Assembly (NCBI GenBank): GCA_947303145.1
Contig: CAMYXB010000001.1
Span: 1 to 42,334 of the forward strand
Direction: 5' to 3'
DNA from: an uncultured Clostridia bacterium
GTDB taxonomy: Bacteria > Bacillota > Clostridia > Christensenellales > UBA1242
DNA length: 42,334 nt
Made by a program: the position numbers and the translations under genes. Of this stretch, positions 1 through 42,334 are shown piece after piece. Each line of letters opens with the position of its first letter. Positions within the stretch are counted from its first letter, which is position 1. The notes under the pieces are model-generated. The model saw only the letters and a program-made list of their open reading frames with translations, ran no database searches and was not told where the DNA came from.

Positions 1-1424
<1,424 letters not shown>

Positions 1425-1743
1425 TATTAAGATCTATATCAAGTAAATTTCTAAAGTCAATAAGTCTTTATAAATTTAGATAATCCATAAGACAATAATC
1501 TTGTTATATAACTTGGCGTAATTGAATTCTAATAAAAATCGGTTAACGATTAAAATTGAAAATACATATTACTCGATTAAACAGAAAAACTATTATGAAA
1601 ATAATTTCTCGATTAAATCAGCGTTTCAAATAAAAAAATATTTGAACTCGATATTTGTCTAACTCTAATAAATTAATATGCAGTTGTGATGGAACTATTC
1701 TCACGCTATACGGCGTGGCCGTTCTTTCGCGAACGACAATGCA

Positions 1744-1772
1744 AGAATAACACAACGTGAAAATCGTGTCAA
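1744..1772 (-). promoter_or_regulatory. candidate sigmaA/sigma70-type promoter reading toward the 23S gene
   Basis: On the minus strand: TTGACA (1772-1767), 17 nt, TATTCT (1749-1744), about 320 nt upstream of the mature 23S 5' end. The -10 matches consensus at only 4 of 6 positions. Confidence 0.35.
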
Positions 1773-1920
1773 CAACTTTTTTCAAGTTTTTTTGAAAAAT
1801 TTCGACTTTTTAATTTTATTTTGTGAACACATCGCCAAGTGTTTCATATCTCAATATCCCTAAAACCCGCTTAAATACTGCATTTTCACAGATTTTACAA
1901 AATGACTAAAAAATGGATTA

Positions 1921-1950
1921 TTGACAAAAAAAAAATAAATATTATACAAT
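1921..1950 (+). promoter_or_regulatory. candidate sigmaA-type promoter for 1986..2552
   Basis: TTGACA (1921-1926) is followed by -10-like TATACA/TACAAT (1943-1950) at 16-18 nt. The spacer contains a run of ten A. A GGAG RBS sits at 1974-1977, 8 nt before the ATG. Confidence 0.5.
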
Positions 1951-1985
1951 GAACTTACATCATACAACGAAAAGGAGTATACATT

Positions 1986-2552
1986 ATGTTTGGAATTATT
2001 GATCCAGTAACAGGGTTCTCACCAGAAGAGGAAAAGGATTTTGAAGAATTTATATCAAAGCTATTCAATACTGACTTCAGTTTAGAAAATGATAAATACC
2101 TAGCAATTGAATCTACTACTAAACACTCTGGTCATGTTAAGTGTTTCTTCAGAATAAAAGAGGATTTCTATAGAATTGATAATTTAATTTTGAGGAAGGC
2201 CTTTCTTATAGATGAAAAAGACTACGATACGCTTTTCTTATTGCCGCTTAATGATAAGAATATAGGTGACATTAACGAAGATAATAAAATCATAAGTTTG
2301 AAAAATCGAACAGAACAGGATATGAAAAATGAATGGAACAAGTCTATAAACTTGACACTAGAATGGACATTGTTCAAAGGAGCAAAACACCCTGAACGCA
2401 TAGAAGAATATAAGAAGAATATCCAAAACAAAATGACTAGTCTAAGAAGAGAGGAGAGAAAAATCCAAGAAAGAATTAATGCCGAAAAGCAAAAACTGGA
2501 AATGCTCTCTGACTTGCAGACTGGCATGTCTCAAGAAGAAAAAACGCTATAA
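1986..2552 (+). CDS. hypothetical protein (188 aa); paralog of 3600..3992, with an extra K/E/R-rich, probably coiled-coil C-terminal tail
   Basis: ATG with a good RBS (AAAGGAG). It shares several motifs with 3600..3992: EEFISKLFNTDFSLENDKY vs EEFISKNFDVSFSFERNTY, LFLLPLN vs FELFPLN, and INLTLEWTLFKGAK vs INLSKEWMQFRKDKA. I recognise no known family. Confidence 0.75.
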   Translation: MFGIIDPVTGFSPEEEKDFEEFISKLFNTDFSLENDKYLAIESTTKHSGHVKCFFRIKEDFYRIDNLILRKAFLIDEKDYDTLFLLPLNDKNIGDINEDNKIISLKNRTEQDMKNEWNKSINLTLEWTLFKGAKHPERIEEYKKNIQNKMTSLRREERKIQERINAEKQKLEMLSDLQTGMSQEEKTL

Positions 2553-2623
2553 TTAGTGGATATATAATAGAATAGTATATAGATAACGTATAAAACACAC
2601 AGCATATTTTCAAAGAGGTAAGC

Positions 2624-3457
2624 ATGGGCAATATTCAAGTGAGCGATTCACTTAGAAAATTCGCAAGATTAAATACTCCTGGCATTCTTTTTGGAAAGCC
2701 CGCTAGAAGCGGTCTAGGCGGAAAAACTAAACACATAGAGAATGTCGTGCGTATTGGCATGAGGCTCCCCATGGATTGTCTAAATGCAGAACTTGTGCAA
2801 ATCGCACTGCAATTGCATGACATTGGAAGAAGCGAGCAATGGAATATTTGTAAGAATTTCAATGACAGAGAGATAAATCATCACCACATCGCTTTGCAGA
2901 TGGTGGAAAAGTTCATAAGAGACGAGAGGTGTGATGTGACGCCTGACTGGATTGTTGTCACTGAGGTCATGCAGTATCATGGAGACTTGCATATGTGGGG
3001 CTTTGCTCATGACTTCGCCCTCCCATATATTCAATTGGTGACACTGGCAGACAATCTCGAAAATGGGTGTAATGGTGCTTTGGGATATCTAGAAGATGAG
3101 AAGGAAAGAGACGACAAGCATTACATACAAGACAGCCCCAATAGAGATCAAAGAGACCTCAATCCTAAACTGCTAGATCATCTAGAACGTGGTGAGATAT
3201 TTAGCAAAATGGCACTCTGCCACACTTATGCAGAATATTTTGTTTTTGCCTCAGTGCTCGCTGTGAATGCTTGTATAAATAATATATCCGGTGAAATCGC
3301 AAAGGAAGCAATGCGAGACAAATGCTACTGCTATGAAGATGAGGGAAAAATTCATTGGCTTGATGCAGTGGAAGGTTATTGTCATATTTTTAAGAAACAT
3401 TTACATGAAAAAGACGCCGAAATCGCCTGCGGCATCATGCGTAAAAAGTGTAGATGA
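2624..3457 (+). CDS. HD/HDIG-domain metal-dependent phosphohydrolase (277 aa)
   Basis: It shows an H...HD...H...H...D pattern: KHIENVVRIG, then LQLHDIGRSEQ (HDIG signature), INHHHIALQ, MQYHGD and LADNLE. The RBS AAGAGG lies 5 nt before the ATG. Substrate is unknown. Confidence 0.8.
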   Translation: MGNIQVSDSLRKFARLNTPGILFGKPARSGLGGKTKHIENVVRIGMRLPMDCLNAELVQIALQLHDIGRSEQWNICKNFNDREINHHHIALQMVEKFIRDERCDVTPDWIVVTEVMQYHGDLHMWGFAHDFALPYIQLVTLADNLENGCNGALGYLEDEKERDDKHYIQDSPNRDQRDLNPKLLDHLERGEIFSKMALCHTYAEYFVFASVLAVNACINNISGEIAKEAMRDKCYCYEDEGKIHWLDAVEGYCHIFKKHLHEKDAEIACGIMRKKCR

Positions 3458-3545
3458 CGTCAATCCCTCATTTTTTACGTAGCCATTGACTGAAGTTGAT
3501 GTTTTTTTTTGATGAAAGGCATAATCTTCCCTTTCAACTTGAGTA

Positions 3546-3574
3546 TTGACATGAAATGGTGAATAATATATAAT
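3546..3574 (+). promoter_or_regulatory. near-consensus sigmaA promoter for 3600..3992
   Basis: TTGACA (3546-3551), exactly 17 nt, TATAAT (3569-3574), ending 26 nt before the ATG at 3600. Confidence 0.6.
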
Positions 3575-3599
3575 CGAATAAAAAAAGGAAAGCAAAAAA

Positions 3600-3992
3600 A
3601 TGGTAAAAAGTGGCAAATTCCATACAAGTGATATAGAGGAGTTTATATCAAAGAATTTCGATGTCTCTTTTTCTTTCGAAAGAAATACATATTCATATAA
3701 AGTGGACAATATAGAGGAATTCGTGGAGGATTCGTATGATTGGAATGACAAGTCTCTCTTTAGTTGCGTCAAGATAGTAGAGGGTTATTATGACCTGTTC
3801 ATAACAGAGTCCAACTTCGAGCTATTCCCACTCAATGTAGTAAGCATAAAAGAGGTGGGAGAGGGGGACAATAAGCACCTACTAATCACCGCCCACGAAG
3901 AAAAGGCCAACACCAATCCAGCAATAAATCTAAGCAAAGAGTGGATGCAATTTAGAAAAGACAAAGCAAGTCAAAGTAATATTTGGCTGTGA
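3600..3992 (+). CDS. hypothetical protein (130 aa); shorter paralog of 1986..2552
   Basis: ATG start with its own consensus promoter and motifs shared with 1986..2552 (see that feature). It ends in TGA followed immediately by TAG. Confidence 0.7.
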   Translation: MVKSGKFHTSDIEEFISKNFDVSFSFERNTYSYKVDNIEEFVEDSYDWNDKSLFSCVKIVEGYYDLFITESNFELFPLNVVSIKEVGEGDNKHLLITAHEEKANTNPAINLSKEWMQFRKDKASQSNIWL

Positions 3993-4103
3993 TAGAAAAT
4001 TATTGAGAAAAACAAATAGAATGAAACAAGTATAGTCGAAACGGAGATAAGATATACATATAGTTATAGACAAGACAACATAAGTTGAACTAAAAAAATA
4101 TAT

Positions 4104-4134
4104 GCCACAGGTCAACACCTTTGGCTATTTTTTA
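4104..4134 (+). terminator. rho-independent terminator after the small-protein/HDIG module
   Basis: Hairpin GCCACAGGT-CAAC-ACCTTTGGC (4104-4125; 8 of 9 positions pair, 4-nt loop) followed by TATTTTTTA. Confidence 0.6.
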
Positions 4135-4232
4135 TGTAAAAAATATAAAACACATATCATCATCTTCGTTGTAATGATTATATATATTCTCCATAGTATT
4201 TTTTATAGAAAAGGAAAATACATATATTATTA

Positions 4233-4823
4233 GTGAAAGAGATAGTGGACAGGCGAAGGGCGGCGGTGCGCCTTGGGGTGATAACATTTGTAGTGGGGGC
4301 GGGGGTGGTAGCCACATATTTGATTCTCCGCAGGGCGGGTGTGGTGAGCACTCTTGGCAATCTATCTGAACTCAAGAGAGCGATTGTCGGAGCGGGGGCG
4401 CTGTCTTATGCTCTATTTGCTCTGCTACAATTTCTGCAAGTGACACTCATTCCCTTGCCGTCCAGTGTGACCACTCTATGTGGGATACTGCTATTTGGTG
4501 CATTCAAGACTTTTGTCATCAGTCTATGTGCCATTCTGCTGGGAAGCGTGGTGGCATACATGGCGGGGAGAATGCTGGGGAAAAAGATTTTGCCATGGGC
4601 AGTGGGTAGCAAAAAGACAGAAGAACTCCAAGCCCTGCTTGGCAAGGGCCGAGTGGCATTCTTCCTGATGATGCTATTCCCCTTCTTCCCTGACGATATT
4701 CTCTGTCTTATGGCAGGGGTGAGCCGAATGGATTTCAAATTCTTCCTCATAACCAACATCATAACTAGGAGTGTGGGATTGGCGTTCTTTTGTTTCTTAT
4801 GCAATTCTCTTTCTTTAGGCTAA
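4233..4823 (+). CDS. TVP38/TMEM64 (SNARE-associated, DedA-related) family membrane protein
   Basis: Multi-pass hydrophobic protein with family-typical segments: FLQVTLIPLPSSVTTLCGILLFG, VAYMAGRMLGKKIL and FPFFPDDILCLMAGVSRM. The listed start is a GTG without a convincing RBS, so the start is uncertain (in-frame GTG also at 4245). Confidence 0.8.
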   Translation: MKEIVDRRRAAVRLGVITFVVGAGVVATYLILRRAGVVSTLGNLSELKRAIVGAGALSYALFALLQFLQVTLIPLPSSVTTLCGILLFGAFKTFVISLCAILLGSVVAYMAGRMLGKKILPWAVGSKKTEELQALLGKGRVAFFLMMLFPFFPDDILCLMAGVSRMDFKFFLITNIITRSVGLAFFCFLCNSLSLG

Positions 4824-4849
4824 AGAAAGAGAATACAGAAAGAAAGCAA

Positions 4850-4875
4850 GGGGGGATTTCGATTTCCCCCCTTTT
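4850..4875 (+). terminator. rho-independent terminator, possibly bidirectional in the convergent gap
   Basis: GGGGGGA (4850-4856) and TCCCCCC (4865-4871) form a stem with an 8-nt loop, followed by TTTT. On the minus strand the same hairpin is followed by the T-rich TTGCTTTCTTTC, so it may also end the pilus operon. Confidence 0.7.
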
Positions 4876-4890
4876 ACCCCCTTCAAACGA

Positions 4891-4911
4891 CCTACTTTTT
4901 ATAAAAGTAGG
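4891..4911. other. perfect 9-bp inverted repeat (possible second terminator hairpin)
   Basis: CCTACTTTT-TAT-AAAAGTAGG. There is no clean T-run on either side, so its function is uncertain. Confidence 0.3.
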
Positions 4912-5137
4912 CAAAAACTAGAGGAATTTGCACGCTGTGCACGCAAGAAATAAATTTTTATTTTGAGATATTACTTTTTTTTCACTCTTTGAATTATATA
5001 TTTCTATGTCGCACTGCAGCCGAGCAATAGCAAACGCCATGAATTGCGGAACAAAGTGGAGTCGAATGAGTCTAACTTCCATGTCACCCTAAGCGGAGTG
5101 AACGCAAGAAGAAATAGGCATATTCTCCCGTTCGCTT

Positions 5138-6793
5138 CTAACTCTCTTCGCCAAGAGATATGGCGGAGTATTCTTCTATAGATGTGATGCCAGATAGGAC
5201 GTATCTAAGACATGACTCACGCATTGACACCATGCCGTTTTTTATGGCAAGGGAGCGCAGGGCATCAATATTGACATTCTCTGTCTGCATACCCGCCTTG
5301 AAATTGCTGTCAAAATACAATATCTCATGCACAGCACATCTACCCTTATATCCTGTATTATTGCAATATGGACAGCCCACTTTTTCGTAAATCTTTGCTG
5401 GCTCATCTATCCCCAGCATTGCTTGCATGGCGGGGGTGGTGGTGATGGGCCTTTTGCAGTGAGGGCAGAGTTTTTTGACCAGTCTTTGCGATATAACTCC
5501 CACTAGGGCATCTGTGGCGAAATACTTGGGTATCCCCATATCTATCAGTCTAATGACAGCGCCCACAGCATCGTTGGTGTGCAGTGTAGACAGCACCATA
5601 TGACCTGTGATGGCCGACCTTGTGGCTATCTGTGCAGTCTCCTCGTCTCTTATCTCGCCCACCATGATGATGTCAGGGTCTTGACGGAGTATACTCCTTA
5701 GACTTGAGGCAAATGTGAGACCCGCCTTTCTATTCACTTGCAGTTGATTGACTCCTTTCATGTCATATTCCACAGGGTCTTCGATGGTGACAATATTCTT
5801 CTTGCCGTCATTGATTTCCCTCAAAAAAGCATAAAGCGTAGTGGTCTTGCCAGAGCCTGTGGGACCAGTGAGCAGTATTATTCCATGCGGGTGCTTCAAA
5901 ATCTTGAGGATAAGTTCGTATGCCTCAGTGGAGAACTCCAATTCCTTGAGGGAATAGGAGAAAATCTTGTTGTCTAGCACTCTTATGACGAACTTCTCTC
6001 CATGAATGGTGGGCAGAGTGGACACACGAAAATTGATGTCTTCTCCGCCAATATTGAGACTTATCCTCCCGTCTTGTGGAATCCTCTTCTCTGCTATATC
6101 TATGTCGGAGAGAATCTTCAGTCTGGCGCAAATCTCTGGATAAGACTCGATGGGAAAATGCGCCCACTCTATGAGGTCTCCATCTATCCTATATCTAATG
6201 GTGACACTCTCCTCTCCTGGCTCTATGTGAATATCGCTGGCATTGAGGGGAATGGACTCTCTAATGACAGAGTCCACGAACTTCACCGAAGGGGCGCTGG
6301 CGAGAGATATGTCGCTGTTCTCTTTATCCTTTTTCGAGTTTTGGACATTATTTGTAATATTCCTCAAAGCATCTTGTGTATTCACGCTGACGGAATATGA
6401 CTGCAGGAAATTCTCCAGCCTCTCTTCGTCCACCAATACATATTGCACATCGCCAGTGTGGAGCATATCAAGGGTGCTACGCATCTGCACATTCCTAGGG
6501 TTAGACGTAGCCACGATGAGGGTAGAGCCCACCTTCTCTATGGGGACGAATGAGTATTGTTTCATCAATTCCACAGAAAAGGTCTCGTCCACGTCTCTCG
6601 GAAGGGGAAGATAGTCTATATCTGCAAATGGCGTGATGTAATATTTAGATAAAATCTGCATAAGTTCTGCCTGAGTAAGAAGTCCACTATCTATGAGGGA
6701 CGACAAAGGAGATGACAAGTGCTCATTGTAGAAAGACTTGTCTATCCTATCCTCTTTTAGCAAAGTATCTAGTATATATTGCGTCTTATTCAT
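5138..6793 (-). CDS. pilB: type IV pilus assembly ATPase (PilB/GspE family)
   Basis: Walker A GPTGSGKTT, Walker B region DPDIIMVGEIRD, His box TGHMVLSTLHTND, and tetracysteine motif CPHC...CPYC. It has a long N-terminal GspE-N-like region, and at 551 aa it fits PilB rather than the short ComGA. Confidence 0.93.
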   Translation of the reverse strand: MNKTQYILDTLLKEDRIDKSFYNEHLSSPLSSLIDSGLLTQAELMQILSKYYITPFADIDYLPLPRDVDETFSVELMKQYSFVPIEKVGSTLIVATSNPRNVQMRSTLDMLHTGDVQYVLVDEERLENFLQSYSVSVNTQDALRNITNNVQNSKKDKENSDISLASAPSVKFVDSVIRESIPLNASDIHIEPGEESVTIRYRIDGDLIEWAHFPIESYPEICARLKILSDIDIAEKRIPQDGRISLNIGGEDINFRVSTLPTIHGEKFVIRVLDNKIFSYSLKELEFSTEAYELILKILKHPHGIILLTGPTGSGKTTTLYAFLREINDGKKNIVTIEDPVEYDMKGVNQLQVNRKAGLTFASSLRSILRQDPDIIMVGEIRDEETAQIATRSAITGHMVLSTLHTNDAVGAVIRLIDMGIPKYFATDALVGVISQRLVKKLCPHCKRPITTTPAMQAMLGIDEPAKIYEKVGCPYCNNTGYKGRCAVHEILYFDSNFKAGMQTENVNIDALRSLAIKNGMVSMRESCLRYVLSGITSIEEYSAISLGEES

Positions 6794-6808
6794 ATTATCA
6801 CCTATATT

Positions 6809-8020
6809 TTATGTCTTAATGGAAGTAATCATATTGAGAATGGGGCTATACATAGCGATAAACATCACTGCTATGGCCACTCCTAGGAGTGACAACACTG
6901 CTGGCTGGAGAATGGTGGTGATGAGGTTCATCGCTTTCTCCACCTCTTCATCAAAGTAGTCACTGGTAGACAGGAGCATCTTGTCCAGTTTGCCAGTCTT
7001 TTCGCCAACTAAGAGCATCTCAATCACCACTGGAGACAACTTCATCTCTATGCTCACAGCGCTGGATAGGGGCATACCCTTCTTGACATCGAGTATCACT
7101 CTATCAAATTGCCTCTCAAGATACTTATTGTCAATAATGGCTTTGATGGAGTTAAGCGAGGACACCATGTCTAGTCCACTGGATAATAGCAAGCCGAGAC
7201 TTTGCACGAAGTGGGATGTAAACAGCGCTATGTTGATTTTCTTAAAAATAGGGAGTGTCATCTTCATCTTATCTATAATATATCTGCCTCTTTTCGTCTT
7301 GGAAAATAGATAAATGGAGAATATCACTATAACAAGGGTGAGAAGAATGTATTGCCACGAGCCTCTCACAAACTCTGACATGCGAAAAAGAAACATGGTG
7401 AGCGGTGGCATATCTACGTCCATGACCGAAAATGATGAGATGAATGTGGGAATGACGAAGTGTAGCATAATGACCAGCACTGCTATCATCATTATAAACA
7501 ATATGACAGGATATGCCATGGCGGACTGGAATTTGGTCTTATTTTTCTTCTCTTTGGCATAATAGGTGGAGACGGAGTTTAGCACTTGGCTGAGTTCTCC
7601 AGATGTCTCACCTACATAGACCATGGAGGAATAGAATGCGGGAAAAACCTTGGGATACTTCTTCATAGATTGCGAGAGCATAAGTCCATTATATAGGTCC
7701 TCCAGCACTTGTCCCAATGTCTTCCTAAGTAGTGAGGAATAGGGTTGCTCCTTGAGTGTGGCGATGCTGTCTATTATGGATATTCCAGAGGATATGAGCA
7801 CAGCGAATTGACGTGAAAATGAGTTTAGTTCTGTAATACTCACTCTGCCAGATAGTGAGAAGAAAGTAGACGGAGCAGAAGTAGATGCCTTGCCTATCTT
7901 CAATACAAAGAGGTCATCTTTCATGAGAGCATTCTTGACATATTCTTCGCTCTCTGCTACGAATGTGCCACGAACCATCTTACCCGACAATGTTTTTGCG
8001 ACATATTTATACTTATTCAT
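6809..8020 (-). CDS. pilC: type IV pilus platform protein (PilC/GspF family)
   Basis: Polytopic protein with the duplicated GspF-type architecture and a typical N-terminus, MNKYKYVAKTLSGKMVRG. I place the start at the ATG at 8020, 4 nt after the pilD stop. The ORF-track start at 8050 is a TTG lying inside pilD. Confidence 0.9.
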   Translation of the reverse strand: MNKYKYVAKTLSGKMVRGTFVAESEEYVKNALMKDDLFVLKIGKASTSAPSTFFSLSGRVSITELNSFSRQFAVLISSGISIIDSIATLKEQPYSSLLRKTLGQVLEDLYNGLMLSQSMKKYPKVFPAFYSSMVYVGETSGELSQVLNSVSTYYAKEKKNKTKFQSAMAYPVILFIMMIAVLVIMLHFVIPTFISSFSVMDVDMPPLTMFLFRMSEFVRGSWQYILLTLVIVIFSIYLFSKTKRGRYIIDKMKMTLPIFKKINIALFTSHFVQSLGLLLSSGLDMVSSLNSIKAIIDNKYLERQFDRVILDVKKGMPLSSAVSIEMKLSPVVIEMLLVGEKTGKLDKMLLSTSDYFDEEVEKAMNLITTILQPAVLSLLGVAIAVMFIAMYSPILNMITSIKT

Positions 8021-8024
8021 TCTC

Positions 8025-8813
8025 TTAAAACAGGGAGAGATACCACTCAACTATGTATGAGCCAAACGCCATGCAAAATATGGCACAAGGCACTATAAAC
8101 GTGGCGAAGGGGAACTCTCTATCCCTACCTCCTTTCTTAAATATTGTGATGAGCGACAAGATAATGGCAGAAAGCATGCAAGATAGTATAATGGTGAGAA
8201 TGGTGCCTCCAAGTCCTAAAAACAGTCCCAAAACTGCCATAAGTTTGACATCTCCAAATCCAAGCCCCTGCTTGTGACGGATAAGATAGAATAAAAACGA
8301 GAATATCAAGAAAAATCCCCCACCGACTAAAAAGCCATACACTCTATCACTTGCATTGGGTATTCCTATGATGGACACGAGAGCTATGACAAGAAGAGTC
8401 ATCTGCAATTCGTCAGGAATCTCCATATTGTCTAAATCGCACATGAATATAGCCAGCATGGTGGAGAATGCAAGGCAAGATGTGACAAGAGACAGATAAT
8501 CTACACCATTTCTACTGAAAATGTATGGTGTATATAGGCAAAGAGCAAGGAAATATAACAGAGTGTTGGCTAGTTCCACCAATGGATACCTAGGAGAAAT
8601 CTTTTCCCCACAATGTCGACATCTGCCTCGCAATATTATATATGAAAGAATGGGGACATTGTCATAAATGGCAATGTGATGCTCACATTTAGGACAATGT
8701 GATGACGGGCGAGCAAGAGACTCGCCTCTAGGCAGTCTATATATGACTACATTGAGAAAACTGCCTATGCATAAGCCAAGGACCAATGTGATGATTATCG
8801 TAAATATTCCCAT
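8025..8813 (-). CDS. pilD: prepilin peptidase (A24 aspartyl peptidase, PilD/ComC family)
   Basis: GSFLNVVIYRLP, the zinc-type pairs CPKC...CRHC, RYPLVEL, and the catalytic-Asp contexts EIPDEL and FGDVKLMAVLG. Confidence 0.92.
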   Translation of the reverse strand: MGIFTIIITLVLGLCIGSFLNVVIYRLPRGESLARPSSHCPKCEHHIAIYDNVPILSYIILRGRCRHCGEKISPRYPLVELANTLLYFLALCLYTPYIFSRNGVDYLSLVTSCLAFSTMLAIFMCDLDNMEIPDELQMTLLVIALVSIIGIPNASDRVYGFLVGGGFFLIFSFLFYLIRHKQGLGFGDVKLMAVLGLFLGLGGTILTIILSCMLSAIILSLITIFKKGGRDREFPFATFIVPCAIFCMAFGSYIVEWYLSLF

Positions 8814-9253
8814 TATGCCACACCTCCCTCAAATCTCACTATCCCTGCCAGATAATGAGCAGTCTGTCCACCGATATCTCTACTCTCTATCCATATATCC
8901 TCGCTCTGCTGTGCCACAAGTTTATGTGTATCAAAGTCGTAAATAATGTAAAAATATATGTTGTTCAATGTTATAGTCTGCGACTTGCTACAGACAAGTG
9001 CCTTTTGACTGATGCTGTCCTCACTCGTGACTATGAGGAAGTGATAGTCATATTCGCCATCAATCTCTCCATTATCTATGAAATCTTGCTTGGCGGAAAG
9101 TAAAAGAGCCGACTTGTGTATATGTGCCTCGCTGATGCGAGAGGAGAGGGAAAAGGATATGACTAGCGAGAAAATAAGTGCCGACAAAAGAATGACCACG
9201 CTCATGGCCGTCATTGCAGACAATATGGCTACTCCTTTCCTCTTATCTCTCAT
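8813..9253 (-). CDS. minor pilin-like protein lacking Glu+5
   Basis: N-terminus MRDKRKG/VAILSAMTAMSVVILL has a basic leader, a Gly, then a hydrophobic helix, but no F+1 or E+5. It has an ATGA overlap with the upstream gene and a TAATG overlap with pilD. Confidence 0.6.
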   Translation of the reverse strand: MRDKRKGVAILSAMTAMSVVILLSALIFSLVISFSLSSRISEAHIHKSALLLSAKQDFIDNGEIDGEYDYHFLIVTSEDSISQKALVCSKSQTITLNNIYFYIIYDFDTHKLVAQQSEDIWIESRDIGGQTAHYLAGIVRFEGGVA

Positions 9254-9630
9254 CTCTCCACCCTATAAGTATATATCGGCCTACTACCTAGGCACCTTAT
9301 CTCGAAATAACTTAACTCAAAATCTAATTCCACTCTGTAAAAAGCCTCCTCCTCGCCAGATTTAGCATAATCTTTGGAATAAAATATGGTGGCGTCTGTG
9401 CCATAGGTGAAGTCCTCACCTGTCAACAAGTGCATGGCATCGCCATATCCCGTCTCGCCAAGGTGATATGCGAGAAGATAGTTCTCGCTCTCCAGCATAA
9501 AGAAACTCTCCGCCCTTGCCACATCGTTTCTCCTCGAGGCAAAAGACAGTGTGGAGAACATGGCGACAGACACAATGGATATGACAGCCATGGCTATCAC
9601 TACCTCAAGCAGAGTAAATCCCCTCCTCAT
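9250..9630 (-). CDS. minor (pseudo)pilin with canonical class III signal
   Basis: MRRG/FTLLEVVIAMAVISIV (G-1, F+1, E+5). I prefer the ATG at 9630 because it forms an ATGA overlap with the upstream stop, like the other junctions. The track start at 9642 is a GTG. Confidence 0.8.
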   Translation of the reverse strand: MRRGFTLLEVVIAMAVISIVSVAMFSTLSFASRRNDVARAESFFMLESENYLLAYHLGETGYGDAMHLLTGEDFTYGTDATIFYSKDYAKSGEEEAFYRVELDFELSYFEIRCLGSRPIYTYRVER

Positions 9631-10481
9631 CTTCCTAGACACCTCTTTTTGCCCATCAATCTACAAGATGAGGCTAGTCTTAGCACCTCTTCTCTATCTA
9701 TTGACACTTTTTCGCATATATCAAGTGAGGTGAGATTGAATTTTCTGTCAAAAGTTATTCCACTAGAGGAATAATAATCTTCGAAATCACTAATGGCACA
9801 CAGAGCCATATCCTTTGTCTTTAATTTAAGAGAAATATCACTCTCCATCTTTTTGCCCTTGCTAGATATGACAGACTGAAGATAATCTGTCGCCACATCG
9901 TCCTCTCTCTCTGGCAGATGCATCTGACCTACAGGCACATCTCTCACCATACCATATATGGACAACTTCTCTCCCCTATCGAAAACAATTGCGTTTGCCT
10001 TGTGTGACAAATTGGTGGAGACATATTGAGAAAGCAGTTTGGAGTAAAAAGTGAAGCCATTTATAGTGATGCCCATATCACTAAATGCTGAGGATATTTG
10101 AAATAAATATGACTTCTTGACTGCACTGAAGGCATATGTGGTGATGCCACCTTTGTTGCAGATAATATGCTTGTCGCACACGAGAGAGGAGTCTCTGTCA
10201 TAGAGCAAGTTAAATTTTGTGACAAAATTTTCCTCTTTCTTAAATAGCGAATATGGCACAGATATAAGTCCCACACCAATAATGAAATCTGGTAAAACAA
10301 CTATGTGACTCTCTCTTGCCAGTTCCTCTCTGACACCTCCACGAATGGTATTGTCAATAATGGACTTGAAGTCCTTGCAGTCGGCATAATGGCTGTCAAA
10401 AGAAAGGGCTCGGCTCTTCTTCGCGCCTCTTGTGTCCACAATCTCTACACAAAAAGAGAAAAAATTGAAATAAATAATCAT
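9627..10481 (-). CDS. hypothetical protein within the minor-pilin block (position and size compatible with a PilM-like assembly protein, but unproven)
   Basis: 284-aa ORF translationally coupled on both sides (ATGA overlaps at 10478-10481 and 9627-9630). I recognise no diagnostic motif. Confidence 0.55.
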   Translation of the reverse strand: MIIYFNFFSFCVEIVDTRGAKKSRALSFDSHYADCKDFKSIIDNTIRGGVREELARESHIVVLPDFIIGVGLISVPYSLFKKEENFVTKFNLLYDRDSSLVCDKHIICNKGGITTYAFSAVKKSYLFQISSAFSDMGITINGFTFYSKLLSQYVSTNLSHKANAIVFDRGEKLSIYGMVRDVPVGQMHLPEREDDVATDYLQSVISSKGKKMESDISLKLKTKDMALCAISDFEDYYSSSGITFDRKFNLTSLDICEKVSIDREEVLRLASSCRLMGKKRCLGR

Positions 10482-10945
10482 GACAAAACTCCAAAATCAC
10501 AAAGATAAGTAGAAGTGGGGAAAGAATTAAATGAAATAGTAGCGTTAACAAGCCAGCCGCTTCTCTCAAAAGACACCTCTCTCACTGTGGACAGCATTCT
10601 CTTCACAGTTTCCCCACGAGCAAACTGGCAAGTAAGTATGCGAGAAGATGAGTCAAAGCGGAGAGAAAAGTCTCCCGCCTCGCTAGAGACGGTGATAGTG
10701 TCACTCGCCACTAAAGACAACGTATATCCCGGCAAAGAATGATGACTGACAAAAGTATCTATGGTAGATAAAACATACAGACGCTCTGTCATCGACAGGG
10801 CGTCATCTCGCTGTTTGCTAGAAAATTTAGACGCCAGAGATATAAAAGATATAGACATAGACAAAGCCACGACTGTGAGAGTCATGGCTATGACCATTTC
10901 TAATAAAGTAAACGCTTTTTTATCTCTTAATGCACTAAATATCAT
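10478..10945 (-). CDS. minor (pseudo)pilin with Ala at -1
   Basis: MIFSALRDKKA/FTLLEMVIAMTLTVVAL has F+1 and E+5, but Ala instead of Gly before the predicted cleavage site. ATGA overlap with the upstream gene. Confidence 0.75.
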   Translation of the reverse strand: MIFSALRDKKAFTLLEMVIAMTLTVVALSMSISFISLASKFSSKQRDDALSMTERLYVLSTIDTFVSHHSLPGYTLSLVASDTITVSSEAGDFSLRFDSSSRILTCQFARGETVKRMLSTVREVSFERSGWLVNATISFNSFPTSTYLCDFGVLS

Positions 10946-12042
10946 GGCTGTATAGATTGTTTGACATCGTCCATGAGTTTCTTAGCCCTCTTGACAGACA
11001 AGTCACTCTTGACCTTGAAAAGCAAGGGAATACTCTCATATTTTCTCACACTAGACATATCTTCCACAGGGATAGGAGTGCCCTCGTAGTCCTTGGCAGA
11101 CAACTTGTAGTATATCTTGAGACCATTTTTGCCCATGGTAGTAATCTGTGCATATTTGACATTCTTATACACGAAGGTTTCGGCACTCTTAGTCTTGGCA
11201 GACTTGAATCCAATGGACTCGAAGTATTCCTTGATTTCCTTAAACTTGGCCCTAGTCTCCTTGTGCACTCTCCTCAATCTCTCATCAAAGGTGAGCCTCT
11301 TCGAACTAAAAGCATCAGACACCTCTGTCTCCTCTTCAGGCTCATCTTCAAGTTCTTCTTTTGATTCTTCTTGAAGTTCCTCTTGAGGCTCCTCTTTCTT
11401 CTTTTCTTTCTTCTCGACAGACTTTTCCTGCTGTTTTGGCTCCTTTTTAGGCTCCTTTTTGGGTTTCTCGGCTTCTTTATCTACTTCTTCCTCAGCCTCT
11501 TCCTCCTCGAGTTCGACTTCTTCTTTGTCTTGAGTGGGGAAGTCAGAGAGATATTCCTCATAGCCTCTCCTTAGAACAAGAGAAGCACAGAAAACCTGCT
11601 TGAAAGTGAGCCACAATATGACCAATTCTAGCAGCATAAGGAAACCCAGCACTGCAGCATAGATGCCAGAGAAGGCCAAGATATACACTGCAAAGAATGA
11701 CAACTGCAGAGCGATGGCAAAGACTGACATCAGCATAGACACCACACCTACTATGGCTCTGTGATTCCTTCCAACAAGGAGCAGGACAAGGAGCAATAGA
11801 GACGATAAGATACCTATATACAGCCACATTCCAATGATAGTAATCAGCACATCACCGCCAAAAGAACAAGTGATGGCTCGTGACAATATGCTAAGCACTG
11901 TCTCAAATGAACAGAAAGAGCCCGTGGTCGAGACCCATATCGCTGTCCATAATGCAGACAGAGAGATCAGAGCAGACACAAAGGACAAAAAGTAGTCCAA
12001 AGAGCGAGGATTGACTATCCCATACATTTTTTTATTTCTCAT
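10942..12042 (-). CDS. membrane protein with a long acidic/basic low-complexity linker and a C-terminal globular domain, function unknown
   Basis: Four or more hydrophobic helices in the N-terminal half, then an ~80-aa E/K/P-rich tract, then a ~125-aa C-terminal domain (RLTFDERLRRVHKETRAKFKEIKEYF...IPLLFKVKSDLSVKRAKKLMDDV). I prefer the ATG at 12042, preceded by AAGGAAG at about 6 nt, over the TTG at 12075 in the track. Confidence 0.75.
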   Translation of the reverse strand: MRNKKMYGIVNPRSLDYFLSFVSALISLSALWTAIWVSTTGSFCSFETVLSILSRAITCSFGGDVLITIIGMWLYIGILSSLLLLVLLLVGRNHRAIVGVVSMLMSVFAIALQLSFFAVYILAFSGIYAAVLGFLMLLELVILWLTFKQVFCASLVLRRGYEEYLSDFPTQDKEEVELEEEEAEEEVDKEAEKPKKEPKKEPKQQEKSVEKKEKKKEEPQEELQEESKEELEDEPEEETEVSDAFSSKRLTFDERLRRVHKETRAKFKEIKEYFESIGFKSAKTKSAETFVYKNVKYAQITTMGKNGLKIYYKLSAKDYEGTPIPVEDMSSVRKYESIPLLFKVKSDLSVKRAKKLMDDVKQSIQP

Positions 12043-12095
12043 GTTTTTCTTCCTTTTCTTCAACGATAAACCCAAGTGTTATTGAGTCTATACCA

Positions 12096-12491
12096 TTATG
12101 GTTGTGATGGTGCTTCTTCTATGGTGTAGACGTAGTAGCCATTGAAGGCGTCCGCATCAAGCAGGGTGAGTGTATACCCTGTCCCCACTGTGATGGTCTC
12201 TTCGCTCCATGACCATTGTCCGTCATTAGAGACGACCAGCTTGTATGCCTTCTGTCCAGAGGCGAGATTGTCCACACTGCTAAGAATGGCATCTTTCTCT
12301 GCCACTAGGTCTGCACTATCTGCATATTCTGCAGAATAAGCATAATAGGCGTTGCGTAGATTGGTCTGCAAGGCGGCCTCTTCTGCCTTCTTAGTAAGTC
12401 CTGCGAATGTGGGGATAAGTATGGCAGACAAGATGCCAATGATGGCGATAACAATGACCAGTTCTACTATCGTAAATCCTTTCTTCTTCAT
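12096..12491 (-). CDS. major type IV pilin (first gene of the operon)
   Basis: MKKKG/FTIVELVIVIAIIGILSAILIPTF is a textbook class III signal peptide (G-1, F+1, E+5) with an N-terminal hydrophobic helix. A strong RBS AAAGGAG lies 8 nt before the ATG. Confidence 0.9.
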   Translation of the reverse strand: MKKKGFTIVELVIVIAIIGILSAILIPTFAGLTKKAEEAALQTNLRNAYYAYSAEYADSADLVAEKDAILSSVDNLASGQKAYKLVVSNDGQWSWSEETITVGTGYTLTLLDADAFNGYYVYTIEEAPSQP

Positions 12492-12533
12492 AATTCATCT
12501 CCTTTTAGCACTGTATAGCACTTAGATAATATA

Positions 12534-12563
12534 ATAATAGTATAATTCTCACACGCATGTCAA
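12534..12563 (-). promoter_or_regulatory. candidate promoter of the pilus operon
   Basis: On the minus strand: TTGACA (12563-12558), 18 nt, TATTAT (12539-12534), about 40 nt upstream of the pilin start codon. Confidence 0.4.
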
Positions 12564-12683
12564 ACGGATTTATCCATTTTTCGACAAAAAGTTGAGAAAT
12601 ATCTAGAATAGTATGTGTATCATATATGCAAATATTCTCCTTACACATCTCTTCTCCCATTCTAGTGATGAGGGGGAGAAAAA

Positions 12684-13271
12684 CTATATCTCTCTCCTTG
12701 CCTCCACAGCACGAGAAAGAGTGACCTCGTCAGCATATTCCATATCACTGCCCATAGATATGCCTTGGGCGAGTCTAGTCACTTTCACAGCGAATGGCTT
12801 CAAAAGACGAGAGATATACATAGCCGTGGCCTCGCCCTCTATGTCGGGATTGGTGGCCACTAGCACTTCGTCAAAATCTCCGCTATTCACTCTCTGCAAG
12901 AGTTCCTTCAGTCTAATATCCTCAGGGCCCTTATTGTCGAGGGGGCTAATACAACCATGCAGAACGTGATAAAGGCAATTAAGCCCCTTGACACGCTCCA
13001 TGACGGAGATGTCCTTGGGGTCCTTGACTACGCACAAGAGCCTACTACTCCTCGTGGAGCAGATACTGCACACTTCTCTCTGACAAAATCCACCACAGAC
13101 AGAGCATAGACCTATACTGCTCTTCGCCTCCAAAATGGTGTGGGCTAAATTGTCCACCCCCTCCTTGTCGCACGACAGCACGTGATAGGCATACCTCTGA
13201 GCAGTCTTGTATCCCACTCCAGGGAGAATCATAAAAGAACCAATGAGTTTTTCAATCAAATCGTTTTCCAT
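12684..13271 (-). CDS. recR: recombination protein RecR
   Basis: HhH motif LPGVGYKTAQRYAYHVL, Cys4 finger CSVCGGFCQREVCSIC, and Toprim region VATNPDIEGEATAMYI...VTRLAQGISMGSDMEYADEVTL. The ATG at 13271 (MENDLIEKLIGSFMILPG) matches the usual RecR N-terminus. The track start at 13310 is a TTG. Confidence 0.93.
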   Translation of the reverse strand: MENDLIEKLIGSFMILPGVGYKTAQRYAYHVLSCDKEGVDNLAHTILEAKSSIGLCSVCGGFCQREVCSICSTRSSRLLCVVKDPKDISVMERVKGLNCLYHVLHGCISPLDNKGPEDIRLKELLQRVNSGDFDEVLVATNPDIEGEATAMYISRLLKPFAVKVTRLAQGISMGSDMEYADEVTLSRAVEARREI

Positions 13272-13350
13272 AAGAAAATAATAGCACAAGTCGAGCGTTT
13301 TTTCAATCAAAAATACACTACCCTGCGCTATTATTTATTATATCGAATTA

Positions 13351-16300
13351 CTACTGGATAAACCTATATTCACGTGTTAGTTGATAAATATAATTAACTT
13401 TATCTGGTATATTGCCTAAAATCCAACTAAGAACTTTTGATAGTAGCAATCTTGCAGCAAGCCGTTCATACCATTTCATGTCCCTAAGATCATCTTTGGT
13501 CGGTTTGCCAGCGACTATCAACGACCACCACTGAGAATCACAATGCCCTCCTTTTGTCCCAGGACCAAAGTAAATGCTATAATAATTTTCCCAACTTTCA
13601 GCCGTCATGCAAGCATTAGCAAAATAAGTCCCGCCTTCTTTGTTAAACTTTATTTTTGTTGGTCTCCCATCTGAATTAATATACTCTCTGACACACCAAA
13701 CACTAAAGCCAGGTTCTTGATTTGCATGGTTCCTGATTTCATTAGGGAACAACTTGCCAAGAAGCTTGCCGTCTCTTCTACTTTGAAGGTTGCCAGAAGT
13801 CCCTTTCATATCACTACCGTTTTCCACAGCATAGAATTCGTCTCGCCCTTTATACATCGAAATCATATAATCCGCAGTATTACCCAAATCACAAGTTATA
13901 GATCTAATTGTAGAATAAATAGGTTTAGTGAAATAAACAGGGAATGTTTCGTTAAGCCATGCTCCTATCTTTCGTAAAGGCCAACCCCAATCTACAGTCG
14001 CTTCTCCTGGCCATACCACAACTCTATGAGTTTTATACCAGAAATGTAGGTAATCGAGTGAATATCTATTGACATACTCACATGTAAAACCAATACTGCG
14101 TCCACTAATATTTGTGAGCCAACCGGTATCAAATCCACCTCTCGTATCAATTTGACCATTACCTTTGACGTTGTAAGTAGTAATCATTCCACCTATCCAC
14201 AAGTCGCCCTCAACAAGCATTCCAGCTATATCATCATCAGCCAAAACGAATTCTCTTGCCCTTATGGCTAGTCCGTAAACATTATATTCTTTATCATCAA
14301 TCTTAACTTTTTCATCACCTTTGAGGGAATCAAACGATTGACGAATTTCCAAAACATGATTGTTTTGAATTATATCTCCATTTACATCTATATTCACTTT
14401 TCCTAAACTATAAATCCCTGGTGTGAGACAGAAATGGACCTTGTCAGGCTTGGATGGAGTTTTGGCTAAATAATTGTTATAATCTCTTGCGACATAATAG
14501 CCATTGCTCAAAGCGTAAGAATAATCACTAGACACATTCTCAGAATTTACTATTTCGTTGTCTTCTATTACTCCGCTATTTAGAGTAATTGTAGAGTTTT
14601 CGCTTCCATAGACTGCGCCACCAAATCCTGCAGTGGAGTTGCGGGTTATATACCCACCAGTCAAGACCAATGTGCTTTCATTGACATACACACCGCCACC
14701 ACTTTTTGCCGCAAAGTTGCCGGTAATATTGGCTCCCGCGTTTACTTTGAAAGTCGATGATTGTCCGAAATACACGCCACCACCATATTCAGTCGCAAAA
14801 CTTCCCTCTATGAATCCATTATTAAAAATCACAGTAGAATCTACTATATAGCACCCAGCGCCATAAGAAGCCCTGCCATTACTAATTGTAAGATTATTTA
14901 GTTCGATGTAAGGGCTAGAATCTATAAACATAGCCCCTCCTAAATCACTTAATTTCGGGCTGGATGTTCTACCATTATTTAGAGCCCCTGCTATAGATAG
15001 ATTTTTACAATTGCTCATGTATACACAATCTCCACGTAGAGAATGTGGATTATCACCATCTTTGCCATCAAATTCTTCACTATAAGTTCCTGTGACCTCA
15101 CCTAGATTGATAGAGAGAACTCCACTATTATCAGCAAAATGTAATTCAGATAAATATACACCACCACCATACTTAGCATTATTACAATTGATAGTTCCAC
15201 TCAAGTCGATGTCAAGTCCCTTTAAATCCACATCTGAAATGCTACCAACAGCCAATCCTCCGCCATATGTAGCAGAATTACCTATGATTTTGGCACTTTT
15301 TCCTTGAGTAAATGTGACGCCACCTATTTGTGCGGCTAAATCTAAATACACTCCACCACCTTTTCCCCCAGCAGTGTTAGAAGAGATTTCTCCTGCGGTG
15401 AAATTGAGCACCCCAGAAGCGACATACACGCCAGCACCATTCAATGCCATATTTTCACTTATCACAGACTTGGAGCTATCGTCTTCGTCTGAACTTCCTA
15501 TATTAACAATAGCATCATTTTGTAGTATCGCTATACCACCACCAAAACCATAATCTGATGTCAGTTGCGTTGAATCATTAATGACTTTCTTGTATCTCTT
15601 AAAATCTTGAACTCCGCCATTGTGACTTATCTTTGTCACACCCATTAAGGTTATAGTGCCATGTTCCACTGCTATGGCTCCACCTTTAGGGGATCCACCA
15701 CCGACATAGTTGTCTTTGAAAGCAAAACTGGTGATTATAAGGTTAATTTTTTCATCTTCTGGAGTATCTGGAGCATCTTGCACATTGTAATACAATCCAC
15801 CACCGACTAGGGCATAGTTGCCTATTATTCTAGCATTGACAACAGACGAATCATTATTGCCCTTAAACTCCGCATTCGTTTTAAGATTCTTGATGTATAA
15901 TCCACCACCATTGGCATTCTTGGCAATGTTATTCTCTATCTTGGCATAATTGCCCAAATTAATAGTTCCACCATCGACATAAATACCACCACCACCAACT
16001 TGATTAGGATTTGCTACATCTGTCCCTGCTTCTCTATCTCCCACTGACTCATTGTATGAGACTTCGGCATTACTCATGTTAAGTGTGCCACCCTCTGCTA
16101 CAAAGATGCCACCACCATTGATAGCCTTGTTCCCTTTAGGATTTTCTTTTTCATCTTTGCCTCCGATTTGGGCTCCAGATCCTTCTAGGCTTAATATTCC
16201 GCTGGCGATATAGACACCACCACCATTACCATACTGAGTCTTCTCTCCCTCGTTGGATACGGCTTCGTTGGACATTATCTTGGCTTTCTGTGTAATAGAC

Positions 16301-19300
16301 AAGGTTTCTGTCACCGCATCGCCAATATCCACATACAAGCCGGCACCATTAAGGGCCTTGTTGCCAGTTATTGTAGTATCTGAGCTAAAGCCTGAATTAC
16401 TTGAGGAGTCAGCATTATAGCAAACATTTCCGCATTTGATGTAAATGCCACCGCCACCTCCGACATAAGGATTATCTCCCGTATTATATACTCCCTCGCC
16501 ATTATTTACAGAATTGCCTTCCACAGTGACGATCATGAATATGATCTTGCGAGCATTGATATACATGCCACCGCCATTTCCGTCTGCACTGACCACTCCA
16601 TTCTCGACTGCAGCATTGGCTATATTCTTCGAAATGGTGACATTCTCAAGTTTTACATTGAGACCAGTTTTGGCATCAGGATTGTCGAAATACACACCAC
16701 CACCGTTGGCAGAAGAGTTGTTCGCTATATTAGTAGGCTTATTACCATTCGCCCTCAGGATAACGCTATTGTTCTCACCCTGTGACTCGGCATTTGAGAA
16801 CAATCCGCCACCGTTTAATGTAGCTGAGTTATATGACAATGTTCCACCAGCCATATCTAGTATGGCAGATTCTGCAATATACACACCACCGCCATTTTCT
16901 GAGGCGTAGTTGTGTGATACATTGCCTGTTATATTAACCTTGCCAGCGATAGCATACACACCGCCACCATTTTTGGCTGAGTTGGAATAGGCATCAGCTG
17001 TGGCTACCTCTTCGCTTTCGCCATCGCCTATATTTCCACTAATATTGAGCTCGGATCCCTTGCTGAACACAGCACCGCCATTTTCGGCTGTATTGCCAGT
17101 GAATTCTCCGCCTTCAATATTGACTTTAGCATCCTGTGCCACATAGATAGCACCACCATCGGTGGCCTCATTTGAAGTGAATGCCACTGAACCAAAGGTG
17201 GTCCCTTTAGACTCCACGACATACATGCCACCGCCATTTGTGGCTGAGTTTGACTCAATAGTTCCATTACTTATGGAGATGTCGCTATTCTTTGCCACGC
17301 ATAGTGCACCGCCGTTAGTGGCTGAGTTGTGTGTCAAAGTTCCACTAAGGCTGAATGATGAGACAGCCTCGAGATACACACCACCACCATTAGTAGCATA
17401 GTTATATGAGATAGTGCCGGATATATCCACATTGCCACCATTGGCATAGATTCCACCGCCATTAGTGGCTGAATTGGAATGATTCTCGTCATCGGCTGTT
17501 GTAGATTTATCCTCACCTATTATGGCGCCCTCACCTATGACTATCTCTCCGTCTAGTGAGTATACACCGCCACCATTATTGGCGATATTGCCATATATTG
17601 CTCCGCCTTGCATGTCAAGAGTAGCAGAAGTTGCTACATACACACCGCCACCAAGAGCGGTGACTTTATCCTCGCCCTCTATTGTGGCTGTGCCATTAGA
17701 GGAAATCTGTGCTTCATCATTTATGTTGAGAGAGCCAGATTCGACATACACGCCAGCGCCTTTTGTGGCATAGTTGCCACTTACCTCGGCATCACTACTC
17801 AATGTAGTGTTGCCCTCAGAGTATACACCGCCACCACAATCGGCTTTATTGCCACTTATTGTAGCATGAATTGTGGCTGTCATACCACTGCCGACAAATA
17901 TGCCACCAGCATTTTCACTGGCTGTGTTGCCTGTGACTTTAACGCCACTAGGTATCTTGACTGCACTACTACCTGCTAGATATAACGCTCCGCCATCACG
18001 TGCATTGTTGCCTGTAAATGTAGCATCGCTATCTTCAGTAAATGTGAGTGTGGCATCACCGAGATATATTGCTCCGCCATTCGCAGGAGTGGTGGAGTTG
18101 CCAGAGATATTGACACTCTTGCCTATTGTAAGTGAACCACGAACTATGGCTATGGCTGAGCCATCACCTGTGGCAGTGACACCAGATATAGTGATGCCAT
18201 TCAGCACTGTCTGACCACCATCTATGTATATCGCTCCACGAGTGACGGTGCCTGTAATGGAGACATTCGACACGGTCTCAAGTTTTCCAGCTTTTACATA
18301 TACCAGTCCATTAGATGCTGTGCAAGTATTCTCTATGGTGGTGTTCTTTATGGTGGTATCACCGCCATCTACATAGACAATAGAGCCATTGACATTGCCA
18401 GAGATATTGCCAGAGATATTGCTGAACGACACTTGATTGGCTGCCCCGTCACCTTTGCCTAAGAATAGGTGTCCTGCCTTCACTGTGATGAGAGGCGAAG
18501 TGCTACTGTATGAGCCATTGTCGAACTTGACATTGTAGATGTAGAGAGATGTGTTGGCGCTATTAAGCTCCAATCTCGCCTGCATCTGCAGTCCGTCATA
18601 ACTTCGAGCGGTGACAGCTATCTGCCTCCACTTACTATCTTGTGTCTCAAGGGACACTCTATTGATATATTCTTGAGAGAGGTTGAATGAACCGGAAGTC
18701 AAGTTGACCACAAATTCCTCTTCTCCGCTACCGGTTATTTGTGCCAGACCATCGATTGCCTCATACTCAGAAGCCAGATTGATGTTCTCGAGCAAGACCA
18801 CGTCTATATGTCTATAGCCATTGGCATAATCTGCACTTAGTGAGGAGAGTGCCTTCTCTAATGTGATGTAATATCTTATGAATTCCTTATTATCACTACT
18901 ATTGTAGAATATCTTGGCGACCTTCCTCATGCCTATGATGACGTCATAATGTGCTGTGCCGTCATCAGATGTGAGGGAATCTTTGTAATCCAAAACGAAA
19001 GCATATTCATTGCCATTTGCATCTATACCACAGAATAGTCTGTCGTCTGCAAATCTATCCGCTATCCTATGGTCATACTTGGCTATAATGGTGTAGCAAG
19101 CATTAAAGGCATAATCGAGTTTGAGATTGATAGGCTTGTCGTTGAGGGCTGTGTTGTATCTACCGTTGACAAAGATATAACTATTGAGCATAGAGCCATT
19201 AGGTGTGTAGTAGTCTATGAGATACACATTGTCTTGAATATGGAGGGCAGAACTGAGAGCCTTATCCTCAGGCTTTTCGTCTGCCTTGATGGTGGAGACA

Positions 19301-22300
19301 AGGGCGAATCCATTGCCATAGGAATTGACATAAATTCCGCTGGACTTGCCACCATCTAATGTGGATATATTGCCACTCATGGTGACAGACAAAATATTGA
19401 CAGATGTGGAGATGTAGTTGGGTGCGACATACTTGAGTGTGGTATATATAGCACCACCCTCATCGGCTATGTTGTTAGACATCTTCACTCTCTCGTCATT
19501 GACACTGTCTCCTAGGTTGAGAGTGCTGTTCTCATCTAGGAACACTGCTCCGCCATTGCCAGACAATACTTGGTTGCCTAGGATATTGCCTTGAGATATG
19601 GTCACGAGAGAAGTTGTAGAATATATCGCTCCACCATGGCTACTGGAAGTATTGCTAGTGATAGCGGACTCTCCTCCTATGGTGAGCTTGATGCCACTGG
19701 CGAATATACCTGCTCCCTGACCTCCCTGCTTGACATATCTATTGAGTAGAGATGTGTCAGTGGACTGCTCGTAAGTCTTGGAGTCATTGTCGTAGATGTA
19801 GTATTGATCTTTGACAAAATCCTCAGCGTCTATCTTGCCCACATTGACATAGCTCGGCTGACTAGATGCCAACTTATAGTATGTGACAGAGCTGTCCCAT
19901 TCCTCTGCTCTAGCCACTGCTCTGGCCACACAATATTCATATTCACTTATGGAGCCCACTCTCACAGAGTAAACATATTTTAGGAACTCTTCCTCACTTC
20001 TTATAGATTTCGGTGTGAGTGAGGAGCCAAGATAGTAGTTGCCACTTCCTTGGAACTTATACACAGGCTCATAGTAAGGCTCGAAGCCTTCGCCCATTTT
20101 CTTGACATACAATGTGCTCTCTAAAATCATGTCATTGGTGACATTGGATGCCACTTCATACACATAGCCCTGTCTTACCACATAGTATTCTGTGTCGGCA
20201 TCGTATGTGCTAGCTCTGTCATATGTCCCCGTCAAAGTATTCCACACGTAGTAATAACTGGAGGCGAAATCTCTAGATTCTTCCACCATGTTATACACTG
20301 CCTGTGCTACTCCATCTGTTATGGTGACATCTGTGAGTGACAGGTCTAAGTAATAGTCATAGTCTCCATCGGCATTCTCTGCTCTATAACTTCTGGCATA
20401 GATTGCTCCGCCAAGGCCTCCACCCGAGCTATTTATCTTGTCTCCTACGCCTGAGATGTTGCTAGAGAATGTAGCATGATATATGCTGACAGATGCAGGA
20501 GACAGGGTGGCACTCTCCAGCCCCTCGAGGATATACATGGCTCCGCCGTTCATGGCGAAGTTCTCGATGAATGAGACAGAATATGTGGCTCCGCTCTCTC
20601 CTATGGTCATGCCAAGTGTAGCAGAAGAGTATATGGCTCCGCCGTTGCCTAGGGCGCCATTTTGACTAAATGTATTCTCTCCTGTGATGGCGAGGGAAGA
20701 ATCTATCATATAGATCACACCGCCGTCTCCCTTGGTGTAATTGTTCTGGAATATATTCTTACTGCCAAGCGTTAGAGAGGAGCCCTCACCGGCATATATC
20801 ACTGCACCATTGACACCGACATAGCCGTTTACGCCAGTAGCTCTAATTTCACCGACATAGTTATTCTCAAAGTAAGCGCCTCTTACACTAACCTTAGCTC
20901 CTGATGAATAGATGACAGAGCCCTTGTTGAATGATGCATTGGCTATTCCTATGAATCTGCCACCAGTTATTTCGACATTGCTTCCTGATGGGGCAAATAC
21001 GAGAGAACTCACCTTGCTGGCCATATTGTCGTGATACACACCACCTTGTATCTTGGCTGTCGCTCCGTCTGTCAGAGTGACATGAGACATATACGTGCTA
21101 CCCACTTCGATGTTGGAATTGGATAGCTCAAAACTTGAGCCAAATACGACTGTTCCACCTCTCTCCACCTTAATAGCCACGCCAGTAGTTGATTCTGGAT
21201 ACTTAGCATCCAAACTCTGCAGAGAGAAGTTGGAATTTCTAAGTTGAAGAATAGGGTTAAGGTTGACATAATCAGTCCCCATTCCGTCAACATAGTTGCC
21301 AGTGAAGTATTCGTTCTGTATCTTTTGCTTGACTATAGGGTCCATATCACTTGGATAGCCGAACACGAGAGTATCCTTCTCACCTATTCTAAACAAATCA
21401 CCAGAGAACTGTGTGCCTGACATAACGTCTATGCCACGCTCGATGATGGTTCCGTCTCTGTATATATCGTCATGTATATTGTCACGAATAGGCACATTGT
21501 ATAGTGAGAAGGTATTCTTCCTTGTAGTGCTGTTGGTTATAGTTCTAGCAAGCAGGGTGATTCTCACACCGTTCATCTTATCGGTATTGAGGCTCCTATC
21601 AAGTCCTGGCTGAGCGTTGAATGTATACAAGGTCTCTGTGATAGAGAGTATTCCATTCTTAGGTTCGAAATACTTATAGTAGTTATCCTCATTCTCCTTA
21701 GTTTGCTCTAGCATATTGATGAGAATGATGCTGTTGTTGCTCGCCTTGAGGAGAGCATCTGCCAGAGTCTCATACACAGCCACGAGGTCGCCCTTTGCAT
21801 CAAGTTCTTGGAAATACTGCTGACTGATGACGAGATGTGTGGGCTGGGTGTCTGAAGAACCTGCCTTGAGAGTCTGTCCAGATGACAGAGGCAGATCGAA
21901 CATATACTTGTATATTGCCTTGAGAGTGGATAGAGTGCAATTGAGAGAGACGACTTTGTCGCCATAATCTTTTTTCTCTTTTTCCACTTGAGACAGGTCA
22001 GTATCGCTGAAGACCACCTTGAATCTCACCACACCTCCGTCAGAGGACACGAGTGCCTCGTTCTCTACATTTTGAGCAGCGACAGCGAATGCTGTGGTCT
22101 CCTTGTATGACAATTTGACAAGGTCGGTGATGTAGTCTATCTTGCACTTGAATATAAGTCCACGACTGGCCAAGCCGCCCTTATAGCTATACATGGCCTC
22201 ATAGTTGTAATCTAGCCAAATGCCTGCGAGAGACTTGTCCTCACCTTGAGAGAAAGTCGGCTCTCCGCCAAGTAGGACATAGCCATACTTGAGATACATG

Positions 22301-25300
22301 TTGAAGCCATCTCTATATTTCTCATCACCGCACTTTATGACATTGCCCTCTACTGTGCCATTGTATATGCTGAGCTGAGAGCCAGTGCTCTCTGTCTCTC
22401 CACTGACGAACAAGCCTGCACCTGTCCTGTAGATCAACACACTGCAGATTACTTCACCAGTGTCATCTTTCTTGTGTTCTACGACATAATGTATGCCATA
22501 AGCCATCTCGTTGTTTCTAATCTCGGCATTGGATATGGTGCCCACAGTGCCGAATAGATATAGACCTGCACCGCTGGAGTATGACTTGTTGCCACTAATT
22601 GTAGGACTGCCGTCACTTGTGGTGGAGGCAATGGTGAGTTCTCCACCCAACATATACACACCTCCACCTGAGCCTTTACCCTCTTCGTGATCAGTGGCTA
22701 GTCTTTCATCAGTCTCGCCATAATAGTTCTCTTTGTCTAAGTAGGTGTAGAGTGTGGCGATATTGCCGGATATTTCTCCAGCATAGATGCTTAACTTGGC
22801 ACTTTCGGCATAGATAGCACCGCCCAAAATGGAGCGATTGCTCGACAATACGCTGGCCCTTATCTCCACAGAGACGCCATTCATATACAATGCTCCGCCC
22901 TTGTTTTGAGCTATGTTGGAGGTGAATGTGGCCTTCTCTATGAGCATGGAGCCGGAGGAAAGATATATACCACCACCAAAGGAAGCCTTGTTAGATTCAA
23001 TACTTGGGCTGTTCTCTCCACTGCCTGTGATGGTGGACCTCTGTGAAGAAGCATAGAATATGGCACCGCCATATTGAGTAAGAGCGATAGGGCCCTCACC
23101 ACAAGATGAGATGTTGCTTGCACCAGAGATACTGATGGAGCCGGTCTCCACCACAGCGATGGCACCACCATAAGGAGCATAAGAAGAAGTGATGTCGACT
23201 GCCTCAAGAGAAAGTCTGCCCTGAGAGACATATATAGTCCCGCCATAATATGTGGCTGTGCTAGACGTAAATGCCACGCCGTTTATTCTGCTAGTCGTGG
23301 AGCTTGATGAGAAGAATATGGCACCACCATTCTCATTACCAATATTCCTTGCAAATGTAGTGTTGGACGTGCTGTCGCTAAGCACAATACTGCCACTGCC
23401 TGACACATATACAGCGCCACCCAAGAGAGCTTCGTTGTCAGAGATATCCACCACGTCATTGACGTCTTGGATATTCATCGTGCCACTTTCCACGAAGACT
23501 GCACCGCCATAGGTGGCTAGGTTGTGAGTAAGTGAGCCGGACTGAATGGTGAAGCTGCTCTTTTCTGCCACATAGACCGCTCCGCCATAGGTGGCAGATA
23601 GGTCGGTCAAAGTGGCACCTATTATGGTGAGCCCTGTGCTATCCTTACTCGCCACATACACAGCACCACCGCCATTAAATCCAGTAGGATAGACCACTGT
23701 GGAGTAGTCTTTGGGGTCTGTTATCTCTATGTATGAGGAGATGCTCGTCTTGTTGTAAGACAGGCAGACACCCTTGAATAGATTGACACTGCCTTTGCCC
23801 GCTATGACTATGATAGGAGCTGTGCCTCTGTCCTTATATGTATCCTTTTCTCCGCCATAGATATTGAATGTGGCTGTATTGCTGTCGTCATTGATATTAA
23901 GTGAGCCGAATACAGCTATCATCACACCGGCATAGTTCTCGTCTCTTATGATGCTGGCGTCATCTTCACTGACCAGCGTGACACTCTTGCCAGTAGGCAC
24001 CACTATCATGGAACTAGATGAGATGACTTGGTCTTTGGTTATGTGGATAGTATATAGCGAGCCATTGTCCTCATACTGCTCTATGGCATCTTTTATGGAC
24101 GCATAGTAGAATGTATTGCTCTCGCTATCTGTGACGTAGCAAGTGGAGTTGGTCATGAACACCTTTTCGCCTTCCTTGGTGAACACCTTGCTCGTAGCGC
24201 TGAATCTAGTAGGATTGGCCACCTGCTCATTGTCATATAAAGCCACGAGTATCCTCTCGCCGTCTTTGAGCTCCTCCTCGAGTTCGATGGCTATCTTAGA
24301 CGAGACAGATGTGCCATAACTCAATGCTGAGATGAACACCTTGGTGCCAGTGGCAAGATACACGCTGTCAAGGTTTACATCGTTGTCCACAATGAGAGCC
24401 TTGTCGGCTGTATTGCCTAGATAGATGCTGGCATAGGCTCTACTCTCATCTCGACTAATGGTGCCAGAGGATATGGAGAATGTCGCCTTGGATGAAATGT
24501 AGACATTGTCACCAGCGCAATTATCTGTGTTGAAGTTGGCTGTAATCATGGCATAGCCTAGGCTGAGTCTGGCTAGTGAGTCTAGATACACACCAGCACC
24601 TCTGAGCGCAGAGTTGCCATCTATCTTAAATCCTTGAGAAGTCTTGAAAAGGGCTTTGTCGCTGGCCTTAGACGCTGTGACAAAGAGTCCACCGCCATAC
24701 TCTATGGCTGTGTTTTCCTTAATCTCTACATTCTTGAGAGATATGGACATATCTTTATTAGAATTGACGTATATTCCAGCACCATTCTTGCTGGCAGTAT
24801 TGCCATCTATTATGCTTGGATTGGTGGATACTGCATTGCTCTCTAATGTGGAGGCACCTGTCATATACACACCTGCACCATACTTGGCTGAGTTGCTAGA
24901 GATGTTTGCACCACTTAAAAGCACTGCCTTGCCACCACTGACGACCATTCCGCCACCAGATTCTAATGCCACACATCCGGATACTTCGCCACCTATTCTC
25001 ACTGTGCCGAATAATGCACTGGTCAATCTGACCGCCATCACTCCTGCACCAGAATAGGCGTGATTGTCACATATCTTGCCCCCGCTTGCCAAGGTCAAGA
25101 GTCCGCCTGTGACATACACACCACCGCCATAGTAGGCATAGTTGCTGGATATATCACAGCCCTCGCTAAGCAATACAGAGCCTGACCTCACGTATAGTCC
25201 ACCACCGAGATAGTCACTGCTACTTATGGCAGATATTGTGTTGTTGCTGGAGATGGCTGTGTCAGAGACTCTAGATTGTCCCACCACCATATCAGCAGTG

Positions 25301-28300
25301 CTGTCTATATACACACCACCGCCCTGGCTAGCCAAGTTGTAGGAAATGATGGAGTCGTCACTAGATAGCAGTCTTCCATTGCCCTTGATAGCCACACCAC
25401 CGCCATATTTGGCAGTATTGGGCTCTGCCTCTGTGCCTATAACTGCGCCATGCAATACAAGAGCACCCTCGCTATACACACCGCCACCAAAACTTGTCGC
25501 AGTGTTGCCACAGATCTCGCCTGAGGCTATGACCAGCATGCCACGATTTACATATATTGCTCCGCCATTTTCTCTGGCTGTATTAGATGATATGCTCACA
25601 TTGTCTAGACTGCTGGCATATCTCTCGTCCTCGATAGTGCTGTCTATGTATATCGCACCGCCATTTGTGGCTGTGTTGCCAGTGATGACTATGTCACCTA
25701 AAGATTGAGCGGTCATATACACAGCAGAGTTGCTAGAGGCATATATTGTGCCACCTTTGACTGCAAAGTTGTCTCTAATTTCTGCCTTGTAGACATATAG
25801 GGAGGCATTGGAGTCAAGATAGAACGCTCCGCCCTTATCCATGGCTGTGTTGCCATAAATCTTTGCACCATCTACTACTACTGAGCCATTCACTATGTCT
25901 GCCACAGGGCCATTGTTTGCCTTGTGGTTATAGATATTGAGCATACTTGTCCCAGATGGTGAGAAACTGCTGTCGAAGTTGCCCTCTAGAGTGAGCTTGG
26001 CACCCTGCTTTGTGGAACTATCCACTAAGAAAGCGGAAGAAGCTGTGCTAGATGTATCTCCCACGATATTGAGAGGGACGAGCCTCACTTCTGCTAGACT
26101 TAGAGCCTTTTTGCCGAACTGGACATTGTTGCCAGAGACATTGAACATGACGCCATCAAAGCCATCTCCTCTATAGATGTTTATTTCACTAGCAGGAGTG
26201 GCGCCATTAGTGTCTGTAGCGCCGACAATGGTGACCTCTTTTGTCAGTTCCAGGGTCCTATACACATACATATCCCATTTGACTAGGATAAGGGCATAAG
26301 GAGCACTGTCTGTCACTGCGTCCTCTAGGCTGGAGTAATTGTCACCTCTTATATACTCGCCATCTACGTAGTCATATACCTCTATAATATCCTCTACAGC
26401 CAATTCATATTCGAGATATTTGCTATAAGTCTTGCCACCATTTAGTATCGTCCTATAAAGGTCGACATTGGTGTAAATCACGCTGTCACCTCTGCCCCTC
26501 TTAGCCACATGACCGCTCAAAAGCACCTCGTCAAAGGCATTGATGGAGTAGAGTCTGGCAGATGACACACTGCTATCCTTGAATGCGTCTTTCTTGACGT
26601 CCACTCTCCTAGGTAGAGAGACGAATGTGAGTGAAGATGAGCGGAAAGCGTCCACGCCTATGGTGACCAAAGTATCGCTATCCACCAAATGTCCCACTCT
26701 CACTTCCTCGCTAGGGATAGATGCGCAATTCTTGAATGCCCTATCACCTATGCTGGTGACATGAGACAGGTCAAACTTGGTCTCATCTGCACCCAAAATG
26801 CGCAGCCCTGTGGCCCCCTTGAATGCGTCAGCACCCACAGTGGTTATGTCTCCACTGGTGATGACTGCCTCAATATCTGTGCAATCTTCGAAGGCACCAC
26901 TGGCTATCTCTGTGGAAGATAGATACACTTTCTTAAGACTATTCATCAGAGTAGTGTCATCAAATGTATATAGCACTCTGAGATTGGAGGCGTCACCTGC
27001 TGTGTGACCTATGAATGGCAGGTGAATAGATGGGCTGGCTAGTCCATAGAAAGCCCCGTCTCTAATATAAGACACACTATCGCCCACAATGAGGTCGTCT
27101 AATGTGACGCCTAAGAATGCTAGAGGCAATATTTCTCCCGCAAATGATGTGAGGTCACACACGTCACTGGAGGACAAAGCCTCAAGGTATGTGTGCAGAT
27201 TGCCACCCTCATATATGATGCCGTCCTCTATCTTATATATGCCGTCCTCTGTCAATATGACGGAAGTAAGTGCTCCGCCGGACAGTGAGCCATATCCAAG
27301 AGTGAGGCCACTGACATCGAGATTGACCATAGTCAAGTGGTCGAGGTGATATAGAGCCATATCCTCTAGAGTGAGACCCTCCGCCATAAGACTGAAGTCA
27401 ATAGAGGCTATGCTGTCGTTGAGAGGGTTGTCGCTAAATGACACACTCTCTATGTCAGGGCCCATTGAGCCGTCTGGCAATATGGCGTGTCTAGGCAATG
27501 TGAGATGCTCGCCCTCACCTGTGAAGAAACTCAAAGCGTTATTATTGAGTCCTGTGATGGCCTTGTAGTCACTGCTATAGGAGAATATGAATGGATTGGT
27601 GTAGTAAGCCCACACTGCATACAATGTGACACTGCCCACCAATACGTGCTCACAGCCCTCTCCCACCTTCTCTCCAGCAGTCAAGAATATCTCCCCATTA
27701 GGAGTGAGTGACCAGCCGACAAGATAGGCGAAGAGGTGATTTCTATTAACCGAAGTGGCAGAAGTAGAGTCTGCTATCTCGATATTGGATAGCACGCTGT
27801 ATTGTGAGTGGATGGACTGCTCCTCGCTACTTGAGACGAAGCCCCCTATAACATTGTGTGTGGTGTTCTTGTTGTAGGTTATCACGAATGTCGCAGATAG
27901 GACAGGATAGAAGAACACTATGTCTGAGGATAGTGACTGATATCCAGATGCCTTCTCAAGTAGAGCACTGTCCAGCACAAGAGATGTGGTGTCTGCTGGG
28001 ACATCTAGTTCTCTCACTGTGGCGCCCTCTCTGGCGAATGACCAGCCTTGGAAGTCCACACTCTCCATTCTGTTCACCTCGAATGTGTCGCCGAAGACGA
28101 CAGATTTCGAAGTCTGTGGTGAGGTGAGGAATGTCAAGGTGTATGTCTTGCTATTTATCTGCATAATGGCATATTGATTGCCATTTCTAAGATTGACAGA
28201 GATGCTGTCTCCTGAGAATGTCTTCTCCTCTCCATAAGTGAGAGGTGAGAGAGCTGTGAGCATCTTGATGCTCCCCACTCTGTATCCCAATCCCGCAAAT

Positions 28301-31300
28301 GTGTTGAGCTCGCTCTGTGAGACAGATGCTATGCCGTCACCATTCTGTGAGACATGGACATCTGCATATTCCTTCAAGGTGTCGTCCTTGAATATCCTGA
28401 TATAGTTGAGGTCGAAGATGGCATATAGGTCGGTGTTGTCAAGGATGATAATCTCACTCCCGTCCTCAAATTCCACATTCTTGTCTATGACATCTTGAGC
28501 ATTGGACGAGAAGCCAATAAGATGTGAATATGACGGAACGGTGAAGCCGGTCATATCGTGACTATCGAGGGAGAAAGTCCCCTTGTAGTTCACTTGAGTA
28601 GGAGATATGCTTCCTGCATTGTGAATGGTGACAACAAAACTATTTACTCTGTATTGTGCATATAGTACCACCACAGCACCATCTGTGCTGGTGAGATTGA
28701 CAATCTCGCCATTTAGTGCAAAACTACTGCCCTGTCCGTCCTTTTGAGTGTTCCACCTCTCTTGTGTATAGCCGTTGGTGGAGAATCTCTCGCCAGTGAG
28801 GACTCTAGTCTCTCCATAACTTAGAGTGATGGGCTCAATGTTGCCAGACACTATCTCGCCTGTGAGATTGCTGTCGAATATCACTGTATATGTGTTGGCT
28901 CTCCACTCGCCATAGAGGGTGATGGTGTCACCATCTGTGGAGGAGAGGTTGTATATTCTATCGCCTATCTCATAGGCTGTGCCCTGTCCGTTCGCTTGAG
29001 TATTCCAGCCATCTTGTGTATATCCTATGGCTGAGAATGTGTCATAAGGCAGAGTGAAGTATTCGTCATAGTTCACCACGACAGGCTCAATATCACCTGT
29101 GGCGGTGGAGGAATTGGCGTTGAACTCAATGGTGAAAGTATTGGCTTTCCAGATGACATACACTATGACATCGCTCTCTGTCATGGCGAAGTAATCTCCG
29201 TCCTTATCCTTGCCCTCACTATTATATGTAACAGAGCCCGTCTGACTGAGGTCGAAGCCAGAGAAAGTGTATCCCTCTCTACCATCTAGTGCTGAGTAGA
29301 TGAGTGACAGAGCGTCTGCTCCATTGTGAGTGGTCATGACATCTCCCTCATATTGCTCAACATACACTTTGACCTTGAGGAACTGACCTATCCTCTCCAC
29401 TCCCTCTACTTCTATTGTGCTCGCACTGCTAGAAGATATAGAGGCGGTGTCGTTGATGTCAGCATAGAGATAATAGTATAGATTGCTCCACCTAGCATAA
29501 ATATCTACATCGCTTCTAGGCATAGCAAGTGTGCTAGGAAGGTCTATCTCATTGCCTTCGAATATATAATACCAGCCTCTGAAGTCTCTGCTCTCTTGAG
29601 TGAGAGTGATGCCTGATATAAGAGGAATGATGTCGGTCTTATATTTGACAGAAAGCACCACTCCGTCATCTATCTCATCACCAGAGACTGTCCCGCTAGG
29701 CACTCCACCCTCGAAGTGCAGATTGAGAGAGTATATAGCCTCTGTTATGACTATATTTTGAGTAGAAACTTTCATTCTATAATCGTCTTGCTTGTCCTCT
29801 TCCACATCGAAGTAGGAGTCCACTGGTGTCTGCCCATTGGCGAATGTGGCCACTCTCACTTCTTCCCCGCTTGCGGGATAACTGCTAGGGACAATGACCA
29901 TCTTGACACTGGAAGTGATGGCTGAAGAAATGGTGACAAATGCACCCTCCCCCAGAACTATTCTGTCCAGCATATCCACACTTCCACCGATGGACAAGGT
30001 GGAGAGTCTGTCGAGACTTATCGTGCCACGATTGCCGTCACTGCCGAATTCTCCGCCATTTATCATCACAGTGGCACGCTTTTGCTCGCTATCGCTACTG
30101 ATACTCATAGATGAGCCAATAGGGGCAGTGTTGAGTGAGAATTGTGTGGCGTCTAAGACAAGTCTGCCGGCCTTGATGGTGATGGCACCACCCTCTTGTG
30201 AGGCAGTGTTAGATGTGAACATGCTCCCTGACAGACTTATCTGCTGTAGAGATCCCTCATTGGATACATATATGGCTCCGCCAGAAGTGGCGCTATTACC
30301 CTCGAACTGGCAACCATCACTGGCTGACAGCACAGCATAGGAGCTGGAGGAAAGACCACCCACGTATATCGCTCCACCAAAGGTGGCGGAATTGGTCTTG
30401 AATGAGCAGGAAGAGATGGTGACGGCCTTGCAATTCTTCTCTAGATAGATGGCTCCGCCATAACCTGATCCGCCTGCTACATTGCTCTCGAATGTGATGC
30501 CACTAAATGACGACTCTCTGTTGCTGGCGTAGTATATGGCTCCGCCATAGATGGCCTCGTTGTCCTTGAATAATCCGTCATCGAGATTTGCTGTGATGAC
30601 AGCATTGCCTGTGGCATAGATGACTGCGCCATATTTTGCCTTGTTGTTCTCGAACTTGCTCTCGCCAAGGATAGACACACTGCCTGTGGCATAGATGGCT
30701 CCGCCACTCACTGCCCAGTTGGAGTCAAATGTCGCTCCGTTGATATTAAGCACGCCCTCGCTATAGACACCGCCACCCACACTTGAACTGGTGGAAGTCA
30801 TAATGGAGTGATTGTTCCTTATAGTCACGCAACTATTGAGTGTGACACTGCCAGTCTTTGCCACGTGCAAACTGCCGGCGTAGCTGGTCACATTGTTGCC
30901 GTCTATGGTCAAAGTAGATGTGGCGTTGTTGTCAAATGTGACGGAGGATAATATATCTATGAGATACTTGCCCTCTCCACTGAAGCCATCGGCTCTTTTA
31001 AGAGTGATGTTGTCTCCTGTAGGAAGTATGGTGACATCATAGGACAGAGTGAGCGTCCTATCTAACACAATATCTCTCTTGACTAGATATAGGCTGTCTC
31101 CTGCCCTGAGGTCGCTGACAGCAGAATATATGTCAGTGTAGTCGATGGTGATAGGATTGCCGTCTATCTCCCTGTATATATATGCCACTGCCACACCGAA
31201 AGATGCTGTGAGAGATATAGATTTGCCTCTCTGTATCTTGGTGAGGTCTATCATAGGATTGGCCTGGTCATATATCACAGAGCCAGTGGTCATAAGTCCA

Positions 31301-34300
31301 GTCAAGATGTGCTCAGGGTAGTTGAATATATTCCTAAAGTGGTGGAAACTAACCACGCCCTCTGCTCTACTGAATGTCTCAGTATATGTCTTGGTGATAG
31401 CATTGACTGTGATAAGCTTCCTGTATTCTCCCTTGCCTTCCACTGTATAGGTGGTGTCGGAGGACAACCCTTCTATGAAGGTGGCATCAACGCTAGAAGG
31501 AATCTTCACCTCCACACTCACTGTCTCCAGCTTGAATGTCGCCTCGAAGTAAATCTTCTTAATATTGTTCTCTCTGATAACAGATGATGCATTCACTAGG
31601 TCTCTCAAGGTGAATATTGTGCCATTGCTTATCTCTTCTATGCCCTCAAAAGCAACATATTCGTCATCTTCGTTCTTATATTTCGCCACCCATTTATCCA
31701 CCTCATAGTATGGCTTGATGTCACTGGCGACAGTGAGGGTGACACCGCTCTCTGCTGACAAGTATCCTGCAGACATCTCGCTCCCGTCCACGATGAGATA
31801 ACAATCGTAGTTTTCCGCTTTCCATTGAGCGTAAATGGTGATGACTTCATTGGACTTCTCGCTATCTGTGGTATACCATGAGGAGAGTTCGCCACTCTCA
31901 TTGTAGTAGGCGTATCTTTCCATCAGGCTGTAGCCGAATCTATCACCTGTGATACCGGAGAGGACTTCACTCAAAGTTTTCTCCTTGATATACACTCCAC
32001 GAAGAGCATGACCTCTGACATCGAGCATAGGCTCGCCATCTTTTATTATCTCTAAAGGCTCGCCATATTCGCCAGTTATAGCCCTTCCATCAAGGAATAA
32101 CTGTCCTCCATTGCCATGTATGATGATATTGTCTGCAGAAGGTTGCAGAGAGAGGAAATATCCGTCTTTGCTTCTAACTAGGCAATATACTGCAAGATCT
32201 CTATTATTATCATTATTATTTAGCGAGAAGCATCGAGAATATCTCATGAATGAGTTTTGGTCGGAGAACTCTATGACATTGTGCTTGCCCTCTTCCTCTA
32301 GTTTCTTCCTAAGAGAAGGGATATTGTCTAGGTCTATGTCTATGATTATCTTGCCATCTACGAGTTCTTCGCTGTTGAGACTGGACGACTTGACATAAGA
32401 GTGATGCTCGAGCGAGAGACCCTCAATATATGCTGTGCCAGATATGAAGAGCTTGCCATAAGAATCGCTCTGTCTTCCTGCCACCTTGATAGTGCCACTG
32501 ACTATGGTGTCTATGACTGACAAGGAGCCTGTATTGTCGACCAATATACTAGGCATATTGGAGAACATATCCTCTGTGGGCACTTTTTCTCCATTATCGT
32601 CACACACTCTCTCGTCCATATCCACGCCAGAGAGTGTGATGGTGGAATTGTTGGCGACAAATATATTGCTAGCTGTGCCACTAGCGCCCTCATTGTTCAA
32701 TATTTTGCCGAAACTGAGAGTGTTGGCGACACTGCTTTCAAAGTTCACACCACCTACACCTTGTAAGCCAATGTTCTCACTGATAGTGGATCCCTCACTC
32801 ATGAATAGGAGTGCTCCCCTCACTAAGTAGACACCACCACCCTTCACAGCACTATTGCCGTTTACGTGAGAATTGTTGAGGATTATCTTAGCATTATCCT
32901 CGGCATAAATGCCACCGCCACTATTTCCAAAGTTGTCGGTGATGGTGGAATTATTGATAGTCAAGGTTCCATTGTCGACAAAGGCAAAGCCACCAAAAGA
33001 TATTTGAACCCCTTCCTTACCATTATTCTTGATCTCTAGATTCTCATTATCTTCTTCATTTATGATATTCACCTGAGAAGCGTTTATATACAATGCACCA
33101 CCATAGTAATTGGTCTTAGTATCTTTGTTGTTATTGATGAGCGTCACATTCTCTATACTTGCTGTGGCGCTACTGGCAAATATTGCTCCACCACGATAGG
33201 CTATATTGCCATTAAAGGTGATGAATTGGACCGCTTCATTACTGCCGAACACATCACTATAAGTGTTTCCTCTGCTGTTGATGGTGAGTTGCCCCATAGC
33301 ATAAATAGCGCCACCACCGTAAATTTCTGGTTGAGATGCGTCATCATTGTCCTGTATGTTGCCCTTGAAATATCCTGCCCATACATATAGACTGGAGGCA
33401 CTGTATATGGCACCACCTTGATTGTTCGCCTTGTTGCCCACGAATTCCACATTGGTGGAAAGGGTGAGTGTGCCACTGGTATAGATAGCTCCACCTCTAT
33501 TAGAGGCTGTGTTTTTGCTAAAGAGAATGCTCTTCCCGCTATTGATATTTATAGCATTGCTGGCGTATATAGCACCGCCATCTGTGGCATAGTTCTCTGT
33601 GAACTTCACCGTCCCCAGTGTCAGACGAGAGGCGCTGGTGGCATATATCGCACCACCTAAGTGTGCGCTACTATCACCCTCCTTGTCCGCCTTATTATTG
33701 GAGAACAGGCAGTCCTCTATGCTGACCACACCGCCATCAATGTATATGGCACCACCATTGCTGGTAGATTCGTTGGACTCGAAGTAGACTCCGCTTAGAT
33801 TGAGGACTCCGCTCCTTGCCACGTATATGACACCTTTGCCAGAGTGGATACTTGAGAAAGTCCCACTTTGCGCATCGGTAGTTTTATAACTATATCCGCC
33901 GTTTATGTTGGCTGTGCCATTCACTTCAATCACTGCCACACCACTGGAGGTGATGACGCCACTGAAGATCACTTTGCTACTGGTATTGAGTGTAGCACCA
34001 GACTCGACTATTATGATTGGACTGCTAATATCCTTCGTTGATGTCCAGACAAAATTGTTGGTCGAATCAATATTGAGCGTGGCTCCGCTCTTGATGGTGA
34101 TTGTAGACGAGAATACCAATTTCCTATCATCGCCTTGTCCTTTAATGGTGACGGACTTGTTGACAGTGATGTTCTTTGTCACAGATGTCCCGTCCTCGGC
34201 ATCGTCTATGACCACTACCTTGTATGATGCCAGAGTCCTTGCGTCCACCTCATCGAAGGCGTCCTCTACACTCTTGAAATACAGATTATAACTACTTGCG

Positions 34301-37300
34301 AGAGTGCTGACAGCCTTTTCAAGATATGCGACTATGCCTTGAGTGTCCCACACGGCATACAACTCAAGATTTTCATCATCTAAAGCCTTGACATCGGTCA
34401 TCACACTGCCTTGCCTGTAGTAATAATAGTAGACACCATGTTCTTCTTCAGAATAATAACCCTTTTCATCAAAAGACTTGCCAGTAAATTCGTCTGCTGA
34501 GACTCCTTTTTTGGTGGAGAATCCTAGGAGAATGCCTGGGGTTTGACCATAAGTATTGTAGTTGTAGACGAAGAATGACTCATCATTATACATCACCACA
34601 TTATCCTTGGAAGGCAGGGTGAGACTGTCGCCCTGAGACAGGACAACCTTGATTTGACGATCTGACTCGCCCTCTTTAAGCTCTGTAGGATTGTAGTGCA
34701 GGATTACATTGACGCCCTTTCTGACGTAATAAAATGTGACCTCTATCTCATCACCTTGCAGGTCTCTATTGTCTCTATCTAAGGTGAAGTCCTCATCAAT
34801 ATTGTGTGTGCCTGAGTCAATGAATGCAGGTCTAGCATTTATCTTATACTTCATGAACTGATAGTTGTCTGGCACAAATAGATGCTTGACATAATAGATG
34901 CCACCATTGTAGTGCGCTTCTATTCCATTAGGAGTGTTTATGATATAGTTCGTCTCCTCTCCAGTCTTTTGAGAGAGAGTGTCTTCGCCGATTCTCAGTT
35001 CGTTTATGTTTTCCGTGGTGCCTTGCAGTATCTCTACTTCGCTCTCGTCATACACCACTGTATATGCCTTATATAAGCGCTTAGGTGCGCCATTTTCCAT
35101 CTTTAATGTGCCGTCATCATTGTATACGAAGCTATATCCCACGTTATACTCGACTCCATCATTGTCCTTAAATGTCATGTCAGGCAAAACAGAATAGGAC
35201 TCTCCATTGCTCATTGTAATGGTGAGCTGTCTGTTGTTATTGAGTGAACCCTCGACAGGCTCATAGTGAACAAGTTGAATCTTACTGAAGATGTCCTCCA
35301 TGAACATATTGACAAGGTCGCCCTTATAGGCATATTGCTTGGCGTCCTCTTGAGTGGTGAAAATGGTGTAAGTGATGCCCTCTGCTGAGAACTTGCCGTC
35401 CACTACATCGTATGGCACAGCAGTTTCAGAAAGGTCGAGTTTGGCCTTATTATTATCATAGTCCACATACACTCTAACCACACTCACCTGACTTGTCATG
35501 GCATATCCATCAGTCTTTATGCCATTGATGGTGGCACCAGTCTTGAAGTATTCGTTGATGCGGGTGAGAATGTTGCCCTCTCTCTCAACCACCAAGCCAT
35601 CTATGGTGTAATAGCCATTTCCTGTGGAGCCATCAAGGAATTTATATGGCTTATTCATAGTGTCTATGTGTGAGTCGAATATTGTGTCGAAATTGAATGA
35701 CACATGATACTCTATAGGCTCCCACACAGCGTAGAAATACATGTCATGTGCAGGATATGTGAGTCCGTCAAGATTGGATATGAAGTAGAATCTGCCTGTG
35801 TAGTCTCCACTCTCATAGTCATTGTCTATGGCGTCTATGGTGAGCTCTAATCCATCTTCCTCATCTATCTCAAACTGCCTTGCATACTCTGTGATATGCT
35901 TTTCATTCTCATAACTGAAATACACCCAGCCCATGTGTCTGTATCCTGCTCTTGTCACAGACATGGCCTCGTATTTATCCAAATCAGCGCTGATGTCACC
36001 AGCAAATTCCACCCTATATGTGCCAGCAATGCCCTTCTCTCTGCCGGAGGACAATTCCTCTCTATCCACGCTTAAATCATCGAATATGATGTCGAAATTC
36101 CTATAATACAAGTCCAGAGTATATCTCGTGTTTTCTTCATCTATTGGTGTCTCTGTGGGCATGAGCATATACTTGCTGGCGTGTTCTATCTTGAACAAAT
36201 TTCTAGGATTTTCTTCATCATTTTTCATATCCAAGTAGAAGTCATAGCCGTCTTTAGTGGCGAACTCCACCATAGGCGTGCATATAGCAGTGATGCCGTC
36301 TCTATCTTGGTAGTAAATGCCGATGGAGAATAATTCATTTTCATCATAAGTCTCCAGATGGACTATTTCATCTGGATAGACATTATCAAACTCGTCTATG
36401 GACAGAGTTATGTAATGATAGCCGTTCTCCACCTCTGAATAGTCCTCTCCCTTACTAGAAAGATACTCATAGATAGACGACAGATATATGTCTTGATTGC
36501 CACCAAAGTATGTCCCACCATAAATATCTATATGTCCGTTGTTGAGTATGGCATAATTGCCATAAGTGCTTTTATTGTTGTGGAAGAACACTTTGCCTAG
36601 TTTAATCTCTCCATTATTGATAATGGTGGCTTTCTTAGCAGAGTTGCCCATAACAAATACATCTTTGAGGTCCGCCTCAGCGTCCTCTGCTATATATATA
36701 GAAGATGCCTGATAGGAGTAGTTGCCATTGAAATACTTGCCGGCGAAGTCATCATCGTTGCCCCTAGCCTTGACTGCGGCAAAATATTGAGCATAACTCT
36801 CGTTCTCTTCCTCTTCCCACGCTTCAACAGCTTCATAGTTTATCTCTACTGAACCATCGAGATTGTAGCTGGTATTTGCATCTATACACTCCTGTCTTTC
36901 CTTGTCGTTAATAGGGTGGTCACGATAACTAGACAGGTCCTTCTCTTCTATTGAGTGCAGGTTTTTGCTAGTAATCTCTACTTTGCCTGATGCAATATAA
37001 ATACCACCACCATAATATGAGTAGTTCTCACTTATTTTTAGATCTTCACCTAATGTGAGTGTTCTGCCGGTAGCATCAACATACATACCACCACCCATAT
37101 AATCTGATGCGCCTTCAAGAACTTCATCCAAAAAACTTTGGCCAAAATAATAGCCTCTCGCCGTGTCTGGCAAAATTGTGTTATTTTTTAGTATTAATAT
37201 ATTGGAAAGGGTGAGATTGCCTGTCTTATTGGCGTAATACACCCCGCCACCTTTCTTGGCTACATTCTCATTTATCCACAATGAGACATCCTCTATCTTA

Positions 37301-40300
37301 GTGTTGATGAAAAAGTTCCCACTTTCGTCTTGATCTTTGTCTGTGACCTCTCTTTGGGCACTTATAGCTGAGACTGAGCCGATGAAACTGGCAAAATACA
37401 CACCACCGCCATTGTCTGCGACATTGGCAGTAATAATGGTTGAGGTAAATGACACTTGGGCGAGATCTTCACTGCCTTGCCCCATTATATACATATAGCC
37501 ACCATTTTTTGCCACTCCAGAGGTCAATGTGCTATTCACAAAGGAAATACTCTTGCCAGCAAAGAATATAACACCGCCATTCCCATCAGCGCTATCGTAG
37601 CCGTCTGTATAATCTAGTAGAACGTCGTTTTCGTAATAGACCTTATAATCTCTGTTTTTGAGATTATTTACTGTGATGACGCTACCTCTATCGAAGTAGA
37701 GAGCTCCACCGTCCCCTAGAGACCTATTTTCTGCTGTGACGCAGTCATTGAATGTGATTCTAGCAAATTCTGTATACAGGGAACCTCCACCCTTTTTGGC
37801 ATTATTTTTACAGAAAGCCATACCATTGAATGTGAACGCCACAGGTGAGGAGTCTCCATCTCCCACCATGGCCATGCCACCACCGAAGTCGGCGGTGTTG
37901 TCACTCATGACAAAATCTGCGATAGAGAGCGTGAGATTCACTCTCTTGAGATACATCGCTCCGCCATAACCTGCGAAGCCTTCCTCTGCGCTAGAAGTGG
38001 CTCTATTATTGGTAAACGAGACTGCAGACAAACTAAGCGAGCCAGAGTTGACAGCCAACGCTCCACCATAACAATTAACTTGTGAAGAAATGCTGTTGCT
38101 TTCGAAAACAACACTGGATATGGTGAGCGTGGAGCTCCTTGAATAAACTGCTCCGCCATACGCCTCAGCCTCACTGACTACTCTATTGCTCCTAAATGCA
38201 ACAGAGGAGAGATTGACTGTTCCCTCTAGAGTATAAATAGCCGAGCCGAGATGACTGGAACTTGATATATTTTCAAATGAAACATTGCCACTTACATTGA
38301 GCCAACCTCCTTCCACACTAATGATAGGACTATCATTGGTGTCGCCATCTAAGGTAGAAAATTTTAGACTGGAATTAGGGGCTTTTTGACCAGTAATTTT
38401 GACTCTGCCGTTATTTAAGACACGGAATAGACTGCCACCGCCTGTCTTGTATATAACTGGGGTGTATTTTCTTCCCTCTAGTTCTATATTAAGCGTGATA
38501 CCACTTATAACAAAAGTCTGGCCCACTGTGGTGTTGCTAGCTACGGTCACGTCTTCATTGCTGTTGCAGATGGTCACGGTCACGCTCTTGCTATTCGATA
38601 GCCCTGCATAAATGACAGCTTCGTCTAGTGCCTCTTGGATATTGCCATAGGTCTTGGTGTATGGTGTCGCATTCGCTACAAATCGATAACCCACTCCAAG
38701 TGAATCTTGCTCAAACTCCTTGAAATTGTTTATCTGTGCTACAGCATTGCCAAAGCCCAGCATAAAGTTGATGACATACTCGCCACCTACTTGACTGACA
38801 CCTCTATTGGTGCGAAGCTCCCATGTAGCTCCGCCTTGCAGAGCGTCTCCAATTGGGTTGAAACTATCGTTGAGACGTCTATATGAATTGGCGTTCTTGC
38901 CTCTCCACTCGATGTATCTAGTGATAGGCAGAGTGAATACGGAGTCTATGACAATGGTGTCATCTGAGAATTCAAAGTAATATAGATTCTTTGAGCTGTC
39001 CTTTGCCTTGCTCACCATACTCTTTGTTTCGTTGTCTTTATAATCAATGGCAGACTCTGGGGCGGAGCCTGAATTCTGCAGATAGATACGCACTTTCACC
39101 TTGGCAGGCTCAAAGACAGGTGTAATGGTGATAGCGTTGTTATTGCTGAAGTCCATCAATCTGTTATATTCACCATTAGAGCCAGTGTATGTTATAAGTC
39201 CAGTCCTAGAGTCTATCTTCCACTTTCCATTACCATCAGGAGCCTCTATGAGCAGTCTCCTGTCCTTATCGTTGACGGAGATTTTCTCTCCAGCAGAGAA
39301 GGTGGACCACACTCCGTCTTGTGTGTTGTCTATTTTCCATTCCTTGAATGTATATCCCGATGGGACGTTCCAGCCGGCAGGAATAGAGGAGAGGAATGTG
39401 AAATCCTCACCATAAGTCATCTCTCCACCAGACAGAGTCTCCACATTGCTGTTCTTATAAGTGACAGACTTGGTTATGGGCTGATAGATAGCATAAAGAG
39501 TCTTGACTGGCACTGAGCCATCTATCACATAAGTGAGGGCACTGTCTACCTGAGAGGAAGTAGCACTTCTCTCATAGTATCCCACTATAACTCTATCCTT
39601 GTCCGCATCGGAGAGAGCGGAATATGCATCATAGTCTTGGACACTCTCGTCTTGCGACCAGCCGATAAATCTGTATCCATATTTATTAGGTCCCAAAGCG
39701 GAACTATCACTATACAATGGATATAGACGATATCTAAGTATGGTGTCGCCACCCACTTCTGTTATCTCTGGTCTAAGAGAAGGCAGGTTGAAAACAATGG
39801 CCGTCTGTTCCCCGTCCTCTTCGTCAATGTATGTATAGTTGTAATATCCGCCCTTTAGATCGAATATGAGTTCGAATGTATTATAGTTAGGTGTTAATAC
39901 ATATATATCATTATTATTTAATGCTACAGAAAGAGTGGCGCCGACAACGGAATAGTTGAATCCGTTGTGATTCCAGCCATAGAATGAGGCTCCACCCGCC
40001 TCTTCTGCCACGACAAGAGAGATGTCATCTATCTCTTCGCCATAACTTGACACGAATGTCACTCCTCCATCCACTCTCTCGAATATGAGTGTGCCCTCAG
40101 GGAACGAAGAAATCTGTCCCAATGTGTTAATTCGAATGAGAATGCTGGAATAATCTATGGCATATTCATCAATGCTCTCGTAGCTATAGGCATAATATAT
40201 CTTGTCAGTATCGAAATTACTCGATGTGAGTGTCACCTCTTTGAGTCCAAAGTAGCCTTCGTAGTCAAGTAAGGTGTGGCTTTTTGCAAAGGTGTCGAAG

Positions 40301-42334
40301 TCTTGAGTAGAGGTGTCTATATTGCCCAGTTTGCCCTCCTCTCCATAGGTGTTGGCGTCCATGGTGATGAGTCTTAGGTTGCCCTTCCACTCGACAAATT
40401 CAGTCACATCACCACTCACTGTTATCCCCTTGCCGTCTAGAGTAGTGCTAGCATGATGATTGACTCTGGTGAAAAGCTCGTGTGCAGACAAAGATCCTGT
40501 ATCTACTAGAGTGATGACATCGCCCTTGTAGGTGTAGGTGTAGATATAGTTTCCCCCTATCTCCCACTTGACACTCTCACCTGCCAAGTCTTGACCAAAG
40601 TAAATGTAGTCGAATGGAGTGGAGTGGAGAGCGACATCGTCATAGTCTCCTGCGTTTATCTCCACCTTATGCTCACTATACATGGCATAGAGTGTGACGG
40701 CATAATAAATCTCTCCTGTCTCTGCATTGAATGTGGCGCCATCAGCATGTGGTTGAGTGGCATCTCTGAGAGGTTGAACGCCACCATACACTTCTAGAAG
40801 GTCTATAGTCATGTTGGAGCCATAGCCCGCTAGATATTTCATCTCAAGGTCACTTCTAATGGACCAGCCAGCGAAATCAAATGTTCTGCCTGCTCTCCTA
40901 AGGATTAGTCTGCTCTCGTCTAGACCGAACGAAGTGGTGACGATGTTAGAGAACTCGTCTGTGTATGCGACCTCTCCGCCCACTGTGATATTTATGCCAG
41001 TAGTTCTCAAGAAAGATGATGTGAATGTGACACTAGGATTGCTCACTAGGCCATTGACACCGGAGGCAGTATAGAAGAGTTCCTTCACTTCCTCCTCGCT
41101 ATCTAGATATACACCTTGCCCCAAGTCGAGCATAAGTCTATAGCTTACCTCTTCCCACACAGCAGTAAATGTGATGTCGAAGTCGTCTCCTACTATGTAT
41201 CCATAGTCCTTGATAGGCAGAGCCCCTGGGGTGAAGGATTCTGGGCCTATGTATCCTGACACAGAGTAGAACTTGAACACGTCTGCATTGGAATAAATCT
41301 TGCCGTTATAACTCCAACCAGCGAATTTGGTCCAATAATTGTTGTCATAATCGAAAGCAATCATCTCAAAATCGCTGTCTGTGATGCTCTGTGATGCAAA
41401 GTCTAAATCCTCAAGGGCGAGAGAGGAGTCGTATAAATATGTAGCCAAAATATCACTATTGGCTCCGAGAGGATCTGTGAAAGTGACAGAATATTCCTTC
41501 TGCACCCACAGAGGATATAGATAATATATCATATTGTCCGGTGAGTATGTGTCTATGAAGTTGTAGGCATAAGGCTCGGAGTTCACCCCATCGCTGAAGA
41601 AGTATGCCCTAACTCCATTCTGCACTGCACTAGAGGTGAGTGCATATCCACCTGCTGTCTTCTCTATATTGCGAATATCACAAGATGATGACCAGCCTAT
41701 ATGCTCCCAACCAGCCAAAGTAAGCTCTGGACAGAGAGTGAAACTCTCGTCATAATCTACTATCTGTTCCGTCAAATCTGTAAAACCAGAAGTAGGGACC
41801 ACTATTTGTCCAGTGGCATATTCGTCATAAGAGCCTAGAGCCTCTGTCTTGCCTGGACTGAGAGTCTCATATTTCACAATATATGTCAATGGCTCCCAAA
41901 AAACAGCGACATAAAGCTCGAATACTCCAGCGTCCTCGTTGTATATCACTTGATAATCCTGCTCGTATGAGCCAATGGCAATATTTGCTATGTTTTCGAT
42001 AATATTGGAGTAATCATGACTGTCTCTATTGTAATCTACGAAGTAGTCAAATCTAGGTGAATAGCCCACTCTAGTAGGAAGAGGGAATGACTCATCTTCA
42101 AGGTTATAGTTATCCCCTAGTTTGAGACCACTAATGGTCAAAACTTTGCCGTCAAGGGATAAGTTCCCCACAATTTTGCTATTATCAAAATTTATTTTGC
42201 CAGCATTGTAGTCGGATATTACTTTGTCGATATATCTAGTTTGGTTGCTATTGTAGGCATCGGCCTGCGCTTGTGCCTGAGCATAGAGTTCATCTATCTG
42301 TTTTAGATAGACATTTTCCTCATCTGGAACACCA
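13351..42334 (-). CDS. giant multi-cassette beta-helix/repeat surface protein (adhesin-like), 5'-partial, at least 9,660 codons in the window
   Basis: One stop-free frame runs from the TAG at 13351-13353 to the window edge. The 54 codons upstream of the track's GTG start (42171) are also open (GVPDEENVYLKQIDELYAQAQAQADAYNSNQTRYIDKVISDYNAGKINFDNSKIV). There are dozens of FxxN...GGA[IVL]Y repeats, plus Y-x-V-x-F...GY-x-F-x-GW repeats and an LRR block. Confidence 0.9.
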   Translation of the reverse strand, partial: GVPDEENVYLKQIDELYAQAQAQADAYNSNQTRYIDKVISDYNAGKINFDNSKIVGNLSLDGKVLTISGLKLGDNYNLEDESFPLPTRVGYSPRFDYFVDYNRDSHDYSNIIENIANIAIGSYEQDYQVIYNEDAGVFELYVAVFWEPLTYIVKYETLSPGKTEALGSYDEYATGQIVVPTSGFTDLTEQIVDYDESFTLCPELTLAGWEHIGWSSSCDIRNIEKTAGGYALTSSAVQNGVRAYFFSDGVNSEPYAYNFIDTYSPDNMIYYLYPLWVQKEYSVTFTDPLGANSDILATYLYDSSLALEDLDFASQSITDSDFEMIAFDYDNNYWTKFAGWSYNGKIYSNADVFKFYSVSGYIGPESFTPGALPIKDYGYIVGDDFDITFTAVWEEVSYRLMLDLGQGVYLDSEEEVKELFYTASGVNGLVSNPSVTFTSSFLRTTGINITVGGEVAYTDEFSNIVTTSFGLDESRLILRRAGRTFDFAGWSIRSDLEMKYLAGYGSNMTIDLLEVYGGVQPLRDATQPHADGATFNAETGEIYYAVTLYAMYSEHKVEINAGDYDDVALHSTPFDYIYFGQDLAGESVKWEIGGNYIYTYTYKGDVITLVDTGSLSAHELFTRVNHHASTTLDGKGITVSGDVTEFVEWKGNLRLITMDANTYGEEGKLGNIDTSTQDFDTFAKSHTLLDYEGYFGLKEVTLTSSNFDTDKIYYAYSYESIDEYAIDYSSILIRINTLGQISSFPEGTLIFERVDGGVTFVSSYGEEIDDISLVVAEEAGGASFYGWNHNGFNYSVVGATLSVALNNNDIYVLTPNYNTFELIFDLKGGYYNYTYIDEEDGEQTAIVFNLPSLRPEITEVGGDTILRYRLYPLYSDSSALGPNKYGYRFIGWSQDESVQDYDAYSALSDADKDRVIVGYYERSATSSQVDSALTYVIDGSVPVKTLYAIYQPITKSVTYKNSNVETLSGGEMTYGEDFTFLSSIPAGWNVPSGYTFKEWKIDNTQDGVWSTFSAGEKISVNDKDRRLLIEAPDGNGKWKIDSRTGLITYTGSNGEYNRLMDFSNNNAITITPVFEPAKVKVRIYLQNSGSAPESAIDYKDNETKSMVSKAKDSSKNLYYFEFSDDTIVIDSVFTLPITRYIEWRGKNANSYRRLNDSFNPIGDALQGGATWELRTNRGVSQVGGEYVINFMLGFGNAVAQINNFKEFEQDSLGVGYRFVANATPYTKTYGNIQEALDEAVIYAGLSNSKSVTVTICNSNEDVTVASNTTVGQTFVISGITLNIELEGRKYTPVIYKTGGGSLFRVLNNGRVKITGQKAPNSSLKFSTLDGDTNDSPIISVEGGWLNVSGNVSFENISSSSHLGSAIYTLEGTVNLSSVAFRSNRVVSEAEAYGGAVYSRSSTLTISSVVFESNSISSQVNCYGGALAVNSGSLSLSAVSFTNNRATSSAEEGFAGYGGAMYLKRVNLTLSIADFVMSDNTADFGGGMAMVGDGDSSPVAFTFNGMAFCKNNAKKGGGSLYTEFARITFNDCVTAENRSLGDGGALYFDRGSVITVNNLKNRDYKVYYENDVLLDYTDGYDSADGNGGVIFFAGKSISFVNSTLTSGVAKNGGYMYIMGQGSEDLAQVSFTSTIITANVADNGGGVYFASFIGSVSAISAQREVTDKDQDESGNFFINTKIEDVSLWINENVAKKGGGVYYANKTGNLTLSNILILKNNTILPDTARGYYFGQSFLDEVLEGASDYMGGGMYVDATGRTLTLGEDLKISENYSYYGGGIYIASGKVEITSKNLHSIEEKDLSSYRDHPINDKERQECIDANTSYNLDGSVEINYEAVEAWEEEENESYAQYFAAVKARGNDDDFAGKYFNGNYSYQASSIYIAEDAEADLKDVFVMGNSAKKATIINNGEIKLGKVFFHNNKSTYGNYAILNNGHIDIYGGTYFGGNQDIYLSSIYEYLSSKGEDYSEVENGYHYITLSIDEFDNVYPDEIVHLETYDENELFSIGIYYQDRDGITAICTPMVEFATKDGYDFYLDMKNDEENPRNLFKIEHASKYMLMPTETPIDEENTRYTLDLYYRNFDIIFDDLSVDREELSSGREKGIAGTYRVEFAGDISADLDKYEAMSVTRAGYRHMGWVYFSYENEKHITEYARQFEIDEEDGLELTIDAIDNDYESGDYTGRFYFISNLDGLTYPAHDMYFYAVWEPIEYHVSFNFDTIFDSHIDTMNKPYKFLDGSTGNGYYTIDGLVVEREGNILTRINEYFKTGATINGIKTDGYAMTSQVSVVRVYVDYDNNKAKLDLSETAVPYDVVDGKFSAEGITYTIFTTQEDAKQYAYKGDLVNMFMEDIFSKIQLVHYEPVEGSLNNNRQLTITMSNGESYSVLPDMTFKDNDGVEYNVGYSFVYNDDGTLKMENGAPKRLYKAYTVVYDESEVEILQGTTENINELRIGEDTLSQKTGEETNYIINTPNGIEAHYNGGIYYVKHLFVPDNYQFMKYKINARPAFIDSGTHNIDEDFTLDRDNRDLQGDEIEVTFYYVRKGVNVILHYNPTELKEGESDRQIKVVLSQGDSLTLPSKDNVVMYNDESFFVYNYNTYGQTPGILLGFSTKKGVSADEFTGKSFDEKGYYSEEEHGVYYYYYRQGSVMTDVKALDDENLELYAVWDTQGIVAYLEKAVSTLASSYNLYFKSVEDAFDEVDARTLASYKVVVIDDAEDGTSVTKNITVNKSVTIKGQGDDRKLVFSSTITIKSGATLNIDSTNNFVWTSTKDISSPIIIVESGATLNTSSKVIFSGVITSSGVAVIEVNGTANINGGYSYKTTDAQSGTFSSIHSGKGVIYVARSGVLNLSGVYFESNESTSNGGAIYIDGGVVSIEDCLFSNNKADKEGDSSAHLGGAIYATSASRLTLGTVKFTENYATDGGAIYASNAININSGKSILFSKNTASNRGGAIYTSGTLTLSTNVEFVGNKANNQGGAIYSASSLYVWAGYFKGNIQDNDDASQPEIYGGGAIYAMGQLTINSRGNTYSDVFGSNEAVQFITFNGNIAYRGGAIFASSATASIENVTLINNNKDTKTNYYGGALYINASQVNIINEEDNENLEIKNNGKEGVQISFGGFAFVDNGTLTINNSTITDNFGNSGGGIYAEDNAKIILNNSHVNGNSAVKGGGVYLVRGALLFMSEGSTISENIGLQGVGGVNFESSVANTLSFGKILNNEGASGTASNIFVANNSTITLSGVDMDERVCDDNGEKVPTEDMFSNMPSILVDNTGSLSVIDTIVSGTIKVAGRQSDSYGKLFISGTAYIEGLSLEHHSYVKSSSLNSEELVDGKIIIDIDLDNIPSLRKKLEEEGKHNVIEFSDQNSFMRYSRCFSLNNNDNNRDLAVYCLVRSKDGYFLSLQPSADNIIIHGNGGQLFLDGRAITGEYGEPLEIIKDGEPMLDVRGHALRGVYIKEKTLSEVLSGITGDRFGYSLMERYAYYNESGELSSWYTTDSEKSNEVITIYAQWKAENYDCYLIVDGSEMSAGYLSAESGVTLTVASDIKPYYEVDKWVAKYKNEDDEYVAFEGIEEISNGTIFTLRDLVNASSVIRENNIKKIYFEATFKLETVSVEVKIPSSVDATFIEGLSSDTTYTVEGKGEYRKLITVNAITKTYTETFSRAEGVVSFHHFRNIFNYPEHILTGLMTTGSVIYDQANPMIDLTKIQRGKSISLTASFGVAVAYIYREIDGNPITIDYTDIYSAVSDLRAGDSLYLVKRDIVLDRTLTLSYDVTILPTGDNITLKRADGFSGEGKYLIDILSSVTFDNNATSTLTIDGNNVTSYAGSLHVAKTGSVTLNSCVTIRNNHSIMTSTSSSVGGGVYSEGVLNINGATFDSNWAVSGGAIYATGSVSILGESKFENNKAKYGAVIYATGNAVITANLDDGLFKDNEAIYGGAIYYASNRESSFSGITFESNVAGGSGYGGAIYLEKNCKAVTISSCSFKTNSATFGGAIYVGGLSSSSYAVLSASDGCQFEGNSATSGGAIYVSNEGSLQQISLSGSMFTSNTASQEGGAITIKAGRLVLDATQFSLNTAPIGSSMSISSDSEQKRATVMINGGEFGSDGNRGTISLDRLSTLSIGGSVDMLDRIVLGEGAFVTISSAITSSVKMVIVPSSYPASGEEVRVATFANGQTPVDSYFDVEEDKQDDYRMKVSTQNIVITEAIYSLNLHFEGGVPSGTVSGDEIDDGVVLSVKYKTDIIPLISGITLTQESRDFRGWYYIFEGNEIDLPSTLAMPRSDVDIYARWSNLYYYLYADINDTASISSSSASTIEVEGVERIGQFLKVKVYVEQYEGDVMTTHNGADALSLIYSALDGREGYTFSGFDLSQTGSVTYNSEGKDKDGDYFAMTESDVIVYVIWKANTFTIEFNANSSTATGDIEPVVVNYDEYFTLPYDTFSAIGYTQDGWNTQANGQGTAYEIGDRIYNLSSTDGDTITLYGEWRANTYTVIFDSNLTGEIVSGNIEPITLSYGETRVLTGERFSTNGYTQERWNTQKDGQGSSFALNGEIVNLTSTDGAVVVLYAQYRVNSFVVTIHNAGSISPTQVNYKGTFSLDSHDMTGFTVPSYSHLIGFSSNAQDVIDKNVEFEDGSEIIILDNTDLYAIFDLNYIRIFKDDTLKEYADVHVSQNGDGIASVSQSELNTFAGLGYRVGSIKMLTALSPLTYGEEKTFSGDSISVNLRNGNQYAIMQINSKTYTLTFLTSPQTSKSVVFGDTFEVNRMESVDFQGWSFAREGATVRELDVPADTTSLVLDSALLEKASGYQSLSSDIVFFYPVLSATFVITYNKNTTHNVIGGFVSSSEEQSIHSQYSVLSNIEIADSTSATSVNRNHLFAYLVGWSLTPNGEIFLTAGEKVGEGCEHVLVGSVTLYAVWAYYTNPFIFSYSSDYKAITGLNNNALSFFTGEGEHLTLPRHAILPDGSMGPDIESVSFSDNPLNDSIASIDFSLMAEGLTLEDMALYHLDHLTMVNLDVSGLTLGYGSLSGGALTSVILTEDGIYKIEDGIIYEGGNLHTYLEALSSSDVCDLTSFAGEILPLAFLGVTLDDLIVGDSVSYIRDGAFYGLASPSIHLPFIGHTAGDASNLRVLYTFDDTTLMNSLKKVYLSSTEIASGAFEDCTDIEAVITSGDITTVGADAFKGATGLRILGADETKFDLSHVTSIGDRAFKNCASIPSEEVRVGHLVDSDTLVTIGVDAFRSSSLTFVSLPRRVDVKKDAFKDSSVSSARLYSINAFDEVLLSGHVAKRGRGDSVIYTNVDLYRTILNGGKTYSKYLEYELAVEDIIEVYDYVDGEYIRGDNYSSLEDAVTDSAPYALILVKWDMYVYRTLELTKEVTIVGATDTNGATPASEINIYRGDGFDGVMFNVSGNNVQFGKKALSLAEVRLVPLNIVGDTSSTASSAFLVDSSTKQGAKLTLEGNFDSSFSPSGTSMLNIYNHKANNGPVADIVNGSVVVDGAKIYGNTAMDKGGAFYLDSNASLYVYKAEIRDNFAVKGGTIYASSNSAVYMTAQSLGDIVITGNTATNGGAIYIDSTIEDERYASSLDNVSISSNTARENGGAIYVNRGMLVIASGEICGNTATSFGGGVYSEGALVLHGAVIGTEAEPNTAKYGGGVAIKGNGRLLSSDDSIISYNLASQGGGVYIDSTADMVVGQSRVSDTAISSNNTISAISSSDYLGGGLYVRSGSVLLSEGCDISSNYAYYGGGVYVTGGLLTLASGGKICDNHAYSGAGVMAVRLTSALFGTVRIGGEVSGCVALESGGGMVVSGGKAVLLSGANISSNSAKYGAGVYMTGASTLESNAVSTNPSIIDGNTASKNGAGIYVNSNKDMSISLKNVEIKENTAIEYGGGLFVTASKASDKALFKTSQGFKIDGNSALRGAGVYLDSLARLSLGYAMITANFNTDNCAGDNVYISSKATFSISSGTISRDESRAYASIYLGNTADKALIVDNDVNLDSVYLATGTKVFISALSYGTSVSSKIAIELEEELKDGERILVALYDNEQVANPTRFSATSKVFTKEGEKVFMTNSTCYVTDSESNTFYYASIKDAIEQYEDNGSLYTIHITKDQVISSSSMIVVPTGKSVTLVSEDDASIIRDENYAGVMIAVFGSLNINDDSNTATFNIYGGEKDTYKDRGTAPIIVIAGKGSVNLFKGVCLSYNKTSISSYIEITDPKDYSTVVYPTGFNGGGAVYVASKDSTGLTIIGATLTDLSATYGGAVYVAEKSSFTIQSGSLTHNLATYGGAVFVESGTMNIQDVNDVVDISDNEALLGGAVYVSGSGSIVLSDSTSNTTFARNIGNENGGAIFFSSSSTTSRINGVAFTSSTATYYGGTIYVSQGRLSLEAVDITSSYAPYGGAIAVVETGSISISGASNISSCGEGPIALTQYGGAIFYASSQRSTITGSGENSPSIESNKASFGGGIYLSSGSMLIEKATFTSNIAQNKGGALYMNGVSVEIRASVLSSNRSILGGAIYAESAKLSIYAGEISGNIATLYTYLDKENYYGETDERLATDHEEGKGSGGGVYMLGGELTIASTTSDGSPTISGNKSYSSGAGLYLFGTVGTISNAEIRNNEMAYGIHYVVEHKKDDTGEVICSVLIYRTGAGLFVSGETESTGSQLSIYNGTVEGNVIKCGDEKYRDGFNMYLKYGYVLLGGEPTFSQGEDKSLAGIWLDYNYEAMYSYKGGLASRGLIFKCKIDYITDLVKLSYKETTAFAVAAQNVENEALVSSDGGVVRFKVVFSDTDLSQVEKEKKDYGDKVVSLNCTLSTLKAIYKYMFDLPLSSGQTLKAGSSDTQPTHLVISQQYFQELDAKGDLVAVYETLADALLKASNNSIILINMLEQTKENEDNYYKYFEPKNGILSITETLYTFNAQPGLDRSLNTDKMNGVRITLLARTITNSTTRKNTFSLYNVPIRDNIHDDIYRDGTIIERGIDVMSGTQFSGDLFRIGEKDTLVFGYPSDMDPIVKQKIQNEYFTGNYVDGMGTDYVNLNPILQLRNSNFSLQSLDAKYPESTTGVAIKVERGGTVVFGSSFELSNSNIEVGSTYMSHVTLTDGATAKIQGGVYHDNMASKVSSLVFAPSGSNVEITGGRFIGIANASFNKGSVIYSSGAKVSVRGAYFENNYVGEIRATGVNGYVGVNGAVIYAGEGSSLTLGSKNIFQNNYTKGDGGVIYMIDSSLAITGENTFSQNGALGNGGAIYSSATLGMTIGESGATYSVSFIENFAMNGGAMYILEGLESATLSPASVSIYHATFSSNISGVGDKINSSGGGLGGAIYARSYRAENADGDYDYYLDLSLTDVTITDGVAQAVYNMVEESRDFASSYYYVWNTLTGTYDRASTYDADTEYYVVRQGYVYEVASNVTNDMILESTLYVKKMGEGFEPYYEPVYKFQGSGNYYLGSSLTPKSIRSEEEFLKYVYSVRVGSISEYEYCVARAVARAEEWDSSVTYYKLASSQPSYVNVGKIDAEDFVKDQYYIYDNDSKTYEQSTDTSLLNRYVKQGGQGAGIFASGIKLTIGGESAITSNTSSSHGGAIYSTTSLVTISQGNILGNQVLSGNGGAVFLDENSTLNLGDSVNDERVKMSNNIADEGGAIYTTLKYVAPNYISTSVNILSVTMSGNISTLDGGKSSGIYVNSYGNGFALVSTIKADEKPEDKALSSALHIQDNVYLIDYYTPNGSMLNSYIFVNGRYNTALNDKPINLKLDYAFNACYTIIAKYDHRIADRFADDRLFCGIDANGNEYAFVLDYKDSLTSDDGTAHYDVIIGMRKVAKIFYNSSDNKEFIRYYITLEKALSSLSADYANGYRHIDVVLLENINLASEYEAIDGLAQITGSGEEEFVVNLTSGSFNLSQEYINRVSLETQDSKWRQIAVTARSYDGLQMQARLELNSANTSLYIYNVKFDNGSYSSTSPLITVKAGHLFLGKGDGAANQVSFSNISGNISGNVNGSIVYVDGGDTTIKNTTIENTCTASNGLVYVKAGKLETVSNVSITGTVTRGAIYIDGGQTVLNGITISGVTATGDGSAIAIVRGSLTIGKSVNISGNSTTPANGGAIYLGDATLTFTEDSDATFTGNNARDGGALYLAGSSAVKIPSGVKVTGNTASENAGGIFVGSGMTATIHATISGNKADCGGGVYSEGNTTLSSDAEVSGNYATKGAGVYVESGSLNINDEAQISSNGTATIEGEDKVTALGGGVYVATSATLDMQGGAIYGNIANNGGGVYSLDGEIVIGEGAIIGEDKSTTADDENHSNSATNGGGIYANGGNVDISGTISYNYATNGGGVYLEAVSSFSLSGTLTHNSATNGGALCVAKNSDISISNGTIESNSATNGGGMYVVESKGTTFGSVAFTSNEATDGGAIYVAQDAKVNIEGGEFTGNTAENGGAVFSKGSELNISGNIGDGESEEVATADAYSNSAKNGGGVYAIAGKVNITGNVSHNYASENGGGVYIAESAILDMAGGTLSYNSATLNGGGLFSNAESQGENNSVILRANGNKPTNIANNSSANGGGVYFDNPDAKTGLNVKLENVTISKNIANAAVENGVVSADGNGGGMYINARKIIFMIVTVEGNSVNNGEGVYNTGDNPYVGGGGGIYIKCGNVCYNADSSSNSGFSSDTTITGNKALNGAGLYVDIGDAVTETLSITQKAKIMSNEAVSNEGEKTQYGNGGGVYIASGILSLEGSGAQIGGKDEKENPKGNKAINGGGIFVAEGGTLNMSNAEVSYNESVGDREAGTDVANPNQVGGGGIYVDGGTINLGNYAKIENNIAKNANGGGLYIKNLKTNAEFKGNNDSSVVNARIIGNYALVGGGLYYNVQDAPDTPEDEKINLIITSFAFKDNYVGGGSPKGGAIAVEHGTITLMGVTKISHNGGVQDFKRYKKVINDSTQLTSDYGFGGGIAILQNDAIVNIGSSDEDDSSKSVISENMALNGAGVYVASGVLNFTAGEISSNTAGGKGGGVYLDLAAQIGGVTFTQGKSAKIIGNSATYGGGLAVGSISDVDLKGLDIDLSGTINCNNAKYGGGVYLSELHFADNSGVLSINLGEVTGTYSEEFDGKDGDNPHSLRGDCVYMSNCKNLSIAGALNNGRTSSPKLSDLGGAMFIDSSPYIELNNLTISNGRASYGAGCYIVDSTVIFNNGFIEGSFATEYGGGVYFGQSSTFKVNAGANITGNFAAKSGGGVYVNESTLVLTGGYITRNSTAGFGGAVYGSENSTITLNSGVIEDNEIVNSENVSSDYSYALSNGYYVARDYNNYLAKTPSKPDKVHFCLTPGIYSLGKVNIDVNGDIIQNNHVLEIRQSFDSLKGDEKVKIDDKEYNVYGLAIRAREFVLADDDIAGMLVEGDLWIGGMITTYNVKGNGQIDTRGGFDTGWLTNISGRSIGFTCEYVNRYSLDYLHFWYKTHRVVVWPGEATVDWGWPLRKIGAWLNETFPVYFTKPIYSTIRSITCDLGNTADYMISMYKGRDEFYAVENGSDMKGTSGNLQSRRDGKLLGKLFPNEIRNHANQEPGFSVWCVREYINSDGRPTKIKFNKEGGTYFANACMTAESWENYYSIYFGPGTKGGHCDSQWWSLIVAGKPTKDDLRDMKWYERLAARLLLSKVLSWILGNIPDKVNYIYQLTREYRFIQ
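13354..14600 (-). other. non-repetitive C-terminal domain of the giant protein (~415 aa), unassigned
   Basis: GGAxY periodicity stops abruptly. The sequence is Trp/Tyr-rich with scattered Cys and His (WYKTHRVVVWPGEATVDWGWPLRKIGAW, GGTYFANACMTAESWENYY, GTKGGHCDSQWWSLIVAG). There is no LPXTG motif and no clear terminal TM helix. Confidence 0.6.
14600..18480 (-). repeat. beta-helix cassette 7 (the longest, ~1,290 aa)
   Basis: A very regular ~22-25-aa periodicity: SNSATNGGGIYA, YNYATNGGGVYL, HNSATNGGALCV, SNSATNGGGMYV, SNEATDGGAIYV, GNTAENGGAVFS, and further to RNSTAGFGGAVYG at about 14610. Confidence 0.85.
19300..21180 (-). repeat. beta-helix cassette 6 (interrupted by a Tyr-rich insert at about 19745-20300)
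   Basis: Examples: FQNNYTKGDGGVIYM, FSQNGALGNGGAIYS, ENFAMNGGAMYI, then the insert, then SNTSSSHGGAIYS, VLSGNGGAVFL, NNIADEGGAIYT. Confidence 0.8.
22250..23900 (-). repeat. beta-helix cassette 5
   Basis: Examples: LSATYGGAVYV, HNLATYGGAVFV, DNEALLGGAVYV, RNIGNENGGAIFF, SSYAPYGGAIAV, SNKASFGGGIYL, SNIAQNKGGALYM. Confidence 0.85.
24330..26240 (-). repeat. beta-helix cassette 4
   Basis: Examples: GNTAMDKGGAFYL, GNTATNGGAIYI, SNTARENGGAIYV, GNTATSFGGGVYS, SNYAYYGGGVYV, SNSAKYGAGVYM, GNTASKNGAGIYV. Confidence 0.85.
26520..27600 (-). repeat. BspA-type leucine-rich repeat (LRR_5-like) block
   Basis: Recurrent units of the form x-I-x-x-x-AF-x-x-C/S: VSYIRDGAFYGL, TEIASGAFEDCTDIEAV, TTVGADAFKGATGLRIL, VTSIGDRAFKNCASIPS, VTIGVDAFRSSSLTFVSL, VKKDAFKDSSV. 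Confidence 0.7.
28650..29146 (-). repeat. two tandem ~82-aa Listeria-Bacteroides (Flg_new-type) repeats
   Basis: ANTFTIEFNANS...IGYTQDGWNTQANGQGTAYEIGDRIYNLSSTDGDTITLYGEWR is directly followed by ANTYTVIFDSNL...NGYTQERWNTQKDGQGSSFALNGEIVNLTSTDGAVVVLYAQYR. Confidence 0.85.
29900..31060 (-). repeat. beta-helix cassette 3
   Basis: Examples: VGGGVYSEG, ATFDSNWAVSGGAIYA, FKDNEAIYGGAIYY, ITFESNVAGGSGYGGAIYL, CSFKTNSATFGGAIYV, CQFEGNSATSGGAIYV. Confidence 0.85.
32620..34170 (-). repeat. beta-helix cassette 2
   Basis: Examples: VYFESNESTSNGGAIYI, CLFSNNKADK...LGGAIYA, VKFTENYATDGGAIYA, ILFSKNTASNRGGAIYT, VEFVGNKANNQGGAIYS. Confidence 0.85.
36960..38480 (-). repeat. beta-helix cassette 1 (Pmp-type FxxN/GGAxY repeats)
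   Basis: Examples: VAFRSNRVVSEAEAYGGAVYS, VVFESNSISSQVNCYGGALAV, VSFTNNRATS...YGGAMYL, and further to YYGGGIYIASG. Confidence 0.8.
38700..42171 (-). repeat. N-proximal region of Listeria-Bacteroides (Flg_new-type) like repeats in the giant protein
   Basis: Recurrent strand-rich units end in aromatic-GW motifs (LAGWEHIGW, FAGWSYNG, FAGWSIRS, FYGWNHNG, FIGWSQDE, FKEWKIDN), followed by LYA/LYP-type closing strands. Confidence 0.55.

Follow-up and report, generated by a model that had tools for sequence, protein, structure and literature searches.

Proteins of up to 85,804 aa are on record, and those of at least 10,000 aa are placed in a 'large' class (West-Roberts et al., bioRxiv 10.1101/2023.11.21.568195). 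The same preprint describes proteins of 10–30k aa from gut Clostridia that carry Listeria-Bacteroides repeats and LRRs and are read as adhesion factors. In Apilactobacillus kunkeei, the five genes Giant1-5 encode extracellular proteins of 3,000–8,000 aa that begin with an SRRP-like solenoid (PMC12863079). Giant genes are also found in Omnitrophota, putatively partner-dependent bacteria with small genomes, whose giants (>30,000 aa) contain beta-helix filaments, numerous TM regions and a divergent SecA_DEAD domain. Much smaller proteins offer further comparisons. In the chlamydial Pmps, adhesins of the type V autotransporter class, GGA(I/L/V)-type coils, often after FxxN, form a right-handed beta-helix. 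In Listeria internalin B an LRR module is combined with a B-repeat of the InlB type (Flg_new) and with wall-binding GW modules at a basic C-terminus that contains Trp, where wall binding could be non-covalent.

The clostridial family UBA1242 (order Christensenellales) was recently proposed to consist of obligate symbionts or parasites, from metabolic gaps alone and with no interaction machinery named (PMC12306168). Its genomes are mostly <1 Mbp, lack most biosynthesis as well as sugar and amino-acid transporters, are predicted to be partner-dependent and unexpectedly retain sporulation genes (PMC12306168). One member, UBA9845 (Ca. Apopatousia), comes from mammalian guts (PMC8957277).

The window analysed here is a stretch of 42,334 nucleotides that makes up a complete contig, its PilB, PilD and RecR being recorded on one of exactly 42,334 bp; the giant gene on its minus strand is therefore cut by the contig end and not by the window. 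The visible ORF covers the C-terminal 80% of a gene of ~12,100 codons and ~36 kb that is intact and conserved. Its features are listed in Table 1.

Table 1. Features of the giant gene and its downstream neighbour. Positions are those of the window; aa numbers count from the first visible residue.
Feature	Position	Strand	Remarks
Giant ORF	13351..42333	-	9,660 sense codons + TAG stop (13351-13353); 5'-truncated at contig end
N-terminal visible region	38662..42333	-	aa 1-1224; beta-rich; no significant Pfam/PDB match
Beta-helix module 1	36934..38661	-	aa 1225-1800; PMP-type GGxxY repeats
Beta-helix module 2	32554..34311	-	aa 2675-3260; strongest Chlam_PMP match, 80 bits, 6 stretches
Beta-helix module 3	30004..31191	-	aa 3715-4110
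Two Listeria-Bacteroides repeats (Flg_new, PF09479)	28648..29142	-	aa 4398-4562; 54 bits, cut-off 27
BspA-type LRR (LRR_5, PF13306)	26548..26913	-	aa 5141-5262; 70.3 bits, cut-off 27.7
Beta-helix module 4	24619..26361	-	aa 5325-5905; N-cap motif YSSLEDAV
Beta-helix module 5	22474..24141	-	aa 6065-6620
Beta-helix module 6	19354..21801	-	aa 6845-7660; Tyr-rich insert aa 7320-7540 divides module in two
Beta-helix module 7	14494..18891	-	aa 7815-9280; longest, about 1,460 aa
3' cassette	13354..18333	-	aa 8001-9660; different codon usage
Orphan C-terminal domain	13354..14493	-	aa 9281-9660, last ~380 aa
recR	12684..13310	-	40 nt downstream of giant gene

An earlier note, made from the letters of the window, had reported an uninterrupted ORF of at least 9,660 codons, and the ORF is real. 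The frame is open from position 42333 down to its stop. At the stop probability given by base composition (0.059 per codon), an open frame of this length has a chance of ~1e-253 (log10 about -253), and the remaining five frames hold 327–815 stops each across the same 28,980 nt. Coding-like GC1/GC2/GC3 periodicity extends over the entire ORF. Neighbouring genes in the window are terminated by TGA, TAA and TAG, so the standard bacterial code applies.

The earlier note had also feared repeat-driven misassembly or collapse. Within the ORF no DNA repeat exceeds 64 nt (78% identity), and there are just two tandem arrays, each <30 nt; nothing in it is thus able to drive collapse or misjoining. Repeats between modules are visible at the protein level, at about 100 bits or less, and are old and diverged. 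The gene is, moreover, continuous in a second assembly. The Logan contig SRR14574024_4531 (66,605 bp) is collinear with window positions 23321-5084 over ~18 kb at 96.7% DNA identity and represents the same species. Its giant gene, at roughly 22,023-58,286 (~36.3 kb), was called as a single 12,087-aa product lying wholly inside the contig; it ends 59 nt before recR, and 22 kb of the contig precede it. By this measure ~2,430 N-terminal residues of the protein fall outside the window. An exact 60-mer from the window end had no match in genome or metagenome contig collections.

A sister species, whose RecR and DedA are 82% and 70% identical to those of the window species, has a collinear ortholog, called in two MEGAHIT contigs (76 and 97 kb) at lengths of 12,225 and 12,240 aa and fully internal in both. 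Altogether, four further assemblies, representing two species, carry the gene intact; in a fifth scaffold it is broken by assembly gaps only. Misassembly, collapse and pseudogene formation are effectively excluded, because the orthologs and the second assembly carry the same gene. The earlier note had said that a characterised full-length ortholog would remove the novelty; full-length orthologs do exist but none is characterised, and the novelty is therefore reduced but not removed.

About half of the visible protein appears to consist of eight right-handed beta-helix rods made of PMP-type GGxxY coils. It matches Chlam_PMP (PF02415) at 82.5 bits (cut-off 20.6) and POMP_repeat (TIGR01376) at 82.3 bits. 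The motif GG[AGV][IVLMF][YFA] occurs 84 times, in 26 cases with F..N at most 19 aa upstream, and the coils are typically spaced 26–32 residues apart. They group into eight modules when the two parts of module 6 (aa 6845-7320 and 7540-7660) are counted separately, and together make up 49% of the visible protein (4,758 aa). The cap motif Y..[ILV].[DEK]A opens at least four modules.

The AlphaFold2 model of module 5 (aa 6060-6640; alignment of 22 sequences) is all-beta, with pLDDT 77.8 and pTM 0.83. Its top Foldseek matches in the PDB are all right-handed beta-helix proteins, including Antigen 43, AlgG, PL6 lyases and tailspikes, none of them significant (best E 0.024, TM <=0.34). Pfam Beta_helix (PF13229) matches the sister-species ortholog at 37 bits. 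Among the 120 matches listed for a profile of aa 5750-7050 and the ortholog, only generic PMP/beta-helix proteins appear, all of <=2,262 aa; their identity is <=30% over long stretches and reaches ~40% only across 6–10% of the query.

The spacers between the rods are less readily named, and for about half of the visible protein Pfam, NCBIfam and PDB searches recognise no domain. The unannotated stretches include aa 1-1224, 1800-2675, 3260-3715 and 6620-6845. The clearest modules are the pair of Listeria-Bacteroides repeats and the BspA-type LRR, which also matches PDB 4fs7 (E 3.6e-5). Both families, like the Pmp type, had been named in the earlier note, and all three score above their Pfam cut-offs (82.5 bits for the Pmp type, 54 and 70 for the others). 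Around the Flg_new pair, at about aa 4200-4910, similar but more divergent units form an array. Other suspected copies stay below significance in Pfam, and an HMM iterated from the two copies recruited none. Many spacers nevertheless end in LYAxW..Y.V.F, a Flg_new-type motif, again below significance. Several such strand motifs, typical of Listeria-Bacteroides-like domains, lie in aa 1-1224 along with one weak Flg_new match (E 0.03); aa 1-1250 had no homolog in a k-mer-indexed protein search. PDB sequence searches with five spacers and the C-terminal domain gave the LRR match only.

The last ~380 aa stand apart from the rest of the protein in pI (7.7 versus 4.5), Trp content (3.4% versus 0.5%) and K+R content (12% versus 6.6%). 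No Pfam family matches aa 9250-9660 or aa 8550-9300 at E<=0.5, the domain has no PDB match, and the k-mer-indexed protein search returned nothing for it. Scanning 1.84 billion representatives with HMMER gave exactly one match, the ortholog's own C-terminus; the alignment of the domain found no relatives in JGI metagenomes. Its AlphaFold2 model is of low confidence (pLDDT 29.7). Between species the domain is 30–41% identical, about the same as the rest of the protein. In the sister ortholog it is followed by a two-helix hydrophobic (TM-like) hairpin, which is absent from the window protein. Any mode of anchoring is a guess, because the domain gave no usable model and the hairpin is missing here. 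The domain forms the end of a 3' cassette of 1,660 aa, mostly beta-helix, in which GC3 is 0.28–0.45; further upstream, and in the genes nearby, it is about 0.5. Codon usage changes sharply at aa ~8000, and this break is also present in the independent assembly.

Familiar anchoring and export signals were sought across the visible 9,660 aa. In agreement with the earlier note, they contain no C-terminal LPXTG and no TM helix (no 19-aa window with mean Kyte-Doolittle >1.6). The sole LPxT[GAN] is internal, at aa 1721; a sortase-anchored adhesin, which would end in LPXTG, a hydrophobic helix and a basic tail, was rejected on these grounds. No signal peptide is seen in the visible 9,660 aa.

The giant is a striking example of an already described sort of giant protein. 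It fits, with its habitat inferred from the nearest relative, the loosely described class of 10–30k-aa gut Clostridia proteins, with which it shares a place in the Clostridia, the size class (12,087 aa), the Listeria-Bacteroides and LRR domains and a putative adhesion function. It differs in consisting mostly of PMP-type beta-helix rods, in its orphan C-terminal domain and in its UBA1242-related lineage. West-Roberts et al. describe their proteins as a class and not one by one, and the likeness is to that class. To count the giant among the largest bacterial proteins, as the earlier note did, was an overstatement for ~12,100 aa when up to 85,804 aa have been reported.

Other described systems resemble the giant in part. 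The coil type and the strong PF02415 and TIGR01376 matches are shared with chlamydial Pmps, but the giant is about ten times their length, is divided into eight separate rods where they have a single passenger domain, and probably belongs to a monoderm host. Pfam and PDB searches found no autotransporter beta-barrel at its C-terminus, and identity with the Pmp autotransporters was rejected because of this. Like Giant1-5 of A. kunkeei, it is a very large, presumably extracellular beta-solenoid protein that would occupy a sizeable part of a small Firmicutes genome and may evolve as a recombination-driven mosaic; in contrast to these, it is one gene of ~12,100 aa with PMP-type rods throughout, and the two are likened by description, not homology. 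The combination of LRR, Flg_new and basic, Trp-containing C-terminus recalls internalin B, from which the giant differs in its BspA-type rather than internalin-type LRR, in a 20-fold larger size and in that no GW or SH3 module was detected. It shares with the Omnitrophota giants the giant gene, the beta-helices and a putatively small, partner-dependent genome, as well as a type II/IV secretion-like operon nearby in the window species, though not in the sister. At 12,087 aa it is one third of their size and comes from an unrelated phylum. An Omnitrophota-type giant was rejected, since the visible 9,660 aa contain no TM-like segment and no match to the SecA family (including SecA_DEAD).

The strand of the giant gene continues downstream with recR, followed by a type IV pilus-like operon that comprises three prepilin-type genes, unannotated ORFs, a prepilin peptidase, PilC and PilB. 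No terminator-like site is found in the 40-nt gap between the giant gene and recR, and the adjacency of the two is kept in the sister species. The backbone giant-recR-orf377/orf332-dedA is common to both species. We rejected a functional link between the giant gene and the pilus operon because the sister has giant-recR-orf332-dedA without pil genes at this locus.

The pil genes are informative about the host. Among GTDB representatives a single genome, Clostridiales bacterium UBA9845, has a close PilB (63% identity; all others <=48%). PilB, PilC and PilD are 63, 67 and 58% identical to those of UBA9845, with pilD-pilC-pilB syntenic. These similarities suggest that the contig belongs in or near UBA1242; a small genome and a gut habitat would be carried over from this nearest relative. 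The monoderm-like gene content described in the earlier note agrees with a closest relative in a monoderm, reduced-genome family of Clostridia. The low GC reported alongside it does not hold up, the window having 44%, which is not particularly low.

The giant gene is conserved in length and order and is under purifying selection, and it diverges far faster than its neighbours. Between species the protein is ~35% identical overall, far below RecR and DedA. Identity per 100-aa block is 30–50% nearly throughout, in rods and spacers alike, and falls to 26–28% in five blocks. Between the two conspecific assemblies, dN/dS is 0.41 over the last (3') 1,136 codons of the giant gene, compared with 0.02–0.23 in nine neighbouring genes. 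Such rapid divergence and the raised dN/dS are in keeping with a surface molecule that is exposed and contested.

We favour a reading in which the giant is an exported, acidic fibre of ~1.3 MDa, built of beta-helix rods with beta-sandwich and LRR linkers, that serves adhesion to a host or partner surface, and we consider it likely, with reservations. The adhesin role is proposed from domain content. The signal for export would lie in the ~2,430 N-terminal aa that the window lacks. The rods are joined by the beta-rich spacers, of which some are of the Listeria-Bacteroides (InlB B-repeat-like) kind, and by the one BspA-type LRR module. The basic, Trp-rich C-terminal domain would be the cell-proximal end and may hold the fibre non-covalently at the envelope, which is the weakest step of the proposal. 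With about 170 coils at 0.48 nm plus spacers, the fibre could project 0.1–0.3 micrometres from the cell, and it would bind glycans or proteins on the surface of the host or partner cell.

The rods could instead belong to a machine that binds or degrades polysaccharide, acting on host mucin or on a partner's wall in the manner of pectate and alginate lyases, epimerases or phage tailspike depolymerases; a role of this kind has been proposed for the giants of predatory Omnitrophota. The Foldseek list of module 5 does hold lyases, epimerases, glucanases and tailspike depolymerases besides adhesins, West-Roberts et al. argue that giant proteins degrade cell walls (bioRxiv 10.1101/2023.11.21.568195), and UBA1242 members, lacking sugar and amino-acid transporters, are predicted to need partners. 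Against this, the structural matches are all non-significant, and Pfam and NCBIfam recognised no glycoside hydrolase, lyase or peptidase family across the visible protein. To our knowledge, PMP-type coils are known from adhesins (the chlamydial Pmps) and not from enzymes. We therefore regard an enzymatic or polysaccharide-binding role as improbable.

A similarly small chance attaches to a structural component of the envelope, such as an S-layer-like coat, a sheath or a spore or exosporium appendage. The great size, acidity and repetitiveness of the giant are in keeping with such a component, a basic C-terminal domain would suit wall binding, and UBA1242 genomes keep sporulation genes. But Pfam found no S-layer anchoring domains (SLH, CWB2 or others), the sequence diverges very quickly from one species to the other, and repeats of the LRR and InlB types typically belong to proteins that bind ligands.

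It seems very unlikely that the repeats form the delivery stalk of a polymorphic toxin or contact-dependent effector whose payload is the orphan C-terminal domain. The domain is indeed an orphan, and foreign codon usage in the last ~5 kb is expected of swapped C-terminal cassettes. The cassette, however, is long and mostly beta-helix, and Pfam found no pre-toxin or known toxin domains. A polymorphic toxin or CDI system was rejected on two further grounds: recR, not an immunity gene, lies directly downstream in both species, and the C-terminal domain is conserved between them, like the rest of the protein, instead of being replaced.

Finally, the codon-usage break and the contig end inside the gene might be taken for signs of an assembly artefact, a chimera or a decaying pseudogene, with the locus really several genes, but the lack of long repeats and of any stop in 9,660 codons, the recurrence of both break and continuous ORF in an independent assembly from another run, the orthologs in two more assemblies and a dN/dS below 1 leave this almost no room.

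If the giant is an adhesive fibre, it could be further imagined as an organelle by which a Patescibacteria-like lineage of Clostridia, obligately dependent on a partner, attaches and possibly feeds, with a lineage-specific, new-fold C-terminal anchor and swapping of the 3' cassette; this extension we consider doubtful. Were it true, the ~36-kb gene would take up roughly 4–5% of a genome of <1 Mbp and would give a first molecular handle on how reduced gut Firmicutes of the UBA1242 type hold their partner or host. A conserved, intact and fast-evolving surface-type protein of ~12,100 aa beside recR is, in any event, an obvious candidate for the interaction machinery of UBA1242, and it gives proteomics, imaging and the search for partners something concrete to aim at. 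Its remaining interest lies in the likely reduced-genome host and in the orphan C-terminal domain.

The absence of further orthologs from protein databases is weak evidence. The exact partial 9,660-aa product is itself absent from the protein collection searched, as is a fragment of an ortholog. Taken with the modest length of all 120 listed profile matches and the missing gene call described next, this makes a 'no homolog' result unreliable for giants. On the scaffold interrupted by assembly gaps (runs of N; L081), the giant gene was not called, and only spurious antisense ORFs were reported in its place; in public catalogues, giant genes of this kind go uncalled or end up in pieces.

Synonymous codon usage shifts sharply within the giant ORF, with 13354-18333 (aa 8001-9660) set apart from 18334-42333. 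Across the break, GC3 falls from about 0.5 to 0.28-0.45, as do the share of GAC among Asp codons (56% to 20%, p=2e-9), of AAG among Lys codons (70% to 38%) and of GAG among Glu codons (66% to 40%). In recR, directly downstream of the giant ORF, GC3 is back at 0.55. We consider the break real because an independent assembly of the same species (Logan SRR14574024_4531) carries an identical one. As read from codon usage, it suggests that the last rod and C-terminal domain of the giant protein were gained through recombination from a lower-GC relative. Very short tandem repeats lie at the junction, one at 18329-18357 and another at 18394-18422.

In the sister species (P0001, the ortholog's C-terminal catalogue protein, and contig L084), the chain continues past the orphan C-terminal domain with a hydrophobic two-helix hairpin (AITSAIAIIAAEAGAVAGVV...GIAILTTIAAITC), after which comes a tail of ~75 aa. 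The corresponding place in the window's giant protein has an amphipathic helix only (LAARLLLSKVLSWILGNI). The Tyr-rich insert of beta-helix module 6 has recurring YY and Y-x-Y motifs that are beta-hairpin-like; the insert has no Pfam match and is reminiscent of cell-wall/glucan-binding repeats.

Features of the window and of the sister-species contig L084
Feature	Position	Strand	Context
N_methyl prepilin	12096-12491	minus	pil operon
377-aa ORF	10942-12075	minus	inside pil operon
N_methyl prepilin	10478-10945	minus	pil operon
N_methyl prepilin	9250-9642	minus	pil operon
Prepilin peptidase	8025-8813	minus	pil operon
PilC	6809-8050	minus	pil operon
PilB with MshEN domain	5138-6793	minus	pil operon
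Other unannotated ORFs (284 and 146 aa)	within 5138-12491	minus	pil operon
23S rRNA gene, 5' half	1-1424	minus	cut by the contig end opposite the giant ORF
Tyr-rich insert, ~220 aa	19714-20376 (aa 7320-7540)	minus	interrupts beta-helix module 6
332-aa multi-TM protein	L084:10675-11673		sister species, next after recR

A complete type IV pilus/T2SS-like operon lies on the minus strand at 5138-12491. It is syntenic with that of UBA9845, the closest GTDB relative by pil genes, but the sister species lacks it at this position. Pili of the family go unmentioned in the published UBA1242 survey (PMC12306168). The 377-aa ORF has no Pfam match. Its 122-aa C-terminal domain recurs, at 73% identity, in the sister species' 332-aa protein; the ORF may be part of the conserved recR backbone, not of the pilus genes.

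Upstream of the 23S rRNA gene, both 16S rRNA and tRNA are absent throughout the 42 kb, and the feature that follows it, past 1425-1985, is a protein ORF on the opposite strand at 1986. The 23S gene therefore appears unlinked from 16S. Such unlinking is a common trait of reduced or slow-growing genomes.

The sister-species sequence L081 (L081:1-10000, from ENA scaffold LIUQ22-1_SAMN18817883_METAG-scaffold_118) exemplifies how giant genes disappear from databases. Two 100-N scaffold gaps break its ortholog of the giant gene. Upstream of the gaps there are zero gene calls on the coding strand; five small antisense ORFs (56-153 aa) were called within the giant ORF instead. The protein catalogue received just the final 746 aa of the ortholog, as P0001.

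What the first reader, a model, noticed from the sequence alone, without database searches (positions are those of the whole stretch)
14600..38653. Giant protein is a concatenation of seven adhesin-like cassettes, each opened by the same cap motif
Seen in the translation: every beta-helix block is preceded by a similar short head of the form Y-x-[ST]-[IL]-x-[DEK]-A-[ILVF]. The head is followed by a few alternating hydrophobic strands. The seven heads are listed here with their positions. Head 1 is YGNIQEALDEAVIYAG (about 38607-38653). Head 2 is FKSVEDAFDEVDARTLASYKVVVIDD (about 34241-34283). Head 3 is YTDIYSAVSDLRAGDSLYLVKRD (about 31081-31140). Head 4 is YSSLEDAVTDSAPYALILVK (about 26281-26340). 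Head 5 is YASIKDAIEQYEDNGSLYTIHITKD (about 24046-24110). Head 6 is YETLADALLKASNNSIILINM (about 21712-21778). Head 7 is YITLEKALSSLSADYANGYRHIDVVLLEN (about 18791-18875). Each head plus FxxN...GGAxY solenoid resembles a complete stand-alone beta-helix adhesin, so the gene looks like an in-frame fusion or serial duplication of seven such units. The units are separated by Flg_new or LRR spacers 2.2-4.8 kb apart. They are diverged at the DNA level, with no long identical repeats noticed, which suggests an old or selected arrangement rather than a recent amplification.
Basis: seen in the sequence. Interest (0 to 1): 0.65.

Follow-up and report, generated by a model that had tools for sequence, protein, structure and literature searches.

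The report
Giant adhesin with seven capped beta-helices
A surface-protein gene of more than 9,600 codons from an uncultured ruminant-gut bacterium strings together seven beta-helix domains, each with its own cap. The repeated "head" is the ordinary N-terminal cap of such domains, and the seven-domain order is ancient, so this is a well-preserved example of a known kind of giant adhesin-like protein and not a new kind of system.

Summary
One minus-strand ORF (13351-42171, still open at the window edge) contains seven blocks of PMP-type rungs (FxxN / GGAxY). Each block is preceded by a head at the stated coordinates.

- **Motif:** the strict motif fits 4 of 7 heads. A looser form, [YF]-x-x-[ILV]-x-[DEKS]-A-[ILVF], fits all seven. 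It gives 10 hits against 0.97 expected, and 7 of the 10 sit in front of a block.
- **Structure:** AlphaFold2 puts the motif core in a short helix after a beta-hairpin, ahead of a confident right-handed beta-helix. This was seen for heads 3, 4 and 5.
- **Ortholog:** a profile of the seven heads finds exactly seven heads, at collinear positions, in a roughly 28%-identical ortholog from another metagenome (L081). Cassettes 1-4 are reciprocal best matches of their positional counterparts. The seven-cassette order therefore predates the split of the two lineages.
- **Not recent, not an artefact:** there are no long DNA repeats, and an independent 66.6-kb bovine-gut contig is collinear.

Two caveats apply. 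Only three of the six junctions have long spacers, and seven is a lower bound because the 5' end is missing. Fusion versus duplication stays unresolved.

N-terminal beta-helix caps and adhesin-like proteins with up to seven beta-helix domains are already described. Verdict: a new member of a known kind, of modest interest.

The parts
13351..42334 (-). Giant surface-protein gene, 5'-truncated by the window. It is 9,606 aa from the first GTG at 42171, and the frame is open to 42334.
   Evidence: There are no internal stops. An independent 66.6-kb contig is collinear over 18600-38499.
38701..42171 (-). N-terminal non-solenoid region (aa 1-1157), with scattered Flg_new-like signatures (GYxFxGW ... 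LYAxW).
   Evidence: a weak Flg_new hit near aa 830. The region is collinear with L081 aa 41-741.
36142..38700 (-). Cassette 1 (aa 1158-2010). Head YGNIQEAL at 38626-38649, PMP solenoid, then tail.
   Evidence: Reciprocal best match of L081 cassette D1.
34330..36141 (-). Spacer 1-2 (aa 2011-2614). No Pfam family; Flg_new-like signatures at aa 2076, 2146 and 2604.
32137..34329 (-). Cassette 2 (aa 2615-3345). Head FKSVEDAF at 34255-34278.
   Evidence: Reciprocal best match of D2, 144 bits.
31210..32136 (-). Spacer 2-3 (aa 3346-3654), not annotated.
29737..31209 (-). Cassette 3 (aa 3655-4145). Head YTDIYSAV at 31117-31140. This is the shortest complete unit.
   Evidence: AF2 model m4850195c8174: hairpin E9-15 / E18-24, helix H27-32, then beta-helix rungs with pLDDT about 90 to residue 370. 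Foldseek returns only right-handed beta-helix proteins. Reciprocal best match of D3, 197 bits.
26389..29736 (-). Spacer 3-4 (aa 4146-5261). Two clear Flg_new units at 28648-29145 and BspA-type LRR_5 at 26548-26913.
24148..26388 (-). Cassette 4 (aa 5262-6008). Head YSSLEDAV at 26314-26337.
   Evidence: AF2 model 2: hairpin E2-8 / E11-18 and helix H21-27, pLDDT about 80. Reciprocal best match of D4.
21817..24150 (-). Cassette 5 (aa 6008-6785). Head YASIKDAI at 24082-24105. It follows the tail of cassette 4 directly.
   Evidence: AF2 model 2: helix H765-772 over IKDAIEQY, and solenoid pLDDT above 90.
18916..21819 (-). Cassette 6 (aa 6785-7752). Head YETLADAL at 21751-21774. It has a long pre-solenoid stretch and an insertion of about 200 aa (aa 7280-7480) between rungs.
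   Evidence: This is the most diverged cassette.
14302..18918 (-). Cassette 7 (aa 7752-9290). Head YITLEKAL at 18847-18870. One long solenoid with at least 32 rungs.
   Evidence: No internal head is found by the 14-head profile.
13354..14304 (-). C-terminal non-repeat domain (aa 9290-9606), a rare module. There is no LPXTG motif and no clear transmembrane helix.
   Evidence: No Pfam, PDB or word-index homologs. One hit among 1.84 billion representatives, P0241, which is collinear with aa 8949-9554. Hydropathy.

Best explanation
The gene encodes a giant, probably cell-surface, fibrous adhesin-like protein of an uncultured Clostridia-like bacterium of the ruminant gut. The visible part contains seven independent right-handed parallel beta-helix domains built from PMP-type rungs (FxxN ... 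GGA[ILV]Y).

**What each head is.** Each head is the N-terminal cap of its domain. It consists of a beta-hairpin, then a short amphipathic helix carrying [YF]-x-[STDN]-[LIVF]-x-[DESKN]-A-[LVIF], then the first irregular rungs. Each domain ends in a poorly conserved non-rung tail.

**What the caps do (inferred).** The caps cover the otherwise exposed edge of the first rung. Each solenoid can then fold as its own unit and does not propagate or aggregate end to end. This is inferred from published work on beta-helix caps.

**Linkers.** Cassettes 1-4 are linked by long spacers that include Flg_new and BspA-type LRR modules. Cassettes 4-7 follow one another directly.

**Age of the array.** The seven-cassette order is ancient. 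It arose by duplication and/or fusion before the divergence of two lineages whose orthologs are now about 28% identical, and it has been kept since.

**Shown here:** the cassette anatomy, the heads and their statistics, the beta-helix fold prediction, the helix at the motif, the collinear ortholog, and the absence of recent repeats.

**Inferred:** the capping and anti-aggregation role, surface location and adhesive function.
For: - **Motif:** enrichment and position of the motif in front of each block.
- **Blocks:** seven mutually similar solenoid blocks, with Chlam_PMP / POMP_repeat matches.
- **Cassette 3 model:** pLDDT about 90 over 370 residues, with a hairpin and helix at the head followed by rungs. 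All top PDB fold matches are right-handed beta-helix proteins: RbmB, AlgG, Rhombotarget A, tailspikes, TibA.
- **Heads 4 and 5:** the same hairpin/helix pattern appears at head 4 and a helix at head 5.
- **Stand-alone homologs:** they begin with the same type of head 60-200 aa before their first rung, for example AYTSIQDAVNAATDGDRIWV in P0034.
- **Head profile in L081:** it finds exactly seven heads, at collinear positions, with i-E from 1e-9 to 6e-3 and the next hit at 0.17. In the 14 heads Ala is invariant and Tyr occurs 12 times out of 14.
- **Positional orthology:** it holds for C1-C4, at 86-197 bits against 28-105 bits for paralogs.
- **No recent amplification:** there are no long DNA repeats.
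- **Independent assembly:** a collinear assembly exists, and the listed indels are mostly multiples of three (9, 12, 6, 3, 3, 6), plus single- and two-base indels clustered within a few bases of each other.
- **Commonness:** 72 of 120 longer homologs have at least two rung blocks.
- **Literature:** a conserved N-terminal alpha-helix cap of right-handed beta-helices and its anti-aggregation role, and an archaeal adhesin-like protein with seven beta-helix domains (PMC11532034, citing Bryan et al. 2011).
Against: - The heads are weakly conserved. Leave-one-out profiles built within this protein recover only heads 4 and 5 as the top non-training hit (i-E about 0.009). Heads 1 and 2 come back only marginally, and heads 3, 6 and 7 are not recovered.
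- No Pfam or NCBIfam model, and no PDB sequence, matches the heads.
- Fold matches are weak: E at least 0.02 and TM 0.3-0.4.
- Only secondary structure and pLDDT were available, so packing of the helix on the first rung was not seen.
- The tail-to-head junction and most of cassette 4 were modelled with low confidence, mean pLDDT 58.
- No signal peptide, sortase motif or anchor is visible. The N-terminus lies outside the window.
- No RNA runs were found. No binding data exist.
Confidence: 0.8

Rival explanations
1. The cassettes are catalytic beta-helix domains (polysaccharide lyases, hydrolases or epimerases). The protein would then be a giant multi-enzyme for plant or microbial glycan breakdown in the rumen and not an adhesin.
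For: The best fold matches are polysaccharide-active beta-helix enzymes: RbmB lyase, AlgG epimerase, DFA-IIIase, PL6 lyases and phage tailspikes. The habitat is the ruminant gut.
Against: The matches are weak (E at least 0.02, TM 0.3-0.4) and reflect the shared fold. By sequence the cassettes hit only the PMP repeat families and no lyase, GH28 or pectinesterase family. The rungs are very regular consensus repeats without the long active-site loops typical of the enzymes. The accompanying modules, BspA-type LRR and Flg_new, are typical of surface-binding proteins.
Confidence: 0.1
2. The heads are not homologous modules. They are chance or composition-driven matches to a short degenerate pattern, and the solenoid blocks are simply interrupted by unrelated insertions.
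For: Only Ala is invariant. Leave-one-out profiles within the protein are weak. No curated family and no PDB sequence matches them.
Against: - 10 hits against 0.97 expected, and 7 of the 10 lie just upstream of a block.
- A profile of the seven heads picks out exactly seven collinear heads in a 28%-identical ortholog, and two significant internal heads each in P0189 and P0196.
- The same secondary-structure pattern is predicted at heads 3, 4 and 5.
- The same head occurs at the start of many stand-alone homologs.
Confidence: 0.04
3. The multi-cassette arrangement is a recent tandem amplification or an assembly artefact of a repetitive gene.
For: Repetitive genes are prone to mis-assembly. Some short contigs in other runs join distant rungs, for example skips of 8-12 kb supported by sides of only 20-22 nt.
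Against: - There are no DNA repeats longer than about 64 nt, and those present are 60-87% identical.
- Cassettes are 25-34% identical at the protein level.
- A single 66.6-kb contig from an independent bovine-gut run is collinear over all 19.9 kb tested, at about 96.7% identity.
- A deep ortholog has the same order.
Confidence: 0.02

Closest known systems
Multi-domain right-handed beta-helix (RBH) adhesin-like proteins of gut methanogens (Methanobrevibacter smithii, Methanosphaera stadtmanae; PMC11532034)
   Same: These are large surface-type proteins of gut or rumen microbes. They carry several RBH domains per protein; one M. smithii protein is reported with seven. PMP-type repeats are common. 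Archaeal-looking hits P0015, P0032 and P0040 start each RBH domain with an analogous head, and P0040 has two head + solenoid units.
   Different: Here the organism is bacterial (Clostridia-like) and the protein is several times longer, more than 9,660 aa. The linkers are Flg_new and BspA-LRR. There is a rare C-terminal domain. The seven-cassette order is shown to be conserved in a 28%-identical ortholog.
Chlamydial polymorphic membrane proteins (Pmp; Pfam PF02415 Chlam_PMP, NCBIfam TIGR01376 POMP_repeat)
   Same: The same rung repeat, with FxxN and GGA[ILV] tetrapeptides forming the coils of a beta-helix (PMC11166332 and PMC10715098 abstracts). Family matches are found in the cassettes.
   Different: Pmps are type V autotransporters with one passenger beta-helix and a C-terminal beta-barrel. 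No autotransporter domain is found here. There are seven separately capped helices, and the organism is probably Gram-positive-type.
N-terminal capping motifs of right-handed parallel beta-helices (Bryan et al. 2011, as cited in PMC11532034)
   Same: A short alpha-helix at the N-terminal end of the solenoid, proposed to be conserved across the fold and to block edge-to-edge aggregation. The head here is predicted as a helix directly before the first rungs.
   Different: The specific sequence form, a hairpin followed by [YF]-x-[ST]-[LI]-x-[DE]-A-[LIV], is not covered by any Pfam or NCBIfam model tested. The packing itself was not seen here.
Giant LRR / InlB-B-repeat surface proteins of Clostridia and other gut bacteria (for example 'InlB B-repeat-containing protein' and 'leucine-rich repeat protein' annotations; bioRxiv 10.1101/2023.11.21.568195)
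   Same: The combination of Flg_new, BspA-type LRR_5 and Beta_helix / PMP modules in very long predicted surface proteins (names and domains of hits P0174, P0189, P0196 and P0205).
   Different: Most described examples are 1-3 kaa with one to a few solenoids. This one has at least seven in a fixed, conserved order.

Membership tests
PMP / POMP repeat proteins (Pfam PF02415, NCBIfam TIGR01376) | Repeated FxxN and GGA[ILV] motifs scoring above the curated cut-off | tested here: met
   Chlam_PMP reaches 82.5 bits on the whole N-terminal half. It is found in all seven cassette segments (26.9-77.8 bits against a cut-off of 20.6); the last cassette's hit is in aa 7750-8500, and the segment covering aa 8450-9260 had none. 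POMP_repeat is found in C2-C7 (17.6-77.7 bits against a cut-off of 15).
Chlamydial Pmp autotransporters (type Va) | C-terminal autotransporter beta-barrel after a single passenger beta-helix | tested here: not met
   No autotransporter or other Pfam family is found in the last 377 aa or in the last 1,150 aa. There are seven solenoids and not one.
Right-handed parallel beta-helix (pectin-lyase-like) fold | Three-stranded rungs stacked into a right-handed solenoid | tested here: met
   AF2 gives pLDDT about 90 over 370 residues of cassette 3 and above 90 for cassette 5 rungs. All top PDB fold matches are RBH proteins, though with weak E values of at least 0.02.
Right-handed parallel beta-helix (pectin-lyase-like) fold | N-terminal alpha-helical cap on the first rung | tested here: inconclusive
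   A helix is predicted exactly at the motif in heads 3, 4 and 5 (H27-32, H21-27, H765-772). Only secondary structure was returned, so packing was not seen, and heads 1, 2, 6 and 7 were not modelled.
Pfam Beta_helix (PF13229) | Match above the gathering score | tested here: not met
   It is not reported for any window segment at E up to 1. Many homologs do carry it.
BspA-type leucine-rich repeat proteins (PF13306 LRR_5) | LRR_5 match above cut-off | tested here: met
   60.5 bits against a cut-off of 27.7, at aa 5087-5208, just upstream of head 4.
Listeria-Bacteroides repeat / InlB B-repeat (PF09479 Flg_new) | Flg_new match above cut-off | tested here: met
   54.3 bits against a cut-off of 27, with two units at aa 4343-4508. 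Elsewhere only sub-threshold signatures are seen.
Sortase-anchored (LPXTG) Gram-positive surface proteins | C-terminal LPXTG motif followed by a hydrophobic segment and a charged tail | tested here: not met
   There is no LPXTG-like motif after aa 125. The maximum 19-residue hydropathy in the C-terminal region is 1.22.
Secreted / surface protein in general | N-terminal signal peptide | not testable with these tools
   The 5' end of the gene lies outside the window. Attempts to recover it from metagenome collections failed.
CSLREA-type N-terminal domain of PMP-repeat proteins (recalled from memory as an NCBIfam domain; one hit carries the name 'CSLREA domain-containing protein') | Profile match of the head segment | tested here: not met
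   No NCBIfam model other than POMP_repeat matched the cassettes at E up to 1. Only noise matched the isolated heads at E up to 10. The resemblance (x-S-L-x-E-A-[IV]) therefore remains a lead only.

The most novel reading that the evidence does not exclude
The fixed order of seven strongly diverged cassettes has been kept between lineages that are now only about 28% identical. That order could reflect position-specific functions: for example, each capped beta-helix might bind a different ligand along a very long fibre. On this reading the rare C-terminal domain, with a single relative among 1.84 billion representative proteins, would be a new kind of anchoring or effector module. The two in-frame stop codons inside rungs of the L081 ortholog would then be a regulated way of producing shorter products and not decay.
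Probability: 0.12. Interest if true: 0.55.

Novelty: new member of a known kind. Interest (0 to 1): 0.3.

Why it matters
The result shows in one gene how very long beta-solenoid proteins are organised. The solenoid is not one endless helix. It is a chain of separately capped units that have diverged far enough (25-34% identity) to avoid recombination and probably cross-domain misfolding.

The head profile derived here, [YF]-x-[STDN]-[LIVF]-x-[DESKN]-A-[LVIF] preceded by a hairpin, is not covered by Pfam or NCBIfam. It could serve as a practical marker for delimiting beta-helix domains in giant proteins from metagenomes.

The conserved seven-cassette order gives a starting point for asking whether cassettes have distinct binding partners in the rumen. 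Beyond that, the finding is a good annotation and not a new principle.

Tried and rejected
- **PDB sequence search with cassette 3:** no hit at E up to 1.
- **PDB search with the 7-head profile:** only de novo designed proteins and an unrelated enzyme; not informative.
- **Pfam and NCBIfam on isolated heads:** noise only.
- **Leave-one-out head profiles within the protein:** too weak to prove homology alone. The external test on L081, P0189 and P0196 replaced them.
- **Tail profile:** only the tail of L081 cassette 3 was found convincingly (i-E 2.6e-5). Tails are therefore described as poorly conserved and not claimed as a module.
- **In-house Flg_new profile:** finds only the two clear units.
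- **C-terminal domain:** no Pfam, PDB or word-index homologs and none in GTDB genomes. The exhaustive search gave one relative.
- **Exact look-up of the T2SSE neighbour:** not on record.
- **Metagenome scans for the N-terminal part and for the C3-LRR region:** nothing useful.
- **RNA runs:** none listed.
- **Tool behaviour to keep in mind:** the listed homologs never exceeded about 1.75 times the query length. The absence of giant hits in those lists is therefore not evidence.
- **Recent amplification or assembly artefact:** rejected.
- **Phage origin:** rejected. The neighbours are recR and a type IV pilus-like operon, and PHROG hits are generic.

Full report
**1. What is in the window**

The region belongs to one open reading frame on the minus strand, 13351-42171, which is 9,606 aa counted from the first GTG. 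The frame has no stop all the way to the window edge at 42334, so the gene is cut at its 5' end and its true N-terminus is unknown. Protein residue i starts at window position 42171-3(i-1).

Downstream lie recR (12684-13310) and a type IV pilus / T2SS-like operon. The operon has three N_methyl pilins, a prepilin peptidase, T2SSF and T2SSE. The context is therefore a bacterial chromosome and not a phage. The T2SSE protein is 63% identical to that of a 'Clostridiales bacterium UBA9845' MAG and about 40% identical to everything else. Near-identical DNA of both the pilus operon and the giant gene is held by bovine, sheep and goat gut metagenomes.

**2. Check of the observation**

| Head | First aa | Window coordinates |
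|---|---|---|
| 1 | 1175 | 38626-38649 |
| 2 | 2632 | 34255-34278 |
| 3 | 3678 | 31117-31140 |
| 4 | 5279 | 26314-26337 |
| 5 | 6023 | 24082-24105 |
| 6 | 6800 | 21751-21774 |
| 7 | 7768 | 18847-18870 |

- The strict pattern Y-x-[ST]-[IL]-x-[DEK]-A-[ILVF] fits only heads 4-7, which is 4 hits against 0.04 expected.
- The loosest pattern that covers all seven, [YF]-x-x-[ILV]-x-[DEKS]-A-[ILVF], gives 10 hits against 0.97 expected, with a maximum of 6 in 3,000 shuffles. Seven of the 10 lie 70-380 aa before the first GGAxY rung of a block.
- A protein self dot-plot shows seven mutually similar blocks at aa 1200-1900, 2700-3200, 3700-4100, 5300-5900, 6100-6600, 7000-7650 and 7800-9250.
- Each block scores for Pfam Chlam_PMP, although for the last block the hit is confined to aa 7750-8500 and the segment covering aa 8450-9260 gave none. 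Six of the seven score for NCBIfam POMP_repeat.
- At the DNA level the only repeats are about 30-64-nt rung cores at 60-87% identity.

Two details need correction. First, Pfam-detectable Flg_new (two units, aa 4343-4508) and LRR_5 (aa 5087-5208) lie only between cassettes 3 and 4. The other long spacers are unannotated apart from Flg_new-like signatures. Second, cassettes 4-5-6-7 follow each other directly, with just a 165-220 aa non-rung tail between the last rung and the next head.

**3. What the head is**

An AlphaFold2 model of cassette 3 (aa 3655-4145, 55-row alignment) has pLDDT about 90 for residues 1-370. It shows:
- a beta-hairpin (E9-15, E18-24);
- a short helix, H27-32, lying on the head motif (IYSAVS);
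- then a regular series of short strands.

Its best PDB fold matches are exclusively right-handed parallel beta-helix proteins: RbmB, AlgG, Rhombotarget A, DFA-IIIase, phage tailspikes and TibA. The scores are weak, with E at least 0.02 and TM 0.3-0.4.

A second model (aa 5262-6460) is poor overall, with mean pLDDT 58. It nevertheless repeats the pattern at head 4 (hairpin E2-8 / E11-18, helix H21-27, pLDDT about 80). It places a helix (H765-772) on IKDAIEQY of head 5, and the cassette-5 rungs are above 90.

The head is therefore a hairpin plus a short helix placed immediately before the first rungs. This is the position of the N-terminal alpha-helical cap described as conserved in right-handed beta-helices and proposed to prevent edge aggregation (PMC11532034, citing Bryan et al. 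2011). Only secondary structure and confidence were returned, so the packing of the helix on rung 1 is inferred and was not seen.

**4. Is the head a homologous module?**

Within the protein alone the evidence is thin. Leave-one-out profiles recover only heads 4 and 5 as the best non-training hit (i-E about 0.009). No Pfam, NCBIfam or PDB sequence matches the heads. External evidence settles the question.

- **(a) Stand-alone homologs.** Stand-alone PMP / Beta_helix proteins found with cassette 3 (364 hits, 395-875 aa, 25-41% identity over their best local alignments, from many phyla) very often begin with the same kind of head 60-200 aa before their first rung. Examples are AYTSIQDAVNAATDGDRIWV, FNKIQDAINAAAEDD, FGSLEDALTNISNN and DYGTIQGAIDASEEGD.
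- **(b) Internal heads in other proteins.** The seven-head profile finds two significant internal heads each in P0189 and P0196 (i-E 3e-9 to 2e-5) and one in P0170.
- **(c) The L081 ortholog.** P0196 lies on an ENA scaffold (L081, GC 32.5%), where 24 kb form one reading frame of 8,053 codons. That frame is collinear with the window protein over its whole length at about 25-35% identity. In it the window-derived head profile finds exactly seven heads, at aa 938, 2111, 3086, 4732, 5461, 6115 and 6665, with i-E from 1e-9 to 6e-3 and the next hit at 0.17. Five are at the positions predicted by the collinear alignment, and the last two lie in the expected order.

Across the 14 heads Ala is invariant and Tyr occurs 12 times out of 14. 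The consensus is [YF]-x-[STDN]-[LIVF]-x-[DESKN]-A-[LVIF]. A 14-head profile finds no further head in either protein.

**5. Age and origin of the array**

- Paralogous cassettes are 25-34% identical, no closer to each other than to foreign single-cassette proteins. Only C4 and C7 are reciprocal best paralogs.
- Against L081, cassettes 1-4 are reciprocal best matches of their positional counterparts. They score 86, 144, 197 and 116 bits over 476-812 aligned columns, against 28-105 bits between paralogs.
- D5 and D7 match C5 and C7 best among the window cassettes. C6 / D6 is too diverged to call.

The seven-cassette order therefore existed before these two lineages separated, and it has been retained.

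Whether the array arose by serial internal duplication or by fusion of separate genes cannot be decided. Inter-cassette similarity is dominated by the rung consensus.

Multi-block proteins are common among relatives. Of 120 homologs of 995-2,649 aa, 72 have two to six rung blocks, and P0040 has two head + solenoid units.

Assembly artefact is excluded. A single 66.6-kb contig from an independent bovine-gut run is collinear over 18600-38499 at about 96.7% identity. The listed indels are mostly multiples of three (9, 12, 6, 3, 3, 6), together with single- and two-base indels clustered within a few bases of each other.

**6. How it most likely works**

*Shown:* a chain of at least seven beta-helix domains, each with its own head, PMP rungs and a non-rung tail, joined either directly or by long spacers containing Flg_new and BspA-type LRR modules.

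*Inferred:*
- The heads cap the N-terminal edge of each solenoid, so that each folds as a unit and exposed edge strands do not aggregate or run on.
- The strong divergence between neighbouring cassettes limits recombination and cross-domain misfolding.
- The whole is an extended surface fibre presenting several binding surfaces. This rests on PMP beta-helices, BspA-LRR and InlB-type repeats all being typical of adhesins.

How the protein is exported and anchored is unknown. The N-terminus is missing. There is no LPXTG motif and no segment with 19-residue hydropathy above 1.56.

The last 317 aa form a rare domain. It has no Pfam, PDB or word-index hits, and a single relative among 1.84 billion representatives. 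That relative, P0241, is the C-terminal fragment of a similar protein. It is collinear with aa 8949-9554 at 30% identity and carries a hydrophobic segment (hydropathy 1.97) that the window protein lacks.

An enzymatic role for the beta-helices (lyase or hydrolase) is the main functional rival. It is not excluded, but no sequence family supports it.

**7. Comparison with what is known**

- The rung repeat is that of the chlamydial Pmp family. The protein is not a Pmp autotransporter, because it has no beta-barrel and has seven helices.
- The architecture is closest to the multi-RBH adhesin-like proteins of gut methanogens, one of which is reported with seven RBH domains (PMC11532034). It is also close to the long LRR / InlB-repeat surface proteins of Clostridia (annotations; bioRxiv 10.1101/2023.11.21.568195).
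- The head corresponds to the known N-terminal cap of the fold.

New here are the size, the bacterial ruminant-gut lineage, the explicit head profile (not in Pfam or NCBIfam), and the demonstration that number and order of cassettes are conserved in a very distant ortholog.

**8. Verdict**

This is a new member of a known kind. Interest is 0.3.

Noticed in passing
window 42172-42334 (minus strand): The giant reading frame is still open at the window edge, so the gene is 5'-truncated. The L081 ortholog's first ORF extends about 2,365 aa beyond the point equivalent to the window edge. The full protein may therefore be about 12,000 aa and could hold more cassettes.
   Followed up: partly
L081:9827-9829 (TAA, codon 3276) and L081:16829-16831 (TGA, codon 5610): The orthologous giant gene in L081 is one frame of 8,053 codons broken by just two in-frame stops. 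Each stop lies inside a PMP rung (NIA*NGAGIY and IYVGAN*TFNMNGGEI), and gene callers split the frame into ORFs of 5,641, 2,276 and 2,440 aa. Possible causes are recent nonsense mutations, assembly errors or recoding. They were not distinguished.
   Followed up: partly
window 13354-14304 (aa 9290-9606): The C-terminal non-repeat domain is rich in Trp and Tyr. It has no Pfam, PDB or word-index homologs and only one relative (P0241) among 1.84 billion representative proteins. P0241 has a hydrophobic, possibly membrane-spanning segment after the domain, which the window protein lacks. L081 lacks the domain altogether.
   Followed up: partly
window 19732-20334 (aa 7280-7480) and 20670-21774: Cassette 6 is atypical. 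It has 377 aa between the head and the first rung. A Tyr-rich insertion of about 200 aa interrupts the solenoid. It is the cassette least conserved with L081.
   Followed up: no
window 5138-13310: Directly downstream of the giant gene lie recR and a type IV pilus / T2SS-like operon. The operon has three N_methyl pilins, two unannotated ORFs of 377 and 284 aa, a prepilin peptidase, T2SSF and T2SSE. No link to the giant protein was found, and L081 does not share this neighbourhood.
   Followed up: partly
window 18600-38500: Strain variants in independent ruminant metagenomes differ by about 3% and by indels. The listed indels are mostly in-frame (9, 12, 6, 3, 3 and 6 nt), together with a few single- and two-base indels lying within a few bases of one another. 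This fits an intact, selected gene across strains.
   Followed up: partly
window 14302-18918 and 24148-26388: Cassettes 4 and 7 are each other's best paralog (105 / 87 bits, 30% identity over 520 aa). This is the only hint of a specific internal duplication among the seven.
   Followed up: no
(tool behaviour): The listed homologs never exceeded about 1.75 times the query length: 875 aa for a 500-aa query and 2,649 aa for a 1,529-aa query. Giant relatives therefore cannot appear in such lists. The window's own protein was also not listed.
   Followed up: no
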